Shown here: positions 1 to 32,656 of the stretch, piece by piece
Layout: each line of letters starts with the position of its first letter
Position numbering within the stretch: position 1 is the first letter of the stretch
Assembly (NCBI GenBank): GCA_016193565.1
Contig: JACPRY010000012.1
Coordinates: 1-32,656 of the forward strand
Length of the DNA: 32,656 nt
Origin: Armatimonadota bacterium
GTDB taxonomy: Bacteria; Sysuimicrobiota; Sysuimicrobiia; Sysuimicrobiales; Kaftiobacteriaceae
Direction of reading: 5' to 3'
The notes under the pieces: generated by a model
What the model was told of the DNA's origin: nothing
What the model saw: the letters and a program-made list of their open reading frames with translations, nothing else
Databases searched by the model: none
Made by a program: the position numbers and the translations under genes

Positions 1-1199
1 GGGCCGCGCGGGAGGACGACGATGCCCGAGGGGTCGACGTGGAAGCGGCGGCGGTCCTCGGCGGCGTCAAACCCGATGCGCGTCCCCTGGGGGATGACGT
101 TGTAGCGGTCGGCGATGACGCGGCGCAGATGGGCTTCGGATTCCACGATGGTGTGATCCATGACGAGCGAGTCTTCGATCACGGCGCCGGGCTGCACAGA
201 CACGCCGCGGCCGACGATCGAACGACGGATGGTCGCGCCTTCGATCCGGCTCCCTTCGCCGACTAACGCATCGGCGATCTCACCGTCTATGATGCGCCCT
301 GAAGGCCCGGGAAAGGGGGCAGTGAAGATCGGCCAGCGCGGGTTCGAGAGATCGAGCCGCGGGGTTCGACCCAGCAGGTCCATGTTGGCTTCCCAGTACG
401 CGCCGATCGTCCCAATGTCCCGCCAGTACGCGGCTTCTTCGGAGGGCTGCAGCCCGGGGATCGCATTCTCCACGAAGTTGTAGGCGTAGACGTTCGCGTG
501 CGGAACCAGTTCAGGGATGATTGTGCGGCCAAAGTCGTGATCAGTGCTACGCCGTGCGTCCTCGATCAGCGTCTCCACCAGGACGTCGTGATCGAACAGA
601 TAGTTCCCCATCGACGCCAGCGCGCGGACGGGGTCGGAAGCGATCGGCGTCGCGCGCGGCGGCTTCTCCTCAAAGCGCTCGATGCGCCCGTCCGCATTCG
701 CGGCGATGACGCCGAAACCGCCGGCCCGCTCGATCGACACCGGCAGCGCCGCGACCGTCACGTCCGAGCTGCGCGCCTGATGGAACTCCAACACCTGGCC
801 GAGGTCCATGCGGTAGACGTGGTCCGCGCCGAAGATCGCAACGATGTCCGGCCGGAAGTCCCGCATGAGGTTGAGGTTCTGATAGACCGCGTCGGCCGTG
901 CCCTGGTACCAGATCTCTCCCCGGCGCATCTGCGGGGGCACGACCATCACGAAGTGGTCCGGCGGGCCGCCGATCCGCCAGGCGTTGCGCAGATGCTCGA
1001 TGAGCGACTGGGCTTTGTACTGCACGAGGACGTAGATCGCATAGATGCCGGAGTTCATGAAGTTGCTGAGCACGAAGTCGACGATGCGGTACTTGCCGCC
1101 GAACGGTACGGCGGGCTTCCCGCGGTCGCGGGTGAGCGGCTCGAGGCGCTCCCCCCGGCCGCCGGCGAGGATGAAGGCGAGGACCCGCGGGCGCGGCAT
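1..1199 (-). CDS. glgC: glucose-1-phosphate adenylyltransferase (partial; C-terminal part runs off the left edge)
   Basis: Own translation of the minus strand from ATG at 1199: MPRPRVLAFILAGGRGERLEPLTRDRGKPAVPFGGKYRIVDFVLSNFMNSGI..., the typical GlgC N-terminus (GGxGxRL, PAVPFGG). Missing from the ORF track because there is no in-window stop. Start lies 5 nt after the upstream gene's stop, so operonic. Confidence 0.85.
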   Translation of the reverse strand, partial: MPRPRVLAFILAGGRGERLEPLTRDRGKPAVPFGGKYRIVDFVLSNFMNSGIYAIYVLVQYKAQSLIEHLRNAWRIGGPPDHFVMVVPPQMRRGEIWYQGTADAVYQNLNLMRDFRPDIVAIFGADHVYRMDLGQVLEFHQARSSDVTVAALPVSIERAGGFGVIAANADGRIERFEEKPPRATPIASDPVRALASMGNYLFDHDVLVETLIEDARRSTDHDFGRTIIPELVPHANVYAYNFVENAIPGLQPSEEAAYWRDIGTIGAYWEANMDLLGRTPRLDLSNPRWPIFTAPFPGPSGRIIDGEIADALVGEGSRIEGATIRRSIVGRGVSVQPGAVIEDSLVMDHTIVESEAHLRRVIADRYNVIPQGTRIGFDAAEDRRRFHVDPSGIVVLPRG

Positions 1200-1203
1200 C
1201 CGC

Positions 1204-2922
1204 TTAGGCCAGCGGCACGTCGCACGCCGCGTCGACGTGCGCGTCGGCATCTGGGAAGAGGAAGTTCTGGCGCTCTCGCGCGGTGAGAAACTCTTCGTCG
1301 CCCGGCGACAACTGCCCGCCATCCGCCAGAGCTCGCAGCAGCACCATTAGGCGGTTGACGTTGGCGAGGTGTTCGGTAAAGCGCGCCTCTGCATAGTTGC
1401 GCGCCGCCCACGTGGTAATGAGGAACTGCCAGTCAGAGGCCTGGAGCAGCAGCAGCTCGCGCGTGAGCTGCCCCCGGACCCGAGCCAGGAGCGGCTCGCG
1501 CCGCGCGCGCAGCTGCTTGGCCATCACCCAGAACTCTTCTTCGGCGCGGTAGACCATCTCCCAGGTCCATTCCACGTCCCGGTTCAGCCACACTCGGTGA
1601 TCTCCGCCCTCGCCCCAGGAGCCTTCCAGCAGCGCGAGCGCAGGCGCGGATCCAGTGCGGTCCAGGTAGCTGGCGCAGTCCACCGCGGCGACCTCGGAGC
1701 GCGCGAGCCGCCGGTAGACTTCCTGCACCCACCGCGGGCCTTCGAACCACCAGTGCCCGAACAGTTCAGTGTCGTAGGGACTGCACGAAATCCCGACCTG
1801 CCCTGATGACGCGCGGTACTCGGCAAGCGCGCGGTTCACGAGCGAGACGAAGTGGTCGGCATGCAGGACGGTGCGCTCGGCGGCCCGCTCGGGAGTGTAG
1901 GTCTGCTTGTCGGCCAGGTCGCTCTTCGGATGGGTGACGCGCCAGTACTGCAGCCCGCCGGGGAAGTGTTTCTTATGAAACTCGAGGTACCACTCGTCTC
2001 CCGGATAGCCGAGTTCTCGGCTCCAGACCTGCAGCGTGCTCTCCGGATCGCGCACGAACGCGAACGCCGAGCCGGATCCGCCGCGAGAGGCGGCGAGATA
2101 GGGATGATACGGCGTTCCCTCACGCTCGTGGGAGGGCCTGTCATGCGGGTTGAGCGCCCGCAGGGCGGGGAAGAAGTCGCGATACGCCGACAGCGCGCCC
2201 CCGCCCCTGACCAGGTGCAGATCGGTGAAGAAGAACTTCAGCCCGTGGTCGGCCAGGAATTCCTCGAGCCCGCGCCGGCGGAGACGCACGCGCCCGCGCT
2301 GGGAGCCGACCGGCGGCGTCCACTCATACCGCGGACGGTAGGCGCACTCCGGGAGCCAGATCCCTTCCGGTGCTCGGCCGAAGTGTCTCGTATGTGTCGC
2401 CACCGCCACGCGGATCTGCAGATCGACCGATTCGTCCCGGCTCAATAACGGCAAGTACCCATGGGTCGCGGCGCAGGTGATGAGGTGGATGTGACCGGCA
2501 TCGGCGAGGGCTCGAAATGCTTGGATGAGGTTGCCGTTCAGCCGTTCGAACTGGGCCAGGCGGTCGCGGTAGAAGCGCTCCCAGAACTGGGTCAGTCCAG
2601 CGCGGGGATCGCGGGCGTCGCGCGAGAACTCCTCGCGGTTCCCTCGGGCGGCCTGAAGACGCGTGCGGAGAAACTCCTCGACCTCCGCCGCAAAGGACGG
2701 CGCCGCCAGCTGTTCAGCCAGCACCGGTGAGATGTTGATAGTCACGTGCGGGCTGATCCCCTCGGCCGCAAGCGATGAGATGACGTCAAGCAGCGGGAGG
2801 TAGCAGGAGGTGGTCACTTCGCAAAGCCAGTCGCTCCCGTGCGGCCATCGCCCGTGCCCCAACACAAAGGGCAGATGCGAGTGCAGCACCAGGGCGAAAT
2901 ATCCAACGGGATCGTTGCCCAT
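1204..2922 (-). CDS. GH57-family 1,4-alpha-glucan branching enzyme
   Basis: Track ORF 1204..3408 trimmed to the internal ATG (MGNDPVGYFALVLHSHLPFV...). Has GH57 hallmarks (ALVLHSHLPF; WLPECAY nucleophile region). Codons upstream of 2922 look like non-coding read-through. Confidence 0.8.
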   Translation of the reverse strand: MGNDPVGYFALVLHSHLPFVLGHGRWPHGSDWLCEVTTSCYLPLLDVISSLAAEGISPHVTINISPVLAEQLAAPSFAAEVEEFLRTRLQAARGNREEFSRDARDPRAGLTQFWERFYRDRLAQFERLNGNLIQAFRALADAGHIHLITCAATHGYLPLLSRDESVDLQIRVAVATHTRHFGRAPEGIWLPECAYRPRYEWTPPVGSQRGRVRLRRRGLEEFLADHGLKFFFTDLHLVRGGGALSAYRDFFPALRALNPHDRPSHEREGTPYHPYLAASRGGSGSAFAFVRDPESTLQVWSRELGYPGDEWYLEFHKKHFPGGLQYWRVTHPKSDLADKQTYTPERAAERTVLHADHFVSLVNRALAEYRASSGQVGISCSPYDTELFGHWWFEGPRWVQEVYRRLARSEVAAVDCASYLDRTGSAPALALLEGSWGEGGDHRVWLNRDVEWTWEMVYRAEEEFWVMAKQLRARREPLLARVRGQLTRELLLLQASDWQFLITTWAARNYAEARFTEHLANVNRLMVLLRALADGGQLSPGDEEFLTARERQNFLFPDADAHVDAACDVPLA

Positions 2923-2969
2923 GCCTCGATCCGAACGGCCAGATTCAAGCCGGGAATGAAAATAGCATA

Positions 2970-3887
2970 TCAGGTCTCGCGCGTCCGGAACCACTCGACC
3001 GTCCGAGCCAATCCCTGGGCGAGGGGGATCGTGGCAGTCCAGCCCAGCCATTCCTTCGCGCGCGAGGCGCTGAGGGCGATGCGATAGACGTCGCCCGGCC
3101 GCGGGGGCGCGTAGGTGGCCGTCCCCCGGAATCCACAGAGATCCGCAAGCTGCCCGAAGAGATCGTTCACCGTCGTCTCGACGCCCGTCGCGATATTTGC
3201 GATGCGTCCCGAAGGCGCGCCCAGCGCACGAACGTTGGCCGAGGCGACATCTCCCACGTAGACGAAATCCCGCGTCTGCTTCCCGTCTCCGAAGATGGTC
3301 GGCGTGCGCCCGCTGAGCATCGTCTGGGTGAAGATGGCGACGACACCGGCCTCGCCATGCGGATCCTGACGCGGCCCGTAGACATTCGCATAGCGCAGCA
3401 CCGCCCACTCGAGACCGCGCCCGAAGTATCTGAGGTAGATCTCACCCGCGAGCTTGCTGATCCCATAGGGGGAGATGGGACGCTCGGGGTGACTCTCGCC
3501 GACGGGAAGACGCTCGGGTTCTCCGTAGATGGCGCCGCCCGTCGAGGCGAAGATCAGCCGCGTCGCGCCAAACTCGACGCACAGCGCCAGCAGGTTGAGC
3601 GTGCCGAGGACGTTGACCTCAGCATCGAGGCGCGGGTGACTGACTGAGACGGAGACGGACGTCTGGGCGGCCTGGTGGTTGACCACATCGGGGCGTTCCC
3701 GCTCGAACACGGACCGAAGGTCGGAAGCGCGGATGTCCTCCTGATAGAACCTGGCCTTGGGGTGGACGAACTCGCGGCGGCCGCTGCTGAGGTTGTCGAC
3801 GACGATGACCTCGTGTCCCGCCGCGAGATAGGCGTCGACGACGTGAGAGCCGATGAATCCGGCGCCGCCGGTGACCAGAATCTTCAT
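2970..3887 (-). CDS. NAD-dependent epimerase/dehydratase (UDP-glucose 4-epimerase-like)
   Basis: MKILVTGGAGFIGSH Rossmann motif, YxxxK (PYGISKLAGE). Start taken at the internal ATG of track ORF 2970..3932. Confidence 0.8.
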   Translation of the reverse strand: MKILVTGGAGFIGSHVVDAYLAAGHEVIVVDNLSSGRREFVHPKARFYQEDIRASDLRSVFERERPDVVNHQAAQTSVSVSVSHPRLDAEVNVLGTLNLLALCVEFGATRLIFASTGGAIYGEPERLPVGESHPERPISPYGISKLAGEIYLRYFGRGLEWAVLRYANVYGPRQDPHGEAGVVAIFTQTMLSGRTPTIFGDGKQTRDFVYVGDVASANVRALGAPSGRIANIATGVETTVNDLFGQLADLCGFRGTATYAPPRPGDVYRIALSASRAKEWLGWTATIPLAQGLARTVEWFRTRET

Positions 3888-4035
3888 CGAATGGTTCGAC
3901 AGAGATACACCGGCCTCACCGCCTGCCCACAAGAAACATCCGTTTGTGCCTCGACCGGCAGATCTTCTGCGGTTCGGCCTCGTTGCGCCGCCGGCCCGCT
4001 ACGCGGGCAACTCTGGTGAGTCGCCACCTGCATCT

Positions 4036-4347
4036 TCATCGTGCCGAGGATGGTGGGCGCCGCCGGATGCGGTGGCGCGCAATGAACTCGGCTGCGGCTT
4101 GAGCGCCGGCCAGCGGGATCGTGCCCAGCCGCCACCGGATCGCCCGGATCAGCTCTCCCCGCGACATCTCGGGCAGGGGCTGCGGGGGGATCTGCCAGGG
4201 GCGCGCGGTCTCGAGGATCTCCAGCAGCCGGTGCTGGAGTGGCCGCGGCAGCTGAAGCGACTCGACCTTGATCATCTCCCGGAGTTCCAGCAGCCGCCGC
4301 ATCTCGGCACCGCTAAGCCGCTTCCCCGACGCGTGAGGATTTCCCAT
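4036..4347 (-). CDS. hypothetical small protein (about 103 aa), Arg/Leu-rich
   Basis: Open frame with host-like high GC3 from about MGNPHASGKRLSGAEMRRLLELREM... The first 32 codons of track ORF 4036..4443 have AT-ending codons and are probably non-coding. No recognisable domain. An ATG start at 4302 is also possible. Confidence 0.3.
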   Translation of the reverse strand: MGNPHASGKRLSGAEMRRLLELREMIKVESLQLPRPLQHRLLEILETARPWQIPPQPLPEMSRGELIRAIRWRLGTIPLAGAQAAAEFIARHRIRRRPPSSAR

Positions 4348-4448
4348 ACCGAATATCACTTCGCGCCGGGGGCTAGTAGACCTAGAAGACTGTTGGGCGG
4401 AGGGGTTGTTTTCGTCGCGAGGTCCGTCGCGAGCACGATCCATCAGGC

Positions 4449-5477
4449 ATGCTCGATCTGATTGCCCGATTCCCGCAAATGTGCGTGGAGGCGTGGGACC
4501 TGGGCTGGGCCACCCGGGTGCCTACCACGCGGCCGAACGCCATCGTTGCGATGGGGATGGGGGGTTCGGGGATCGGCGGCGACCTGCTGAAATCCGTGCT
4601 GTTCGACGACGACGCGCCACCGGTGGCGTCGGTCAAAGAATACCGGGCGCCGTCGTTTGCGGGTCGCGGCGCGCTCGCCTTCGCCTGCAGCTATTCCGGC
4701 AACACCGAGGAAACGCTGGCCGCGTACCAGGAGGCCCGCCGCAGGGGTGCGGCCTGTGTCGCGGTCACGTCGGGCGGGGAGTTGCTCCGTCTGGCGAACG
4801 ACCGCGGGGACCCGGCCGTGGTCGTGCCGTCCGGCCTGCCGCCGCGCGCGGCGCTCCCGTACCTGTTCATCCCAATGCTGGCCGTGCTCGGACGCGCCGG
4901 TATTATCGGATCGTACGCGGAAGGGTTGCGTGAAGCGGTCCAGGTGCTGGGCGACATCGTTGCGTCCGAATCCCCCGACCGGACGCCGGGAACCACCCGC
5001 GCCGTCGCGGCGCGCCTAGTGGGCCGCATCCCCGTGATCTACAGCGCGGCGCCGTTCCTGGAGCCGGCGGCGGAGCGCTGGAAGGATCAGTTCAACGAGA
5101 ACAGCAAAACGTTTGCGGTGTGGAACACCTTTCCCGAATTGAACCATAACGAGACGGTGGGGTGGGGACTGGACGACGCCCTCGCCCGCATCATTCACGT
5201 CATCATCCTGCGTGATGCCGCCGAGGACGCGCGACTGAGCGCGCGCGTGACCATCACGAAGGACCTGGCATTCCGTCGCGCAGGCGGCCTGGACGAGGTG
5301 CGCGCGCAGGGACGGGGGAAACTGGCCAGGCTGCTGTCCACGGTCCTCATCGGGGATTTTGTGAGCTGGTACCTCGCGACGCTGCGCGGAGTGGATCCAA
5401 CGCCTGTGGAGGTCATCGAGGAACTAAAGAGAAGACTGGCCGGGAGCGCGGGAGCGCGGAAGCCCGGGAGCGCGTAG
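4449..5477 (+). CDS. bifunctional phosphoglucose/phosphomannose isomerase (SIS domain, archaeal-type PGI/PMI)
   Basis: MLDLIARFPQMCVEAWDLGW... matches the PGI/PMI family N-terminal region, with two SIS-like halves. The in-frame upstream sequence encodes ...EHDPSG directly before the ATG after a TAG at 4383 (see findings). Confidence 0.8.
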   Translation: MLDLIARFPQMCVEAWDLGWATRVPTTRPNAIVAMGMGGSGIGGDLLKSVLFDDDAPPVASVKEYRAPSFAGRGALAFACSYSGNTEETLAAYQEARRRGAACVAVTSGGELLRLANDRGDPAVVVPSGLPPRAALPYLFIPMLAVLGRAGIIGSYAEGLREAVQVLGDIVASESPDRTPGTTRAVAARLVGRIPVIYSAAPFLEPAAERWKDQFNENSKTFAVWNTFPELNHNETVGWGLDDALARIIHVIILRDAAEDARLSARVTITKDLAFRRAGGLDEVRAQGRGKLARLLSTVLIGDFVSWYLATLRGVDPTPVEVIEELKRRLAGSAGARKPGSA

Positions 5478-5490
5478 GGAGGCAGACGTC

Positions 5491-6591
5491 GTGGCGAAAG
5501 TGCAGCTCGAAGGGGTCAGCAAGAAGTTCGGCAATGTGACGGCGGTCAACAATGTCAGCCTGGAGATTCCCGACAAGCAGTTCACGGTCCTGGTCGGCCC
5601 CTCGGGATGCGGGAAGACGACCTGCCTCCGCCTGATCGCGGGGCTGGAAGAGACCAGCGCAGGCGACATCTTCATCGGCGAGCGCCGGGTCAATGATGTC
5701 CCGCCAAAAGATCGGGACATCGCCATGGTGTTCCAGAACTACGCGCTGTACCCCCACATGTCCGTGTATGACAACATGGCGTTCGGTCTGCGCCTGCGCA
5801 AGTATCCGAAGTCGGAGATCGACCGCCGTGTGAAAGAGGCGGCCTCGATGCTCGGGATCGAGATGCTGCTCGAGCGCAAGCCCAAACAGCTGTCGGGCGG
5901 TCAACGCCAGCGCGTGGCGCTCGGCCGCGCGATTGTGCGGGATCCGCAGGTCTTCCTGATGGACGAGCCGCTCTCGAACCTGGACGCGAAGCTTCGCGTG
6001 CAGACCCGCGCAGAGATCAAGAAACTCCACGCCCGGCTGCAGACCACGACGATCTACGTGACGCACGATCAGGTCGAAGCGATGACGATGGGCGACCGGA
6101 TTGTGGTGATGAAAGACGGCCTCGTGCAGCAGGTGGACTCGCCGATGGCGCTGTACGAGAAGCCGGCCAACCAGTTTGTCGCGGGCTTCATCGGCAGCCC
6201 GGCGATGAACTTCATCTCCGCCACGCTGCGCGAAAGCGCCGGGAGGGTGCAGGTCGAGGCCGACGGGTTCAGGATGGAGGTGCCGCAGGATCTGACGTCA
6301 TTCGCCCGCGGCTGGGTCGGGCGGGAGGTGGTGTTCGGCATCCGGCCGGAGGATATTCAGGATCGCGCGCTGGTGGGTGACGCGAATCCGGCCTGGACGC
6401 TGCGCGCGCTGGTGGACGTGCACGAGCCGCTTGGCTCAGACGTGATCCTCTACCTCACCGCCGGCACGCAATCGATCGTGGCGCGCGTCGACGCCCACTC
6501 ACAGGCGAAGATGGGGCACACGATCGACGTGGTCCTCAATATGCGGAAGATGCACCTCTTCAACCCTACGACCCAAGAAGCGATCATCTAA
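5491..6591 (+). CDS. sugar ABC transporter ATP-binding protein (MalK/MsmK/UgpC type)
   Basis: Walker A GPSGCGKTT, signature LSGGQRQR, Walker B FLMDEPLSNLD, C-terminal MalK-like regulatory/TOBE domain. GTG start with GGGAGG 8 nt upstream. Confidence 0.9.
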   Translation: MAKVQLEGVSKKFGNVTAVNNVSLEIPDKQFTVLVGPSGCGKTTCLRLIAGLEETSAGDIFIGERRVNDVPPKDRDIAMVFQNYALYPHMSVYDNMAFGLRLRKYPKSEIDRRVKEAASMLGIEMLLERKPKQLSGGQRQRVALGRAIVRDPQVFLMDEPLSNLDAKLRVQTRAEIKKLHARLQTTTIYVTHDQVEAMTMGDRIVVMKDGLVQQVDSPMALYEKPANQFVAGFIGSPAMNFISATLRESAGRVQVEADGFRMEVPQDLTSFARGWVGREVVFGIRPEDIQDRALVGDANPAWTLRALVDVHEPLGSDVILYLTAGTQSIVARVDAHSQAKMGHTIDVVLNMRKMHLFNPTTQEAII

Positions 6592-6596
6592 CTAAC

Positions 6597-6668
6597 GACA
6601 ACGCGAAGACGCGACAACGCGACAACGCGAACCGAGTTGTCCGGTTGTCCCGTTGTCGCGTTGTCCAG
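6597..6668. repeat. palindromic tandem-octamer element: (GACAACGC)x4-5 followed by its inverse (GTTGTCNC)x4
   Basis: Read directly in the sequence. It fills the entire gap between the convergent stop codons at 6589-6591 and 6669-6671. Could fold into a roughly 30-bp imperfect hairpin and act as a bidirectional terminator. Confidence 0.7.
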
Positions 6669-7538
6669 TTACCGTGTTTCTTTCGTCAGGTCGGCCAGGG
6701 GTTGTAGCAGCTTCGTAAATTCCAGCGGGAAGATAAACTTCGTGCTGGCGCCCGCGCCCAGGACTTTGAGCGCCTCGAGGTACTGCAGCGTGAGCGTTTT
6801 GCCGTCGATGTTCTTGGCGACCGCGAAGATCTTGTCGAGGGCGAGCGAGAAGCCCTCGGCGCGCAAGATCGCGGCCTGACGGGCGCCCTCAGCCTCCAGG
6901 ATCGCGGCCTGCTTCGCGCCTTCCGCCACGGTCACCGCCGCCTCGCGCTTTCCGAGCGCCTCTGTCACGACGGCGCGCCGGCTGCGCTCGGCGGACATCT
7001 GCCGGGTCATCGCTTCCTGCACCTCGCGCGGGGGCAGGATCTCGCGGATCTCGACGGTGGTGACCTTGACGCCCCACCGTTCGGTGACCTCGTCCATTTT
7101 CGCCCGCAGGACCTGGTTGATCTGCTCTCGCTTGGCCAGCACGTCGTCCAGGCTAATATCGCCGACCACCGCGCGCAGCGTCGTCGTGGCAATCCCTCTT
7201 GCGGAGCCCGCAAAATCCACCACCTGGATGACAGAAAACTCGGGATTGAAGACTTTGAAATAGATCAGGAAATCGATATTGATCGGCGCATTGTCCTTCG
7301 TGATGCACGTTTGGGAAGGGATCTCCAGGAAGAACTCACGCAGGTCCACCCAGACCGCTTTGTCGATGACCGGCCACAGGAACACGAGTCCGGGCCCCTT
7401 CTTGCCGATCGACTTCCCCAAACGGAACACGACGAGTCGCTGATACTCGCGCACGATCTTGACCGCCGACGAGAGGATGAAGATGCCGACGATGACGGCG
7501 GCGATGAGAAAGGTCAGCTGGGTCAGAAACGAAGGCAT
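6669..7538 (-). CDS. SPFH/band-7 (stomatin/prohibitin-like) membrane protein
   Basis: N-terminal TM helix followed by an SPFH core (KIVREYQRLVVFRLGK..., ...VEIREILPP...), then an Ala/Glu-rich coiled-coil tail. SD GGAGGTG upstream. Confidence 0.85.
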   Translation of the reverse strand: MPSFLTQLTFLIAAVIVGIFILSSAVKIVREYQRLVVFRLGKSIGKKGPGLVFLWPVIDKAVWVDLREFFLEIPSQTCITKDNAPINIDFLIYFKVFNPEFSVIQVVDFAGSARGIATTTLRAVVGDISLDDVLAKREQINQVLRAKMDEVTERWGVKVTTVEIREILPPREVQEAMTRQMSAERSRRAVVTEALGKREAAVTVAEGAKQAAILEAEGARQAAILRAEGFSLALDKIFAVAKNIDGKTLTLQYLEALKVLGAGASTKFIFPLEFTKLLQPLADLTKETR

Positions 7539-7557
7539 ACGAGCACCTCCAGATATA

Positions 7558-7608
7558 CCTTTGGCCCGATACTGATTCGGGTCTGTTTCAGAGAATCCTT
7601 GCCAAAGG
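7558..7608 (-). terminator. nested inverted repeat (CCTTTGGC...GCCAAAGG with inner CCCGA..TCGGG hairpin) between the accC stop and the SPFH gene start
   Basis: Seen in the sequence. Candidate acc-operon terminator or SPFH promoter region. No U-tract. Confidence 0.3.
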
Positions 7609-7619
7609 GCGGGAGAGGG

Positions 7620-8987
7620 TCACCCGGAGGCCTGCTGCAAGGCAGCGAGGTCGATGCGGCGCTGGACGAAGTTCGTGTAGACTTCACCCCGGCGGAAGAA
7701 GGCGTTGTCAAGCACCATCAGATGGAAGGAGATGGTCGTCGGCACGCCGGCGATCTCGAACTCCTGGAGCGCGCGGCGCATCCGCGCGATCGCTTCCGTC
7801 CGCGTCGTTCCCCACGCGATGAGTTTCGCCAGCAGTGAGTCGTAGTGGGGCGGGATCGCGTACCCCGCATACGCATGGGTGTCGACACGGATGCCCGGAC
7901 CGCCCGGCGGGATGAACTGCGTGAGCCGGCCGGGCCCCGGCCGGAAGTCGTGCCGCGGATCTTCGGCGTTGATGCGGCACTCGATCGCATGCCCGCGGAA
8001 CTCGACCTCGCCCTGGTTGACCCTGAGCCGCTCGCCCGCCGCGGTCTCAATCTGCGCCTTCACGATGTCGAGCCCCGTGGTCATCTCCGTGATCGGGTGC
8101 TCGACCTGGATCCGCGTGTTCATCTCCATGAAGTAGAAGTGGCCGTCGCGGTCCACGAGGAACTCCACCGTGCCCGCGCCGGTGTAGTTGATGGAGTGGG
8201 CGGCCTTGACTGCTGCTTTCCCGAGCGCCCCGATGAACCGGTCGCGTACCCCCGGCGGCGGGGCTTCTTCCAGCAGTTTCTGATGGCGGCGCTGGATGGA
8301 GCAATCCCGCGCGCCGAGGTGAATGGTGTTGCCGTGCTTGTCGGCGAGGATCTGGACCTCGATGTGGCGCGGTTCCTCGACGTACTTCTCGATGTAGATC
8401 TCGTTGTTCCCGAACGCGGCCTCCGCCTCCGCCTGCGCGGTCTGGATGGCGCGGCGCAGATCCTCCCGCGTGTGGACGAGCCGCATCCCTCTCCCGCCGC
8501 CCCCTGCCGACGCCTTGACGATGAGCGGGAAGCCGATGTGGCGGGAGATCTCGAGCGCCTCGTTCTCCCCGCGCACCGGGCCTTCGCTGCCCGGAATGAC
8601 CGGCACGCCGGCCTCGCGCATCTGCTCGCGCGCCTGCGATTTGTTGCCCATCGCCGCGATCGCCTGCGGCGAGGGACCGACGAACGTAATCTTCACGTCC
8701 TGGCAAATCTCGGAGAAGTGCGGGTTCTCGGACAGGAACCCGTAGCCGGGATGGATCGCGTCGACGCCAAGCAGCTCGGCCGTGCTCATGATGTTGGGGA
8801 TGTTGAGGTAGGAGTCGGCCGGCGGGGGCGGGCCGATGCAGAACGCTTCATCGGCCATCCGCACATGGAGCGACTGGCGGTCGGCCTCCGAGTAGACGGC
8901 CACGGTGCGAATGCCGAGCTCGCGGCATGCGCGGATCACACGAACCGCGATTTCGCCCCGATTCGCGATCAACAGTTTTCTAAACAT
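7620..8987 (-). CDS. accC: acetyl-CoA carboxylase biotin carboxylase subunit
   Basis: [26 protein letters not shown]..., ATP-grasp domain, 455 aa, strongly conserved. No SD before the ATG. Confidence 0.95.
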
Positions 8988-8995
8988 GGGACGGA

Positions 8996-9049
8996 TCTAT
9001 TGAATCTGTTGAATCTATTGAATCAACGGGTCCAATAGATTCAACAGAT
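8996..9049. repeat. AT-rich palindrome of 9-mer repeats: (TCTNTTGAA)x3 + inverted (TCAAYAGAT)x2
   Basis: Occupies the accB-accC intergenic gap, directly abutting the accC start codon. Much lower GC than the surroundings. Confidence 0.7.
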
Positions 9050-9555
9050 TACCTGTCAGTGACGGTGGGATCGATGAGGAAGAGAGGTTGTCCGAACTCA
9101 ACAGGCGCGGCGTTTTCGACGAGCACCCTGACGACGCGGCCGCGCATCTCGCTCTGAATCTCGTTGAACAGTTTCATCGCTTCGATAATGCACACCGTCT
9201 GGCCGGGCTCCACGACGTCGCCCTCCGACACGAACGGAGGCGCGTCGGGGTTCGGCGCGCGGAAGAAGGTCCCAACCATCGGTGCTGAGATGGGCGTGAG
9301 GTGGTCGACGGCGGCGGCAGGAACCGGCGCAGTCGGCTGCGGGGCCGGCACCGTCATGTGCAGCGTCTGTGTGGGCGCTTCTGTCCCTGGATTCCCCGCC
9401 GTCGCCGTGGCACGCAAGGCGCCCGCCACCTTCTTCACCGAGACCTTGAGCGTGGGCGACTCCACTTCGAGCTCGGCGATGTCGTCCGATTCGCTGAGGA
9501 GCCGGATCACCGCTCGGATCTGGTCGAGGTCAAATTTCTGATCGCTCACATGCAT
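9049..9555 (-). CDS. accB: acetyl-CoA carboxylase biotin carboxyl carrier protein
   Basis: Biotinyl-lysine motif EAMKLFNEI, Pro/Ala linker, C-terminal lipoyl-like fold. A GTG start 6 nt downstream (M-SDQKF...) is better spaced from the GAGGAG SD. Confidence 0.9.
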   Translation of the reverse strand: MHVSDQKFDLDQIRAVIRLLSESDDIAELEVESPTLKVSVKKVAGALRATATAGNPGTEAPTQTLHMTVPAPQPTAPVPAAAVDHLTPISAPMVGTFFRAPNPDAPPFVSEGDVVEPGQTVCIIEAMKLFNEIQSEMRGRVVRVLVENAAPVEFGQPLFLIDPTVTDR

Positions 9556-9563
9556 CTCCTCGA

Positions 9564-10541
9564 TTAGATCTTCGCCGTCTCCACAGCCCCCAGTGTCCTG
9601 AACTTGGCGTAGCGGCGCTCCAGCAGCGCCTCCACCGGCGTCTCTCGGAGGGCAGGGAGGTGGCGCTGCAGCGCCGCGCGGACCGCTCCCACGGCGGCAT
9701 CAGGATCGCGGTGCGCGCCCCCGAACGGCTCGGGGAGAATCTCGTCCACGATCTCAAGCGCCTGCAGATCTTTCGCCGTGAGTCGCAGTGCCTCGGCTGC
9801 CTGCGCGGCCTTTGATGCGTCGTGCCACAGGATGGCCGCGCAGCCCTCCGGGGAGATCACGGTGTAAATGGCATACTGCAGCATGAGGGTGAGATCCCCC
9901 ACGGCGATCGCGAGCGCGCCCCCGCTGCCTCCCTCGCCCGTGATGACGACGATCACCGGCGTGCGAAGACGGCTCATCTCCTCGATGTTGCGCGCAATCG
10001 CCTCGGCCTGGCCCCGTTCCTCGGCTTCATCCCCAGGGAATGCCCCGGGCGTATCCACGAAGGCGATGACCGGGTAGTGGAACTTCTCGCCCACCCGCAT
10101 GGCCCGCAGGGCTTTGCGGTACCCCTCCGGGTAGGGCATGCCGAAGTTCCTCGCGATGTTCTCCTTCGTGTCCTTTCCTTTATTATGGCCGATCACGACG
10201 ACCGGCTGGCCGTCGAAGCGCGCGAGTGCCGCCAGCATCGCCGGGTCGTCTCGGAAGAGCCGGTCGCCGTGGAGCTCAATGACGTCGGTGAACAGCGACG
10301 CGACCAGATCGAGAAGCCTCGGGCGCTGGGGGTGCCGGGCCAGCTGCACGACGTGCCAGGGCGTCGGATTCGTGTAGATCTTCCTGCGGACGTCTTCGGC
10401 ACGGGCGTCGAGCGTGGCGATCTCCCCGGCGAGATCGATCGATTGCTCTCGCGAGAGCCGTCGGAGCCGTTCGATCTCCGCCTCGAGGTCTCCGAGCTGC
10501 CGGTCGAGGTCCGAGGACGGGCCGGGTGTGGACGTGATCAT
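9564..10541 (-). CDS. accA: acetyl-CoA carboxylase carboxyltransferase subunit alpha
   Basis: Track ORF 9564..10880 trimmed to [15 protein letters not shown]... The ATG overlaps the accD stop (ATGA). Conserved VIGHNKGKDTKE / FGMP.PEGYRKALR motifs. Confidence 0.9.
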   Translation of the reverse strand: MITSTPGPSSDLDRQLGDLEAEIERLRRLSREQSIDLAGEIATLDARAEDVRRKIYTNPTPWHVVQLARHPQRPRLLDLVASLFTDVIELHGDRLFRDDPAMLAALARFDGQPVVVIGHNKGKDTKENIARNFGMPYPEGYRKALRAMRVGEKFHYPVIAFVDTPGAFPGDEAEERGQAEAIARNIEEMSRLRTPVIVVITGEGGSGGALAIAVGDLTLMLQYAIYTVISPEGCAAILWHDASKAAQAAEALRLTAKDLQALEIVDEILPEPFGGAHRDPDAAVGAVRAALQRHLPALRETPVEALLERRYAKFRTLGAVETAKI

Positions 10542-11461
10542 CAGCCCTCCGCCGCGGATCCGCCGGAGCGGGACTCTGCGACTTGTGGAGTCTCCGTGCG
10601 AGCGGGCGCCTCGACAGACACCGCTTCGACTTTCGGCGCGCCGAAGAAACTCAACAGGCGGGCGACGGTCGAGCGCATCTCGGATCGCGGCACCACCATG
10701 TCGAGGAGGCCCTTCTTCAGGCAGAACTCCGCGGTCTGAAAATCGTCTGGCAGCTTGCGGCGAATTGTTTGTTCGATCACCCGCCGGCCGGCGAACCCGA
10801 TGAGCGCGCCCGGCTCGGCCAGAACCACATCGCCCAGGAACGCGAAGCTCGCGGTGACGCCCCCGGTTGTCGGATCGCACATCACGGAGAGATAGGGGAG
10901 TCCGGCATCGTGCAGCCGGCCGATCGCCGCGCTGGTCTTCGCCAGCTGCATCAGCGACAGCGCGCCCTCCTGCATGCGTGCGCCGCCCGACGCGGAGAAG
11001 ATGACCAGGGGCAACCGCCGGTCGCGCGCCTGTTCTGCTGCCCGGGCCACCTTCTCGCCGACCGCCGATCCCATCGACCCGCCCATGAAGTGAAAGTCGA
11101 GCGCGCCGATGACCGTGCGATACCCTTCGATCGTGCCGTCGCCGGTGATGACGGCCTCCGGCCGGCCGGTCTTCTGCCTGGCTTCGTTGAGTTTCTGCGG
11201 GTAGCCCTCGAACTTGAGCGGATCGGCCGAGGTCAGGTCGGCGTCGAACTCAGCGAAACTATCCTCATCGAGCGTGATCTCGAGACGCTCGATCGCGGGC
11301 AGCCGGTGGTGATAGGCGCACTTGGGGCAGACTTTGAGGTTGCGCTCGAGCTCTTTGCGGTAAATGAGGTTGGTGCAGCGCGGACACTTCGCCCACAATC
11401 CCGCGGGCATCTCGCGCCGCTGCAGCGACCTGTATTTGGGGCGCCGGAGCCAGTTCAACAC
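10541..11461 (-). CDS. accD: acetyl-CoA carboxylase carboxyltransferase subunit beta
   Basis: Zn-finger CPRC...CPKC plus carboxyltransferase domain. Start placed at the GTG giving [12 protein letters not shown] (typical AccD N-terminus), with GGAGTGG SD. The longer track ORF runs through the repeat array with AT-ending codons and is rejected. Confidence 0.85.
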
Positions 11462-11509
11462 AGCGTGCGCACCACTCCGAAGAGGGGAGATGGGTGTTAC
11501 GTCTGTTCG

Positions 11510-11515
11510 ATTATA
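11510..11515 (-). promoter_or_regulatory. perfect TATAAT -10 hexamer (minus strand), about 40 nt upstream of the accD start
   Basis: Reverse complement of ATTATA at 11510-11515. Flanks the heptamer array on its left side. Confidence 0.45.
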
Positions 11516-11531
11516 ACGTAGAAATGGCCTG

Positions 11532-11559
11532 CCGTTACCGTTCCCCGTTCCCGGTTCCC
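11532..11559. repeat. tandem heptamer array (CGTTCCC-like x4; GGGAACN on the other strand)
   Basis: ccgttac/cgttccc/cgttccc/ggttccc. Sits centrally between the divergent accD and htrA genes, each side flanked by a perfect TATAAT. Confidence 0.75.
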
Positions 11560-11572
11560 AGGTCGCGTAGTC

Positions 11573-11578
11573 TATAAT
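11573..11578 (+). promoter_or_regulatory. perfect TATAAT -10 hexamer for htrA
   Basis: 13 nt after the last heptamer. AAGGAGG SD and ATG follow 27 nt downstream. Confidence 0.5.
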
Positions 11579-11604
11579 GAAGTGCACTCAAGGAGGTTTC
11601 ACCC

Positions 11605-12732
11605 ATGAATGCACGCGCCACTCCCGGCGCTATCCTGCTCGTGCTCATTGCCGTCGCCGTCATTGGAGGCGCGCTCGGCAGTTCGGTCCTGCCGCGCGTG
11701 CCGTTCCTCTCCGCGCTGTCCCAGTCCGCACCGTCGGCGGCGTCACCGGCACCTCCGTCCGCGGCCGCACCGAGCGCACCCACGCAGACCACGCCGCGCG
11801 TCGTCGAGCGTGAGGAATCGGTCGTCATCCGCGCCGCGGATCGGGTCCGGCCGGCTGTGGTCAACATCGATACGGTCGCGCAGGTGCAGACGGTCTTCGG
11901 CATCTTCCCACAGGAAGGCGCGGGCTCCGGTGTGATCGTCAGCCCCGACGGCTACATTCTGACGAATAATCATGTGGTCGAGACCGCCCAGCAAATCAAG
12001 GTCACCCTGCTGTCGGGGAAGACCCTCCCGGCGCGGGTCATCGGGACCGACCGGTTCTCCGATCTCGCAGTGGTGAAAGTAGAGATGTCCGGGCTGCCGG
12101 CCGCCACGCTCGGCCGTTCCAGCGCGCTGCGGGTGGGGCAGATGGCGATCGCGATCGGGAACCCGTTCGGTCTCGGGCACACGGTGACGGTGGGGGTCAT
12201 CAGCGCGCTGAACCGCAATATCCGCGTGCCAAACCTCATCATCGAGAACCTGGTTCAGACCGACGCCGCGATCAACCCCGGAAACAGCGGCGGCGCGCTG
12301 GTGGACAGCAGAGGCGAGGTCATCGGCATCAACACCGCGATCGTGCGGGACGCGCAGGGCATCGGTTTCGCCATCCCCATCGACACGGCGCGCGCGATCA
12401 TGGACCAGCTGATCCGGCAGCAGCGGGTCGTGCGTCCCTACGTCGGCGTGGTGTGGGGCGGCGATGTCGATGCGAACATCGCGCGACAATACAACCTGCC
12501 CGTCGACCACGGCGTCATCGTCCGCGACGTCGATCAGAACGGGCCGGCCGCCGCGGCAGGGATCCGGCCCGAAGACATCATCATCTCGCTCGACCGCGCG
12601 CCGGTCGCCAACTGGAACGACTTCATCCGCGCGCTCTTCAACAAGCGCCCCGGCGATGCGGTTCGCATCGAGGTCGTGCGCAACGGAATCCGCAGAACGT
12701 TCACGGTGAGACTCACTGAGCGCACCCAATAA
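11605..12732 (+). CDS. htrA: HtrA/DegP-family serine protease with PDZ domain (S1C)
   Basis: Signal/TM N-terminus, Pro/Ala-rich linker, catalytic triad context (TNNHVV, D, GNSGGAL), C-terminal PDZ. Confidence 0.9.
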   Translation: MNARATPGAILLVLIAVAVIGGALGSSVLPRVPFLSALSQSAPSAASPAPPSAAAPSAPTQTTPRVVEREESVVIRAADRVRPAVVNIDTVAQVQTVFGIFPQEGAGSGVIVSPDGYILTNNHVVETAQQIKVTLLSGKTLPARVIGTDRFSDLAVVKVEMSGLPAATLGRSSALRVGQMAIAIGNPFGLGHTVTVGVISALNRNIRVPNLIIENLVQTDAAINPGNSGGALVDSRGEVIGINTAIVRDAQGIGFAIPIDTARAIMDQLIRQQRVVRPYVGVVWGGDVDANIARQYNLPVDHGVIVRDVDQNGPAAAAGIRPEDIIISLDRAPVANWNDFIRALFNKRPGDAVRIEVVRNGIRRTFTVRLTERTQ

Positions 12733-12735
12733 CGC

Positions 12736-12766
12736 GTTGAAGGTTGAATGTTGAAGGTTGAAGGTT
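12736..12766. repeat. tandem heptamer array (GTTGAAG/GTTGAAT x4)
   Basis: Starts 3 nt after the htrA stop and overlaps the argS start codon (ATG 12748). Confidence 0.7.
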
Positions 12767-14523
12767 ACACATTCGATCGAGCAAAGCGCGAGGCTGTGGA
12801 GGCGGTCCAGGCCGCGCTCGGCGAGCCCGCTGAACTGACCACCGCACTGCCTCCCGCCGAAGTCGACGCCGATCTCGCCATTCCGTGCTTCCCGCTCGCC
12901 GCACAGCGTCGCAAGTCGCCGCCTGAGATCGCCGGCGAGCTGGCCCGATCCGTGCGGCCCGGTCCGCTGCTGGCCGGTGCGCAGGCCGCCGGCGGCTATC
13001 TCAACTTCACGCTGGCACGCCCCGCCTTTGCCGCAGGCGTGATGGCCGATCTCATCCGCGGCGGCGACCGCTACGGCACCAGCGAGGTCGGGGCCGGGCG
13101 CACGGTCGTCATCGATTACTCGGCGCCCAATGTGGCGCGACAGATGTCCGTGGGGCACCTGCGCTCGACGATCATCGGCGCCGCGCTGGTCAACCTGCAC
13201 CGTCACACCGGGTACCGGCCGGTTGGGGACAACCACCTCGGGGACTGGGGAACGCAGTTCGGCACGCTGCTGTACGCGTACGCGCACTGGCTGGACCGGG
13301 AGGCGTACGAGCGGGATCCCATCGCAGAACTGCTGCGGTTATACGTCATGTTTGACGAGGAGGCGCGAAAGGATCCGGCGCTCCGGGAACGAGCGCGCGA
13401 ATGGTCGTTGAAACTGGAGCGCGGCGACCCGGAGGCCCGGACGCTGTGGCAGGAGTTCGTCCGCCACAGCCTGGTGGAGTTCCAGAAGACCTACGACCTG
13501 CTCGAGGTACGGTTCGACCACACGTTGGGCGAAAGCTTCTACGAGGACAAGATGGAGGAAGTGATCTCACAGGCCCGGCAGAACGGGGTGGCCACCACCG
13601 ACGGCGGGGCAGTGATCATCCGTTTGGACGACGCCGGCATCACGACACCACTCATCTTGCAACGCAGCGATGGGGCGACGCTCTATGCGACGCGAGATCT
13701 GGCCACCGCCGTCTACCGCATCCGAACCTTCCGACCGGCAAAGATTCTGTACGTCGTCGGATCAGACCAGCGTCTGCACTTCCGTCAGCTGTTCGAGGCC
13801 TTGAAGAAGCTCGGCCACGGTGACGTGGAGTACGTGCACGTGGACTTCGGGCTGGTCCGGCTGCCCGAGGGGCGCATGAGCACACGGCGCGGACGCGTCG
13901 TGTTTCTCCAGGAGGTGCTCGAGGAAGCGATCGATCGGGCGCGCGCGCTCGTCGACGAGAAGAACCCCGAACTGCCGGAGGCGGAGCGCCGCGAGGTCGC
14001 CCGCATCGTAGGCGTCGGCGCGATCAAGTACGCCGATCTCTCGCAGAACCGGGTGAAGAACATCGTCTTCGATTGGGACCGCATGCTGGCGCTGGACGGC
14101 GACAGCGCCCCGTACCTGCAGTACACGTACGTGCGGGCGCGGGGCATCATCCGGAAGGGCGGGGACGTTGCGCTCGACGTCCCGTTCGACGGCCGGGCCG
14201 CGGCGTCAGCGCAGGAGTGGGCCCTGATCAAACACCTCGCGCGGTTCCCTGACGCCGTCCATGAGGCGACCCGTGCGTACTACCCGCATGTCGTGGCCAA
14301 CCATCTCTTCCAGCTCGCCCAGCTCTTCCACGCCTTCTACCAGGAGATCCCGGTGCTGCAGGCCGAGGACAACGGTCTTCGCTGGAGCCGCCAGCAGCTG
14401 GTCTGGGGCGTAGCCACCGTCATGCGCACCGGCCTCGGCCTCCTGGGCATTCGCGTCCCGGAGCGCATGTATTCCCGGTTCCCGGTTCCCGGAATCGGTC
14501 ATGGAGCAAAATGCCGGGTATAA
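12748..14523 (+). CDS. argS: arginine--tRNA ligase
   Basis: Class I aaRS with ArgRS add-1 N-domain, HIGH-region variant SAPNVARQMSVGHLRS, DALR anticodon-binding domain. Canonical C-terminus ...ERM is followed by a 17-aa tail translated from the heptamer array. Confidence 0.9.
   Translation: MLKVEGYTFDRAKREAVEAVQAALGEPAELTTALPPAEVDADLAIPCFPLAAQRRKSPPEIAGELARSVRPGPLLAGAQAAGGYLNFTLARPAFAAGVMADLIRGGDRYGTSEVGAGRTVVIDYSAPNVARQMSVGHLRSTIIGAALVNLHRHTGYRPVGDNHLGDWGTQFGTLLYAYAHWLDREAYERDPIAELLRLYVMFDEEARKDPALRERAREWSLKLERGDPEARTLWQEFVRHSLVEFQKTYDLLEVRFDHTLGESFYEDKMEEVISQARQNGVATTDGGAVIIRLDDAGITTPLILQRSDGATLYATRDLATAVYRIRTFRPAKILYVVGSDQRLHFRQLFEALKKLGHGDVEYVHVDFGLVRLPEGRMSTRRGRVVFLQEVLEEAIDRARALVDEKNPELPEAERREVARIVGVGAIKYADLSQNRVKNIVFDWDRMLALDGDSAPYLQYTYVRARGIIRKGGDVALDVPFDGRAAASAQEWALIKHLARFPDAVHEATRAYYPHVVANHLFQLAQLFHAFYQEIPVLQAEDNGLRWSRQQLVWGVATVMRTGLGLLGIRVPERMYSRFPVPGIGHGAKCRV
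14472..14492. repeat. tandem heptamer array (TTCCCGG x3; CCGGGAA on the other strand)
   Basis: Inside the last 17 codons of argS. Confidence 0.75.
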
Positions 14524-14524
14524 T
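14519..14524 (+). promoter_or_regulatory. perfect TATAAT -10 hexamer (contains the argS stop TAA), 26 nt after the array
   Basis: Would give an approximately 195-nt leader for the SLH-protein gene at 14727. Confidence 0.4.
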
Positions 14525-14726
14525 ACGTAGGTGGAGGGTGTACCGCCTGGGGTCCCGGCAGGAATTGCTGCCTGAGGAGCGAAACCCTCCGACGATTCAG
14601 TTCAAAGCCTCGGAGTTTCGGCGCCCGACGGAGCAGCCTGAGTCACACACCAAACCAGGCACCGGTTTTCGGCAAGGTGCCCGCAACCACCGCCGGTAAT
14701 CCCAAACATCTGATGAACAGAGGTTT

Positions 14727-16001
14727 ATGATGAATCTCTTTGCACGAACAGGTTGGGGTGCCCGCGCGCTCATGCTCGCGGTCGCTTTGATGCTGGCCGC
14801 AGCGCCCGCGTGGGCCGAGATCTTCATCGACATTCAGGGCACCCCCGCGCAGCGGGCGATCGAACGACTGACCGCGAAAGGTCTCTTCCCGCTCCCTGGC
14901 GTGCGTGGAGCGCCGGACAAGTTCAACCCTACTGGGACAGTGACCCGGGCGGACTTCGCGTTCCTTCTCGTGCAGGCCATCGGGGTCGACACGGCAGGGA
15001 TCGTGCTGCCGAAGTTCAAGGACGCGGCTGACATCCCGCAGGTGCAGCAGGGTGCGGTTGCGGCGATCACGAGCCTCGGGAGCGTTTCACCCCAGAAAGT
15101 GGAACTGAAGCGCGGTGGCCTGACCTATACGCTGGCCACGAACAAGGCCGTGTATGGACCGTCGGACTTCGTCGTCATTACACTTACCATTCTCAATACC
15201 ACCGCGAAGGATCTGAAGTTCGAGCACGTCAACTCGCAGCTATACGATTTCATCGTCCGGAGCGCGGAGGGCCAGGAGATCGCGAAGTGGTCGCTTGGCC
15301 GAGCGTTCCTCCCCATGGAGGCGCCGCTCACGCTGACCGCGGGGAAGAAGTTTGAGTGGAACACGCAATGGAAGCAGCTCGATCAGAGCGATGACCCCGT
15401 CGACCCTGGCCGTTACGAGATTATCGGCGTCCATACTACGAAGGCCAACCCGACGTCGCTCTCCCTGTTCTTCAACAAGGGCGTGATGCCGGCGCTGTCA
15501 GACAACACCTTTCGCCCGAAGCAGGAGATGACGCGACTAGACCTGGCCACGGTGACGGCCCGGTCGATCGGTCTGGCCGATGCGGCGCCCTCATCGCTGA
15601 ACGTGACCGACGCTGACAGCATCCCCGCGACTGCTCGCGGCACAGTGGCTGCGGCGCTGGAAAAAGGCATTGTCGCGCCTGTGGGGAACCGGGAGTTCCG
15701 ACCTAATCAGAAGGCCACGCGGAGCGAACTGGCGCAGGCACTGGACGTGTTGATGACTACCCTGAACCGATACAGCTTCAACAGAGGTATGCTTAAGGAT
15801 CCCATCACCGGGAACCCTCCGCAGATCTCTATCGAAGACGAACGCAAGGCGCTGCGCGTATTCCGAGTGGCGCGGTCTCATGCAGTCTACCGGAACGATC
15901 GTCTCGCCGAGTTGCGCGACCTGCGGCCCGGCGACTCGCTCCGTTTCCTGACCAGGGGAGACGTGGGCGATGTTGCCTACATCGAGGCCACAGGGCGCTG
16001 A
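14727..16001 (+). CDS. secreted SLH-domain protein with central BsuPI-like/Ig-like domain
   Basis: Signal peptide; SLH motifs (FxDIxGxxAQRAIERLTAKGL; FRPKQEMTRLDLAT; FRPNQKATRSELAQAL); middle region resembles the BsuPI protease-inhibitor fold (called from memory). Confidence 0.7.
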   Translation: MMNLFARTGWGARALMLAVALMLAAAPAWAEIFIDIQGTPAQRAIERLTAKGLFPLPGVRGAPDKFNPTGTVTRADFAFLLVQAIGVDTAGIVLPKFKDAADIPQVQQGAVAAITSLGSVSPQKVELKRGGLTYTLATNKAVYGPSDFVVITLTILNTTAKDLKFEHVNSQLYDFIVRSAEGQEIAKWSLGRAFLPMEAPLTLTAGKKFEWNTQWKQLDQSDDPVDPGRYEIIGVHTTKANPTSLSLFFNKGVMPALSDNTFRPKQEMTRLDLATVTARSIGLADAAPSSLNVTDADSIPATARGTVAAALEKGIVAPVGNREFRPNQKATRSELAQALDVLMTTLNRYSFNRGMLKDPITGNPPQISIEDERKALRVFRVARSHAVYRNDRLAELRDLRPGDSLRFLTRGDVGDVAYIEATGR

Positions 16002-16006
16002 TACCT

Positions 16007-16678
16007 ATGAAGTTTTTCCTTGATACAGGAAACCTGGAGGAAATTCGGACGGGCGCGGGCTGGGGCATCGTCGACGGCGTCACGACGAATCCGTCTCTCG
16101 CCGGCAAAGAGGGGATGGATTATCGCGATCTCATCCGCGAGATCGCGAAGATGGTCTCGGGTCCGATCTCTGTTGAAACGACGACGAACGATCCCAAGGA
16201 GATGCTTGCGCAGGCGCGCGAGTACGTCACCTGGTCCCAGAACGTCGTCGTCAAGGTGCCGGCCACGGCCGAAGGCATCACGGCGGCGATGGCGCTGCGC
16301 GATCTAGGGATCCGCACCAACGTGACCCTGACGTTCTCCGTAAACCAGGCACTGGTGGCCGCGAAGGCCGGCGCCTACTTCGTCAGCCCGTTCGTGGGAC
16401 GGTTGGACGACATCGGCCACGACGGCATGGAGGTCGTCCGCCAGGCGGTGCAGATCTTCCGGACGTACGGCTTCAAGACGCAGGTCCTGGCCAGCAGCCT
16501 CCGGCATCCGCTGCACGTCACGCAGGCGGCGCTGGCCGGCGCGGATATCGCCACCGTTCCCTTCAAGGTCATGGAGCAGCTGTTCAAGCATCCACTGACT
16601 GAGAGCGGGCAGGCGAAGTTCCTGGCCGACTGGCAGAAGTTGCAGGCAGAGCTGGAGAAGAAGAAGGCCAAGGTCTAG
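16007..16678 (+). CDS. fructose-6-phosphate aldolase / small transaldolase (TalC/Fsa family)
   Basis: MKFFLDTGNLEEI...TTNPSL...VKVPAT...Schiff-base Lys region. About 220 aa, typical of the family. Confidence 0.85.
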   Translation: MKFFLDTGNLEEIRTGAGWGIVDGVTTNPSLAGKEGMDYRDLIREIAKMVSGPISVETTTNDPKEMLAQAREYVTWSQNVVVKVPATAEGITAAMALRDLGIRTNVTLTFSVNQALVAAKAGAYFVSPFVGRLDDIGHDGMEVVRQAVQIFRTYGFKTQVLASSLRHPLHVTQAALAGADIATVPFKVMEQLFKHPLTESGQAKFLADWQKLQAELEKKKAKV

Positions 16679-16802
16679 CCCACCCACGACCGAGGCACGC
16701 TCACAAAGAGAGCAGACTTCGAATTGACTCTGCCTGCACAGTCGCATTTCACAATTCGCAATCCGTAAATCTGGCAAGTGACCAGTAGGAGGTGGATCGG
16801 CG

Positions 16803-18065
16803 TTGACCGCCATCGCTGAACTCGAGCAAAAAACTATGGACGAGCTCCAGGATCTCGCCAAGGAGCTCAACATTCCGAACCTGCGTCGCTACCGGAAGCA
16901 GGAGCTGATCATGCGCATTCTGCAGATGCAGACAGAGCAGTCGGGGCTGATGTTCCGGGCCGGCATCCTGGAGATCATGGCCGAAGGGTACGGCTTCCTC
17001 CGCCACGAGGGCTACCTGCCGGGGTCCGAAGACATCTACGTCTCTCCTTCGCAGATCAAACGGTTCGGCCTGCGCGTGGGCGACGAGGTGTTGGGTCAGG
17101 TGCGGCCGCCCAAGGACAACGAGAAGTACTACGCCCTCCTGCGCGTCGAGGCGGTCAACGGACTCGATCCGGAGCAGGCGCGCAACCGGCCGGACTTCGA
17201 GCGGCTCACCCCCGTCTTCCCGCACGAGCGCGTCAAGCTGGAGAGCGACGCCGACCTCACGACACGCATGGTGGACCTGTTCGCGCCGATCGGCAAAGGC
17301 CAGCGCGCGATGATCGTCTCACCGCCGAAAGCCGGCAAGACGACAATCCTGAAGAAGATCGGCCAGGCCGTCGTTTCCAATTATCCTGAGATCTACCTCA
17401 TGGTCCTGCTGCTCGATGAGCGGCCGGAAGAGGTCACCGACATGCGCCGGTCGGTCGAGGCCGAAGTCGTCGCGTCGACATTTGACCGGCCGCCGGAGGA
17501 GCACATTCAGGTGGCCGATCTGGTCCTCGAGCGGTCGAAGCGCCTGGTCGAAGGTGGCCGTGATGTGTTCATTCTGCTGGATAGCCTCACCCGATTTTCC
17601 CGTGCCAACAACCTGGTAATTCCGCCTTCGGGCCGGACGCTGTCGGGCGGGCTCGATCCTGCGGCCCTGCACCGTCCGAAGCGCTTCTTCGGCGCGGCCC
17701 GGAAGATCGAGGAGGGCGGGAGCCTGACGATCACTGCCACGGCGCTGGTCGACACCGGCAGCCGGATGGACGATCACATCTACGAAGAGTTCAAGGGCAC
17801 TGGCAACATGGAGATGCACCTCAGCCGCAAGCTCCAGGAGCGCCGCACCTTCCCGGCGATCGACATCAAGATGAGCAGCACCCGGCGGGAGGAGCTCCTG
17901 CTGACCGAGGATGAGTTGCGCAAGGTCTGGGTGCTCCGCAAGAGCCTCGAGCAGCTGGACAGCGTGGCGATGACCGAGCTCATCCTGGACCGGCTGCGCA
18001 AGACTTCCAACAACCAGCAGTTCCTGAAATCCATCGTAAAGAGCGCCGAAGAGGACCTCCAGTAA
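16803..18065 (+). CDS. rho: transcription termination factor Rho
   Basis: N-terminal RNA-binding OB domain ([11 protein letters not shown]), Walker A PPKAGKTT, RecA-like ATPase core. TTG start with AGGAGG SD 11 nt upstream. Confidence 0.92.
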
Positions 18066-18100
18066 GCCTGTAAACCTCGTCAATCGGACTCCTCCCATAG

Positions 18101-18130
18101 GTATGCCCTGCCACCTCGGCGGGCATAGGG
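18101..18130 (+). terminator. stem-loop TATGCCCTGCC-ACCTC-GGCGGGCATA after rho
   Basis: About 10-bp stem with one bulge, 36 nt after the rho stop. No U-tract. Confidence 0.35.
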
Positions 18131-18414
18131 TAATTGGAATCTCGGGCGTCCATAACCCGTAATTTATGTGCAATTTTGACCGAATTTCGCTCCAGGACCA
18201 TCTCGGATTCGTGAGAAAGAGCGAGAAAACAGGAGAACGGACGAGCAAAGAGCGGTTATTTAGGTCCCCATAATTTCCGGTCTCCTTGGCGTCTAAGAAT
18301 CACCGAAATCGGGCAGGAGACCCGTACGTCGGGGCGAAGTGTGGAATGCCTGGGGCGCACCCCGGAAGTTTGACTCCTGTTCAGGGCAGGGGAATCCGGC
18401 GAGGCAGGTGGAGG

Positions 18415-19473
18415 ATGGGGTCAAAGGCGAGGCTGTTCGGCATCGGCATGCTTTCTGGGATGCTGATGCTTCCGGCACACATCCCTCAGCCGTTGAGTCC
18501 TGGACCCTCCGCAACCCCCTTCCTCCAGGCCGTTCAGACCCAAGCTGCAGTTTCCCAGATCTTCACGACGCTCTTCCACCTCGCTCCGCCTCGGCCTGAG
18601 ACGGCCAGCGCGACGAGTCAGCCTGCGCCATCGCCCACCACCGTCGTCGTCAAGGAAGGGCAGTCGGTCTGGGACATCGCGAACGCCTACGGCGTGTCGG
18701 TGGACTCAATCATCGCCGCGAACGACCTCCGGAATGCGGACCTGATCAAGCCCGGACTGCGCCTCCTAATTCCGAGGGCCGGCGCCGCTCTTCCCGCCCA
18801 GAAGCCGGCCGTCCAGAAGCCCGCGGTCCAGAAGGCCCCGTCGAAGGCCGCATCCCCGTCGAAGACCCAGCCGGCACGGCAACCCCGCCCCGAGTGGATC
18901 GTCGTGCGGCAGGGGCAGACGCTCTCAGAGATTGCCGAAGAACACGGGACATCGGTCAGCGCGTTCGTGAGGGCGAACGGGCTGCGGAGTGCCGAGCTCA
19001 TTCGCGAGGGGCAGCGTCTGGCGATCCCAGGACGGCAAGCCGCCTCGAGACGTCTAACGATCGCCTCGCCGGTTCCGGTGTCCCGGACCCAGGCCGTGGT
19101 CGCGCGGGTGAGCGGGTTCCTGTGGCCGGCACGCGGTGTGCTGACCTCAAGGTTCGGCTGGCGGTGGCGGCAGCATCACGACGGGATTGACATCGCCGCT
19201 CCCCGAGGCGCCCCGATCCACGCCGCGAAGGCCGGGCGCGTCATCTTTGCCGGCTGGTATTACGGCTATGGGCGGGCCATCATCATCGACCACGGCGGCG
19301 GGCTCACGACCCTCTATGGACATGCATCGAAGCTGCTGGCCAGCAACGGTCAGGCGGTGCAGGCGGGCGAACTCATCGCCCGCGTCGGATGCACCGGCCA
19401 CTGCTCCGGCTCGCACCTCCACTTCGAGATCCGCGTTAACGGTAAGGCAGTCAATCCCCTGAAATACCTCTAG
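18415..19473 (+). CDS. LysM (x2) - M23 family metallopeptidase (murein DD-endopeptidase-like)
   Basis: Signal peptide, two LysM domains (VVKEGQSVWDIA...; VVRQGQTLSEIA...), PAVQK x3 linker, M23 motifs HxxxD...HLHFE. Start uncertain (ATG 18415 abuts the SD; ATG 18445 is an alternative). Confidence 0.8.
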   Translation: MGSKARLFGIGMLSGMLMLPAHIPQPLSPGPSATPFLQAVQTQAAVSQIFTTLFHLAPPRPETASATSQPAPSPTTVVVKEGQSVWDIANAYGVSVDSIIAANDLRNADLIKPGLRLLIPRAGAALPAQKPAVQKPAVQKAPSKAASPSKTQPARQPRPEWIVVRQGQTLSEIAEEHGTSVSAFVRANGLRSAELIREGQRLAIPGRQAASRRLTIASPVPVSRTQAVVARVSGFLWPARGVLTSRFGWRWRQHHDGIDIAAPRGAPIHAAKAGRVIFAGWYYGYGRAIIIDHGGGLTTLYGHASKLLASNGQAVQAGELIARVGCTGHCSGSHLHFEIRVNGKAVNPLKYL

Positions 19474-19478
19474 CTGAC

Positions 19479-19506
19479 GGGAACGGGGAACGGCGAACGG
19501 GGAACG
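19479..19506. repeat. tandem heptamer array (GGGAACG x4, one GCGAACG)
   Basis: Begins 6 nt after the M23 stop. Confidence 0.75.
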
Positions 19507-19538
19507 GTACAAGCCTACCCTGGCCGGAGTGACTGTGC

Positions 19539-19544
19539 TATAAT
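19539..19544 (+). promoter_or_regulatory. perfect TATAAT with extended -10 (TGc) for rpmE
   Basis: tgtgcTATAAT. GGAGGGAG SD and ATG follow 30 nt downstream. Confidence 0.55.
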
Positions 19545-19573
19545 TCCCGCGGTCATTTCCCGGAGGGAGTTCC

Positions 19574-19777
19574 ATGAAGAAGGGCATTCATCCCGAGTAC
19601 AAGCAGACGACCGTGACATGTGCCTGCGGCGAAACGTTTGTGACGGGCTCCACGAAACAGAATATCCGCGTCGAGATCTGCTCGAAATGCCATCCGTTTT
19701 ACACGGGGCAGAGAAAGTACATCGATGCCGAAGGGCGCGTGCAGCGGTTTGCCAAGAAGTATGGCCTCAAGGTCTAA
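19574..19777 (+). CDS. rpmE: 50S ribosomal protein L31 (type A, Zn-ribbon)
   Basis: MKKGIHPEY...CACG...[10 protein letters not shown], 67 aa. Confidence 0.95.
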
Positions 19778-19800
19778 CCGGTCCGAGCGAACGTCGACGG

Positions 19801-19830
19801 GAAGGGGGAGGCGGGTCCGCCTCCCTCTTC
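19801..19830 (+). terminator. GC-rich inverted repeat GAAGGGGGAGGCGG / CCGCCTCCCTCTTC after rpmE
   Basis: 13-14 bp near-perfect stem. No U-tract, but intrinsic terminators without U-tracts are common at high GC. Confidence 0.45.
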
Positions 19831-19865
19831 GCTTAGAGAAGTGACTCGTCCGGTGGGGGATTTCG

Positions 19866-20483
19866 ATGAACGACCTTCAAGGTCGGATTGAGGTCATCGT
19901 CGGCAGTATGTTCAGCGGGAAAAGCGAAGAGCTCATTCGGCGCGTGCGCCGCGCCCAGATTGCTCGCCTGCGGGTTCAGGTATTCAAGCCGGCGATCGAC
20001 AGCCGGTCCGGCCGCCAGCAGATCGCCTCCCATAACGGCGCGCGCATTGAAGCCATTCCCATCGCCCACAGCCGGGAGCTCTCGGAACACCTTGACCCCG
20101 ACGCCACCGTGGTGGCGATCGATGAGGTGCAGTTTCTCGACGACGGCATCGTCGGGATCGCGCAGCACCTTGCCGATCGCGGGATTCGCGTGATCGCCGC
20201 TGGCCTCGACATGGATTTCCGCGGCGAGCCGTTTGGCCCGGTGCCGCAGCTGCTGGCGCAGGCAGAGGCGGTCGACAAACTCCAGGCGATCTGCATGGTT
20301 TGCGGCGTGCCGGCCAGCCGGACGCAGCGGATCATCAACGGCCAGCCCGCCCACTATACCGATCCCGTAATCTTCGTTGGCGCTCAAGAAGTGTATGAAG
20401 CACGATGTCGGGAGCATCACGTGGTTCCGGGAAAGCCATCGACCGGGAACTGGGAACGGGGAACGGGGAACCGTCAGAGATGA
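19866..20483 (+). CDS. tdk: thymidine kinase
   Basis: P-loop [11 protein letters not shown], Zn-ribbon CMVCG...CREHH. The last 20 codons are translated from the heptamer array. The stop overlaps the next ATG (ATGA). Confidence 0.9.
20445..20472. repeat. tandem heptamer array (GGGAACN x4) inside the tdk 3' end, with an inverted partner TTCCCGG at 20488-20494
   Basis: gggaact/gggaacg/gggaacg/gggaacc. Four G3+ tracts with 3-4 nt loops. Confidence 0.75.
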
Positions 20484-21385
20484 AATATTCCCGGCCAACA
20501 GAGCGCTTACTTATCGGGGGCCAAGCCGTCATCGAAGGGGTCATGATGCGCTCGCCCCGGTGGACGTCGACCGCCGTCCGGCGTCCGACCGGCGAGGTCG
20601 TGACCGCCACCGACCGCGTCGATTCGCTGCTGCTGCGCCATCGGTGGCTGCGGGCGCCGATTGTGCGCGGGGCGATCACGCTGTACGAAGCGCTGGTGAT
20701 CGGCGTGCGCGCGCTGCTGTTCTCGGCGCGCGAAGCGTTGGGGGAAGAGCAGGAACAGTCGCCGGCCGCCATCAGCGTCAGTGTCGCGCTCGGGCTCGCG
20801 CTGGCGATCGGCCTGTTCTTCGTCCTGCCCGCCGCCATGATCAGGCTGCTCGACCAGTATTTCGCCACGGTCTATACGTTGAACATCGCCGAGGGCGCGG
20901 TGCGGGTGTCGATTCTGATCGGCTACATCGCGTTGATCGGACGGCTCAATCACATTCGACGGGTGTTTGCGTATCACGGGGCCGAGCACAAGGCCGTCAA
21001 TGCCTATGAAGGAGGCGCGACGCTCGAGGTCGGGCACGTGCGCCGGTTCAGCCGGTTTCACCCGCGCTGCGGTACGAGCTTCCTGCTCATCGTGATGATC
21101 GTGGCGATCATCGTCTTCTCATTCCTGGGTCGGCCGGGATTGCTGCTACGCATCACAGAACGGGTGCTGCTTATTCCGTTTGTGGCCGGCATCAGTTATG
21201 AGATCATTCGCGCTGGGGCACGCTACCGCTGGTTCCGTCCCCTGGTCGTGCCGGGGATCTGGCTCCAGCGGTTGACCACCCGCGAACCGGATGACATGCA
21301 GCTGGGCGTGGCGATTCACGCCCTCCAAGAGGTCCTTGACCGCGAACGCAATCTGCGACAGGCTGGTGAGGAGGCGGCGGTATAA
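20480..21385 (+). CDS. DUF1385-family membrane protein (YqhQ-like; prfA-associated)
   Basis: [26 protein letters not shown]... [12 protein letters not shown] motif plus TM helices. Start taken at the internal ATG of track ORF 20405. Confidence 0.7.
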
Positions 21386-21396
21386 TAAGCTCTGTC

Positions 21397-22479
21397 ATGA
21401 TCGACCGCGGTGTGATACTCGACAAGCTGGATGCACTCGAGACCCGCTACGAAGCGCTGATGCAAGCGCTGGCCGACCCGGCCATCTTCGCCCAGCCCGA
21501 CCGGTACCAGCAAGTGGCCAAAGAGCGCGCGGATCTCGAGGAGGCGGTTTCCACGTACCGCGAGTACCAGAGGGTCGTGCGCGAGCTCGAGGAGGCGGAG
21601 GCGCTGGCGCAGACCGAGCAGGACCCGGAGCTGCGCGAACTGGCGAAAACCGAGCAGGCGACGCTACGGCAGCGCCGGGATGATCTGGAACTGAGACTGA
21701 AGGATCTCCTGGTGCCGAAGGATCCCTATGCGAACCGCAACATTATCATGGAGATCCGCGCGGGTGCCGGCGGGGACGAAGCCGGGCTATTTGCCGGCGA
21801 CCTGTTCAGGATGTATTCGCGGTTTGCCGAGCGGAACCGGTGGAAGGTAGAGGTCCTCGAGAGCAGCGCCACCGCGCTCGGGGGGTTCAAGGAAATCATC
21901 TTCGGCATTCAAGGGAAGGGTGCATACAGCAGATTGAAGTACGAAAGCGGCGTGCACCGTGTCCAGCGAGTGCCGGAGACTGAGGCGTCGGGCCGCATTC
22001 ATACCTCAACGGCGACGCTCGCCGTCCTGCCGGAAGCCGAAGAGGTCGATCTCAAGATCCGCCCTGACGAGATCGAGATTGAAACCTACCGCGCAGGGGG
22101 TGCCGGAGGGCAGAACGTCAACAAGGTCGAAACGGCGGTGCGCATCCGTCATCTGCCGAGTGGACTCGTCGTGTCCTGTCAGGACGAGCGCTCCCAGCAC
22201 CAGAATCGCGAGAAGGCGATGCGGATCCTGCGGGCCAAACTGCTCGAGCGGGAACTCCAGCGGCAGCAGCAGGAGATCGCGCAGCAGCGGCGCCAGCAGG
22301 TCGGGAGCGGCGACCGCAGCGAGAAGATCCGGACGTACAACTTCCCGCAAAACCGCCTCACCGATCACCGCATCGGGCTATCACTCCACCGGCTGGACGC
22401 CATTCTCGACGGCGACCTCGACGAACTCACCACCGCCCTGGCCGCAGCCGAGGCGAGGGCGCTGGCGGCGGCCATCTGA
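21397..22479 (+). CDS. prfA: peptide chain release factor 1
   Basis: PxT/PET-type recognition region, GGQ motif ([18 protein letters not shown]), 360 aa. Confidence 0.95.
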
Positions 22480-22481
22480 GA

Positions 22482-23426
22482 CCCAATCCCATCACGATAC
22501 GCGAAGCCTATCTGTACGGTTGTGAGCACCTCATCGCTTCGGGCGTACCGGAGCCGGCCATCGAGGCCGAGGTCCTGCTGAGGCACGTCCTGGGCTATGA
22601 TCGGGCGGCGCTGTATACTCGCTGGGACTCTCCGATTGATCCTCCCACGGCCGGGCGCTACCAGCGCCTTTTGGAGATCCGGAGCACGGGGCGGCCCGTT
22701 CCCTACATCATCGGTACGCGGGAGTTTATGAGCCTCCCGTTCGCAGTGGACGAACGGGTGATGATCCCGAGACCCGAAACAGAGATTCTGGTGGAATATC
22801 TGGTGAAGAAGTTCTCAACTACGGAAACGAGGAAACGAGGAAACGAGGGAACGAGTCAAGGCGACGAACGACCAACGACCAACGACGAACATCAGTTGGT
22901 GCTGGTTGATGTCGGGACGGGCAGCGGCTGCATCGCGGTGAGCCTCGCACACTACCTGCCGCAAGCCCGCGTCTATGCGACCGACATCTCGGCCGCGGCG
23001 CTCGAGATCGCCGCGCGAAACGCTCAGCATCACAACGTGGCAGATCGGGTGGTCCTGCTTGAGGGCGATCTCCTGTCCCCCCTTCCGCACCACCTGGACG
23101 GACAGGTGCAGGCCGTAGCCAGTAACCCGCCCTATGTCCCGGTATCACAGGCGCTGGACCTGGCGAGGGAAATTCGCGATTTCGAGCCTGCGGAAGCCGT
23201 GTTTTCGCCGGGCGAAGGAACGGTGATGCACGGCAGGCTGATCGAAGAAGCGCCTCGCTGGCTCTGCGCCGGAGGGATGCTCGCGATGGAGATCGCTGCG
23301 GGCCAGGCTGAGCCTGTGCGCAATCGAGTGGCTCAGGACAACCGGTATGATCGTGTTTGCTCCCTCTCTGATCTTGCTGGAATTGAGCGCGTGGTGGTCG
23401 CATGGCGACGACACGCGACAGGGTAG
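22482..23426 (+). CDS. prmC: release-factor glutamine N5-methyltransferase (PrmC/HemK); start codon uncertain
   Basis: The frame is open from immediately after the prfA stop and encodes the PrmC N-domain (...IREAYLYGCEHL...VLLRHVLGYDRAALY...), then VLVDVGTGSGCIAV and NPPY. There is no ATG/GTG/TTG before the track's internal TTG at 22671. Contains a 20-codon in-frame repeat insertion. Confidence 0.75.
   Translation, partial: PNPITIREAYLYGCEHLIASGVPEPAIEAEVLLRHVLGYDRAALYTRWDSPIDPPTAGRYQRLLEIRSTGRPVPYIIGTREFMSLPFAVDERVMIPRPETEILVEYLVKKFSTTETRKRGNEGTSQGDERPTTNDEHQLVLVDVGTGSGCIAVSLAHYLPQARVYATDISAAALEIAARNAQHHNVADRVVLLEGDLLSPLPHHLDGQVQAVASNPPYVPVSQALDLAREIRDFEPAEAVFSPGEGTVMHGRLIEEAPRWLCAGGMLAMEIAAGQAEPVRNRVAQDNRYDRVCSLSDLAGIERVVVAWRRHATG
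22823..22890. repeat. compound array inside prmC: (GGAAACGA)x4 + GTCAAGGC + (GACNAAC)x4
   Basis: Encodes TETRKRGNEGTSQGDERPTTNDEH between the PrmC N-domain and the methyltransferase GTG motif. Length keeps the reading frame. Confidence 0.75.
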
Positions 23427-23459
23427 GGAGCGGGCGTTGGTGGGCGGAATTAGTAGACG

Positions 23460-24140
23460 ATGTCCTACTACAACCTTACGTTCTCGAACCTGTCTTCACT
23501 CGAACAACGGCAGTTACCGATCGTGAGAGCCTCGGCATCAGACGTCCCGCGCCGCGCAATAGAGACGTTAACGCAGGGAGGTGTGGTCGTCTATCCCACG
23601 GACACGGTGTACGGCGTCGGCTGCCGGATCGACGACGACGCCGCTGTGCGGCGGGTGTTTGCGCTCAAGGGCCGCCCTCACACAGAGGCATTGCCGGTGC
23701 TGCTTGCCGACGTCGCGCAACTCGACCAATATGCTCGTGATGTCCCTCCTGCAGCGCGCCGTCTGGTCAGCCGCTTCTGGCCGGGCGCGCTGACCGTGGT
23801 CGTCCGGCGGTCCGAGCGCGTGCCATCACTTGTTGCGGGCGGCGGCCCGACGGTGGCGCTGCGCGTCCCCAACCATCCCGTGCCCCGCGCGCTGGTGCGG
23901 GCGGTGGGCGTGCCCATCGTGGGGACGAGTGCCAACACGCACGGGATGCCGTCGCCGGTCACGGCGCAGCTCGCGGTATATGATCTCGGTGACCGGGTCG
24001 ATCTTGTCCTCGACGGCGGGCGGGTTCCGGGAGGGCGCGAGTCGACCGTCGTTGACGTGACCTCGCAGTCGCCCAGGGTCGTGCGTCAGGGAGCTATTCT
24101 GGCGAAAGAGATTGAATCACTTTTCGGAGGCGGACGTTGA
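23460..24140 (+). CDS. tsaC: L-threonylcarbamoyladenylate synthase (TsaC/Sua5/YrdC family)
   Basis: YrdC fold motifs (VVVYPTDTVYGVGC, ALKGRP, SANTHG). A GTG start about 60 nt downstream (M-RASASDV...) is possible. Confidence 0.8.
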   Translation: MSYYNLTFSNLSSLEQRQLPIVRASASDVPRRAIETLTQGGVVVYPTDTVYGVGCRIDDDAAVRRVFALKGRPHTEALPVLLADVAQLDQYARDVPPAARRLVSRFWPGALTVVVRRSERVPSLVAGGGPTVALRVPNHPVPRALVRAVGVPIVGTSANTHGMPSPVTAQLAVYDLGDRVDLVLDGGRVPGGRESTVVDVTSQSPRVVRQGAILAKEIESLFGGGR

Positions 24141-24625
24141 AGATCGCCATTGCAAGCGACCACGCCGGGTACCAGCTCAAAGAAGATGTGAAGATGTGGC
24201 TTCGCGAACTGGGACACGAAGCTCGGGACTTTGGCACGCATTCGGAAGATCCGGTCGACTATCCCGACTTCGCCGTGCTGGCGGCGGAAGCGGTGAGTCG
24301 CGGAGAGTGTGACCGCGGTATCGTGCTCGGAGGGTCCGGCAACGGGGAGGCGATCGTCGCCAACAAGATCCCCGGGATCCGCTGCGCGCTGTGCCACGAC
24401 GTCACGACCGCGAGACTGGCCCGAGCTCACAACGACGCCAACATGCTGGCCCTTGGGCAGCGCATCGTCGGCACTGAAGTGGCCAGGGACATCGTGCGCT
24501 CGTGGCTGGAGACCCCCTTCGACAGTGGACGGCACCAGCAGCGGATCGAGAAGATATCGGCGATTGAGGCACGGCTCATTGAGAATGGGCGAAAGGCCGC
24601 GACAGGGGGTAGCGCGCGTGAGTAA
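24137..24625 (+). CDS. rpiB: ribose-5-phosphate isomerase B
   Basis: [16 protein letters not shown]... RpiB/LacAB family. TTG start overlapping the tsaC stop, GGAGG SD. Confidence 0.9.
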
Positions 24626-25253
24626 AGGCAAGGTGTTTGTCTTCGACCACCCGCTGATCCTGCACAAGGTCACGATCCTGCGAGACACGCGCACCGGGCA
24701 CAAAGAGTTCCGCGAACTGGTCGAGGAACTCGCGATGTTGATGGCTTTCGAGGTCACCCGGTCGCATCCGACACGCGAGGTCGAGGTCGAAACGCCGCTG
24801 GCCACGACGAAGGGGCGGAGCATCGCGGGGCAGGAGATCGCCGTCGTCCCGATCCTGCGCGCGGGGCTGGCGATGGAAAGCGGCATCACCCGTCTGATCC
24901 CGACGGCCCGTGTCGGGCACGTCGGCATCTACCGCGATCCAGAGAGCCTCGAACCCGTGACCTACTACTCCAAACTCCCCACCGACATCGCGGAACGCGA
25001 GGTGATGATCGTCGATCCCATGCTTGCAACCGGCGGCTCGATCGTGGCCTGCATCGACACGCTGAAACAGCGAGGCTGCAAGACGATCAAGGTCGTGGCG
25101 ATCATCTCGGCGCCCGAAGGGATCAAGAAGGTGCATGATGCACATCCGGACGTTGAGATCTACACTGCAGCTATCGATAGCCACCTCAACGACCACGGCT
25201 ACATTGTGCCGGGGCTCGGCGACGCGGGCGACAGACTATTTGGGACGAAATAG
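24618..25253 (+). CDS. upp: uracil phosphoribosyltransferase
   Basis: [18 protein letters not shown]..., PRPP-binding [14 protein letters not shown] start overlapping the rpiB 3' end, AGGGGG SD. Confidence 0.9.
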
Positions 25254-25293
25254 CCCAGTCGGGCTATAGACTCAACTGACCAGGACGAGTTCA

Positions 25294-25899
25294 ATGACGA
25301 TGGATGCACAATGGGACGAGATAAGTCTGGACGTCATGCGAGTCCTGGATGGTCAGAGCGGCGTTGGAGAGAGTCCAGAAAGCTACAATGGGCGATGCCG
25401 CTGCATATGGTGCGGCGAATACAAGCAGCAAGAGGAGTTCGTTCGGAGTCCGCGCTATGCGTCCGGATACTCTTCAAGATGCAAAGTGTGCCACGCGTCT
25501 TACATGCGACGCCGGCTGGCAGAGTTGAAGGCAGGTATCTGGAAGCCAACAGGAATGCGACGCGGTGTGCCAAATGCGACGCGCATTCCCACCGAGCCGG
25601 ACATTGCCTGGGTGGCCGGTTTCCTTGAAGGCGAAGGAAATTTCCGGCGCTCATATAGTTCACATGATCGCTACGGCACTGAGCAGGTGTCGGCCGGGCA
25701 GGTGAATCCAGAGCCACCGTACAAGCTTCAGGAGCTTTTTGGAGGTGCAATCTACAAAAAGAAGCGCAGCAAGTGGGGCATGAACGACATCCTCTACTGG
25801 CAGGTCACTGGCGAACGGGCGCGGGTGCTGATGAGGGCAGTAGAACCCCTGATGTCTGCGCGTCGACGCGAACAGATCAAAAAGGCGTCATCCCGATGA
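25294..25899 (+). CDS. LAGLIDADG-family homing-endonuclease-like protein with N-terminal 4-Cys Zn-ribbon
   Basis: Single LAGLIDADG-type motif IAWVAGFLEGEGNF followed by a HEG-like ...LQELFGGAIYKKKRSKW...ILYWQVTG... segment. N-terminus has CRCIWCG...CKVCH. Low GC3. Stop overlaps the next ATG (ATGA). Confidence 0.55.
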   Translation: MTMDAQWDEISLDVMRVLDGQSGVGESPESYNGRCRCIWCGEYKQQEEFVRSPRYASGYSSRCKVCHASYMRRRLAELKAGIWKPTGMRRGVPNATRIPTEPDIAWVAGFLEGEGNFRRSYSSHDRYGTEQVSAGQVNPEPPYKLQELFGGAIYKKKRSKWGMNDILYWQVTGERARVLMRAVEPLMSARRREQIKKASSR

Positions 25900-26357
25900 G
25901 CAAGCCATCCTGGGATGCGTATTTCATGCGGATGGCACACCTTGCCTCAACTCGCTCAACGTGCCTACGCCGCAAAGTCGGAGCGGTGATCGTCAAGGAT
26001 CGCATGGTTCTGACGACAGGGTACAATGACACACCGCGAGGTGTTCGCAACTGTGGAGAGGGCGGATGCGCTCGTTGTGGGGGGGATGCGCCCTCCGGAA
26101 CCAGCCATGACACCTGTCTGTGCATTCACGCTGAGATGAACTGTGTCATTCAAGCAGCCTACCATGGTGTTTCAGTAGCAGGCGGAACAGTGTACTGCAC
26201 GTATCTCCCGTGCTTGACGTGTGCGAAGATTCTTCTGAACGTCGGCATCAAGCGCATTGTTTTCGAAGGCCAGTATCCTGACCTGCTGTCATTGGAACTC
26301 CTCACGAATGCTGACGTGGAACTGGTCCGCTACGCGGAAGAGGGGGTCCCCGGCTAG
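25896..26357 (+). CDS. dCMP (deoxycytidylate) deaminase, ComEB-like
   Basis: CMP/dCMP deaminase zinc-binding motifs HAEMNC...PCLTCAK, 153 aa, low GC3 like the upstream ORF. Confidence 0.85.
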   Translation: MSKPSWDAYFMRMAHLASTRSTCLRRKVGAVIVKDRMVLTTGYNDTPRGVRNCGEGGCARCGGDAPSGTSHDTCLCIHAEMNCVIQAAYHGVSVAGGTVYCTYLPCLTCAKILLNVGIKRIVFEGQYPDLLSLELLTNADVELVRYAEEGVPG

Positions 26358-26364
26358 GCGTCGG

Positions 26365-26532
26365 GAGCCCTTCTGTCTGACCTACGCGAAGATGATTGTC
26401 AACGTGGGCATCCGGCGGATGATCTTCGCCGGCGACTACCCCGACCCGCTGGCGGTCGAGATGCTGTCGGATGCCGGTGTGACGATTGAACGACTCTCGC
26501 TGGAACCACTTGTTCCTGGGGAACCGAGGTAG
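26365..26532 (+). pseudogene. 3' remnant of a native (host-composition) dCMP deaminase gene
   Basis: Encodes REPFCLTYAKMIVNVGIRRMIFAGDYPDPLAVEMLSDAGVTIERL..., homologous to the C-terminus of the intact gene (PCLTCAKILLNVGIKRIVFEGQYPDLLSLELLTNADVELVRY) but with high GC3 and no 5' part. Confidence 0.6.
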
Positions 26533-26540
26533 CATTCGCG

Positions 26541-26572
26541 CGTTCCCCCGTTCCCGCGTTCCTTCGTTCCCG
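26541..26572. repeat. tandem octamer array (CGTTCCCN x4)
   Basis: cgttcccc/cgttcccg/cgttcctt/cgttcccg. Begins 9 nt after the remnant's stop. Confidence 0.75.
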
Positions 26573-26581
26573 CTGTTGTGT

Positions 26582-26587
26582 TATAAT
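26582..26587 (+). promoter_or_regulatory. perfect TATAAT -10 hexamer for rplY
   Basis: 9 nt after the array, 51 nt before the rplY ATG. Confidence 0.5.
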
Positions 26588-26600
26588 CGGCGTCGGTCTT

Positions 26601-26624
26601 GGCCCTGGCGCGTGGGCCTTTTTT
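26601..26624 (+). promoter_or_regulatory. terminator-like hairpin GGCCC-tggcgcgt-GGGCC + TTTTTT in the rplY leader (candidate attenuator)
   Basis: GC stem plus T6, located between the TATAAT and the rplY start codon (14 nt before the ATG). Confidence 0.4.
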
Positions 26625-26638
26625 CGTGGGGGGTTGAG

Positions 26639-27367
26639 ATGGAACGAGTGAGTCTGGAAGCGAAGCGCCGCGATGGCACGGGAACGAGCAAGGTGCGCAA
26701 GCTCCGCCTGCAGGGGCTCGTCCCGGCGGTCGTGTACGGCCGTGGCCGCGAGCCGGTGCCCGTGGCCGTCGACGGGAAGTCGCTGCGCGCATCGCTGCAC
26801 ACGCATGCCGGCCTGAACGTCCTCATCGACCTGTCCATCGCCGACGGCAGTCGCTCGACGGAAACCGTGATGGTCAGGGAAGTGCAGCGCGGGATGTTCA
26901 GGCGCGAGATCATTCACGTGGATTTCCACACGATCGACCTGACGGAGACACTCGAAGCGCACGTGCGGTTGGTCTTCACCGGCCAGGCGAAGGGCGTCGT
27001 CGACGACGGGGGCGTGTTGGAGATCCACCTCCGCGAAGTCGTTGTCGAGTGTCTGCCGGCACAGATTCCCGAGTCGATTGAGATCGACATCTCAGCGCTG
27101 GGCGTGGGGGACTCGCTGCACGCCAGCGATATCAAGATGCCCGCTGAGGTGACGATGGTCACGTCGGCCGAGGAGGCGATCGCCACAGTCGTCATGCCCA
27201 AGGAGATCGAAGAGGTGGCGCCTGCGGCTGCGGCGGTGCCTGAAGCGGCGGCAGAAGCCGCGGCCCCCGAGGCAGCGGCGCCGGCAGAGGGCAAGCCGGC
27301 CGAGAAGGCTGGTGAGCCTGAGAAGCCCGAGAAACCTGAGAGACCCGAGAAGAAGGAGAAGGGGTAG
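26639..27367 (+). CDS. rplY: 50S ribosomal protein L25 / general stress protein Ctc
   Basis: MERVSLEAKRRDGTGTSKVRKLR...VVYG... L25/Ctc fold. Ala/Pro/Glu/Lys-rich C-terminal tail (PEKPEKPERPEKKEKG). Confidence 0.9.
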   Translation: MERVSLEAKRRDGTGTSKVRKLRLQGLVPAVVYGRGREPVPVAVDGKSLRASLHTHAGLNVLIDLSIADGSRSTETVMVREVQRGMFRREIIHVDFHTIDLTETLEAHVRLVFTGQAKGVVDDGGVLEIHLREVVVECLPAQIPESIEIDISALGVGDSLHASDIKMPAEVTMVTSAEEAIATVVMPKEIEEVAPAAAAVPEAAAEAAAPEAAAPAEGKPAEKAGEPEKPEKPERPEKKEKG

Positions 27368-27424
27368 CAGTCGAACCCCAATCGGCAGTCAGCAGCCGGC
27401 AGTCAGTAGTTTCATAGGGAAAGT

Positions 27425-27465
27425 CGCAGAAGGCAGGTGACGGGAAACTGTCGCTGCCTTCTGCG
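27425..27465 (+). terminator. perfect 12-bp stem-loop (CGCAGAAGGCAG / CTGCCTTCTGCG, 17-nt loop) after rplY
   Basis: 58 nt after the rplY stop. No U-tract. Confidence 0.4.
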
Positions 27466-27518
27466 TGTCTGGAGGCTCTTGACTGGCGACTGCAGGCTGC
27501 CGACGGCTGACTGGTGCG

Positions 27519-28109
27519 ATGAAACTCATCGTCGGGATGGGCAACCCAGGGCGCCGGTACCGGGGAACGCGCCACAACGTGGGCTGGGAGGTGCTCGAGT
27601 GTCTGGCCCGCCGCCACGACGTGACGATCGATGACGACACGGGCTGGGCTGAGGTCGGACGGGGAACGATCGGTCCCCACCGCGTCGTGCTGGCGCGGCC
27701 GGTGACCTACGTGAACGCGAGCGGCATGGCGGTCCAGGATCTCAAGCGCCGCCACCGCGTACAGGTTGAGGACATCTTCCTGATCGTGGACGATCTCGAT
27801 CTGCCCCTCGGCCGGATGCGGCTGCGGCCGAAGGGAAGCGCCGGCGGGCACAACGGACTGAGATCCGTGATCGAGGCGTTGGGCAGCGCCGAATTTCCGC
27901 GGCTGCGCATCGGGATCGGACGGCCACCGGCGGGGGTCGATGCCGCGGACCACGTCCTCACACGGTTCACCGACGAGGAGCGGCAGGGGCTGGAGGCCGC
28001 CCTGGTCCGCGCGGCGGAAGCCCTCGAGGTCGCGATTACTGAGGGCCTCGATGTCGCGATGAACCGGTTTAACGCGAAAACGAACCTCGGAAACGAGGAA
28101 ACAAGGTAA
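27519..28109 (+). CDS. pth: peptidyl-tRNA hydrolase
   Basis: MKLIVGMGNPG..YRGTRHNVG... The last about 8 codons and the stop lie inside the repeat palindrome. Confidence 0.9.
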   Translation: MKLIVGMGNPGRRYRGTRHNVGWEVLECLARRHDVTIDDDTGWAEVGRGTIGPHRVVLARPVTYVNASGMAVQDLKRRHRVQVEDIFLIVDDLDLPLGRMRLRPKGSAGGHNGLRSVIEALGSAEFPRLRIGIGRPPAGVDAADHVLTRFTDEERQGLEAALVRAAEALEVAITEGLDVAMNRFNAKTNLGNEETR

Positions 28110-28167
28110 CGAGGAAACGAGGCATGGCAGTTACCGGTTTCCTAGTTTCCTCGTTTCCTGGTTTCCG
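28089..28167. repeat. palindromic octamer array: (GGAAACGA-like)x4, 15-nt spacer, (NGTTTCCT)x4
   Basis: ggaaacga/ggaaacaa/ggtaacga/ggaaacga ... ggtttcct/agtttcct/cgtttcct/ggtttccg. Spans the pth stop. Confidence 0.75.
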
Positions 28168-28175
28168 CCGTTGAG

Positions 28176-28181
28176 TATAAT
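28176..28181 (+). promoter_or_regulatory. perfect TATAAT -10 hexamer for hppA
   Basis: 9 nt after the palindrome. AAGGAG SD and ATG follow 72 nt downstream. Confidence 0.5.
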
Positions 28182-28253
28182 TGCGGAAGGAACTTTTATG
28201 ACTGATCGCGTTCCACCAGCGCTTGATACTCTCACCACAAGGAGTCAGTACCG

Positions 28254-30605
28254 ATGAGTGAAGCGTCAATCACGCTCCCGCAGTTCGGCCCGCTGGAGAC
28301 CACGCTGCTGTGGATTGTGCTGGCCAGCAGCATCGTCGCGCTGGCTTACGGCTGGTATCTCCGGCGCCGCGTGCTCTCGCGCGATCCCGGGCCGGCCTCG
28401 ATGGTCACGGTGGCCACGGCTATCCAGGAAGGGTCAATGGCCTACCTGACCCGGCAGTTGCGGACGATGATGGGCTTTATCATCGTTGTCACAATCGGCC
28501 TGTTTCTGCTGTACCGGCCGATCTACGCGAATCAACCCGTGCTGGCGTACGGGGTCGCCGGCGCGTTCCTGCTCGGCTGCTTCGCCTCGTACGGCGCCGG
28601 GTTCGTGGGCATGACGTCCGCGGTGCAGGGGAATGTGCGCGTGGCCAACGCCGCACGCCGGAGCTATCGTGAGGCGCTGCACATCGCCTTCCAGGCCGGG
28701 ACGATCTCCGGTATGTTCACCGTAGGCCTGGGACTGCTCGGCGCCACGATCATCTTCATGCTGTTCCGGGACAACGCAACGAGGGTCCTGGTGGGCTTCG
28801 GTTTTGGCGGCTCGCTCGTCGCAGCGTTCATGCGCATCGGGGGCGGAATCTACACTAAGGCGGCCGACGTCGGTGCCGACCTGGTGGGCAAGGTTGAAGT
28901 CGGCATCCCCGAAGACGATCCGCGGAACGCGGCCGTGATCGCCGACAACGTGGGCGATAACGTCGGCGACTGCGCGGGAATGGCGGCTGACGTATTCGAG
29001 AGCTACGAGGTCACGCTCGTGGCCGCCATCATCCTCGGCGCGGCGACGTTGCTCGACCCTGAGTTTGTCACGCGGTACGGCGGCCCGGCGGCTGCGGGCG
29101 CGTTCGCCCTCAAGCTCATCATCTACCCGCTGCTGGTGCGCGCCATCGGCGTCTTCGCCTCGTTGTTCGGCACGTGGGTGGTGCGCGGCCGCGACGAGGA
29201 GATCGGCGATCCGATGCGGCCGATCAACTTTGGATTCTGGGCCGCCGCCCTCATCGCCGTCGTCGGCTTTGGGCTGGTCAACATCGTCTACCTGCGCGAC
29301 CCGGCAACGGGCAACCCAGACTTCCGGTTCTTCTTCGCGACGCTGACGGGCATCATTCTGGCTCTGATCATCAGCTGGCTGACTGAGCTCTACACTCATC
29401 CCGACCGGGGGCCGGTGACGGAGATCGCGTACTCCGCCAAGACCGGGCCCGCGACGTTGTTGCTCACGGGCCTGGGGACCGGGCTGGAGAGCACGGTCTG
29501 GAGTATCCTGGCGATCGCCGTCACGCTGGCGACGTCCTTCGCCATCTTCGGCGGAAGCGTGGCGCTGGCGGCGTACGGGATCGCGCTGGCCGGATTGGGA
29601 TTACTGACGACCACAGGCTTCATCCTGGCGATGGATACGTTTGGCCCGATCGTGGACAATGCCAACGGCATCTTCGAGATGTCGGGCGTTGAGCGCGGCG
29701 GGTCGCGCGCAGGGCGGATTGTCGCGCGGCTGGATCAGGTGGGAAACACGACCAAGGCCCTGACGAAGGGCTTTGCGATTGCCACGGCGGTCGTGGCGGC
29801 GATTGCGCTGTTCCGATCGTTTATCGGTGAGGCCAGACTGTTCGTGAACGTCGGGGACCTCATCGGGGCCGGAGCGCAGGGGGCGTCGGAGATGCTGTCA
29901 CGGGTCGGCATCCAGGTGAATCTCCCGCTCATCTTCATCGGCATGCTCATCGGCGGGGCCGTGCCGTTCCTGGTCTCGGCGTTCCTCATCCGCGCCGTCG
30001 GCCGATCGGCGTTCCTCGTGGTAGAAGAAGTCCGACGGCAGTTCCGCGAGATTCCGGGATTGCTGGCCGGGACGGCTCGGCCGGATTACTCCCGGTGCGT
30101 GGACATCGTCACCAAGGCCTCGCAGCGCGAACTGCTTGGGCCGGGGATCATTGGCATCAGTGTGCCGGTACTGGTCGGGTTCGGTCTCGGTGCCGGCGCG
30201 CTCGGCGCGTACCTCGCAGGTGCGATCCTCACGGCACAGTTGCTCGCAGTGTTCATGGCCAACACCGGCGGCGCCTGGGACAATGCGAAGAAGAAGATTG
30301 AAGACGGCTACCTGGGCGGGAAGGGCACGGACGCACACAAAGCCGGCGTGATCGGGGATACTGTCGGCGATCCGCTCAAGGACACGGCCGGGCCAGCGCT
30401 CAACCCGCTGATCAAGGTCATGAACCTGGTGGCGATCCTCATCGCGCCCGTGGTGATCCGGCCGCTGTCCTCCGGCGTGCGGATCGGCGTCGTCATCATC
30501 GCGCTCGCGCTGGTCGCGGTCGCCGTGATGCTGAGCCGGCGCACGACCATTCAAGAGGGAAAAACAGCGGCACAGGTACCCGTGCCATCGCCGCGCAAGG
30601 TGTAG
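28254..30605 (+). CDS. hppA: membrane-bound proton-translocating pyrophosphatase
   Basis: 16-TM H+-PPase motifs (GGIYTKAADVGADLVGKVE, DNVGDNVGDCAGMAADVFESY). GNTTKA signature suggests the K+-independent subclass. Confidence 0.95.
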   Translation: MSEASITLPQFGPLETTLLWIVLASSIVALAYGWYLRRRVLSRDPGPASMVTVATAIQEGSMAYLTRQLRTMMGFIIVVTIGLFLLYRPIYANQPVLAYGVAGAFLLGCFASYGAGFVGMTSAVQGNVRVANAARRSYREALHIAFQAGTISGMFTVGLGLLGATIIFMLFRDNATRVLVGFGFGGSLVAAFMRIGGGIYTKAADVGADLVGKVEVGIPEDDPRNAAVIADNVGDNVGDCAGMAADVFESYEVTLVAAIILGAATLLDPEFVTRYGGPAAAGAFALKLIIYPLLVRAIGVFASLFGTWVVRGRDEEIGDPMRPINFGFWAAALIAVVGFGLVNIVYLRDPATGNPDFRFFFATLTGIILALIISWLTELYTHPDRGPVTEIAYSAKTGPATLLLTGLGTGLESTVWSILAIAVTLATSFAIFGGSVALAAYGIALAGLGLLTTTGFILAMDTFGPIVDNANGIFEMSGVERGGSRAGRIVARLDQVGNTTKALTKGFAIATAVVAAIALFRSFIGEARLFVNVGDLIGAGAQGASEMLSRVGIQVNLPLIFIGMLIGGAVPFLVSAFLIRAVGRSAFLVVEEVRRQFREIPGLLAGTARPDYSRCVDIVTKASQRELLGPGIIGISVPVLVGFGLGAGALGAYLAGAILTAQLLAVFMANTGGAWDNAKKKIEDGYLGGKGTDAHKAGVIGDTVGDPLKDTAGPALNPLIKVMNLVAILIAPVVIRPLSSGVRIGVVIIALALVAVAVMLSRRTTIQEGKTAAQVPVPSPRKV

Positions 30606-30635
30606 CGTCCTTATCCACCTGATCTGAAAACGACG

Positions 30636-32504
30636 ATGGCGCTGGCCTCGCTCAAGCGTGTGCTGGTCGGTCCGCCGCTGGACACTCAGCAGCTGATCCA
30701 CCAGCGCATCAGCAAGTTGAAGGGCCTCGCGGTCTTCGCTTCTGATGCGCTCTCGTCTACCGCGTATGCCACCGAAGAGATTTTGCTAGTCCTCGTCGCA
30801 GTCGGCGCGGCGGCGCTGTCGCTGGCGCTGCCGGTCGCCGTAGCGATCTCCGCCGTGCTCGCGATCGTCGCCTTCTCCTACTATCAAACGATTCACGCCT
30901 ATCCGTCCGGCGGCGGCGCCTACATCGTCGCGCATGACAACCTGGGCATCTGGCCCGGTCTGGTCGCGGCCGCGGCGCTCCTCATCGACTACGTGCTGAC
31001 CGTGTCGGTGAGTATCGCCGCGGGCGTGCGGGAATCTGCCACCGTCTTCGCGGTTCCGACCTACCTGTTCATCGGCAGCCTCGGCGCGCTTGTGGCCGTT
31101 GGATTGATCCGGACGGTGGGGCAGCCTCCGGTTCCACCGCAGGTCGAGCCTGGTGGCGCGCTTGCTCCCGTGACCCTGTTTCTGCTCCTCAGAGCCTACG
31201 CCAGCGGTTCGGTGGCGGTGACGGGAGTGGAGGCGATCAGCAACGGCATTCGCGCCTTCCGCACGCCGGAGTCGCGGAACGCCGGCATCACGCTCGTGTG
31301 GATGGCGGCGATCCTCATCTCGCTGTTCCTGGGGCTCACGGTGCTCGCGCGCCAACTGGGGATCGTGCCGCAGGAGCAGGAAACCGTCGTGTCGCAGATC
31401 GCCCGCTCCATCTTCGGCGGCGGAGCCTTCTACTTCGTCGTGCAAGCGGCGACTGCACTCATCCTCATCCTCGCGGCGAACACCAGCTTCGCCGACTTCC
31501 CGCGGCTATCGTCGATCCTGGCCCGCGACAGCTTCCTGCCCCGGCAGCTCTCGCAGCTGGGCGACCGGCTCGTCTTCGCGAACGGCATGTTTCTCTCGTT
31601 CACGCTCTCCCAGAGCGGCATGGTGAAGCGCTGGTGGACACGGCGAGGCCCCGGCTGGCTGCGCAACTTGCTCATCAACGGACTGCGGGCGGCGACAACC
31701 GCAGTCGTACTGGCTGTCGTCGTCGTCACGAAGTTTGTCCACGGTGCCTGGATCGTGCTGCTGCTCATCCCCGCCAATGTGTGGATCATGTACCGGATCT
31801 ACGCCCACTATCATAGAGTCCGGGAACAACTTACGCTGGAGGGCGCGCGCGCGCCCGATCCGATCCACAAGCACAAGGTCGTCGTGCCGGTCGGCGGCAT
31901 GCACCGCGGAGTGCTGCAGGCGCTGCGCTACGCGAAGTCGCTCGGCGGCGACGCCGTGGCGGTCACCGTCGACGTCGACCCTGGTCGAACCAAAGATATC
32001 GAAAGCAAGTGGGAGCGGTGGGGCCTGGGGATTCCGCTCAAGGTGCTGCCCTCACCCTATCGCTCGGTGCTTGAGCCGCTGCTTCGCTACCTGAATGATC
32101 TGGAGTGGGAGATCGGGTTCGACCAGCAAATCACCGTGGTGCTGCCGGAATTCGTCCCGCTGAGGTGGTGGCACTTCTTCCTGCACGGCCAAAGCGCGTT
32201 CCTCTTGAAGCTCGCGCTCTTTTTCCGCCGCCGGCAGGGATACCGCGTCACCGTGGTCACGGATGTCCCGTATTACCTCACGGGCGACGAGCCGGCGGCG
32301 GCTGTGGTTCCCGCACCAAGGCCGCTTGCCGTTCCGATCCTTCTCGCCGCGACCGCTGCGGCCGGAACGGGAGGAGCGTTCGCCGTCTCCCTGGCCCGTG
32401 AGTGGCCTCCGATCGTGACAGAAGTCTTGGGCATCGCCTTTGTCATTGCCCTCGCCGCGATGTCGTTTCTCCTGCTCGTGCGCGCCGTCGTCAGCGGCCG
32501 CTAG
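30636..32504 (+). CDS. kimA: KimA-type (YdaO-like) APC-superfamily K+ importer with C-terminal cytoplasmic domain
   Basis: Collinear with B. subtilis KimA from memory: LKGLAVFASDALSSTAYATEEILLVL, YPSGGGAYIVAHDNLG, C-terminal ...QSAFLLKLALFF... Cannot be aligned here. Confidence 0.75.
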   Translation: MALASLKRVLVGPPLDTQQLIHQRISKLKGLAVFASDALSSTAYATEEILLVLVAVGAAALSLALPVAVAISAVLAIVAFSYYQTIHAYPSGGGAYIVAHDNLGIWPGLVAAAALLIDYVLTVSVSIAAGVRESATVFAVPTYLFIGSLGALVAVGLIRTVGQPPVPPQVEPGGALAPVTLFLLLRAYASGSVAVTGVEAISNGIRAFRTPESRNAGITLVWMAAILISLFLGLTVLARQLGIVPQEQETVVSQIARSIFGGGAFYFVVQAATALILILAANTSFADFPRLSSILARDSFLPRQLSQLGDRLVFANGMFLSFTLSQSGMVKRWWTRRGPGWLRNLLINGLRAATTAVVLAVVVVTKFVHGAWIVLLLIPANVWIMYRIYAHYHRVREQLTLEGARAPDPIHKHKVVVPVGGMHRGVLQALRYAKSLGGDAVAVTVDVDPGRTKDIESKWERWGLGIPLKVLPSPYRSVLEPLLRYLNDLEWEIGFDQQITVVLPEFVPLRWWHFFLHGQSAFLLKLALFFRRRQGYRVTVVTDVPYYLTGDEPAAAVVPAPRPLAVPILLAATAAAGTGGAFAVSLAREWPPIVTEVLGIAFVIALAAMSFLLLVRAVVSGR

Positions 32505-32514
32505 CCGCCGAAGG

Positions 32515-32656
32515 CTAATCCACCTTCACCTGCGGGCGTCCGGTATCGCGGTGCCCTTTCCGCAGGTCTTCCCGCGCTAGCCGGGCCAGTTCCTCATACC
32601 GTGCCCGTAGGATGTCCAGGTCGCGCTCGGTCAGTTCCTCCAGGTCGAGCAGCGCG
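32515..32656 (-). CDS. hypothetical protein, C-terminal 46 codons only (partial; start beyond the right edge)
   Basis: Open minus-strand frame with high GC3 ending in TAG at 32515-32517: ...ALLDLEELTERDLDILRARYEELARLAREDLRKGHRDTGRPQVKVD*. Convergent with kimA. Confidence 0.3.
   Translation of the reverse strand, partial: ALLDLEELTERDLDILRARYEELARLAREDLRKGHRDTGRPQVKVD

Follow-up and report, generated by a model that had tools for sequence, protein, structure and literature searches.

The window analysed here, the whole 32,656-nucleotide stretch of DNA, carries two kinds of short feature between genes that include pgi, the acc genes, htrA, argS, rpmE, tdk, prfA, prmC and pth: tandem arrays, in which a unit of 7-9 nt is present in 3-5 copies, and perfect TATAAT hexamers. 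All ten arrays listed in a sequence-only reading of this DNA were found at their coordinates with TRF, and six further ones, absent from that list and marked as additional below, were also seen. The features are as follows.

5441..5474, plus strand: array of CGGGAGCG x4.2 (additional), forming the Pgi C-terminal tail; stop codon at 5475-5477
6596..6670, no strand assigned: inverted pair of CGACAACG x4.5 (6596-6631) and GTTGTCCC x4.4 (6636-6670; additional partner arm)
8995..9050, minus strand: 9-mer inverted pair of ATCTATTGA x3.3 and a partner at 9033-9050 (additional partner arm)
11510..11515, minus strand: TATAAT, -10 box of the accD promoter
11532..11559, plus strand: array of CCGTTCC x3-4 (start called at 11532/11538), flanked by two divergent -10 boxes
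11573..11578, plus strand: TATAAT, -10 box of the htrA promoter
12736..12766, plus strand: array of GTTGAAG x4.4, 4 nt 3' of the htrA stop codon
14472..14492, plus strand: array of TTCCCGG x3.0
14519..14524, plus strand: TATAAT, -10 box for a conserved leader (~200 nt) and SLH/BsuPI gene
19479..19507, plus strand: array of GGGAACG x4.1, 6 nt 3' of the M23 peptidase stop codon
19539..19544, plus strand: TATAAT, rpmE promoter, extended -10 (TGC-TATAAT)
20445..20471, plus strand: array of GGGAACG x3.9, forming the thymidine kinase C-terminal tail
21381..21386, plus strand: TATAAT, 10 nt 5' of the prfA ATG, array-free
22823..22890, plus strand: arrays of GGAAACGA x4.1 (22823) and CGACCAA x4.1 (22862; additional), in frame in a PrmC loop
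26541..26571, plus strand: array of CGTTCCCC x3.9, 10 nt 3' of the stop codon of a deaminase 3' remnant
26582..26587, plus strand: TATAAT, L25 (ctc) promoter, extended -10 (TGT-TATAAT)
27384..27514, plus strand: degenerate heptamer inverted pair (27384-27409 / 27481-27514; additional) in the L25/pth spacer, without TATAAT
28089..28166, plus strand: inverted pair of GGAAACGA x4.2 (28089-28122) and GTTTCCTA x3.8 (28137-28166; additional partner arm)
28176..28181, plus strand: TATAAT, -10 box, promoter of an Oxidored_molyb gene in relatives

Non-overlapping arrays of period 7 or 8 number 12 in the window, and 200 dinucleotide-preserving shuffles gave a mean of 0.43 and a maximum of 3. TATAAT occurs seven times, at exactly the positions first reported, where about one had been expected by chance (0.80 by our estimate; maximum 4 in 100 shuffles), and the five hexamers said to follow arrays by 9-32 nt do so at 8-31 nt (13, 26, 31, 8-10 and 9 nt from the array end). 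The earlier observation is thus confirmed, and its interpretation is partly supported. The core proposed as common to the units (GGAAC, GAAAC or GTTCC) is real and lineage-specific as GG(G)AA(A)C/GTT(T)CC in 8 of the ~16 arrays.

Arrays start 0-15 nt 3' of stop codons, or else have replaced the stop codon and entered the C-terminal tail. Read-through arrays form the tails of Pgi (whose Pfam match stops at residue 330 of 342, the next gene beginning 14 nt beyond the array), ArgS, Tdk and Pth. The 14472 array occupies the exact position of the argS stop codon in relatives, where the protein ends ...PERM*; ArgS is here 17 residues longer, and its extended frame terminates at a TAA within the 14519 TATAAT. 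The stop codon of tdk and the start codon of DUF1385 overlap (ATGA, 20480-20483), the pth stop is supplied by a variant unit, GGTAACGA, of the 28089 array, and the argS ATG (12748) lies with a GAAGG ribosome-binding-site-like motif inside the 12736 array. One coding array is in frame in a surface loop of PrmC, flanked by an ETE..LV helix and the GTGSG motif. The early impression that arrays are tolerated within coding sequence is therefore borne out.

Conserved -10 boxes with and without arrays

Relatives, given here by L numbers, carry an orthologous TATAAT for all seven boxes, and for six of the seven this includes relatives without intergenic arrays: L168 retains those of accD, the SLH leader, rpmE, prfA and L25, and L082 those of the SLH leader, rpmE, prfA, L25 and the oxidoreductase. 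The accD box is shared with L088, L090, L092, L095, L120 and array-free L168, and the htrA box, followed by a Shine-Dalgarno AAGGAGG and an ATG at 11605, with L088, L090, L092, L120 and also L095, there without an array. The leader box recurs in L082, L090, L092, L094-96, L099, L120, L146 and L168, and the rpmE box in L081, L082, L085, L089, L168, L170, L171 and L172. The prfA box, within which the DUF1385 stop codon lies, stands 9-10 nt 5' of the ATG in L081, L082, L085, L089, L170, L171 and L172, and is kept in L168 at an uncertain distance from the start (first ATG 11 nt, called start 30 nt). The L25 box, after which come a leader hairpin with T6 (26601-26624) and the ATG at 26639, recurs in two relatives free of arrays, L082 (16989) and L168 (16510), as well as in L172 and L173; the 28176 box is shared with L172, L173 and array-free L082 (20149). 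The Oxidored_molyb gene is deleted in the window, its first ~45 nt remaining 5' of the H+-PPase gene. In L172, which is ~97% identical, the rpmE promoter is retained and the rpmE-upstream and prmC arrays are lacking. Judged by this conservation, the TATAATs are strong, putatively sigma-70-type -10 elements of the next gene, older than the arrays and independent of them.

The apparent coupling of array and box is positional: spacers of 60-150 nt hold, in order, a stop codon, one or more arrays, the -10 box and a start codon. Beyond the enrichment of TATAAT over shuffles, its adjacency to arrays in the window leaves a weak residual association: 13 junctions measure 60 nt or more, 8 of them bear arrays, and all five with a TATAAT are among these 8 (hypergeometric p ~0.04, on our own count of junctions). 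The association is accounted for by the fact that both features mark transcription-unit boundaries (stop, array, -10).

The suggestion that the arrays form a promoter module, in which GGRAWC/GWTYCC units would serve as UP-like or lineage-specific activator or repressor sites acting jointly with TATAAT, draws on the five arrays that end 8-31 nt 5' of a box; yet the anchor of these arrays is the upstream stop codon rather than a fixed distance to the -10, and perfect TATAATs stand at the same promoters in relatives without arrays (L082, L168, L095, L171/L172, L173). A recognisable -35 element was not found in any of the seven promoters, so that RNA polymerase might be recruited by something else, and deletion of heptamer repeats in Nostoc is reported to alter reporter activity (preprint, 10.1101/2022.06.06.494920); spacing, orientation and unit sequence nevertheless all vary among the array-TATAAT loci, unrelated units occupy orthologous promoters, and seven array loci, coding tails and the protein loop included, have no TATAAT, while the prfA box has no array. 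The GGRAWC family is lineage-specific, and GTT(T)CCC-type arrays lie directly 5' of the htrA -10 in five lineages (CCGTTCC being the reverse complement of GGGAACG); such arrays occupy the 11532 site in L088, L090, L092 and L120, and none is present in L095 or L168. On balance a promoter module appears unlikely.

Turnover of arrays and their predicted hairpins

Comparison of orthologous regions, which the sequence-only reading had proposed, uncovered variation in both presence and copy number. Two contigs that are 99.5% identical, L090 and L091, differ by one 8-nt unit, CGCGGGAA, and another such pair (L092 and L093, also 99.5%) by 7 nt within a heptamer array; between L090 and L091 the rpmE-upstream array block is wholly replaced. 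Whole arrays are present or absent among 97%-identical strains: L171 and L172 (~97-97.7% identical to the window) lack the 19479 array and have a single CGAACGG instead, and both prmC arrays are missing from L172 (25 nt versus 91 nt), where the 26541 array is present with 1-nt indels. At the 26541 site L173 carries an intact pair, (GGGAACG)2-loop-(CGTTCCC)3-4-TATAAT. The 28089..28166 pair has diverged in arms and loop in L172 and is absent from L173, in which the pth stop lies within the TATAAT.

At orthologous junctions the position is kept and the units change. Upstream of rpmE the unit is GGGAACG in the window, AGGGCCT in L081 and GGGATTA in L085, and the htrA/argS junction of relatives holds inverted array pairs built of six different units. 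The tdk/DUF1385 junction has an unrelated 9-mer hairpin pair in L081 and nothing in L082; the L081 flanks are 90-93.5% nucleotide-identical, yet the array block cannot be aligned. The PrmC loop measures 31 aa in the window, 17 aa in L085 (GGTAACGC x4) and 7 aa in L082. The 9-mers ATCTACCCA and ATCTACTCA, related to the accB/accC pair, are present in L090 and L120, where they presumably occupy the same junction. Growth, shrinkage, gain and loss by whole units are the signature of replication slippage, and these comparisons show arrays gained, lost, lengthened and shortened in this way, apparently through slippage. That several lineages so often have arrays at one and the same junction may be due to selection, or simply to new arrays being born there frequently.

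Partners in inverted orientation lie no more than 150 nt away for 18 of 36 arrays of the lineage (0 in controls) and for 42 of 194 arrays from other phyla (2 in controls). About half of the arrays are thus inverted pairs, predicted to fold into interrupted hairpins of 25-35 bp (z -4.5 to -5.4). The 6596..6670 pair, which fills the spacer of a convergent MalK-like gene (stop 6591) and band-7 gene (stop 6669), has 33-nt arms of 82% complementarity and folds at -45.6 kcal/mol on the plus strand (z -4.75) and -47.2 kcal/mol on the minus strand (z -4.53); the 28089..28166 pair folds at -41.1 kcal/mol (z -5.02). In the L25/pth spacer, heptamers (GGCAGTC/AGCAGCC... and GACTGGC/GACTGCA...) surround an inner hairpin (27426-27464), the fold reaching -80.9 kcal/mol for the sense versus -63.3 for the antisense strand, and the pair is conserved in L172. 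The minus-strand pair between the accB stop (9049) and accC start (8987) has 18-nt arms of 100% complementarity (z -5.39); it lies within a likely operon, which counts against a terminator role. By the rpmE TATAAT, at 19544-19563, there is a partner arm in degenerate form, TTCCCGCGGTCATTTCCCGG, and near the 26541 array, within 26518-26529, one complementary unit, GGGGAACC.

Paired arrays occupy the sites of ordinary terminator hairpins in array-free relatives; in L168 the array's place, between the M23 gene and the -10 box of rpmE, is taken by a hairpin with a T-tract. On the 3' side of rpmE a GC stem of 13 bp is present in the window and in L081; in L085, L170 and L089 this same core stem is lengthened by heptamer units on both arms (z -4.7 to -6.8). 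A T-tract follows few paired arrays, and a simple terminator scan flags none. G-U pairs in the hairpins number 60 in the sense and 28 in the antisense orientation, counts that are not independent, the units being copies of one another; instead of selection, C-to-T mutation associated with transcription could have produced this G-U excess. Of 13 pairs, 9 fold more stably in the sense orientation. Paired arrays are probably the 3'-end hairpins of transcription units. They may be overgrown terminator stems, a stem segment having been reiterated at the hairpin base on both arms, and as terminators or RNA stabilisers would separate adjacent units; unpaired arrays may be neutral passengers or decayed halves.

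Affinities and origin

The arrays had been thought to match no described element, but their type is already described. They are alike in kind to the Xanthomonas GGGAATC, Nostoc GGGGAYT and cyanobacterial STRR repeats; heptamer and octamer simple-sequence repeats of Xanthomonas and Nostoc have been reported (PMC4692102), as have long simple sequence repeats rich in heptamers (Mrazek 2007, in the summary given by PMC4679880). Xanthomonas arrays are mostly of four units, ~40% in convergent inverted pairs, 89-93% intergenic, with a mean distance of 28 nt to the ORF upstream, and species-variable (PMC4692102). Array period also peaks at 7 (135 arrays, versus 42 of period 6 and 34 of period 8) in unrelated bacterial loci totalling 2 Mb.

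G4 structures are formed in vitro by the repeats of Xanthomonas and Nostoc (PMC4692102), for which regulation of transcription or translation by four-stranded folds (G-quadruplex or i-motif) has been proposed; the G3-containing arrays of the window might act likewise. GGGAACG x4 is a G3N4 repeat, and a preference for four units equals the quadruplex minimum; however, the canonical G3+N1-7 x4 motif occurs in one array only (20445) and not at all on the minus strand, the G3 tract is missing from most units (GGAAACGA, GTTGAAG, CGACAACG, ATCTATTGA, CGACCAA and the relatives' GGTCGTA), and Rehm et al. saw no effect on regulation, all of which makes this function quite improbable.

Small non-autonomous mobile elements, either foldback or MITE-like with sub-repeat inverted termini or arrays copied among loci, are a still more doubtful source. 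Paired arrays do resemble foldback inverted terminal repeats, and the pth-end hairpin (~95 nt) is an addition relative to L173, but target-site duplications and a loop or flank sequence common to the loci are lacking, no transposase was found in the window, and the same junction bears different units in relatives. One unit does recur at several loci: GGGAACG x4 is present at two, and the prmC GGAAACGA x4, gained after divergence from L172, agrees with the array at the pth end in ~36 of 40 positions. The single-unit CGAACGG seed at the 19479 site of L172 nonetheless favours growth in place. Triple GGRAWC arrays number 4 in the window and 3-5 per related contig, and 0 in unrelated bacterial loci totalling 2.0 Mb. 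Local slippage alone leaves unexplained both the dominance of GGRAWC (+1-3 nt) in this lineage and its return at loci gained after divergence from L172.

Slippage-prone contingency repeats had also been suggested, and the slippage part stands; that the arrays are selected as hypermutable on/off switches for neighbouring genes is very improbable, for although near-identical strains differ by unit-length copy number and a change of one 7-8 nt unit would put coding arrays out of frame, the genes nearby have housekeeping roles (argS, tdk, pth, prmC, rpmE, L25, acc genes), and the arrays lie 3' of the functional part of an ORF or 5' of a -10, where a unit change leaves the conserved protein's frame and the -10 to -35 spacing untouched (none in the window separates promoter elements or lies near the beginning of an ORF). 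Switching of the sole in-frame internal array, in prmC, would do harm, and the same idea was rejected for Xanthomonas arrays (PMC4692102).

The arrays are therefore best regarded, with good though not full confidence, as lineage-specific long simple-sequence repeats grown by slippage and independent of promoters, their pairs presumably serving as 3'-end hairpins. We read the host as an uncultured Armatimonadota-like bacterium and its arrays as real, fast-changing and slippage-driven. They are confined to short post-stop stretches of a few tens of bases, to disposable C-terminal tails and to one surface loop, because no other DNA of this compact genome tolerates growth and loss by whole units.

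Tandem arrays at the ends of genes

The tandem arrays of the window keep to the 3' ends of genes rather than to promoters, and they lie in a housekeeping stretch of chromosome with a G+C content of 64%, whose genes are arranged as follows.

First genes of the window: GH57, pgi, a malK-like ATPase gene and a band-7 gene
Minus strand: accC, accB, accA and accD
After the acc genes: htrA, argS, a gene for an SLH/BsuPI protein, transaldolase, rho, an M23 peptidase gene and rpmE (19574-19777)
After rpmE: tdk, a DUF1385 gene, prfA, prmC, sua5, rpiB, upp, a deaminase gene and the L25 gene (start 26639)
Last genes of the window: pth, an H+-pyrophosphatase gene and a permease gene

No tRNA genes were found in the window, and an Rfam 15 covariance-model search of its whole length at gathering thresholds returned no match. 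The closest of the relatives compared, contigs L171 and L172, are about 97% identical. L168, which comes from an NCBI MAG carrying the label Armatimonadota, has the same order of genes from accD to the pyrophosphatase gene, with ~70% protein identity (70% for the DUF1385 protein), and on this ground we call the lineage Armatimonadota-like.

All ten arrays listed in the sequence-only reading were recovered by Tandem Repeats Finder, which also reported arrays at 5441 (CGGGAGCG x4.2) and 22862 (CGACCAA x4.1) and complementary partner arms at 6636 and 28137. An inverted-repeat search added a partner arm at 9033-9050, and reading of the L25|pth spacer a degenerate heptamer pair at 27384-27409 and 27481-27514. 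The window carries 12 non-overlapping arrays of period 7 or 8, against a mean of 0.43 (maximum 3) in 200 dinucleotide-preserving shuffles, so that the anticipated enrichment is borne out and the arrays qualify as long simple sequence repeats, with units of 5-11 nt reiterated beyond what composition predicts. The proposal of a shared GGAAC-type core stands in part: GG(G)AA(A)C recurs in about half of the arrays, but many others have unrelated units. Across the window and related contigs, one family, with the core GGRAWC, is dominant and makes up about half of the arrays. Triple arrays of GGRAWC number 4 in the window and 3-5 per contig in several related contigs, and there are none in 2.0 Mb of unrelated bacterial loci. 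In those 146 unrelated loci, the arrays of period 7 (135) outnumber those of periods 6 (42) and 8 (34). Among the matches listed, the prfA loci L025, L029, L035, L045, L072, L026 and L041, on contigs labelled Saganbacteria, Anaerolineae, Caldilineaceae and Acidobacteriota, carry dense heptamer arrays with many inverted pairs.

The anchoring to gene ends is seen at 6596, 9050 (minus strand), 12736, 19479 and 26541, where the array begins 0-15 nt past a stop codon; the bias to intergenic DNA and the nearness to the end of the upstream ORF are those described for Xanthomonas and Nostoc repeats. Arrays also run into genes. ArgS ends in ...PERM and a stop codon in all relatives; the window has TAT as the next codon, and its argS ORF is extended by 17 residues through a TTCCCGG array to the TAA inside a TATAAT. 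The C-terminal tails of Tdk, Pth and Pgi are likewise array-encoded, that of Tdk differing wholly between the window and the related L081, and two arrays lie in frame in a surface loop of PrmC; this loop has 31 residues in the window, against 17 in L085 (with a GGTAACGC array) and 7 in L082. These tails and the in-frame loop confirm that arrays are tolerated inside coding sequence. At the other end of a gene, the argS ATG is located within a GTTGAAG array. The conserved N-terminal domain of PrmC is encoded directly after the prfA stop codon (22482-22670), and because no in-frame ATG, GTG or TTG occurs before 22671, prmC may use a non-canonical start codon or be translationally coupled to prfA.

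Turnover of arrays and junctions among relatives

That the arrays are slippage-prone had been one of the explanations offered at the outset, and it is supported by the comparison of orthologous intergenic regions across relatives, in which both copy number and presence or absence vary. The array between M23 and rpmE is built of GGGAACG units in the window, of AGGGCCT in L081, whose flanks there are 90-93.5% identical to the window at the nucleotide level, and of GGGATTA in L085; at htrA|argS, each of six lineages has a unit of its own. The related contigs L090 and L091, 99.5% identical, differ in one array by one 8-nt unit, and L092 and L093 by 7 nt inside a heptamer array. Where the window has GGGAACG x4, L171 and L172 have a single CGAACGG and retain the rpmE TATAAT, and the PrmC arrays are wholly absent from both (25 nt vs 91 nt). 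About 95 nt of paired arrays lie at the pth end in the window and L172; in L173, the pth stop codon falls within the TATAAT, with nothing in between. Length variation of the slipped-strand kind is thus seen as one-unit indels at 99.5% identity and as presence or absence at about 97%. Judged from these alignments, the changes in unit length, the single-unit seed, and the gain and loss in place between near-identical strains are the signature of slipped-strand replication errors.

Local slippage by itself nonetheless gives no reason why one unit family is dominant or why it is reused at recent gains. The GGAAACGA x4 array of prmC arose after L172 had split off and agrees with the pth-end array at about 36/40 positions, and GGGAACG x4 is found at two new loci. 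Copying between arrays, an intrinsic expansion bias of this sequence and a binding protein are candidate causes of this dominance; the same puzzle has been noted for the repeats of Xanthomonas, Nostoc and Beggiatoaceae.

Other changes were observed at the same junctions. Between the M23 stop codon and the rpmE start codon, L090 (13744-13945) and L091 (13750-13915) have an unalignable block of ~160 nt, in which the array units differ and the layout of arm, TGGTACAAT promoter and arm is kept in both. L172, L173 and L082 have, between pth and the H+-pyrophosphatase gene, an Oxidored_molyb gene that is deleted in the window; comparison of 28182-28253 with L172 9775-10347 and L173 3662-4231 leaves its promoter and first ~45 nt as a remnant. 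The tdk gene is absent from L171, L172, L085 and L170. Together, the loss of Oxidored_molyb and the absence of tdk place small gene gains and losses exactly at array-bearing junctions. A further remnant (26380-26531), lying 3' of the complete dCMP-deaminase gene (stop 26357), is an out-of-frame second copy of the deaminase C-terminus. It is nearer to the L082 orthologue than is the C-terminus of the intact gene, which suggests from sequence comparison that most of the deaminase gene was replaced by a diverged allele.

TATAAT boxes and putative leader RNAs

The sequence-only reading coupled the arrays to perfect TATAAT boxes. All seven boxes are found where it placed them, against 0.8 expected, but the promoter reading of the arrays is not supported: the boxes are kept in array-free relatives, and seven of the window's array loci lack one. 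Neither L168 nor L082 has intergenic arrays of 7-8-nt units. L168 nevertheless has TATAAT at the orthologous accD, SLH-leader, rpmE, prfA and L25 positions, and L082 at the SLH-leader, rpmE, prfA, L25 and oxidoreductase positions, the last corresponding to the window's TATAAT at 28176, which is the oxidoreductase promoter. Similarly, the htrA TATAAT is present in L095 without the array, and the prfA TATAAT stands without an array in all genomes compared. To judge from this conservation, the boxes are long-standing promoter elements that can do without arrays. A consensus promoter scan found no usable or recognisable -35 element at any of the seven TATAATs, and two of the seven promoters have an extended -10; the lineage thus seems to depend on a -10 box of near-perfect sequence, which accounts for the excess of perfect TATAATs. 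A residual association exists: among the 13 junctions of at least 60 nt, counted by hand, 8 have arrays and 5 have TATAAT, all 5 falling among the 8 (hypergeometric p about 0.04), as expected if both mark the boundaries of transcription units. The arrays do not fit UP elements or activator sites of sigma-70 promoters, as their spacing to the box is not fixed (8-31 nt) and the TATAAT is kept where arrays are lacking.

Several of these promoters have unusual leaders. The prfA TATAAT (window 21381-21399) overlaps the end of the DUF1385 gene and lies 9-10 nt before the ATG in the window, L081, L082, L085, L089, L170, L171 and L172, a spacing that suggests a leaderless or near-leaderless transcript; the box is also conserved in L168, where its distance to the start is uncertain. 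For argS, the arrangement TATAAT-N6-ATG is found in L088, L090, L092 and L120. Between the TATAAT at 14519 and the SLH/BsuPI gene lies a ~200-nt leader (14525-14726) with the motif CCGGCAGG(A/G)ATT, a short hairpin and then G(A/C)GAA, conserved in seven relatives. A permissive search of 14480-14760 gave no Rfam match even at E <= 1, and the consensus fold has only 7 pairs; this leader is possibly an undescribed cis-regulatory RNA. In the leader of L25 (ctc; window 26588-26638), a GC hairpin with T6 after it (26601-26624) separates the -10 box from the start codon, and the leader looks like an attenuator or a ribosomal-protein leader. Similar leaders occur in L082, L168 and L173, and in L172 the leader is replaced.

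Paired arrays and the wider heptamer-repeat class

Half of the lineage arrays (18/36) have a complementary array within 150 nt, whereas the two controls, a separate direct copy and a match to the reversed unit, gave 0/36. Convergent inverted pairs are thus frequent in this lineage, as in the repeats of the Xanthomonas/Nostoc type. In other phyla, an inverted partner was found for 42/194 arrays against 2 in controls. The pairs in the window fold at -28 to -47 kcal/mol (z -4.5 to -5.4). The single arrays at 19470-19565, 26505-26580 and 22815-22895 are no more stably folded than shuffled sequences (z -0.66, -0.15 and +0.67), and the fold of 12730-12790 is marginal (z -2.0; 9/200 shuffles at least as stable). 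The usual order, seen in L088, L090, L092, L120, L173 and at window 28089-28181, is stop codon, purine-rich arm, loop, pyrimidine-rich arm and TATAAT; because the pyrimidine-rich arm precedes the box, the TATAAT-adjacent arrays of the window are GTTCC-type arms. At rpmE, the promoter is flanked by the two arms.

The strong hairpins of the paired arrays occupy positions at which array-free relatives have terminators. The window and L081 have in common a 13-bp GC-rich stem 3' of rpmE, and L085, L170 and L089 have the same core stem with its base lengthened by heptamer units on both arms (z -4.7 to -6.8). In L168, a hairpin with a T-tract lies between M23 and the rpmE -10 box, exactly at the site of the window's array. 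Folds of the sense strand contain 60 G-U pairs, compared with 28 for the antisense strand, and the sense fold is the more stable in 9/13 pairs. This asymmetry, counted over non-independent units, is suggestive of a sense RNA and no more than a hint, since transcription-linked C-to-T bias would give the same result. By eye, a T-run follows about 3/11 pairs in the window and its relatives, and a consensus terminator scan called none of the array hairpins as terminators. Our best inference, short of demonstration, is that the paired arrays are 3'-end hairpins of transcription units, and the lengthened stems would link the arrays to terminator stems.

Although the sequence-only reading recognised no described element here, arrays of the same kind are known from Xanthomonas (GGGAATC) and Nostoc (PMC4692102). 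Each Xanthomonas genome carries about 185 GGGAATC arrays, mostly of four units; 89-93% are intergenic, their mean distance is 28 nt to the upstream ORF and 160 nt to the following one, and 70-75 convergent inverted pairs (about 40%) occur (Rehm et al. 2015, PMC4692102). They adjoin housekeeping genes, lie between the same genes in two species with variable length and sequence, and have no function found; the same paper describes GGGGA(C/T)T arrays in Nostoc PCC 7120 (PMC4692102). The arrays studied here resemble both in having mostly ~4 copies of G-rich, GGGA-type 7-nt units, a strongly intergenic location far nearer to the end of the upstream ORF than to the start of the next, inverted pairs able to form stem-loops, variable arrays at the same junctions in related species, and housekeeping neighbours. 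They differ in that 7- and 8-nt units are equally common and 9-mers also occur, that GGRAWC plus 1-3 nt is dominant and many units have no G3 tracts, and that the host is an uncultured Armatimonadota-like lineage in which arrays are read as protein tails and, at one site, as a protein loop. The window arrays have every positional and dynamic feature of the heptamer-repeat class, including one dominant unit family, and depart from it only in G-quadruplex potential.

The broader class of LSSR5-11 is also close. As summarised in later papers, Mrazek et al. (2007) report heptamers to be over-represented among long simple sequence repeats of free-living bacteria with larger genomes, and propose general expansion by polymerase slippage, not a specific function, 7 nt being the length contacted by the polymerase (PMC4679880, PMC4692102). 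The arrays share the greater-than-chance length and the heptamer excess of that class (PMC4679880, PMC4692102), whose period-7 peak was reproduced in our own scan of 2 Mb of unrelated loci. Inverted pairs, stop-codon anchoring and a lineage-specific unit family set them apart from what is a purely statistical class. The TAACTGA direct repeats of marine Beggiatoaceae, present in 2-6 copies at many intergenic loci, likewise reiterate a single dominant heptamer, but most of them directly precede a start codon and share one orientation, and only a single inverted set was found (MacGregor 2015, PMC4679880). The arrays here come after stop codons and often form inverted pairs.

Cyanobacterial STRR sequences, tandem heptamers reportedly defined in heterocystous cyanobacteria by Mazel and colleagues in 1990, are similar in having a few dominant units per genome at many intergenic loci; their units are AT-richer and their arrays often longer, and phylum and units differ. 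The REP/BIME elements of enterobacteria are extragenic palindromes whose conserved sequence family is spread by RAYT transposases. They too form hairpins at gene 3' ends and between operon genes, and by this analogy the paired arrays would likely act in RNA 3'-end protection and termination. Each locus here has its own unit, however, and within the window there is neither a palindrome common to the loci nor a RAYT or transposase domain. Contingency repeats of Haemophilus and Neisseria are also short tandem units whose copy number is altered by slippage, but have 1-5-nt units in promoter spacers or 5' coding ends of surface and restriction-modification genes. The arrays differ in unit length, location, type of gene and expression switching; they are located beyond the conserved portion of the coding sequence or 5' of the -10 box, beside housekeeping genes, and the contingency explanation is not supported. 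The footprint of a small mobile element (MITE or foldback) finds no support within these 32.7 kb, given locus-specific units and the lack of target-site duplications and shared loops. By these comparisons the arrays are not REPs, MITEs, contingency loci or UP elements. G-quadruplexes do not serve as a general explanation: only the 20445 array, one of about sixteen, matches G3+N1-7 x4, and such potential is exceptional here because many units, indeed most, have no G3 tract.

A further reading, which we consider unlikely, takes the arrays to be more than passive products of slippage. Some process peculiar to the lineage would place a preferred unit, GGRAWC plus 1-3 nt, at gene ends and keep its copies alike. 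Such a process might work by exchange between arrays, through template switching or gene conversion, or through a protein with binding or nicking activity at the motif. Inverted arrays would then be distinct, fast-evolving terminator/insulator hairpins that replace canonical intrinsic terminators in part of the Armatimonadota, and the same unexplained process would underlie the heptamer families of Xanthomonas, Nostoc and Beggiatoaceae.

These comparisons remove a false lead, as the pairing of array and perfect TATAAT is not a new promoter architecture, and they carry a warning for annotation, as these arrays remove stop codons, lengthen proteins by tails and loops, and can provide a start codon. 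A literature search for tandem repeats of Armatimonadetes found nothing relevant; the heptamer/octamer phenomenon of Xanthomonas and cyanobacteria is now extended to an uncultured Armatimonadota-like lineage, and an incidental scan met such repeats in contigs of Acidobacteriota, Chloroflexota and Saganbacteria. The main value of the arrays lies in their link to terminator stems and in a birth-and-death series of unusual clarity, which leads from array-free relatives through a single-unit seed and four units to inverted pairs, and which is accompanied by a second series from a canonical terminator stem to one extended by reiterated units. Such series could make testable both the preference of bacteria for 7-nt units and the dominance of a single unit family in each genome.

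Follow-up and report, generated by a model that had tools for sequence, protein, structure and literature searches.

A heptamer array between predicted divergent accD and htrA promoters is probably one of many fast-changing repeat blocks in an Armatimonadetes-like genome

Of known repeats, those closest in kind to the array analyzed here are the G-rich, four-unit heptamers found between genes in Xanthomonas and Nostoc, with the unit GGGAATC in the former and GGGGA(C/T)T in the latter (Rehm et al., 2015; PMC4692102). Other intergenic heptamers include the STRR heptanucleotides of heterocystous cyanobacteria and the TAACTGA heptamers of Beggiatoaceae, cyanobacteria and Bacteroidetes (MacGregor, 2015; PMC4679880). 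The present array lies between the divergent genes accD and htrA in a window of 32,656 nucleotides (the whole stretch of DNA analyzed, contig JACPRY010000012.1) from an uncultured, Armatimonadetes-like lineage. A sequence-only reading had proposed that it controls both genes. We conclude from comparison with relatives that the two promoters are probably real and that the array is one of a genome-wide population of fast-changing blocks of ~30 bp, not a dedicated control site.

The accD gene (10541..11461, minus strand; NCBIfam TIGR00515, 395 bits against a cutoff of 317) is the first of an accD-accA-accB-accC operon. As had been claimed, this operon is complete; accA (~9564-10580), accB (9049-9555) and accC (7620-8987) also score above their model cutoffs. 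The true start of accD is a GTG/TTG codon at ~11461, matching the gene call on the near-identical contig L001, and not the 11587 of the mechanical open reading frame. On the other side, htrA (11605..12732, plus strand) encodes a Do/HtrA-family serine protease with one PDZ domain (NCBIfam TIGR02037, Pfam Trypsin_2 and PDZ), and its matches to Do/HtrA family models (E ~1e-96; 5.6e-96 for TIGR02037) are below the equivalog cutoffs. The predicted promoter of the accD operon has the -10 box ATTATA at 11510-11515 (TATAAT on the minus strand), 48 nt from the accD start codon. The predicted htrA promoter has TATAAT at 11573-11578 (plus strand), 26 nt before the ATG at 11605, which implies a 5' UTR of ~20 nt; a Shine-Dalgarno sequence, AAGGAGG (11590-11596, plus strand), stands 8 nt before that ATG. 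Both boxes are perfect and, like the htrA translation signals, were found where they had been placed, with gaps to the array of 16 nt on the left and 13 nt on the right.

The array itself (11532-11560, plus strand), identified by sequence, TRF and motif count, had been described as four GTTCCCN units in the register CCGTTAC, CGTTCCC, CGTTCCC, GGTTCCC (11532-11559). Its position holds and three units contain a perfect GTTCCC (GTTCCCC at 11540, GTTCCCG at 11547 and GTTCCCA at 11554), but the first, GTTACC at 11534, is degenerate. The G-rich strand (GGGAACN) is antisense to htrA, and its units read GGGAACC, GGGAACG and GGGGAAC, the fourth being GGTAAC. TRF assigns a period of 7, with either 3.1 copies at 93% matches or 4.3 copies at 82% matches, and the array ends 45 nt before the htrA ATG. 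In the window, GTTCCCNGTTCCC with at most two mismatches occurs 18 times against 3.5 expected, a count reached in 0 of 100 shuffles. A degenerate repeat unit is a better reading of GTTACC than part of a GCAGTTAC loop motif. Such a conserved motif beside right arms, which might be the recognition site of a repeat-making enzyme, was rejected as a candidate: 5 matches were found against 3.05 expected, and 19 of 100 shuffles had at least 5. A structured RNA or riboswitch in the spacer was rejected as well, with no Rfam match at gathering threshold in the whole window and a fold no better than shuffles.

It is credible that the accD-htrA spacer holds two back-to-back promoters of the sigma-70 type, predicted on conserved, perfect -10 boxes. 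The window has 7 perfect TATAAT hexamers where 0.8 are expected (0 of 100 shuffles reached 7), and each of the seven precedes a gene, either in a spacer or at a gene end. Thirteen accD-linked orthologous loci were compared (L002-L007, L129-L134 and L136); P0007, an orthologue 86% identical, was outside this DNA comparison. Both -10 boxes and the divergent synteny are kept in L002-L007, L129-L131, L133 and L134, whose HtrA proteins are 61-97% identical, and GATTATA, which includes the accD-side box, is invariant in a seven-way alignment of orthologous spacers. The htrA-side TATAAT is present in 11 of the 13 loci; L132 and L136 lack a perfect one and keep the accD-side or a nearby box. Because both boxes are kept in all loci other than these two, the divergent promoters of the earlier reading are credible as predictions.

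Neither promoter has a recognizable TTGACA, as had been noted: the best -35 candidate agrees at 1/6 positions for htrA and at 3/6 for accD, and a consensus scan of 11000-12000 found no two-hexamer promoter. The array covers the -35 positions of both, also in agreement with the earlier account. Promoters dominated by the -10 box, lacking a -35 element and often leaderless, have been described for Actinobacteria and Deinococcus-Thermus. The likeness extends to the (near-)perfect -10, the missing TTGACA and a frequent TGn extension, and also to leaderless genes such as argS and prfA of relatives, with an ATG 6-10 nt after TATAAT, whereas the architecture here is inferred from conservation and enrichment only. 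Among 42 perfect TATAAT sites, a TTGACA match of at least 4/6 was found at only 8, and at 20 there was no array within 60 nt. Promoters lacking a -35 element thus appear to be the normal style of this lineage, with or without arrays.

Conservation of the array is of a different order from that of the boxes. In three independent assemblies with 96.2% DNA identity to the window (L002, L127 and L128), it is absent and ACATATGG replaces 26 nt, while both -10 boxes, the Shine-Dalgarno sequence and the flanks are kept. L003-L007, L130, L131, L133 and L134 have arrays of other units at the orthologous site (TGTTCCC/TGTGATCCCC, GGTCCCN, CTTCCCN, GTTATCCC, GTTTCCC and TGTTCGC). Seven different units occur at this one site, and the sequence unit is not conserved. 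The gap between array and htrA -10 varies from 4 to 14 nt among relatives, with no fixed phase, and the same range of 4-14 nt is found across 16 promoter-adjacent arrays. The distance to the accD -10 is anywhere between 7 nt and over 150 nt, so the two promoters do not share the array. What does persist is orientation: in the window, L003, L004/L129, L005-L007, L130, L131, L133 and L134, an array adjoins the htrA -10 with its C-rich strand as htrA sense. This persistence could reflect selection on some property of the array rather than neutrality.

Similar arrays are abundant. About 15 arrays like this one occur in the window, with a period of 7-9, about four copies, lengths of 27-38 bp and many units; TRF reports 19 arrays (0.58 per kb), those of period 7-9 having 3.0-4.5 copies. 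In L004-L007 the density is 0.28-0.57 per kb, and most arrays are 27-40 bp long with about four copies of many unrelated units. Almost every array in the window is in a spacer or overlaps the end of a gene; several are paired as inverted hairpins, and one array site is inside prmC. Their neighbors are unrelated housekeeping genes (htrA, argS, an SLH/BsuPI gene, rpmE, tdk, the L25 gene, pth, an H+-PPase gene and accB/accC). A regulon reading of the GTTCCC-type arrays was rejected, as the genes beside them (htrA, the SLH/BsuPI gene, rpmE, tdk/DUF1385 and L25) are unrelated.

The individual blocks illustrate both their hairpins and their differences among relatives. Between the convergent ugpC and band-7 genes, an inverted pair, (CGACAACG)x4.5/(GTTGTCCN)x4.4 (6596..6670), folds as RNA with -42.5 kcal/mol (z -5.6); in L004 and L005 this spacer has other units and again a hairpin. 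The block between accB and accC, (ATCTATTGA)x3.3 with an inverted partner (8995..9050; -23.6 kcal/mol, z -5.7), is wholly absent from L002. Directly 3' of the htrA stop, (GTTGAAG)x4.4 (12736..12766, plus strand) contains the argS ATG at 12748; the corresponding L002 spacer has no array, and has a TATAAT and a leaderless argS ATG. At 14472..14492 (plus strand), (TTCCCGG)x3 forms the right arm of a hairpin that is completed in L001 by a left arm and loop of 46 bp; the L001 structure reaches -43.6 kcal/mol (z -6.3). After the stop of a LysM/M23 gene and 31 nt upstream of the rpmE TATAAT, (GGGAACG)x4.1 (19479..19507, plus strand) is absent from the sister contig L209. The array between tdk and the DUF1385 gene, (GGGAACN)x3.9 (20445..20471, plus strand), is the only one in the window with a canonical 4xG3 motif. 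In prmC, (GGAAACGA)x4.1 and (CGACCAA)x4.1 (22823..22890, plus strand) make an in-frame insertion of 22 codons. Upstream of the L25 gene, 8 nt from its TATAAT, (CGTTCCCN)x3.9 (26535..26573, plus strand) has 4.9 copies in L209. Finally, the inverted pair (GGAAACGA)x4.2/(GTTTCCTN)x3.8 (28089..28166; -39.2 kcal/mol, z -5.0) overlaps the stop codon of pth, with its end 9 nt short of the TATAAT that precedes the H+-pyrophosphatase gene.

Most features of these blocks are those of the Xanthomonas and Nostoc class: tandem heptamers that include a G3 tract (GGGAACN in the present case), found genome-wide with a bias to spacers and a preference for about four units; a G-rich strand that is antisense within 50 bp upstream of an open reading frame, or that, as the sense strand, overlaps a stop or follows one by no more than 50 bp; inverted pairs; neighbors of no particular functional class; and wide variation in the length and sequence of the same spacer between close relatives. 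The differences are nonetheless considerable. Many units coexist here (GGGAAC, GGAAAC, CGACAAC, GTTGAAG, ATCTATTGA, CGACCAA and others), about half of the arrays lack a G3 tract, and the period is 8 or 9 as often as 7. The accD-htrA array has only three G3 tracts, not the four of that class, and lies between divergent genes, a position under-represented there (PMC4692102); the host is an Armatimonadetes-like MAG of ~65% GC. The STRR and TAACTGA heptamers are likewise intergenic and tandem, with 2-6 copies per set, often just before start codons and beside functionally mixed genes, but one or a few units dominate each genome where the present set is diverse. For them a site for a post-transcriptional regulator was proposed (PMC4679880), whereas the accD-htrA array is upstream of a -10 box and should therefore not be in htrA or accD mRNA. 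Among the matches listed in a contig scan, Nostocales and other cyanobacteria often carry exact (GGGAACN)3GGGAAC arrays, and the spread of these arrays covers at least cyanobacteria, Acidobacteriaceae, Gemmatimonadota, Rhodanobacter/Dyella and others. The lineage studied here is a dense example of heptamer and octamer repeats previously described mainly in Xanthomonas and cyanobacteria, richer in units, with many hairpin pairs and, in prmC, a clear case of insertion into coding sequence.

Turnover of the arrays, judged by the aligned contigs, is site by site and not wholesale. The sister lineage has no arrays at accB/accC, htrA/argS, the argS 3' end, LysM/rpmE and prmC, and the window differs from L001, to which it is 99.8% identical, by the 46-bp hairpin arm. 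Wholesale loss in the sister lineage, which would have implied a trans-acting maintenance factor, was rejected because L209 keeps the L25 and pth arrays.

The blocks probably originate when DNA is copied with local slippage and fold-back (template switching). They would accumulate in unconstrained sequence, from a stop codon to the next -10 or between divergent -10 boxes, with a tolerant protein loop as an occasional site. The accD-htrA array would then occupy the unconstrained zone upstream of both promoters. It would not be a sequence-specific operator, and accD and htrA would not be co-regulated through it; any effect on transcription would be non-specific and structural. The array widens the distance separating the two -10 boxes from 39 to 57 bp, and would in this way alter how two RNA polymerases compete for the spacer. 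That the promoters function, and that the array has no effect, is judged here from comparative sequence only. For promoter reading in this uncultured lineage, four-unit spacer arrays would count as genome-wide background. Two regularities are not obviously predicted by a neutral process. One is a consistent polarity, with a purine/G-rich arm after stop codons and a pyrimidine/C-rich arm before the next gene; the arrays at 19479, 22823 and 28089 and in L001 have the G-rich sense strand directly after stop codons. The other is the narrow clustering of copy numbers at about four.

One possibility is that the array is functional non-B-DNA, with the template strand of htrA forming a G-quadruplex or i-motif, or that it is the remaining arm of a hairpin that served as insulator or terminator, and that it tunes htrA output. 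Such tuning was proposed for the GGGAATC/GGGGAYT repeats of Xanthomonas and Nostoc, and the geometry here is as they described it, G-rich antisense, within 50 bp upstream and about four units (Rehm et al., 2015; PMC4692102). A canonical 4xG3 motif does occur on the htrA-antisense strand in L003, L004, L005 and L007, and the orthologous site of L007 carries both arms of an inverted pair (-60.3 kcal/mol, z -10.2). However, the window array has only its three G3 tracts plus a GG, with no G3+N1-7 x4 motif on either strand of 11516-11572, and L006, L130 and L131 likewise have only three G3 tracts and lack the canonical motif. Nor does the array have a hairpin partner, and its fold is ordinary against shuffles (z -0.4 and +0.5). 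The array persists beside the htrA -10 in most relatives, but its absence from L002, L127 and L128, whose promoters are otherwise intact, and the arrays that reach about four units with no G3 tract also weigh against this explanation, which we consider unlikely. The G-quadruplex was rejected as a general reason for four units, as the window has 4 canonical motifs, one of them in an array and none in the accD-htrA spacer.

A broader form of the argument is that the blocks are a lineage-wide class of four-unit modules of ~30 bp, selected for a structural property and not neutral debris. We regard this as unlikely. On this view, pairs would be stable hairpins terminating or insulating transcription right up against the next -10, and solitary C-rich arms would be an upstream promoter module where -35 elements are missing. 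The C-rich array by the htrA -10, found across 61-100% HtrA identity, would become a conserved, sequence-independent promoter component. If the arrays proved to have a structural role, the natural array-plus and array-minus alleles (the window against L002, L127, L128 and L209) would be ready test pairs.

The hmw repeats of Haemophilus are phase-varying promoter heptamers. Promoter heptamer repeats are described as drivers of phase variation in that genus (PMC12721329), and a similar contingency role is conceivable here, in which gain or loss of units shifts the -10 spacing and switches the accD/htrA balance within a population. Near-identical genomes do differ, by the 46-bp indel, by the 3.9 and 4.9 L25 units and by presence or absence at six sites. 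The accD-htrA array, however, is identical in the window and L001, four units are a short tract for high-frequency slippage, and across the genome the genes that flank arrays are essential housekeeping genes rather than surface or contingency genes. Rehm et al. likewise decided against phase variation for their repeats (PMC4692102), and we find it improbable here.

The original proposal, that the array replaces the -35 or binds an activator such as a response regulator to control the accD operon and htrA jointly, derives its appeal from its cover of both -35 positions, where nothing resembling TTGACA is found. Operators made of direct repeats that overlap the -35 do exist: pho boxes are of this kind, and CssR boxes stand in multi-copy arrangement at the B. 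subtilis htrA/htrB promoters. The canonical CssR box is TTTTCACA (PMC6749698). The likeness lies in short direct repeats that overlap the -35 region in front of an htrA gene. However, the CssR unit is conserved across its regulon and across species, and the dedicated response regulator that binds it is encoded with its kinase, whereas here the unit is not conserved, the array is dispensable in relatives ~96% identical that keep both boxes, and no two-component system was seen among annotated window genes (5.4-32.5 kb) or in L004-L006. A 7-bp period (7-9 in the family) is also unlike the 10-11 bp helical spacing of OmpR/PhoB-type sites. The variable distances to both -10 boxes, the same or similar arrays (~0.5 per kb) beside unrelated genes and inside prmC, and a lineage in which the -35 is missing at many sites with no array nearby all speak against the proposal, which now looks very improbable. 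The tempting story of an operator shared by fatty-acid synthesis and a periplasmic protease is set aside as very probably wrong.

Lastly, GGAAC is the canonical -35 core of ECF sigma factors and degP/htrA is sigma-E dependent in E. coli, but the idea that the GGGAAC units are -35 motifs for an envelope-stress-type ECF factor, which classically drives htrA/degP, is hardly credible, because GGGAAC is on the strand pointing away from htrA, the sole candidate on the accD strand (GGTAAC-N15-CGT) is one base short of the usual spacing and unconserved in L003-L007, and perfect TATAAT boxes suit the housekeeping sigma.

To return to the preferred reading of background repeat blocks, prmC offers a hint of how they originate. 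Its CGACCAA array is an inverted quasi-copy of the adjacent native TTGGTGCTGGTTG, which may be a clue to the origin of the arrays.

What the sequence-only reading placed in the spacer between accD and htrA was borne out in the sequence. The −10 of accD lies on the minus strand (ATTATA at 11510-11515, TATAAT when read in its own direction) and that of htrA on the plus strand (TATAAT, 11573-11578), followed by the Shine-Dalgarno sequence AAGGAGG (11590-11596) and the htrA ATG (11605). The gaps separating these boxes from the array, 16 nt on the left and 13 nt on the right, also agreed. The array itself, described as four GTTCCCN units at 11532-11559, consists of three perfect GTTCCC units and a degenerate first unit (GTTACC, GTTCCCC, GTTCCCG and GTTCCCA, 11534-11560), and TRF assigned it a period of 7, with 3.1 copies at 93% matches or 4.3 copies at 82%. 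With up to two mismatches allowed, GTTCCCNGTTCCC matched 18 times in the window compared to 3.5 expected, and 0 of 100 shuffles scored as high. The gene identities were upheld by NCBIfam search: accD, accA, accB and accC each exceeded their own cutoff, and the plus-strand gene downstream of the array encodes a Do/HtrA protease. The true accD start is at about 11461, and the spacer is therefore 143 nt. GC content of the window is about 65%, and no Rfam family matched anywhere in it. At NCBI, the identical HtrA protein is assigned to a MAG of an 'Armatimonadetes bacterium'.

The proposal of divergent promoters is supported by conserved −10 boxes and by TATAAT enrichment. Perfect TATAAT occurs seven times in the window (11515, 11573, 14519, 19539, 21381, 26582 and 28176) against 0.8 expected, a roughly ninefold excess (0 of 100 shuffles reached seven), and all seven are located in spacers or gene ends, each aimed at a downstream gene. 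The divergent gene order is kept in the related contigs L002-L007, with HtrA 71-97% identical, and in metagenome loci L129-L134 and L136. GATTATA on the accD side is unchanged across the seven-way alignment, and perfect TATAAT precedes htrA in all accD/htrA loci compared, with the exceptions of L132 and L136. This conservation is good footprint-type evidence for both predicted promoters.

Nearly all seven TATAAT sites of the window are without a −35 element. When 42 perfect TATAAT sites in loci of the clade were surveyed for TTGACA at 16-18 nt, only eight had a match of at least 4/6, and the mean best score was 2.74 versus 2.26 at random positions. No array lies within 60 nt upstream in 20 of the 42, and several carry a TGn extension. 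In relatives, the ATG of argS and prfA is found 6-10 nt after TATAAT and these genes are therefore leaderless. It is thus reasonable to think that −10-dominated promoters are the norm of this lineage, in which case no −35 substitute would be needed. The prfA ATG of the window (21397) is 10 nt after TATAAT (21381-21386), which suggests a leaderless mRNA; this hexamer falls within the final codons of the DUF1385 gene.

The interpretation that we favor, and consider probably correct from sequence comparison, is that of two back-to-back promoters, resting on conservation and enrichment, each of which would be driven by its own −10 box. The array is one member of a set of genome-wide repeat blocks; it would fill the unconstrained upstream zone between both promoters, and its effect would probably be non-specific, through spacing or structure only. 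About 15 arrays were detected by TRF over the whole window (period 7-9, 3.0-4.5 copies, 21-38 bp), and their units differ greatly from one another: CGGGAGCG at 5441, CGACAACG and GTTGTCCN at 6596 and 6636, ATCTATTGA at 8995, GTTGAAG at 12736, TTCCCGG at 14472, GGGAACG at 19479 and 20445, GGAAACGA at 22823 and 28089, CGACCAA at 22862, CGTTCCCN at 26535, and GTTTCCTN at 28137. Relatives have a similar density (0.47 arrays per kb in L004 and L005, 0.57 in L007, 0.28 in L006). Genes beside GTTCCC/GGGAAC-type arrays, namely htrA, an SLH/BsuPI gene, rpmE, tdk/DUF1385 and that of ribosomal protein L25, have no function in common. Arrays also have polarity: the purine/G-rich arm begins a few bases past a stop codon or overlaps it, and the pyrimidine/C-rich arm stops 4-14 nt ahead of the next gene's −10.

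Some arrays overlap coding 3' ends (5441-5474 and 28089-28109 in the window, 3798-3825 in L004), so that both the PGI/SIS-like protein and Pth have repeat-encoded C-terminal tails; Pth has 196 aa in the window and 207 aa in the related contig L209. The L25/Ctc C-terminal tail contains a period-9 repeat (AGCCCGAGA, 4.2 copies, 27315-27352) encoding PEKPEK-type low-complexity sequence. L209 shares this repeat, which is therefore regarded as a coding repeat rather than one of the spacer arrays.

The closest known kind is that of the intergenic G-rich heptamer repeats of Xanthomonas (GGGAATC) and Nostoc (GGGGAYT) (PMC4692102). Those repeats are found genome-wide with a preference for four units, have the G strand antisense upstream of ORFs or sense past stop codons, form inverted pairs, vary strongly in the same spacer among close relatives, show no functional class bias, and are under-represented between divergent genes (Rehm et al., 2015; PMC4692102). 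The arrays described here are similarly genome-wide, with the same four-unit preference, inverted pairs, G-strand orientation, strong variation among close relatives and lack of functional bias. However, many units coexist here, G3 tracts are lacking in about half of them, and periods of 8-9 are as common as 7. In addition, the accD-htrA array sits between divergent genes and has no canonical G4 motif. When one genome per species was searched for (GGGAACN)3GGGAAC, at least 119 exact loci were recovered, mostly in cyanobacteria, Acidobacteriaceae, Gemmatimonadota and Rhodanobacter/Dyella, with some in Chloroflexota, so the unit is widespread. Among the matches listed, some cyanobacteria, such as Trichormus (L014), have 8-14 consecutive matches.

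Many arrays are inverted pairs with very stable predicted hairpins. Pairs are located at 6596-6670, 8995-9050 and 28089-28166 in the window, at 3549-3644 in L007, at 4951-5006 and 11128-11199 in L004, and at 3521-3614, 7195-7328 and 17285-17369 in L005. Predicted energies were −42.5 kcal/mol (z −5.6) for 6592-6675, −39.2 kcal/mol (z −5.0) for 28085-28170, −43.6 kcal/mol (z −6.3) for 3333-3400 of L001 (a 4-kb contig from GCA_016180475.1, 99.8% identical to the window), and −60.3 kcal/mol (z −10.2) for L007 3540-3650. The paired arrays form hairpins that are long and imperfect (z −5 to −10), many of them sitting between convergent genes or in the stretch from a stop codon to the following −10; within one spacer, units differ across species and arm complementarity is kept. 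They might act as U-tract-less terminators or insulators. A functional role for the accD-htrA array as a G4, i-motif or hairpin is unlikely. Its geometry does fit the Xanthomonas/Nostoc class, and a canonical 4xG3 motif is present in four orthologues, but its own G3 tracts number only three, it lacks a partner arm and shows no fold, and G tracts are missing from half of the arrays. Our preferred reading of a generic repeat block carries three main reservations: persistence of a C-rich array beside the htrA −10 in most relatives, the polarity rule, and the narrow clustering around four copies could each reflect selection on a structural property.

Compared with a sister lineage about 96% identical (L002, L209), the window alone has arrays at accB/accC, accD/htrA, htrA/argS, the argS 3' end, LysM/rpmE and inside prmC. 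At L25 the two are one unit apart (3.9 copies in the window, 4.9 in the sister), and the pth array pair is common to the window and L209. In the htrA-argS spacer of L002, L127 and L128 (L002 4126-4160), TATAAT is followed 7 nt on by the ATG of a leaderless argS. The window (12733-12790) has (GTTGAAG)x4.4 in that place and no TATAAT, with the argS ATG (12748) inside the array behind an SD-like GAAGG, and its argS may be co-transcribed with htrA. At 14471/14472 the window lacks 46 bp found in L001 (3336-3381), comprising the argS stop codon, a (GGGAACN)x4 left arm and the loop; only the right arm, (TTCCCGG)x3, is retained, and the ArgS ORF continues for 17 more codons, to 14523. Either the hairpin arm was truly deleted, or the assembly collapsed at the inverted repeat. 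In prmC (about 22480-23426), an in-frame 22-codon insertion (22823-22890) relative to the 97%-identical L209 is composed of (GGAAACGA)x4 and (CGACCAA)x4, in a loop ahead of the GTGSG motif. The CGACCAA run amounts to a quasi-copy, in inverted orientation, of native TTGGTGCTGGTTG lying downstream. This insertion, the most telling of the cases, points to local slippage and fold-back (template-switch) copying as the source from which we infer that the arrays arise, and to their survival at a site being decided by tolerance and not by function. Array turnover is thus real, but a phase-variation repeat has only a slim chance of being the explanation, as the neighbours are housekeeping genes and the accD-htrA array is unchanged between the window and L001. 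In the window, rpmE and the DUF1385 gene are separated by tdk (19866-20483), with the GGGAAC array (20445) after it; in L209 tdk is missing and a conventional GC-rich hairpin occupies that place.

Array-less accD-htrA alleles were found in three separate Logan assemblies (L002, L127 and L128; 96.2% DNA identity to the window), which have ACATATGG where the window has its 26-nt array. Flanks are identical, and the −10 to −10 distance is 39 nt versus 57 nt in the window. In other relatives an array adjoins the htrA −10 but is built of different units: ATGTTCCC and TGTGATCCCC in L003 and L004 (7 nt away), GGTCCCN x4 in L005 (5 nt), CTTCCCN in L006 (5 nt), a full inverted pair of GGGATAAN and GTTATCCC in L007 (4 nt), GTTTCCC in L130, L133 and L134 (9 nt), and TGTTCSC in L131 (14 nt). 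The L132 and L136 spacers have no array. The array lies as little as 7 nt from the accD −10 in L003 and L004 and more than 150 nt from it in L005, L130 and L131, three loci with a conserved −35-like hexamer, TTGCCG, of their own on the accD side. Neither the sequence of the array nor its register is therefore constant, the two promoters do not share it, and the −10 boxes do not need it to persist.

The array had been proposed to be a −35 surrogate or an activator site co-controlling the acc operon and htrA. This is highly improbable, since unit, register and sharing all vary down to array-less relatives, a missing −35 is ordinary in the lineage, and similar arrays of diverse units flank unrelated genes genome-wide. 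GGGAAC as an ECF −35 motif can practically be dismissed, being on the wrong strand and not conserved. As specific candidates, a CssR/PhoB-type operator was rejected for lack of a conserved unit, fixed register and regulon logic, and an ECF promoter on its defining tests. Pairs of natural alleles with and without the array, together with the lineage-wide repeats, are a useful if unspectacular resource. In the subclade of L005 (9771-9961), L130, L131 and L133, the accD-htrA spacer is about 190-215 nt long and includes a conserved GTTTGCCGGGC, the −35-like TTGCCG for accD, and extra sequence between the promoters.

Follow-up and report, generated by a model that had tools for sequence, protein, structure and literature searches.

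The REP/BIME elements of enterobacteria are stable intergenic hairpins that follow stop codons, occur many times per genome without a U-tract and have a presumed role in transcript ending or protection. In heterocystous cyanobacteria, STRR heptamers reportedly form few-copy intergenic tandem arrays, with several unit families in each genome. Hairpins and palindromes stimulate deletions through replication slippage or SbcCD-type cleavage, and the genes of S-layer/SLH proteins have long 5′ untranslated leaders. Here, we analysed a stretch of 32,656 nucleotides (hereafter the window) of an Armatimonadota metagenome-assembled genome (MAG), contig JACPRY010000012.1 of GCA_016193565.1, in which argS runs past its expected stop through a heptamer array into a TATAAT box. 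The argS finding is an ordinary stop-loss allele, and the tandem 7-9-nt arrays are a more interesting lead than this allele.

The argS reading frame and its alleles

The features at and around argS are the following:

12736..12766, plus strand: single array (GTTGAAG)x4.4, found by TRF, between the htrA stop (TAA 12730-12732) and argS
12748..14523, plus strand: argS open reading frame, 591 aa, last codon TAA 14521-14523
12748..14469, plus strand: argS core coding sequence, 574 codons, C-terminal end ...GIRVPERM
14470..14472, plus strand: former argS stop, now TAT, with the junction between 14471 and 14472
14470..14520, plus strand: predicted read-through tail YSRFPVPGIGHGAKCRV, 17 codons added onto ArgRS
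14472..14492, plus strand: surviving 3′ arm, (TTCCCGG)x3, of an inverted heptamer-array hairpin, from TRF and an exact scan

The window protein has the complete domain set of an arginyl-tRNA synthetase (class I, DALR anticodon-binding domain), with Pfam matches to Arg_tRNA_synt_N (3e-08), tRNA-synt_1d (1e-92) and DALR_1 (2e-28), the last of which finishes exactly at residue 574 and profile position 117 of 117. After CCG GAG CGC ATG, whose M codon lies at 14467-14469, the next codon is TAT and not a stop, and the frame runs through three perfect TTCCCGG copies to close at the TAA inside the perfect TATAAT at 14519-14524. The initial annotation had noted both the loss of the stop directly after ERM and a 17-aa tail translated from the heptamers and the TATAAT, and the predicted translation agrees with it on both points. 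Its statement that ArgRS normally ends at E(R/K)M also held: the 120 ArgRS proteins listed comprise 119 full-length sequences, every one of which ends on M, and one truncated sequence; 92 of the 120 end on ERM, and the aligned M is terminal too in the PDB chains from P. horikoshii, E. coli, T. thermophilus, yeast and human (2zue, 4oby, 1iq0, 1bs2 and 4q2t). Against this conserved Met of E(R/K/Q)M, the window ArgRS extends 17 aa beyond M574. Its cluster at 90% contains 17 members, among which only the window protein (P0122 = MBI2972388.1) has 591 aa; the same-species proteins P0121 and P0124 have 574 aa, and P0001 is 96% identical to the window ArgRS. The tail is unconserved and unique to the window assembly, and no relative compared has it, so the shared extension that the initial annotation named as counter-evidence did not appear. 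Exact-protein look-ups returned no record for the 591-aa ArgRS, the SLH protein or AccB, and the literature searched did not say what the C-terminal Met of ArgRS does.

The same-species sequences compared were the MAGs L164 (GCA_016183895.1) and L173 (GCA_016180475.1) together with the Logan contigs L165 and L174-176 from runs SRR12113419, SRR12113422 and SRR12113425. Identical transaldolase and Pth proteins led to the same-species contigs. L164 and window 12053-20678 share 99.65% nucleotide identity, with 30 mismatches and one indel, which is a 46-nt segment at L164 2420-2465 missing from the window; blastn aligned L164 1-2419 with window 12053-14471 and L164 2466-8672 with window 14472-20678, with no other gap. 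The long allele, found in both MAGs and in all of these contigs, reads ATG TAA, (GGGAACN)x4, a 13-nt loop and GG(TTCCCGG)x3 before the same TATAAT, and the 46 nt missing from the window comprise the final A of TAA, the 5′ arm with its loop, and GG. The window TAT is composed of the leftover TA of TAA and the first T of the surviving array. This short-allele junction, CATGTA joined to TTCCCGG, is spanned by ATGTATTCCCGG and by CATGTA joined to TTCCCGGTTCCC, and its intact counterpart in the long allele reads ATGTAACGGGAAC, also CATGTAACGGGAACG. The short allele occurs in one assembly only, among at least six independent same-species sequences, and the polarity is given by TAG, TGA or TAA right after ATG in every outgroup (L001-L012, L085-L095, L116, L142). 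Because the same-species sequences show the full inverted array, the window heptamers are the surviving 3′ arm of a hairpin, and the alignments show the window to be a 46-nt deletion derivative of ATG-TAA-arm1-loop-arm2.

The long-allele hairpin was predicted at -47.4 kcal/mol, with z -4.7 for RNA, z -5.3 for DNA and an overall z range of -4.7 to -5.5, and in the DNA fold the stem begins at L164 2421. The bounds of the deleted segment and those of the predicted 5′ arm plus loop agree to 1-2 nt; at the same place the window allele gave z -0.84, its lone arm having no significant structure. Only the long allele has the stable GC-rich hairpin just 3′ of the stop that is expected of an intrinsic terminator. 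Directly 3′ of the argS stem, AATCGGTCATGG stands in place of a U-tract, and the consensus promoter/terminator scan gave no terminator near argS. Since this U-tract is absent, though a canonical hairpin with T6 is present elsewhere in the window (about 26604-26630), a terminator role for the argS hairpin is putative. The window also carries rho, at 16803-18065.

We consider it probable that the allele arose, as a whole, through a 46-bp loss from the inverted-array hairpin next to the stop. The starting state would have been TAA, a hairpin of two inverted tandem arrays, 26 bases and then the ancestral GGTATAAT box. Deletion of the last A of TAA, the entire 5′ arm, the loop and GG would have left ATG-TA joined directly to the T that opens the 3′ arm and made TAT of TAA, and translation would then read the orphaned arm and the following spacer as codons up to the first in-frame stop, the TAA within TATAAT, adding 17 unconserved residues to an enzyme with an otherwise universal C-terminal Met. 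As the deletion would destroy the hairpin, argS transcripts probably continue into the leader of the SLH gene. The deletion may have arisen in vivo, likely by hairpin-provoked cleavage or a replication error, the hairpin may work as a 3′-end element (a terminator or an mRNA stabiliser), and the tail, judged from sequence, would be translated and tolerated. There is no microhomology at the junction, so classical slipped-strand deletion between direct repeats fails as an explanation; such a deletion between ACGG...ACGG would, moreover, have retained the stop.

It is unlikely that the 46-nt gap arose as an artefact of assembly, polishing or the library at a strong hairpin and that the organism has the long allele, an intact TAA and no extended ArgRS. 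Array hairpins do disturb assemblies, as Logan contigs, which are unitig assemblies, break exactly within them; however, a de Bruijn assembler cannot make the junction k-mers from long-allele reads, and the stretch of identity that arm 1 shares with the reverse-complemented arm 2 (about 13 nt by inspection) is too short to merge nodes at usual k. An artefact would fit a gap seen in a single same-species sequence and a protein end that breaks a universal ArgRS feature, but polymerase jumps across hairpins usually drop both arms and not one arm plus the loop, and the rest of the 18.7 kb compared is colinear save for one unrelated leader block.

The reverse order of events, with the short allele ancestral in the species and the long allele gaining an inverted array copy, and with it the stop, in a later fold-back (template-switch) synthesis, is very improbable. 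Inverted arrays with matching units need an origin, for which template switching is plausible, and the arms are imperfect copies (GGGAACG/GGGAACC versus TTCCCGG). However, this order requires a stop that was lost and then exactly regained at the same codon, while the stop is present in all outgroups and the long allele is the majority form.

The promoter and leader downstream of argS

The features of this region are the following:

14503..14518, plus strand: ancestral block GGAGCAAAATGCCGGG directly 5′ of the -10 box, from alignment with relatives
14519..14524, plus strand: TATAAT, the -10 box of the SLH/BsuPI gene promoter, recognised by its conservation; its TAA is now the argS stop
14531..14726, plus strand: predicted 5′ leader of the SLH/BsuPI gene, about 196 nt, with the TSS inferred from the -10 box
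14727..16001, plus strand: SLH and BsuPI-domain gene for a secreted protein of 424 aa (Pfam SLH 1.5e-21, BsuPI 1.5e-16)

The SLH/BsuPI gene is syntenic in relatives, and GGTATAAT is kept in L002, L003, L005, L006, L008, L009, L011, L012, L085-L087, L090-L095, L116 and L142. The box and the same leader motif were found at the same place in relatives down to 67% ArgRS identity, so the view that the TATAAT promoter is new did not stand; this conserved position is that of a sigma-70-type -10 element. The block GGAGCAAAATGCCGGG aligns with GGGAGCAAATCCAGGG in L002, GGGAGCACGAATCTGAGG in L003 and GGGAGCACGGATCTGGGG in L142. Across the window, seven TATAAT sites were counted against about one expected per strand, all seven upstream of a same-strand gene start and six preceded by a 7-8-mer array at a distance of 8-32 nt. 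In the consensus scan, a -35 hexamer was lacking 16-18 nt from the 14519 box, where the positions read GGTCAT/CGGTCA, and the box itself went unreported for this reason. A role of the array as -35 or UP element of the SLH promoter was also rejected, as relatives without an array have the same -10 box and no -35 hexamer is common to them.

The initial annotation had explained the locus by a mobile module of heptamer array and TATAAT inserted at or over the argS stop, which would create a new promoter and a long leader. The arrays upstream of six of the seven boxes do give such pairs a modular look, but GGTATAAT and the leader occur without any array in L002, L005, L006, L009, L011, L012 and others, and only 16 nt separate the TGA stop of L002 from its box. 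Moreover, the same-species L164, L173, L165 and L174-176 show sequence lost by a 46-nt deletion and nothing inserted. The array-less boxes of relatives and the same-species long allele refute the insertion, to which we give almost no credence.

The leader of about 195 nt had been called unusually long, whereas the leaders of the clade span 89-316 nt. It contains the clade-invariant GGCAGGAATT at 14557-14566, and alignment A1 of the leaders has invariant columns at G33-G38, T41 and T42; the conserved motifs are short, namely GGCAGGRATT plus TTCCCAAC near the leader start. The covariance and structure search that had been suggested for this leader returned no Rfam match in the whole window at gathering score and only noise of E>7 for 14400-14800 at E<=10. 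RNAalifold found 0 consensus pairs in 11 aligned leaders, which is weak negative evidence in so shallow an alignment, and single-sequence folding showed no excess stability against shuffles (z -0.35 for the window, -1.39 for L002). With no Rfam match, no consensus pairs and folding no better than shuffles, the idea of a riboswitch or structured leader RNA was dropped. On these alignments, the -10 box and the long leader are ancestral and unaltered by the deletion. Taken together, the argS allele represents a mutation at strain level, or possibly an assembly error, and no new regulatory module, and MBI2972388.1 is probably a stop-loss variant or an error.

Tandem 7-9-nt arrays in the window and the clade

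The window holds 16 arrays of period 7-9 in 32.7 kb, compared with 0.58 +/- 0.74 in 100 dinucleotide shuffles. The GGGAAC/GTTCCC family is over-represented, with eight matches to TTCCCGGTTCCCGG at <=2 mismatches against 0.45 expected in the window. These counts, like that of the TATAAT sites, exceed chance. The arrays lie mostly at gene 3′ ends, and about half of them are in inverted pairs; the paired arrays other than that of argS gave z -4.4 to -5.1. Units such as GGGAACG, GGAAACGA, GTTGAAG, CGACAACG and others vary among loci, and among lineages at one locus, and several arrays encode protein parts (the PGI, TK and Pth tails, the PrmC linker and the argS start). In 159 kb of clade loci, we counted 81 arrays. 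Of these, 28% begin 0-15 nt past a stop, a zone that makes up 1.3% of the sequence; the share that overlaps a stop is 10%, and 51% are paired with an inverted array. Similar arrays were seen in WOR-3 and Chloroflexales loci.

At the start of argS, the ATG (12748) is the variant unit GTTGAAT-G of the GTTGAAG array, which is identical in L164. The htrA-argS spacers of L002, L003 and L095 carry inverted-array hairpins whose units are unrelated (z -5.2 to -8.1); in L002 and L003 the hairpin precedes TATAAT, 6 nt and ATG, while in L095 the argS ATG lies inside the second hairpin arm; the L001 spacer has no array, with TATAAT, 7 nt and ATG alone. Elsewhere in the window, an array at 11532-11559 sits between divergent promoters and the prmC linker array is intragenic. 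Since some arrays are single, between divergent promoters or in genes, one function may not fit all, and because the units differ from locus to locus, arrays of DNA-binding sites are unlikely.

Copy number was the same in 11 of 11 arrays common to the window and L164/L168 (99.1-99.7% identity), which is not the variation among close strains expected of phase-variable contingency loci. A functional or regulated extension, for example an adaptive appendage of ArgRS or a tail made phase-variable by the number of heptamers, is scarcely credible. A 7-nt unit would shift the frame upon copy-number change, and PGI, TK and Pth also have tails encoded by arrays, but copy number is constant and the tail is found in one assembly only, unconserved, on a universally fixed terminus.

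A tentative reading, possible but doubtful, is that the arrays form an undescribed class of bacterial 3′-end element, with hairpins of 20-30 bp adjacent to stops in Armatimonadota and perhaps in WOR-3/Chloroflexales, whose arms would turn over as complementary whole units and rewrite protein termini. The literature searched on heptanucleotide repeats and tandem-repeat hairpins gave no account of such arrays, the STRR heptamers mentioned above apart. If the class is real, the argS allele would be a snapshot of array turnover at a terminus otherwise invariant across life, and gain, loss and spread of arrays would rewrite termini such as the ArgRS start and stop, the PGI, TK and Pth tails and the PrmC linker. 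Such elements would be relevant to the ending or protection of transcripts in high-GC phyla without canonical U-tract terminators, and also to the evolution of gene termini. The argS finding itself matters little, being one allele in one metagenome-assembled genome. The extended ArgRS would be a natural test of whether blocking the universally conserved C-terminal Met is tolerated, and the case exposes a dense family of stop-codon hairpins whose sequence differs between close lineages while the architecture does not. Short-read assemblies break at these repeat-built hairpins, which also extend into coding sequence.

Comparison with known systems

Intrinsic terminators are, like the argS hairpin, GC-rich and immediately past a stop, between co-directional or convergent genes. 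However, the argS, pth and ABC/Band7 hairpins lack a U-tract on their 3′ side, the stems of 20-30 bp are far longer than usual, and canonical terminators were not in excess in the consensus scan of the window. The clade-conserved leader of this secreted SLH-domain protein, about 196 nt long, resembles the leaders of S-layer/SLH genes, although only short motifs and no conserved structure or known RNA family were detected in it.

The bounds of the argS deletion match a strong inverted repeat and abolish it, as in hairpin-stimulated deletion, but only one arm and the loop were lost and the flanks have no microhomology. In its outcome, the allele is like other stop-loss (nonstop-extension) mutations, in which the native stop is lost and 3′ non-coding DNA would be translated as an unconserved tail to the next chance stop. 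It differs from the ordinary case in that a 46-bp structural deletion took the third stop base together with a hairpin arm, that the rescuing stop lies within the -10 box of the next gene, and that the terminus is invariant from bacteria to human.

The argS-type hairpins resemble REP/BIME elements in being stable, intergenic, numerous in the genome, just past stops and without a U-tract. REPs, however, have one common consensus, which the array units lack, being tandem 7-9-nt units that vary by locus and lineage. The likeness to STRR heptamers lies in the head-to-tail 7-nt units, few in copy number and scattered through intergenic DNA at many loci. Unlike STRRs, the arrays described here belong to the phylum Armatimonadota, about half of them are in hairpin-forming inverted pairs, their association with stop codons is tight, and several of them are translated.

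Loss of the argS stop codon

The ORF at 12748-14523 (+) encodes an arginyl-tRNA synthetase (ArgRS) of 591 aa with the Pfam domains Arg_tRNA_synt_N, tRNA-synt_1d and DALR_1, the last of which reaches its final profile position (117/117) precisely at residue 574. The codon following ...GIRVPERM (ATG 14467-14469) is TAT (14470-14472), and past ERM the frame crosses three perfect TTCCCGG units (14472-14492) and 26 more bases before ending at the TAA at 14521-14523, within a perfect TATAAT (14519-14524). The resulting tail reads YSRFPVPGIGHGAKCRV. The initial annotation had described this 3′ end base-accurately. Among the best 120 homologues, mostly Armatimonadota MAG proteins of 96% to ~48% identity, all 119 full-length ones carried a C-terminal Met, and ERM was the C-terminus of 92 of the 120. 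The residue aligned to M574 is also the last in the solved ArgRS chains of Pyrococcus horikoshii, E. coli, Thermus thermophilus, yeast and human. Moreover, the window protein (P0122, MBI2972388.1) is the sole 591-aa member of its 90%-identity cluster, the others being 14 proteins of 574 aa, one of 575 aa and one fragment of 463 aa. These results bear out the earlier proposal that the stop after ERM was lost and that the tail is new. No statement on the role of the terminal Met was found in the literature searched, so the case for an unusual ArgRS end is drawn from conservation.

The window transaldolase is encoded identically on contig JACPDU010000053.1 of GCA_016183895.1 (L164), a same-species locus that matches window 12053-20678 at 99.65% identity, the differences being 30 mismatches and a single indel. 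There, the argS end reads ...GAGCGCATG TAA CGGGAACGGGGAACCGGGAACGGGGAACGG TCACTGCAGTTAC GG TTCCCGG TTCCCGG TTCCCGG AATCGGTCATGGAGCAAAATGCCGGG TATAAT..., and 46 nt (L164 2420-2465) are missing from the window, comprising the last A of TAA, a (GGGAACN)x4 array, a 13-nt loop and GG; in this short allele, ATG-TA runs directly into the TTCCCGG array at its first T. The long allele was also found in a second MAG, GCA_016180475.1 (L173), and in Logan contigs of SRR12113419 (L165, L175), SRR12113422 (L176) and SRR12113425 (L174). Its two arrays are predicted to pair as a hairpin (RNA fold -47.4 kcal/mol over 81 nt, z -4.7; z -5.5 in a 111-nt context; DNA fold z -5.3), and the deleted stretch corresponds to the predicted 5′ arm plus loop within 1-2 nt. 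The remnant in the window folded no better than shuffles (z -0.84). The change is thus the deletion of a hairpin arm, and not, as initially annotated, the insertion of a repeat plus TATAAT promoter module at the stop.

TAG, TGA or TAA directly follows the ATG in every more distant relative with DNA compared, namely L001 (97.4% nucleotide identity within argS, 96% aa), L002 and L142 (83% aa), L003, L004 and L085 (79-80%), and L005-L012, L086-L095 and L116 (67-75% aa). As judged from these loci, the argS stop is ancestral and the short allele is a deletion derivative. It is improbable that the short allele is an assembly artefact: it occurs in only one assembly and Logan unitigs do break inside array hairpins, but junction k-mers cannot be invented by a de Bruijn assembler, each arm shares only ~13 nt with the reverse complement of the other (by inspection of the L164 sequence), and hairpin-skipping by polymerase usually removes both arms. 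The alternative to an ancestral stop, its loss followed by exact regain, requires two events.

Promoter and leader of the SLH/BsuPI gene

In relatives, GGTATAAT is located 16-130 nt after the argS stop, followed in the leader by GGCAGG(G/A)ATT close to the 5′ end and by TTCCCAAC...GATGA...(A/G)GG ahead of the start codon. L002 reads ATG TGA G GGAGCAAATCCAGGG TATAAT and the window reads ...CAT GGAGCAAAATGCCGGG TATAAT, a match indicating that homology extends into the block preceding the -10 box. Counted from the inferred TSS, the leader measures 89-316 nt in the clade, so the 196 nt of the window are ordinary for this gene. Accordingly, neither a new promoter nor an unusually long leader, both suggested initially, could be upheld. 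A structure search of the leader gave no Rfam match, no RNAalifold consensus on 11 leader sequences and no excess folding stability (z -0.35 and -1.39), and thereby no evidence of a riboswitch. GGCAGG(G/A)ATT (window 14557-14566) is invariant across 11 SLH/BsuPI leaders of the clade, and TTCCCAAC...GATGA ahead of the start codon (window region 14690-14726) is conserved; no structure (RNAalifold) or known RNA family (Rfam) accounts for them, and they may represent an operator or protein-binding site.

The window holds seven TATAAT sites, compared with ~1 expected per strand, and each of them is found 10-203 nt ahead of a gene start on its own strand, so they behave as real -10 boxes; for the box at 14519-14524, no -35 was detectable in a promoter scan. 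The perfect TATAAT at 21381-21386 holds the TAA stop (21383-21385) of the upstream DUF1385 gene, so argS is not alone in having its stop codon within such a box. This box lies only 10 nt ahead of the prfA ATG (window 21381-21397), which suggests a near-leaderless prfA transcript. A single (CCGTTCC) array lies between the divergent boxes of accD (minus strand, 11510-11515) and of htrA (11573-11578) and occupies the -35 regions of both (window 11510-11578); the accD start is probably further downstream than the mechanical call of a long GTG-start ORF (to 11587).

Tandem arrays and hairpins

With TRF we detected 16 arrays in the window (period 7-9, 2.9 copies or more), compared with 0.58 +/- 0.74 in dinucleotide shuffles. 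These arrays, 16 per 32.7 kb with 3-4.5 copies each, form a dense class that spans the genome and includes the argS heptamers; most of them lie at the 3′ ends of genes or a short way ahead of TATAAT boxes. The three inverted pairs listed below fold into long hairpins (z -4.4 to -5.1).

Tandem arrays in the window
5441-5474: array, pgi 3′ end
6596-6631/6636-6670: inverted pair between convergent ABC and Band7 genes, z -5.1
8995-9024 and partner: inverted pair between accB and accC, z -4.6
11532-11559: single array between divergent accD and htrA -10 boxes
12736-12766: single array, (GTTGAAG)x4.4, holds argS start
14472-14492: single array, (TTCCCGG)x3, argS 3′ end
19479-19507: single array
20445-20471: array in thymidine kinase (tdk) gene
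22823-22890: two in-frame arrays, PrmC linker
26535-26573: single array
28089-28122/28137-28166: inverted pair after pth, z -4.4

An array lies 8-32 nt upstream of six of the seven TATAAT boxes. A census of ten non-redundant clade loci (159 kb) yielded 81 arrays. The zone 0-15 nt downstream of stop codons, 1.3% of the sequence, contains the starts of 28% of them; 10% overlap with a stop codon, and 51% are matched by an inverted partner no more than 130 nt away. Units vary between loci, with GGGAAC/GTTCCC types dominant and recurring at several loci. The strong hairpins in the orthologous htrA-argS spacers of L002 (z -5.6), L003 (z -8.1) and L095 (z -5.2) have unrelated units; this retention of architecture but not of sequence argues for selection on hairpin structure. 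Copy numbers were identical in the 11 arrays common to the window and L164/L168, and the arrays are thus not hypermutable at short range. The (GGGAACG)x4 arrays (window 19479-19507 and 20445-20471; L164 2421-2449) match a G3-N4 x4 pattern on the G-rich strand and are potential G-quadruplexes. Logan contigs from several runs terminate or start in array hairpins (L169-L172, ending at window 28117; L174-L176 and L165, in arm 1 of the argS hairpin). Such independent ends indicate that array hairpins systematically break short-read unitig assemblies, and MAGs probably understate how common they are.

Arrays also reach into other genes. A variant unit of the (GTTGAAG)x4.4 array provides the argS start codon (12748), and argS has no -10 box of its own. 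At this spot L001, L002 and L003 show TATAAT, 6-7 nt and ATG, a leaderless-looking start; upstream of it, L002 and L003 have an array hairpin with two arms, and L001 has no array. In the window species, the second hairpin arm, the TATAAT and this leaderless-looking ATG are all absent; one arm of the htrA-argS hairpin seems to have disappeared earlier, in a now fixed change, together with the promoter and original start, and argS is therefore probably co-transcribed with htrA. (CGGGAGCG)x4 ahead of the stop makes PGI (4449-5477) ~9 aa longer than its L009-L011 counterparts, thymidine kinase (19866-20483) has a 20-aa tail past its Pfam domain that includes (GGGAACN)x4, the stop codon of Pth (27519-28109) lies within its array, and the prmC (22671-23426) linker carries its two in-frame arrays where L005, L008 and L012 have different ones. 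The L010 pgi stop lies within an (GTGAATTC) array, and the L095 argS ATG within a hairpin arm. Given these array-derived changes, leakage of arrays into coding sequence is a recurrent process, and the ArgRS tail is its most recent and most extreme example.

Origin and consequences

The 46-nt difference, the loss of stop and hairpin, and the conserved promoter and leader are directly visible in the compared loci. With moderate confidence, we propose that the deletion arose in vivo through hairpin processing. Its junction carries no microhomology, making simple slippage between direct repeats unlikely. If the allele is real, ArgRS is predicted to be C-terminally blocked, argS transcripts would be expected to read through into the SLH-gene leader and ribosomes to terminate at 14523, and promoter function at the DNA level should be unchanged. 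The only other structural difference from the same-species MAG is an 11-nt block in the window (26624-26634) replacing a 61-nt block in the ctc (ribosomal protein L25) leader (window 26582-26640, L168 9056-9116). Right after the -10 box, this leader carries a hairpin plus T6, GGCCC-N8-GGGCC-TTTTTT (~26604-26630), which may be an attenuator.

At argS, the window carries an ordinary stop-loss allele at the strain level; of more interest are the hairpins built from repeats. Similar arrays are also dense in some loci of unrelated phyla: in WOR-3 (L017, L024) and Chloroflexales (L072, L077), heptamers repeated 4-9 times occur at 4-9 arrays per 10 kb, some as inverted pairs such as (ATTGCAG)x4.4/(CAATCTG)x5.3 in L077, compared with about 0-1 per 10 kb in most other loci. 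The array hairpins have no U-tract, which weakens a role as terminators; a canonical hairpin plus T6 terminator is possible in this genome (~26604-26630), and rho is present. Nevertheless, their position on stop codons and the maintenance of structure through sequence turnover point, with moderate confidence, to a function at transcript 3′ ends, where they may act as terminators or REP-like protectors.

Follow-up and report, generated by a model that had tools for sequence, protein, structure and literature searches.

Phase-variable contingency loci built of simple-sequence repeats are known in Haemophilus and Neisseria, and STRR sequences of cyanobacteria were reportedly described by Mazel and colleagues in 1990. 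The Rickettsia palindromic elements (RPEs) interrupt protein-coding genes without breaking the reading frame (reviewed in PMC10969869); they measure ~100-150 bp, with a conserved family sequence and a conserved peptide. Direct repeats of the heptamer TAACTGA occur in intergenic DNA of Beggiatoaceae, Cyanobacteria and Bacteroidetes, and heptamer repeats found inside ORFs lie at the protein periphery, where stop codons constrain their orientation (PMC4679880). Contiguous heptamers have also been described in Nostoc PCC 7120 (bioRxiv 10.1101/2022.06.06.494920). The REP/BIME/REPIN elements of proteobacteria (PMC3116915) have imperfectly palindromic arms that carry a conserved motif recognised by RAYT, and are extragenic by definition.

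The repeats considered here lie in the gene for the release-factor methyltransferase PrmC and at other sites of a 32,656-nt window, the whole stretch of DNA that was analysed. Like RPEs they form a genome-wide family found both in intergenic DNA and in frame in housekeeping proteins at fold-compatible positions, the PrmC insert being a true hairpin in only two relatives (L045 and L004) and not palindromic in the window. Unlike RPEs they are ~33-nt modules of four 7-9-nt units that share at most 6-8 nt and encode seemingly unconstrained peptides. The PrmC insert has one trait of RPEs and MITEs, in-frame insertion at a structurally tolerant position; a conserved full-length sequence, terminal inverted repeats and a target-site duplication were not found in the window copy. 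With the heptamer repeats the family shares tandem units of ~7 nt, 2-6 copies per set, and a mainly intergenic location near promoters or start codons with some overlap of ORF ends. It differs from them in its mix of unit types, of 7, 8 and 9 nt, and in its host, an uncultured soil lineage of high GC content; further differences are inverted pairs with long hairpins in 60% of cases, the lack of a TAACTGA or CCCCAGT unit and, exceptionally, the prmC array in an internal loop of a catalytic domain. REP/BIME/REPIN elements are likewise plentiful modules of ~30 nt with inverted-pair hairpins at gene 3' ends and genome-specific families, whereas the present arrays are tandem repeats and no RAYT was seen in the 32-kb window. 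As in contingency loci, units that are not multiples of 3 stand in a coding region and change in number between close strains; unlike them, there are four copies in a housekeeping target, and the alleles observed are all in frame, with frame changes internally compensated. The clade is an uncultured, high-GC soil lineage related to 'Bacillati bacterium ANGP1' MAGs, and no description of a dense array family in this lineage was found in the literature.

The prmC gene and the place of the insert

The features of the locus are the following.

21397..22479, plus strand: prfA, release factor 1 (from the ORF list; RF-1 Pfam matches syntenic in relatives)
22476..23426, plus strand: prmC, release-factor N5-glutamine methyltransferase (TIGR03534; folds 1nv8 and 2b3t)
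22781..22891, plus strand: hypervariable segment (BLAST HSPs break at 22780 and 22892)
22823..22854, plus strand: array A, GGAAACGA x3 + GGGAACGA, 8-nt period, translated ETRKRGNEGT
22855..22862, plus strand: 8-nt spacer GTCAAGGC separating arrays A and B
22863..22890, plus strand: array B, GACGAAC GACCAAC GACCAAC GACGAAC, 7-nt period

The assignment of the gene to PrmC in the initial annotation is sound: the protein scores 241.1 bits against the equivalog model TIGR03534 (curated cut-off 199.1), residues 30-307 aligning with profile positions 1-252 of 253. DVGTGSG (motif I, GxGxG) and SNPPYV (catalytic motif IV, NPPY) are present and invariant across the PrmC alignment. The AlphaFold model (pLDDT 88) comprises an N-terminal helical domain, a β-hairpin linker and a class I methyltransferase fold, with 1nv8 and 2b3t as top matches in fold comparison (E ~4e-23). 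Methylation of the GGQ glutamine of RF1/RF2 is the predicted activity, in the context of a prfA gene located directly upstream whose TGA stop overlaps the likely prmC start. That start would be the CTG of the sequence cTGA, whose last three letters are the prfA stop; ATC at 22491 comes second, and there is no ATG, GTG or TTG in prmC before 22671. The gene lacks a canonical start codon, and prmC of relatives is systematically truncated by gene callers. The operon is named prfA-prmC-sua5.

The tandem arrays reported at 22823-22890, separated by 8 nt and ending in GACNAAC x4, were recovered in the sequence, by TRF (8 nt x 4.1 with 96% matches and 7 nt x 4.1 with 90%) and against shuffles. The window contains 7 copies of GGAAACGA where 1.09 would be expected, and 0 of 100 shuffles have as many; 16-mers of GGAAACGA type with up to 2 mismatches occur 8 times against 0.03 expected, all eight falling in 22823-22854 or 28089-28166. 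Arrays A and B have an AACGA core in common and are not complementary. Folding of the insert gave z = +0.75 and +0.58, that is, no hairpin, and a hairpin at this place was rejected on those values. The 68-nt repeat block is by itself no multiple of 3; the insert is nevertheless read in the prmC frame, upstream of the GxGxG motif, with the translation originally given, TETRKRGNEGTSQGDERPTTNDEH.

The insert had been placed in the interdomain linker, a location that has to be revised. In the AlphaFold model the interdomain β-hairpin comprises residues 76-87, and the insert lies within the catalytic domain, between helix 96-110 and strand β-1 (137-142), with pLDDT values of 51-57 at residues 111-130. 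The phmmer alignment to T. maritima HemK, which is ~22 residues shorter here, breaks exactly at the insert. The expectation that an ordinary PrmC would have no such insert held, the distance from PRPETE to DxGxGxG being 17-24 residues in 52 of 53 outgroup loci and 41 in the window. In an unrelated locus (L092) the equivalent PrmC loop carries a 61-residue EKEP-rich insert. Judged from the model, this αA/β-1 loop would be solvent-exposed, disordered and permissive.

Turnover of the insert among relatives

Five ~97%-identical relatives (L024-L028) have no insert, although the identity extends on either side of it. The hypervariable segment measures 111 nt in the window and 45 poorly alignable nt in those relatives, so that a segment has been replaced rather than cleanly inserted, and the alignment gives a net gain of 66 nt or 22 codons, not 20 as first counted. 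Neither this alignment nor the comparison of L099 with L100 revealed a target-site duplication or conserved flanks. Many distant relatives (53-73% amino acid identity) have 8-47 extra residues at the same site, which is occupied in many members of two separate subclades, and presence and absence alternate within the sister pairs L099/L100, L003/L034 and P0008/P0011. In all 10 allele types with readable insert DNA (L002-L005, L029, L037, L045, L099, L101 and the window, with identical copies in further loci) the insert is built from 7-8-nt tandem arrays. The insertion is therefore variable between strains and lineages, as had been supposed, but not unique, related lineages being equally long or longer. 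Long linkers of non-repetitive sequence, the observation that would have spoken against a repeat insertion, were not found among the relatives with readable insert DNA; their long inserts are repetitive too.

Since SETRKRGN is common to the window protein and to P0001, a 73%-identical protein from another sample, the window copy is probably ancestral to its subclade. The sister lineage has probably deleted the insert, and has lost tdk and the array upstream of rpmE as well; for tdk, presence at this site is the ancestral state of the clade. Insert-free alleles (L100, L034/L035) keep one unit-like seed at the PrmC site, in L034/L035 a resident GGAACG (KER codons), and arrays with a GGRAAC core recur on the 5' side of the insert across lineages of 55% identity.

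The same comparisons bear on the notion that the repeat is an assembly or sequencing artefact. Arrays do disturb assembly, as contigs of relatives end at them, but the arrays measure 28-32 nt, less than a read, the reading frame is intact, a related motif is found in the independent sample of P0001, and analogous inserts occur in NCBI, JGI, ENA and Logan assemblies; an artefact is hence extremely improbable.

Within the insert the sequence changes far more than around it. Outside the PrmC insert, ~4.1 kb of L040 and L005 show 3 substitutions; inside it the two differ by -8 nt, -7 nt and clustered substitutions, and therefore the middle of the insert is read in another frame, the peptides being TPTPAPRARGGAGERE and PHARSAGSGRSTGTRC. 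L002 and L003 likewise differ by a compensated frameshift inside the insert. Unit gain and loss, together with segment replacement, are the routes by which PrmC inserts come and go among near-identical genomes. In all 10 inserts the sense strand is poor in T (0-10%), and 9 of them are free of stops in all three sense frames, the insert of L005 having one stop, in an unused frame. Hydrophobic residues would make up 0-18% of the peptides read from the sense strand vs 8-58% from the antisense strand. The insert peptide thus appears, from these comparisons, to be under no constraint.

An extended loop that is an adaptive part of PrmC, for instance a contact to RF1/RF2 or the ribosome or a flexible tether, would account for a site filled in many members of two subclades and for a charged, hydrophilic insert. 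Its length, however, ranges from 0 to 47 extra residues, its sequence is free even to frame changes, its pLDDT is low and the nearest relatives do without it, which makes such a role improbable.

A contingency switch, in which slippage of an 8- or 7-nt unit would turn prmC off and a second slip turn it on, modulating release-factor methylation, is less credible still. The unit lengths are no multiples of 3, single-unit changes separate near-identical genomes, and in the window either shifted frame meets a stop 8-20 codons past the insert, before or within motif I. Yet each array has only four copies, the gene is a housekeeping one, close relatives lack the array, and all of the ~38 assembled prmC alleles examined are in frame, no out-of-frame allele having been seen among them; a phase-variable prmC is very unlikely on this record.

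The array family in the window and in the clade

The other array sites of the window are as follows.

5441..5474, plus strand: CGGGAGCG x4 array coding the C-terminal tail of bifunctional PGI/PMI
6596..6670, no strand assigned: hairpin of two inverted CGACAACG-type arrays, between the convergent malK-like and SPFH genes
8995..9050, no strand assigned: ATCTATTGA x3.3 array with a partial inverted partner, in the accB/accC spacer
11532..11559, minus strand: GGGAACS-type array between divergent TATAAT boxes at 11510-11515 (minus) and 11573-11578 (plus)
12736..12766, plus strand: GTTGAAG x4.4 array in the spacer that follows the htrA stop and precedes the argS start
14472..14492, minus strand: CCGGGAA x3 array within a 17-residue C-terminal extension of ArgS
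19479..19507, plus strand: GGGAACG x4 array, following the M23 peptidase stop and preceding the extended -10 promoter of rpmE
20445..20471, plus strand: GGGAACK x4 array that encodes the ~15 C-terminal residues of Tdk and lies shortly before the DUF1385 start
26535..26573, minus strand: GGGAACGN x4 array, 8 nt upstream of the TATAAT of ctc/L25
28089..28166, plus strand: inverted pair of GGAAACGA-type arrays forming the pth/hppA junction hairpin (arms 28089-28120 and 28137-28166)

Twelve arrays were counted in the window against 0-1 in shuffles. Per 10 kb, the more distant clade loci L001-L005 have 4-5.7 arrays and unrelated bacteria ~0.6; the 2.6-5.4-kb contigs L024-L028 have none, and neither do L047-L051. 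In 218 kb of clade loci there are 109 arrays with periods of 7-9 nt and 3.3-5.9 copies; copy numbers of 3.5-4.5 are the commonest, those of 3-3.5 form a dip, and the mean array length is 33 nt. Inverted partners accompany 24 of 40 arrays, so that 60% of clade arrays are inverted pairs forming strong hairpins. The majority of all arrays stand at operon boundaries. Apart from prmC, all window arrays stand in spacers or coding C-terminal tails, and those of ArgS, PGI/PMI, Tdk and Pth are formed by arrays. Neither the window, with its ~30 genes, nor the annotated relative L001 has a mid-gene array site other than the PrmC loop. A GGRAAC core is present in 8 of 13 arrays of the 32-kb window, where other units coexist, and a few unit types recur at several sites per genome. 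Orthologous intergenic sites keep arrays across deep divergence while the unit sequences differ between lineages: related-unit arrays are found at the site of 26535..26573 in L029 and L003, and the core of 19479..19507, an array missing from the 97%-identical L026, recurs at the orthologous site in L003 and L004.

Exact TATAAT boxes number 7 in the window vs 0.8 expected, and 6 of the 7 have an array 8-31 nt upstream. RHH repressors bind tandem boxes of 7-8 bp. The arrays might act in cis, as targets of a DNA- or RNA-binding factor peculiar to the clade, the prmC copy serving as an intragenic regulatory site of prfA-prmC-sua5; one array is flanked by divergent TATAAT boxes, orthologous intergenic sites keep their arrays across deep divergence, and heptamer repeats near promoters and start codons of Nostoc and Beggiatoaceae have been proposed as regulator sites (bioRxiv 10.1101/2022.06.06.494920; PMC4679880). 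Against this, units at the same site differ by lineage, several unrelated units coexist per genome, the mismatches do not cluster outside a core, relatives of ~97% identity do without the prmC array, and arrays have no consistent orientation towards the promoter that follows them. Their association with TATAAT may in addition reflect shared operon-boundary spacers (hypergeometric P ~0.01, a rough value from our own count). A regulatory role for the prmC copy is therefore judged improbable.

Some further candidates were discarded. A conserved core with a variable nucleotide, the signature of a binding site, was unsupported, since the top position holds 58 unit mismatches against 52 expected and no positional constraint was found. 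Arrays as -35 elements were rejected on the 8-31 nt spacing to TATAAT, the inconsistent orientation and a scan that found no -35 consensus, and oriented motifs of Chi or KOPS type because both array orientations occur within 32 kb. An Rfam scan of the window gave no match.

The initial annotation had traced the pth/hppA palindrome to the 8-mer of array A, GGAAACGA, and this relation was verified at 28089-28166. The hairpin reaches -41 to -46 kcal/mol (z = -4.4 and -6.8); its left arm contains the pth stop TAA (28107-28109), and a TATAAT follows 9 nt downstream. The hairpin at 6596-6670 gave z = -5.4 and -6.1. In PrmC itself, the 66-nt inserts of L045 (-60.5 kcal/mol, z = -8.2) and L004 (-51.2 kcal/mol, z = -4.05) are in-frame hairpins with tandem-repeat arms. 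The insert could accordingly be imagined as a small mobile palindromic element, RPE- or MITE-like, that landed in frame, the window copy having decayed by remodelling of a T-rich arm. The L045 and L004 hairpins share the architecture of the two intergenic ones, the window insert has the same arm-spacer-arm layout and the same 66-nt net size, and the frequent GGRAAC core and recurrent unit types per genome recall REP and STRR families. The equal divergence of units at all lags would also fit the insertion of ready-made modules. However, the copies show neither a target-site duplication nor conserved flanks, and the arrays themselves are their only terminal inverted repeats; they have only a 6-8-nt unit in common and differ in period (7 vs 8), the window insert fails to fold, no transposase candidate was seen in the 32 kb, and the unit-like seed of the insert-free alleles fits local expansion and contraction equally well. 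The mobility implied by the statement that one repeat family 'invades' coding and intergenic DNA is thus unsupported, only the short unit being shared, and a mobile palindrome is considered unlikely, if still worth weighing.

Unit identity at lags p, 2p and 3p is 0.84, 0.84 and 0.83. Origin via successive doubling (from 1 to 2 to 4 units) is unsupported, identity at lag 2p being no better than at lag p; equal identity at lags 1, 2 and 3 favours simultaneous birth of ~4 units over stepwise duplication of neighbours. It is conceivable, though unlikely, that ordinary slippage does not produce the ~33-nt four-unit arrays, and that a sequence-directed process peculiar to the clade writes each of them as one complete module. 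The writer would be a small mobile, templated-synthesis or gene-conversion system acting at operon boundaries, and the prmC insert its seeded or off-target product, translatable by chance. Such writing is consistent with the ~4-copy peak and the dip at 3-3.5, with the equal divergence at all lags, with unit families that recur per genome, with persistence at orthologous sites despite sequence turnover, and with near-identical genomes that differ almost solely at arrays. If true, it would be a new bacterial repeat-generating mechanism in an uncultured lineage.

Persistence of the insert in PrmC

The insert is probably a neutral, fast-turning-over passenger, two ~33-nt modules of the clade-wide array family lodged in a permissive PrmC loop, and most likely has no function of its own, as far as sequence comparison and the predicted fold allow one to judge. 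Two features may explain its persistence. The loop would tolerate it, being at the N-terminal edge of β-1, on the face of the Rossmann fold opposite the SAM/GGQ pocket, and predicted to be disordered. Moreover, only T-poor orientations would survive: a T-poor sense strand has almost no stop codons, whatever the frame, and no U-centred (hydrophobic) codons, and hence the peptide is always hydrophilic. A slip of ±8 nt in one array would be rescued by a slip of ±7 nt in the other (8 + 7 = 15 nt), and compensated frameshifts would be harmless because nearly all sense frames of T-poor arrays lack stops and give hydrophilic peptides. Two observations sit less easily with a neutral passenger. The only mid-gene array site is occupied in two subclades, which suggests a hotspot or a benefit, and the recurrence of GGRAAC 5' of the insert is unexpected under neutrality unless a GGAACG seed or a sequence-directed process is involved.

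As a protein feature, the PrmC insert would be an ordinary disordered, dispensable loop extension; as DNA, it offers a clean natural case of repeat sequence turning into coding sequence. Across the family, arrays break assemblies, lengthen C-termini, mislead gene callers and mark operon boundaries. Contigs of two relatives stop at arrays, at the end of L024 and at the start of L026.

The repeat block of prmC and its position in the protein

The open frame at 22476-23426 (predicted start) on the forward strand encodes PrmC. It scores 241 bits against TIGR03534 (cut-off 199), contains the motifs DVGTGSG and NPPY and lies directly 3' of prfA. Fold matches of the AlphaFold model (mean pLDDT 88) are T. 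maritima HemK and E. coli PrmC in complex with RF1. Inside this long frame, positions 22823-22890 read GGAAACGA GGAAACGA GGAAACGA GGGAACGA, followed by GTCAAGGC and by GACGAAC GACCAAC GACCAAC GACGAAC, and are translated as ...KKFSTTETRKRGNEGTSQGDERPTTNDEHQLVLVDVGTGSG... Tandem Repeats Finder (TRF) resolves two arrays in the block, of period 8 and period 7, with 4.1 copies each. For the 8-mer GGAAACGA, 1.09 occurrences are expected in the window and 7 are found, a number reached in no shuffle. The repeat reported in the initial annotation is therefore real, and so is its second occurrence: the double GGAAACGA unit, allowing at most 2 mismatches, is found in the window only in prmC and at 28089-28166, where the same unit builds a hairpin, as had been noted. 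The observation was genuine and well made, while the location, the size and the uniqueness given to the insert needed correction. The reading frame is indeed preserved overall; this is due to the total length change relative to related sequences, since the 68-nt block itself is not a multiple of three.

The insert had been placed in the interdomain linker, before motif I. Only the latter holds. In the AlphaFold model the interdomain β-hairpin comprises residues 76-87, and the insert is located further on, between helix 96-110 (ETEILVEYLVKKF) and strand β1 of the catalytic domain (137-142, LVLVDV), that is, in the αA/β1 loop of the methyltransferase domain. A phmmer search against PDB sequences splits the match with T. 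maritima HemK exactly at this site (query 18-106 to 26-114 and query 139-284 to 125-261), leaving ~22 extra residues in the window protein. The insert is predicted to be disordered, residues 111-130 of the model having pLDDT of 51-57. Rossmann-type methyltransferases bind their ligands at the C-terminal ends of the strands, and with this topology the loop would face the side opposite the SAM/GGQ pocket. That the loop tolerates insertions is supported independently by an unrelated PrmC from another phylum (L092, Ga0307987_1000082; 32% identity), in which the same loop holds a 61-residue EKEP-rich low-complexity linker. As a protein feature, the prmC insert is ordinary.

Presence, absence and turnover of the insert

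In the genome collection the best matches were 'Bacillati bacterium ANGP1' MAGs, with 51-58% amino-acid identity. Closest to the window are the five Logan contigs L024-L028, whose DNA is 96-97% identical to it upstream of the insert site and 91-97% downstream. Alignment is lost between 22780 and 22892, where 111 nt of the window face 45 poorly alignable nt, encoding the linker ILVEFLIENLSAVRQFVVV. The net gain is 66 nt, or 22 codons instead of the 20 originally proposed, and the insert is thus dispensable between near-identical genomes. The linker FGTSETRKRGNAEARTDRHVDERE of P0001, a protein of 73% identity from a separate sample, has the first half of the window insert in common. The five contigs also lack tdk (19839-20507) and the GGGAACG array upstream of rpmE, so the simplest history is that the insert is older, was kept in the window and was deleted in the sister lineage; the window copy would be ancestral to its subclade. 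The thymidine kinase gene (NF003296, 283 bits) is flanked by rpmE and a DUF1385 gene, its last ~15 residues being encoded by a GGGAACK array and its TGA overlapping the next ATG. It is missing from the 97%-identical L026 and present at the same place in more distant members of the clade (L003, L004, L034, L035, L044, L047), and therefore was lost in the sister lineage.

Counted from PRPETE to DxGTGSG, the linker has 17-24 residues in 52 of 53 unrelated bacteria. Among clade loci with DNA read the lengths are 19, 21, 27, 29, 30, 41, 43, 45, 47 and 50, and a relative known from protein only (P0063) reaches up to 66. Long inserts at the PrmC site are hence not unique to the window, as had been supposed. 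These long linkers are repetitive, all clade inserts with readable DNA being composed of 7-8-nt tandem arrays, so that the case named in the initial annotation as counting against it, relatives with long but non-repetitive linkers, does not apply. The prmC insert is built from arrays of the family type described below.

Inserts at the PrmC site of clade loci
L037: CGGGAACN x3 ... GGATCCA x5
L045: CGGGCAC x4 ... GCCCGGA x3.5
L029: CCCGGAC x4.6
L099: AGCGCGGG x4, 33 nt (none in sister L100)
L101: CGCAAGCN x4

A neighbour-joining tree computed with the linker masked places insert-free alleles within groups of insert-bearing alleles in at least four cases (window/L025, L099/L100, L003/L034-35 and P0008/P0011), and two subclades hold insert-bearing alleles with insert-free lineages between them. 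A seed resembling one unit is still present at this position in insert-free alleles (GAAACGGG in L100, GGGAACGGGCC in L034/35), which fits contraction to one unit and local expansion equally well.

The mode of change is seen in two close loci, L040 and L005: across ~4.1 kb of sequence outside the insert, three substitutions are the only differences between them. Within it, they differ by one unit of 8 nt, one of 7 nt and ~6 clustered substitutions, and because of the two indels the segment between them is read in a different frame (TPTPAPRARGGAGERE versus PHARSAGSGRSTGTRC). The pair L002 and L003 shows the same pattern. The insert evolves through gain and loss of units, replacement of segments and frameshifts that are compensated, and the peptide is unconstrained. 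No other DNA in the L040/L005 loci changes nearly as fast as the arrays, and part of the change resembles import of an L037-type segment.

The sense strand is T-poor (0-10% T) in all ten insert types. No sense frame contains a stop in nine of them, the exception being a single stop in one unused frame of L005, and hydrophobic residues make up 0-18% whichever sense frame is read; on the antisense strand they would make up 8-58%, with occasional stops. Orientation is accounted for by these properties, as a T-poor sense strand is almost stop-free and poor in hydrophobic residues, and its tolerance of frame change makes double slips of 8 + 7 = 15 nt viable. A single-unit slip in the window insert would lead to a stop 8-20 codons beyond it. 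A contingency locus was considered and rejected on copy number and because out-of-frame alleles are absent: all ~38 alleles that could be read are in frame.

A clade-wide family of short tandem arrays

With at least 3.5 copies and a period of 6-10 as criterion, the window contains 12 arrays, against 0-1 in shuffles. Density per 10 kb is 4-5.7 in more distant clade loci (L001-L005) and ~0.6 in unrelated loci; the 2.6-5.4-kb contigs L024-L028 have none. In 218 kb of clade DNA, 109 arrays were found with periods of 7 (50), 8 (18) or 9 nt (36), 3.3-5.9 copies and a mean length of 33 nt. Copy number is peaked (3-3.5, n=4; 3.5-4, n=14; 4-4.5, n=10), units one, two or three places apart are equally similar (identity 0.84, 0.84, 0.83), and no concentration of mismatches at one unit position was found. 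A GGRAAC core is common to 8 of the 13 TRF-reported arrays of the window. In seven non-redundant loci, 24 of 40 arrays have an inverted partner within 130 nt.

Hairpins of inverted arrays in the window
6596-6670: z = -5.4 and -6.1
28089-28166: z = -4.4 and -6.8

No Rfam family matched in the window, and we did not find a description of this dense repeat family of an uncultured lineage in the literature searched. Contigs of close relatives end in or at arrays (the end of L024, at window 26549, and the start of L026, at 19478), a pattern suggesting that assembly from short reads is interrupted by the arrays or by their heterogeneity in the population.

The arrays are located at operon boundaries. 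The window has seven exact TATAAT boxes where 0.8 are expected (11510-11578, 14519, 19539, 21381, 26582 and 28176), and an array lies 8-31 nt upstream of six of them. No -35 consensus was found at these boxes, and TGn is present at that of rpmE; the motifs suggest putative extended -10 promoters. The array at 11532-11559 is flanked by two divergent boxes (accD and htrA). Four arrays encode C-terminal tails beyond the family profiles, in ArgS (14472-14523; 17 residues beyond TIGR00456, which normally ends ...ERM), PGI/PMI (5441-5477; ~10), Tdk (~15) and Pth, whose TAA stop is made by the variant unit GGTAACGA in the left arm of a hairpin (28089-28109).

Orthologous spacers retain an array over deep divergence while its unit differs. 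Between the M23 peptidase gene and rpmE the unit is GGGAACG in the window, L003 and L004, CAGTCNG in L035 and GGGATCA in L101, and the spacer upstream of ctc behaves likewise. In L101 (2587-2735) inverted arrays, GGGATCA x4 and TGATCCC x4.6, surround the rpmE TATAAT, one upstream of the promoter and the other in the 5' UTR. The arrangement does not look like a terminator, and its layout would fit an operator or looping role. Unlike other arrays, the (EKP)n tail of L25/Ctc, from the 9-nt repeat GCCCGAGAA (window 27315-27352; L001 6664-6700; L029 11297-11340), is conserved at the protein level across the clade and is therefore probably a selected low-complexity tail outside the array family. A 15-nt repeat (x3.3, 18794-18842) encodes PAVQK-type repeats in the LysM/M23 peptidase linker.

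Relation to hairpins and to known repeat systems

The window insert was considered as a hairpin and proved unstructured on both strands. In two relatives the 66-nt PrmC inserts are very stable in-frame hairpins with tandem-repeat arms (L045:395-485, -60.5 kcal/mol, z = -8.2; L004:8320-8410, -51.2 kcal/mol, z = -4.05). PrmC inserts and intergenic hairpins are thus, in some cases at least, objects of one kind. The window insert has the arm-spacer-arm layout and an identical net size, which is compatible with a remodelled hairpin copy. It is probably a neutral passenger, filtered by translatability (the T-poor strand) and structural tolerance. That the PrmC loop is the only internal array site might reflect a resident GGAACG seed within the KER codons that close helix αA or, alternatively, a sequence-directed process.

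Rickettsia palindromic elements occur in frame within housekeeping proteins (PMC10969869), as the prmC insert does. The heptamer direct repeats of Beggiatoaceae and Cyanobacteria, intergenic and in 2-6 copies, are peripheral within ORFs, with orientation constrained by stop codons (PMC4679880; bioRxiv 10.1101/2022.06.06.494920), and the insert works like them. It belongs to neither, however, as it has no conserved element sequence; moreover, the window copy is non-palindromic, and units and lineage are different. Its interest lies in the compensated-frameshift, T-poor logic and in the uncultured lineage's dense repeat family.

The start of prmC is also unusual. No ATG, GTG or TTG is located near the N-terminus (region 22470-22500), the first being a TTG at 22671, well within the N-terminal domain. 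Further upstream, the prfA stop shares bases with a CTG in the prmC frame (22476-22478; cTGA), followed by an ATC at 22491, and gene callers truncated all five PrmC proteins P0001-P0003, P0014 and P0019. The CTGA overlap, kept in L024-L028, L099 and L100, suggests that PrmC may be translationally coupled to RF1 through a non-canonical start.

Follow-up and report, generated by a model that had tools for sequence, protein, structure and literature searches.

Downstream of upp in an Armatimonadota lineage lies what is probably a gene-replacement cassette, in which a free-standing gene for a putative LAGLIDADG homing endonuclease (HEG, ORF1) is permanently linked to its own deaminase gene (dcd', ORF2) at a conserved upp-dcd locus. 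We assign this reading a probability of about 0.65. In the window, as we call the whole 32,656-nt stretch of DNA that was analyzed, the 5' two-thirds of the native deaminase gene dcd is gone, the HEG and a full-length dcd' of foreign composition are there instead, and the native 3' third stays as a frame-shifted remnant (Table 1). The arrangement is not an assembly artefact, because it recurs on over 20 independent contigs that come from different samples.

Table 1. Features of the upp-dcd locus in the window; positions are those of the window.
Feature	Position	Strand	Basis
upp 3' end, exchanged diverged tract (proposed left homology and co-conversion zone)	25109..25253	+	divergence from L003/L005 starts at 25109
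upp-HEG spacer, Shine-Dalgarno-like AGGA 5' of ORF1 start	25254..25293	+	sequence
ORF1, putative free-standing homing-endonuclease gene, 201 aa	25294..25899	+	profile, AF2 fold, motif
ORF1 zinc ribbon CxxC...CxxC	residues ~34-68, nt 25393-25497	+	
ORF1 predicted single-motif LAGLIDADG core	residues 101-199, nt 25594-25890	+	
ORF1 VAGFLEGEG motif	residues 107-115, nt 25612-25638	+	
ORF2 (dcd'), intact cassette-borne predicted dCMP deaminase, 153 aa	25896..26357	+	Pfam PF00383, zinc motifs
Junction filler, dcd' stop to start of native-deaminase homology	26358..26367	.	
Native-deaminase remnant, 5' part, travels with cassette	26368..26440	+	starts at Pro/Cys codons of PCxxC
Native-deaminase remnant, 3' part, host-derived tail, TAG at 26530-26532	26441..26532	+	

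Composition and gene content of the locus

The first-pass annotation had described two coupled ORFs with AT-richer third codon positions than their neighbors, and both features were borne out. All elements lie no more than a few bases from the positions it gave, and the two ORFs appear to be translationally coupled through an ATGA overlap, with the TGA stop of ORF1 at 25897-25899 and the ATG of ORF2 at 25896-25898. GC3 is 0.62 in both genes, compared with 0.74-0.86 in the flanking genes and 0.76 in the remnant, and GC content dips to 0.55-0.58 over 25.0-26.3 kb. Within upp, GC3 falls from 0.86 (24660-25058) to 0.74 (25059-25253). Across all cassette carriers, the HEG and dcd' have a GC3 of 0.62-0.68, while that of the flanks is 0.74-0.92 and that of the remnants 0.75-0.93; the deaminase genes of HEG-less relatives are host-like, at 0.82-0.94. 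Relatives carrying both genes at this site with host-like composition, which the annotation had named as evidence against its proposal, were not found: relatives with both genes here exist, always with low GC3. These values support a cassette that is compositionally foreign.

The same annotation had read ORF1 as a zinc-ribbon and LAGLIDADG protein. ORF1 alone scored 14.9 bits against Pfam LAGLIDADG_1, below the threshold of 23.1, and a profile of 34 ORF1 homologues matched solved LAGLIDADG enzymes in the PDB at E=2.8e-8 and 1.6e-7. The AF2 model (pLDDT 83.5) has an alpha-beta-beta-alpha-beta-beta-alpha core over residues 101-199, composed of helices (H) and strands (E) H101-114, E115-122, E125-136, H140-149, E152-156, E166-172 and H173-186, with a block pLDDT of 87-98. 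Foldseek of the model against the PDB gave I-MsoI, I-CreI and I-OnuI as the best matches (probability 1.00, E=1e-4). W106, G109, L111, E112, E114, G115 and F117 are invariant across the 34 homologues, E114 being the conserved acidic residue at position 8 of the LAGLIDADG motif, and the N-terminus ahead of the zinc ribbon is variable. Together these data support a zinc-ribbon protein with a single LAGLIDADG motif and make ORF1 a putative endonuclease that would cleave DNA.

ORF1 stands as an ORF of its own, flanked by upp and dcd', and does not sit inside an intron or intein; an Rfam search of 24000-27500 returned no relevant introns or other RNA families. The spacer between upp and the HEG is kept across the aligned cassette alleles. 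Searching genome contigs with the HEG profile yielded distant homologues only, among them one in Armatimonadetes CSP1-3. Members of the HEG family are abundant as free-standing genes in viral contigs. The phage-like homologues of the cassette that had been anticipated did not materialize, since in none of the 57 viral contigs with HEG-family matches was there an adjacent deaminase and hence a phage copy of the two-gene cassette.

ORF2 scored 85.1 bits against Pfam dCMP_cyt_deam_1 (PF00383, cut-off 25), retains the zinc motifs HAE (as CIHAE) and PCLTC (as LPCLTC), and matched the dCMP deaminase family phrog_174 at E=8.8e-49. Its dN/dS of 0.04-0.07 indicates purifying selection, and its C-terminus is best matched by P0038 and P0053. 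The earlier call of an intact dCMP deaminase is supported. Because ORF2 reached 111 bits against the NCBIfam ComEB equivalog model TIGR02571, under the cut-off of 219, it is best described as a predicted member of the dCMP-deaminase family and not as a ComEB equivalog.

It had also been suggested that the pair might be an anti-phage or toxin module combining a nucleotide-depleting deaminase with a nuclease. ORF2 does partially match models of anti-phage dCTP deaminases (NF041025, 98.9 bits; PADLOC dCTPase, E=2e-36), but these matches are limited to the shared deaminase core, with only positions 438-506 of the 630 in the PADLOC model covered and the NCBIfam score far under its cut-off of 400. 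At 153 aa and with no extra N-terminal domain, ORF2 is also unlike the anti-phage dCTP deaminases of ~430-630 aa. Moreover, its orthologues, 82-88% identical, follow upp in genomes without the nuclease, a housekeeping position, and ORF2 replaces the resident deaminase instead of adding to it. We regard a defense module as highly improbable.

The fragment at 26365-26532 matched positions 97-141 of the 151 in the ComEB model (E=7.6e-5) and the phage dCMP deaminase phrog_174 (E=1e-4). Its identity to C-termini from another dcd subclade (P0127, P0106, P0138) reaches 77%, the best-scoring BLASTP match being P0127 (E=1e-23, 75% identity). As the first-pass annotation had proposed, its frame differs from that of ORF2 and the 5' part is missing; its beginning had to be moved, as homology to native alleles runs from 10-16 nt past the ORF2 stop, not 19, at the Pro/Cys codons of PCxxC (from CCC-TGC in the alignment to native allele L034). 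The filler GCGTCGGG(AG) is common to the window, L006/7/11, L029 and L021. Compared with other alleles, the window has a 3-nt insertion at the junction or remnant start, and its remnant is further damaged by a change of the second Cys of PCxxC to Tyr. These observations support the remnant being the 3' piece of a different, host-type dCMP deaminase.

Two deaminase-derived segments lying head to tail could also reflect a tandem duplication of the resident deaminase, with a decayed downstream copy and the endonuclease as an unrelated later insertion. However, the two copies share just 51% amino acid identity over their common C-terminus, differ in GC3 (0.62 versus 0.76-0.93) and have different nearest relatives, and the remnant tail co-varies with the host background while dcd' does not. 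Such a duplication is therefore very unlikely.

The remnant has been truncated or degraded independently in L020/L021, L032 and L093, by a scrambled 5' end in L032 and by truncation in the others. Comparisons of remnant with remnant gave dN/dS values of 0.10-0.31 over 43-52 codons. A value below 1 would suggest a functional remnant, a reading that we rejected: tails derived from separately functional host genes fit these values better, and remnants also carry independent damage. NCBI annotates the remnant as a 46-aa hypothetical protein, HYY39_01255, and gene callers give spurious ORFs of 69-74 aa that span the junction.

Empty sites, a shared junction and exchange between strains

The HEG-less relatives conformed to expectation. 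In L013, L017 and the P0131 contig, a single dcd comes straight after upp with no endonuclease gene, in the gene order prfA-prmC-sua5-rpiB-upp-dcd. This comparison shows the likely native state to be upp followed directly by one dcd of host composition; presence of the HEG is thus polymorphic among relatives at a fixed upp-dcd locus.

An illegitimate right-hand junction at PCxxC had been proposed for this genome. The left end of the remnant does lie at the PCxxC codons, but the event is not one of this genome: at least five diverged related lineages carry the same junction, which indicates a single origin in an ancestral cassette and an event neither private to this genome nor recent. The pairing of HEG and deaminase appears to be older still, because Armatimonadetes CSP1-3 has a 38%-identical HEG homologue in the same coupled position with no remnant.

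We observed a sharply mosaic pattern of divergence among carriers. The window is 97-100% identical to L003/L005 over 4.5 kb upstream, shows no differences from them at 24950-25108, and diverges by ~16% from 25109. The corresponding breakpoint of L004/L006/L007 lies to the left of this one, giving two left breakpoints inside upp (24810-24890 and ~25109), and there are three right breakpoints inside the remnant, at ~26385 (L172), 26398-26453 (L173) and 26440-26492 (L006/7). Against L006, the divergence of the window is 3.6% in the left flank (19/530), rises to 15.7% in the tract (241/1538) and falls to 2.6% in the right flank (3/115), with Fisher p values of 1e-15 and 2e-5 for the contrasts of tract and flank; against L003 it is 2.7% versus 15.8% (p=8e-35). 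These flank comparisons span only ~5 kb. Synonymous divergence between the window and L003-L007 is 0.04-0.09 in sua5 and rpiB and 0.53-0.57 in the HEG and dcd'.

The remnant itself is divided in the same way. Its 5' part is 82% identical to that of L006, the same as the cassette, and its 3' part is 97% identical to those of L006 and L007; identity of the tail follows the host background, at 76% to L011, 58% to L029 and 72% to L032. The cassette of L011 is essentially that of L006, with 2 differences in 1260 nt, yet the remnant tail is different, with 20 differences in the next 90 nt (p=7e-23), and the downstream gene is phoD, not rplY. L092 and L093 are identical across the locus, with no further mosaic there. 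These alignments show a whole unit exchanged between genomes by homologous recombination, with variable crossovers in upp and inside the remnant; the unit runs from the upp 3' end through the HEG, dcd' and the junction into the remnant, of which it takes in the first ~20-70 nt. The remnant therefore now serves as the right homology arm.

The HEG may have initiated these exchanged tracts. The exchanges could also be allele replacement among cassette carriers by ordinary recombination. When a collection of 5.8 billion proteins was searched with the remnant peptide for an intact native allele, all matches were remnant ORFs apart from two native fragments cut at the N-terminus (72-75% identity). 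As this search turned up no empty site, meaning no allele free of the HEG, on such a near-identical backbone, the genomes that received the exchanged tracts may already have carried the cassette.

These points bear on a rival that accepts the architecture as real and denies that the endonuclease drives it: the protein would be inactive, or a domesticated DNA-binding or regulatory partner of the deaminase, and the mosaics would reflect ordinary recombination among co-existing strains. In addition to the missing naive allele, the long-lived, translationally coupled pairing that extends to CSP1-3 fits this rival, since an ancient and tight coupling would also be expected of a domesticated partner protein. 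So do the dN/dS of the HEG (0.11-0.27, purifying selection) and the comparison of L020 with L021, which diverge roughly uniformly across the locus, the cassette in step with its flanks in a way that looks vertical. Several observations argue against it. The distribution is patchy, with HEG-less sister genomes; the non-host GC3 persists in all carriers; the cassette lies at the exact center of the divergent tract, whose ends vary on both sides; and the catalytic-motif residues are invariant. In L096, the HEG is frame-shifted beside an intact dcd'. This frameshift, the independent decay of remnants and the abundance of the family in viral contigs suggest patchy, selfish behavior, which we count in favor of a replacement cassette. 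On balance we consider a non-driving endonuclease rather unlikely.

A proposed route to gene replacement

We hypothesize that a gene-replacement cassette would have reached this state as follows. The endonuclease would make a double-strand break in a HEG-less native dcd, either in the PCxxC-coding sequence itself or upstream of it, and repair of the break would copy the cassette from the donor. In the founding event, an illegitimate join at PCxxC would have connected the 3' flank of the donor dcd' with the broken native gene. As a cleavage-resistant allele, the linked dcd' would keep the host supplied with enzyme.

A more specific version of this model is possible, and we hold it only tentatively. 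The locus might be a self-contained bacterial homing cassette, whose LAGLIDADG enzyme cuts the native PCxxC core, whose dcd' is a cleavage-immune 'antidote' and whose nucleotides from the displaced gene form a built-in right homology arm, able to overwrite the deaminase in any genome with upp-dcd synteny. Counting against a cassette driven by cleavage, a scan of native and HEG-less deaminase genes for 22-bp pseudo-palindromes gave scores no better than those of shuffled sequence, and comparison by eye of the PCxxC region in dcd' and native alleles revealed no consistent discriminating bases.

Relation to known mobile endonucleases

The closest analogue appears to be the mobile endonuclease ORFs (mORFs) of fungal mitochondria, which bring in the C-terminus of a foreign gene, with the native C*-terminus persisting downstream of it (PMC3630166, PMC6279837). 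Cases include atp6 of Allomyces macrogynus, atp6, atp9, cox2 and nad3 of Glomus, and cob and atp6 of Endoconidiophora (PMC3630166, PMC6279837). The untranslated duplicate resembles the gene of close relatives and the inserted copy is divergent (PMC3630166), a pattern that the remnant and dcd' share. In mORFs and in this cassette alike, an endonuclease gene (LAGLIDADG or GIY-YIG in mORFs) travels with a foreign copy of host-gene sequence, and the displaced resident 3' part persists. Apart from residing in a mitochondrion instead of a bacterial chromosome, mORFs place the endonuclease inside the host gene, between the foreign C-terminus and the native remnant, whereas the HEG here lies upstream of a complete foreign gene. 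In an mORF, the native 5' part continues in frame into the foreign C-terminus; the cassette makes no hybrid gene and leaves no native 5' part. Unlike mORFs, it has a different gene, upp, as its left homology arm.

Free-standing homing endonucleases are, to our knowledge, well documented in phages and organelles and rare on bacterial chromosomes. Those of phages use intronless homing, in which flanking markers are co-converted; seg and mob of T4, next to genes of nucleotide metabolism, and F-CphI, at psbA of cyanophages, are examples. This locus resembles them in having a HEG that is flanked by conserved genes and free of any intron or intein, a presence/absence polymorphism at a fixed site, what look like co-conversion tracts of variable length in the flanking genes, and an association with a nucleotide-metabolism gene. 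It differs in that phage HEGs sit in phage genomes and are of the GIY-YIG or HNH type, whereas here a LAGLIDADG protein with an N-terminal zinc ribbon is encoded on a cellular chromosome, with an obligatory, translationally coupled passenger as its neighbor and a displaced resident remnant left behind. Among homodimeric single-motif enzymes, I-CreI, I-MsoI and I-CeuI share with ORF1 one LAGLIDADG motif per chain, the acidic position 8 and the core topology. They are intron-encoded in organellar rRNA genes, whereas ORF1 is free-standing and has a shorter core (~100 aa) preceded by the four-Cys zinc ribbon.

For annotation, the remnant now listed as a hypothetical protein is a case in point. Should the PCxxC-coding core prove to be what the enzyme cuts, ORF1 would offer a new compact meganuclease scaffold (a ~100-aa core plus a zinc ribbon) with a defined, conserved target. 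The locus presents a natural series of empty sites, HEG and gene without a remnant, the pair with a remnant, decaying remnants, a frame-shifted HEG, and near-isogenic strains with different cassette alleles, from which the life cycle of the element can be reconstructed. It illustrates how horizontal transfer can replace a housekeeping gene with no stage at which the gene is missing. If the self-contained homing model is true, the cassette would be a bacterial counterpart of the mORFs of fungal mitochondria and a natural, gene-drive-like replacement of a housekeeping gene.

Layout of the cassette and its predicted endonuclease

The first-pass annotation had described two coupled open reading frames with AT-richer third codon positions, followed by the 3' fragment of a second deaminase gene. 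We confirmed this arrangement from the ORF coordinates, domain matches and GC3 values. ORF1 is referred to here as HEG (homing-endonuclease gene) and ORF2 as dcd'; together they form the cassette, and the fragment behind it is the remnant of the native gene, dcd.

Features of the cassette locus in window coordinates
Feature	Position	Remarks
upp	end at 25253	
ORF1 (HEG)	25294-25899	201 aa; TGA stop overlaps the ORF2 ATG as ATGA
ORF2 (dcd')	25896-26357	153 aa
Remnant-coding stretch	26365-26532	frame differs from ORF2; encodes EPFCLTYAKMIVNVGIRRMIFAGDYPD...EPR, then stop
Ribosomal protein L25/Ctc gene	start at 26639	pth next

The GC content was 0.55-0.58 over 25.0-26.3 kb, compared with 0.62-0.69 on either side. 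GC3 was 0.62 in both ORF1 and ORF2, 0.76 in the remnant, and 0.74-0.86 in sua5, rpiB, upp, L25, pth and hppA. ORF2 is clearly a cytidine/deoxycytidylate deaminase (85 bits against Pfam PF00383; E=8.8e-49 against the phage dCMP deaminase phrog_174), and its zinc motifs, CIHAE and LPCLTC, are undamaged. Because it scored 111 bits against the ComEB equivalog model, which has a cut-off of 219, we named it a dCMP-deaminase-family protein. The suggestion that the nuclease-deaminase pair might serve as a defence module is contradicted by the size of ORF2, partial model coverage, sub-threshold scores and the housekeeping synteny of the locus.

The match of ORF1 to Pfam was sub-threshold on its own. 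We aligned ORF1 with thirty-three homologues and found a family core of W-[VA]-A-G-F-L-E-G-E-G-x-F, with W106, G109, L111, E112, E114, G115 and F117 invariant and E114 corresponding to the catalytic acid of the LAGLIDADG motif. The family profile matched solved LAGLIDADG enzymes with E-values of 2.8e-8 and 1.6e-7. In an AlphaFold model (pLDDT 83.5), residues 101-199 form an alpha-beta-beta-alpha-beta-beta-alpha core and residues 34-68 a beta-rich CxxC...CxxC ribbon. The top-ranked structures in a Foldseek search with this model were I-MsoI and I-CreI, both homodimeric enzymes with a single motif. The profile, modelled core and structural matches thus bear out the proposed reading of ORF1 as a predicted LAGLIDADG endonuclease with an N-terminal zinc ribbon.

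The endonuclease family is frequent in viral contigs (57 loci, 28-47% identity), and none of the viral copies examined adjoined a deaminase gene. Several distant bacterial copies appear to lie in prophage-like neighbourhoods, as judged from ORF translations only. Free-standing distant members occur in Cupriavidus necator NZ_SROX01000004 (L025, 7986-8453) and in loci L027 (6719-7177) and L028 (616-888), where the surrounding ORFs resemble phage structural genes, again from translations only. In some distant members the zinc-ribbon module is C-terminal rather than N-terminal.

Origin of the deaminase remnant

In HEG-less relatives the gene order is rpmE-prfA-prmC-sua5-rpiB-upp-dcd, with a gap of 12-50 nt between upp and dcd and a host-like dcd GC3 of 0.82-0.94. 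A single dcd of host composition directly behind upp is therefore the ancestral arrangement. The match of the remnant-coding stretch in the window to deaminase models is confined to their C-terminal third (TIGR02571 positions 97-141, E=7.6e-5; also phrog_174), which supports its initial identification as a deaminase C-terminus; the 5' part of the gene is absent.

We considered whether the remnant could be the product of a tandem duplication of the deaminase. The ORF2 C-terminus and the remnant are only 51% identical, and the nearest relatives of the remnant are the homologues P0127, P0106 and P0138 (up to 77% identity), while those of the ORF2 C-terminus are P0038 and P0053 (85-88%). Identity, composition and nearest relatives of the two copies all contradict a duplication, and sequence comparison identifies the remnant as the end of another deaminase, one of host type.

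A native allele, that of locus L034, reads ...AAT CAA CCC TGC CTG ACG TGC GCG AAA ATG... in this region. Homology of the remnant to this allele starts at the Pro/Cys codons of PCxxC, 10-16 nt past the ORF2 stop, and is preceded by a filler, GCGTCGGG. The window copy of the remnant is damaged, with Tyr in place of the second Cys and an insertion of 3 nt. NCBI, where the window is a MAG contig of an Armatimonadetes bacterium, labels this remnant hypothetical protein HYY39_01255 (46 codons). Gene callers also emit a spurious ORF of 68-74 aa at 26257-26532, with equivalents in L001, L006, L029 and L032, that starts inside the 3' end of dcd', read in another frame (…WNWSA…), and extends into the remnant; the NCBI entry covers its last 46 codons.

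Distribution of the junction and exchange of the cassette

Wherever a contig carried an HEG 74-82% identical to ORF1, the order was upp-HEG-dcd' with the ATGA overlap, and filler and junction were the same. These carriers were loci of the P0002 type (L003-L012), L029-L031, L032 and L033, L092 and L093, and L020 and L021. The occurrence of the same arrangement in many independent contigs rules out an assembly artefact. Behind the shared junction some carriers had a full-length remnant; in L032 its 5' end was scrambled, and in L093 and L020/L021 only ~40-55 nt of it was left. The dcd' stop is mutated from TAG to TGG in L020 (3621-3648) and L021 (3612-3639), so that the reading frame of dcd' continues through the filler into the first codons of the remnant, which adds ~8 residues; all other remnant sequence has been deleted, and phoD begins ~25 nt on. 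L093 has three CRISPR-like repeats of ~37 nt (GTCGCACTCAGCCC...GGATTGAAAC) at 2535-2711, at intervals of ~70 nt, in the gap that separates its truncated remnant from the L25 gene.

We found coupled HEG-dcd' pairs with no remnant in L022, L094 and L096 (HEG 65-70% identical) and in Armatimonadetes CSP1-3 (L024, L099, L100; HEG 38%, dcd' 88%), indicating that the pairing is old. By these comparisons the illegitimate junction has a single origin, which lies in one branch of the cassette and not in the window genome. Relatives do carry both genes at this site, and cassette GC3 was well below that of the flanks in all lineages measured: HEG and dcd' had values of 0.62-0.68 in most carriers (exceptions were the L022 HEG at 0.52 and the CSP1-3 dcd' at 0.73), compared with 0.74-0.92 in flanking genes and 0.75-0.93 in remnants. 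The first-pass annotation had named host-like composition of both genes in relatives as grounds for rejecting its reading; the relatives do not show it.

The dN/dS values were 0.11-0.27 for HEG and 0.04-0.07 for dcd', and both proteins are therefore maintained. Between remnants dN/dS was 0.10-0.31 over 43-52 codons. Because the remnants carry independent damage, we do not ascribe this to current function and attribute it to evolution of the tails within functional host genes before displacement. The HEG homologue of L096 (5932-6509) consists of two overlapping ORFs of 127 and 139 aa, owing to either a frameshift or a sequencing error, next to an intact coupled deaminase; two extra genes lie between upp and the pair, and a tetR-like gene is next. 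A frame-shifted HEG beside an intact dcd' is as expected of a selfish gene able to decay.

Comparison of closely related strains revealed a mosaic. L003 and L005 are 97-100% identical to the window across 4.5 kb upstream, and ~16% divergence starts at 25109, within upp (2.7% vs 15.8%, Fisher p=8e-35). In L004, L006 and L007 the step is at 24810-24890; the tract made up of the upp 3' end, both cassette genes and the initial ~70 nt of the remnant is 15.7% diverged, and at ~26440 divergence falls back to 2.6% (p=1e-15 and 2e-5). L172 and L173 have a P0002-type cassette on a window-type backbone. The return to window-like sequence is at ~26385 in L172 and at 26398-26453 in L173, and L172 is ~98% identical onward through L25 and pth. 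Synonymous divergence between the window and these strains was 0.04-0.09 for sua5 and rpiB, compared with 0.53-0.57 for HEG and dcd'. The L011 cassette differs from that of L006 at 2 positions in 1260 nt, divergence is 22% from ~80 nt into the remnant (p=7e-23), and phoD lies downstream in place of rplY. The exchanged unit therefore has its left end inside upp and its right end inside the remnant. With at least 2 distinct left ends and at least 3 distinct right ends on one backbone, and one transfer into a different host background, the cassette has been exchanged by recombination, with the remnant as its right arm.

Other differences were seen nearby. About 150 nt at 22700-22900, at or upstream of a prmC-like ORF start, are 18-60% identical to L003 and L004 (otherwise 97-100%), which suggests an indel or small replaced segment. 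Differences and indels relative to L172 cluster at 26607-26634, directly upstream of the L25 start codon, on a backbone otherwise ~98% identical. Just past the remnant stop (26533-26600), GCATTCGCGCGTTCCCCCGTTCCCGCGTTCCTTCGTTCCCGC resembles the 5' start of phoD (ATG...GCGTTCGCGTTCCCGCGTTCCCCTGTTCCCG) in L011 and L032; since the order in the related lineages L020 and L032 is dcd or remnant, then phoD, then rplY, the window may hold the scar of a phoD deletion.

Possible route of assembly and related systems

We propose that the donor carried upp-HEG-dcd' and that the endonuclease would have broken the native dcd of a recipient. The left broken end would then invade the donor upp, and synthesis would copy HEG and dcd'. 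As homology would end with dcd', illegitimate joining would then connect the new end to the broken native gene, at its PCxxC codons. This would give a homology arm on either side, upp to the left and the 3' region of native dcd to the right, allowing later spread or exchange by ordinary double crossover. The linked dcd', presumably cleavage-resistant, would keep the host supplied with enzyme. We infer that breaks made by ORF1 also started the observed exchanges. That the HEG is instead passive or domesticated, and moved by ordinary recombination, seems unlikely to us, even given that its pairing with dcd' is ancient and tightly coupled and that a remnant-peptide search of a 5.8-billion-protein collection found no empty site, with upp directly followed by native dcd, on the same backbone.

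The feature is real and well-supported. The first-pass annotation, which read the locus as an endonuclease-associated gene replacement, was right in outline but not in age, as the junction predates the window genome, nor in the present mode of spread, which is recombinational exchange.

The closest described phenomenon is the mobile endonuclease ORFs of fungal mitochondria. These supply atp6, atp9, cox2, nad3 or cob with a foreign C-terminus, and the native one persists downstream (PMC3630166, PMC6279837). The cassette locus follows the same logic. Unlike those ORFs, it is on a bacterial chromosome, its HEG lies upstream and its cargo is a whole gene, and it does not have the insertion inside a gene with an in-frame foreign C-terminus that defines the fungal hybrids.

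Free-standing HEGs with co-conversion are found in T4-type phages, and the cassette locus fits this description, but its enzyme belongs to another family and it has an obligatory gene passenger. A free-standing HEG tied to a dCMP deaminase in this way was not found in the literature, where full-text matches were phage genome papers merely naming both terms. The principle underlying the cassette is already known; the cassette is a rare chromosomal bacterial example of it, with an unusually complete natural series and an enzyme-target hypothesis that is directly testable.
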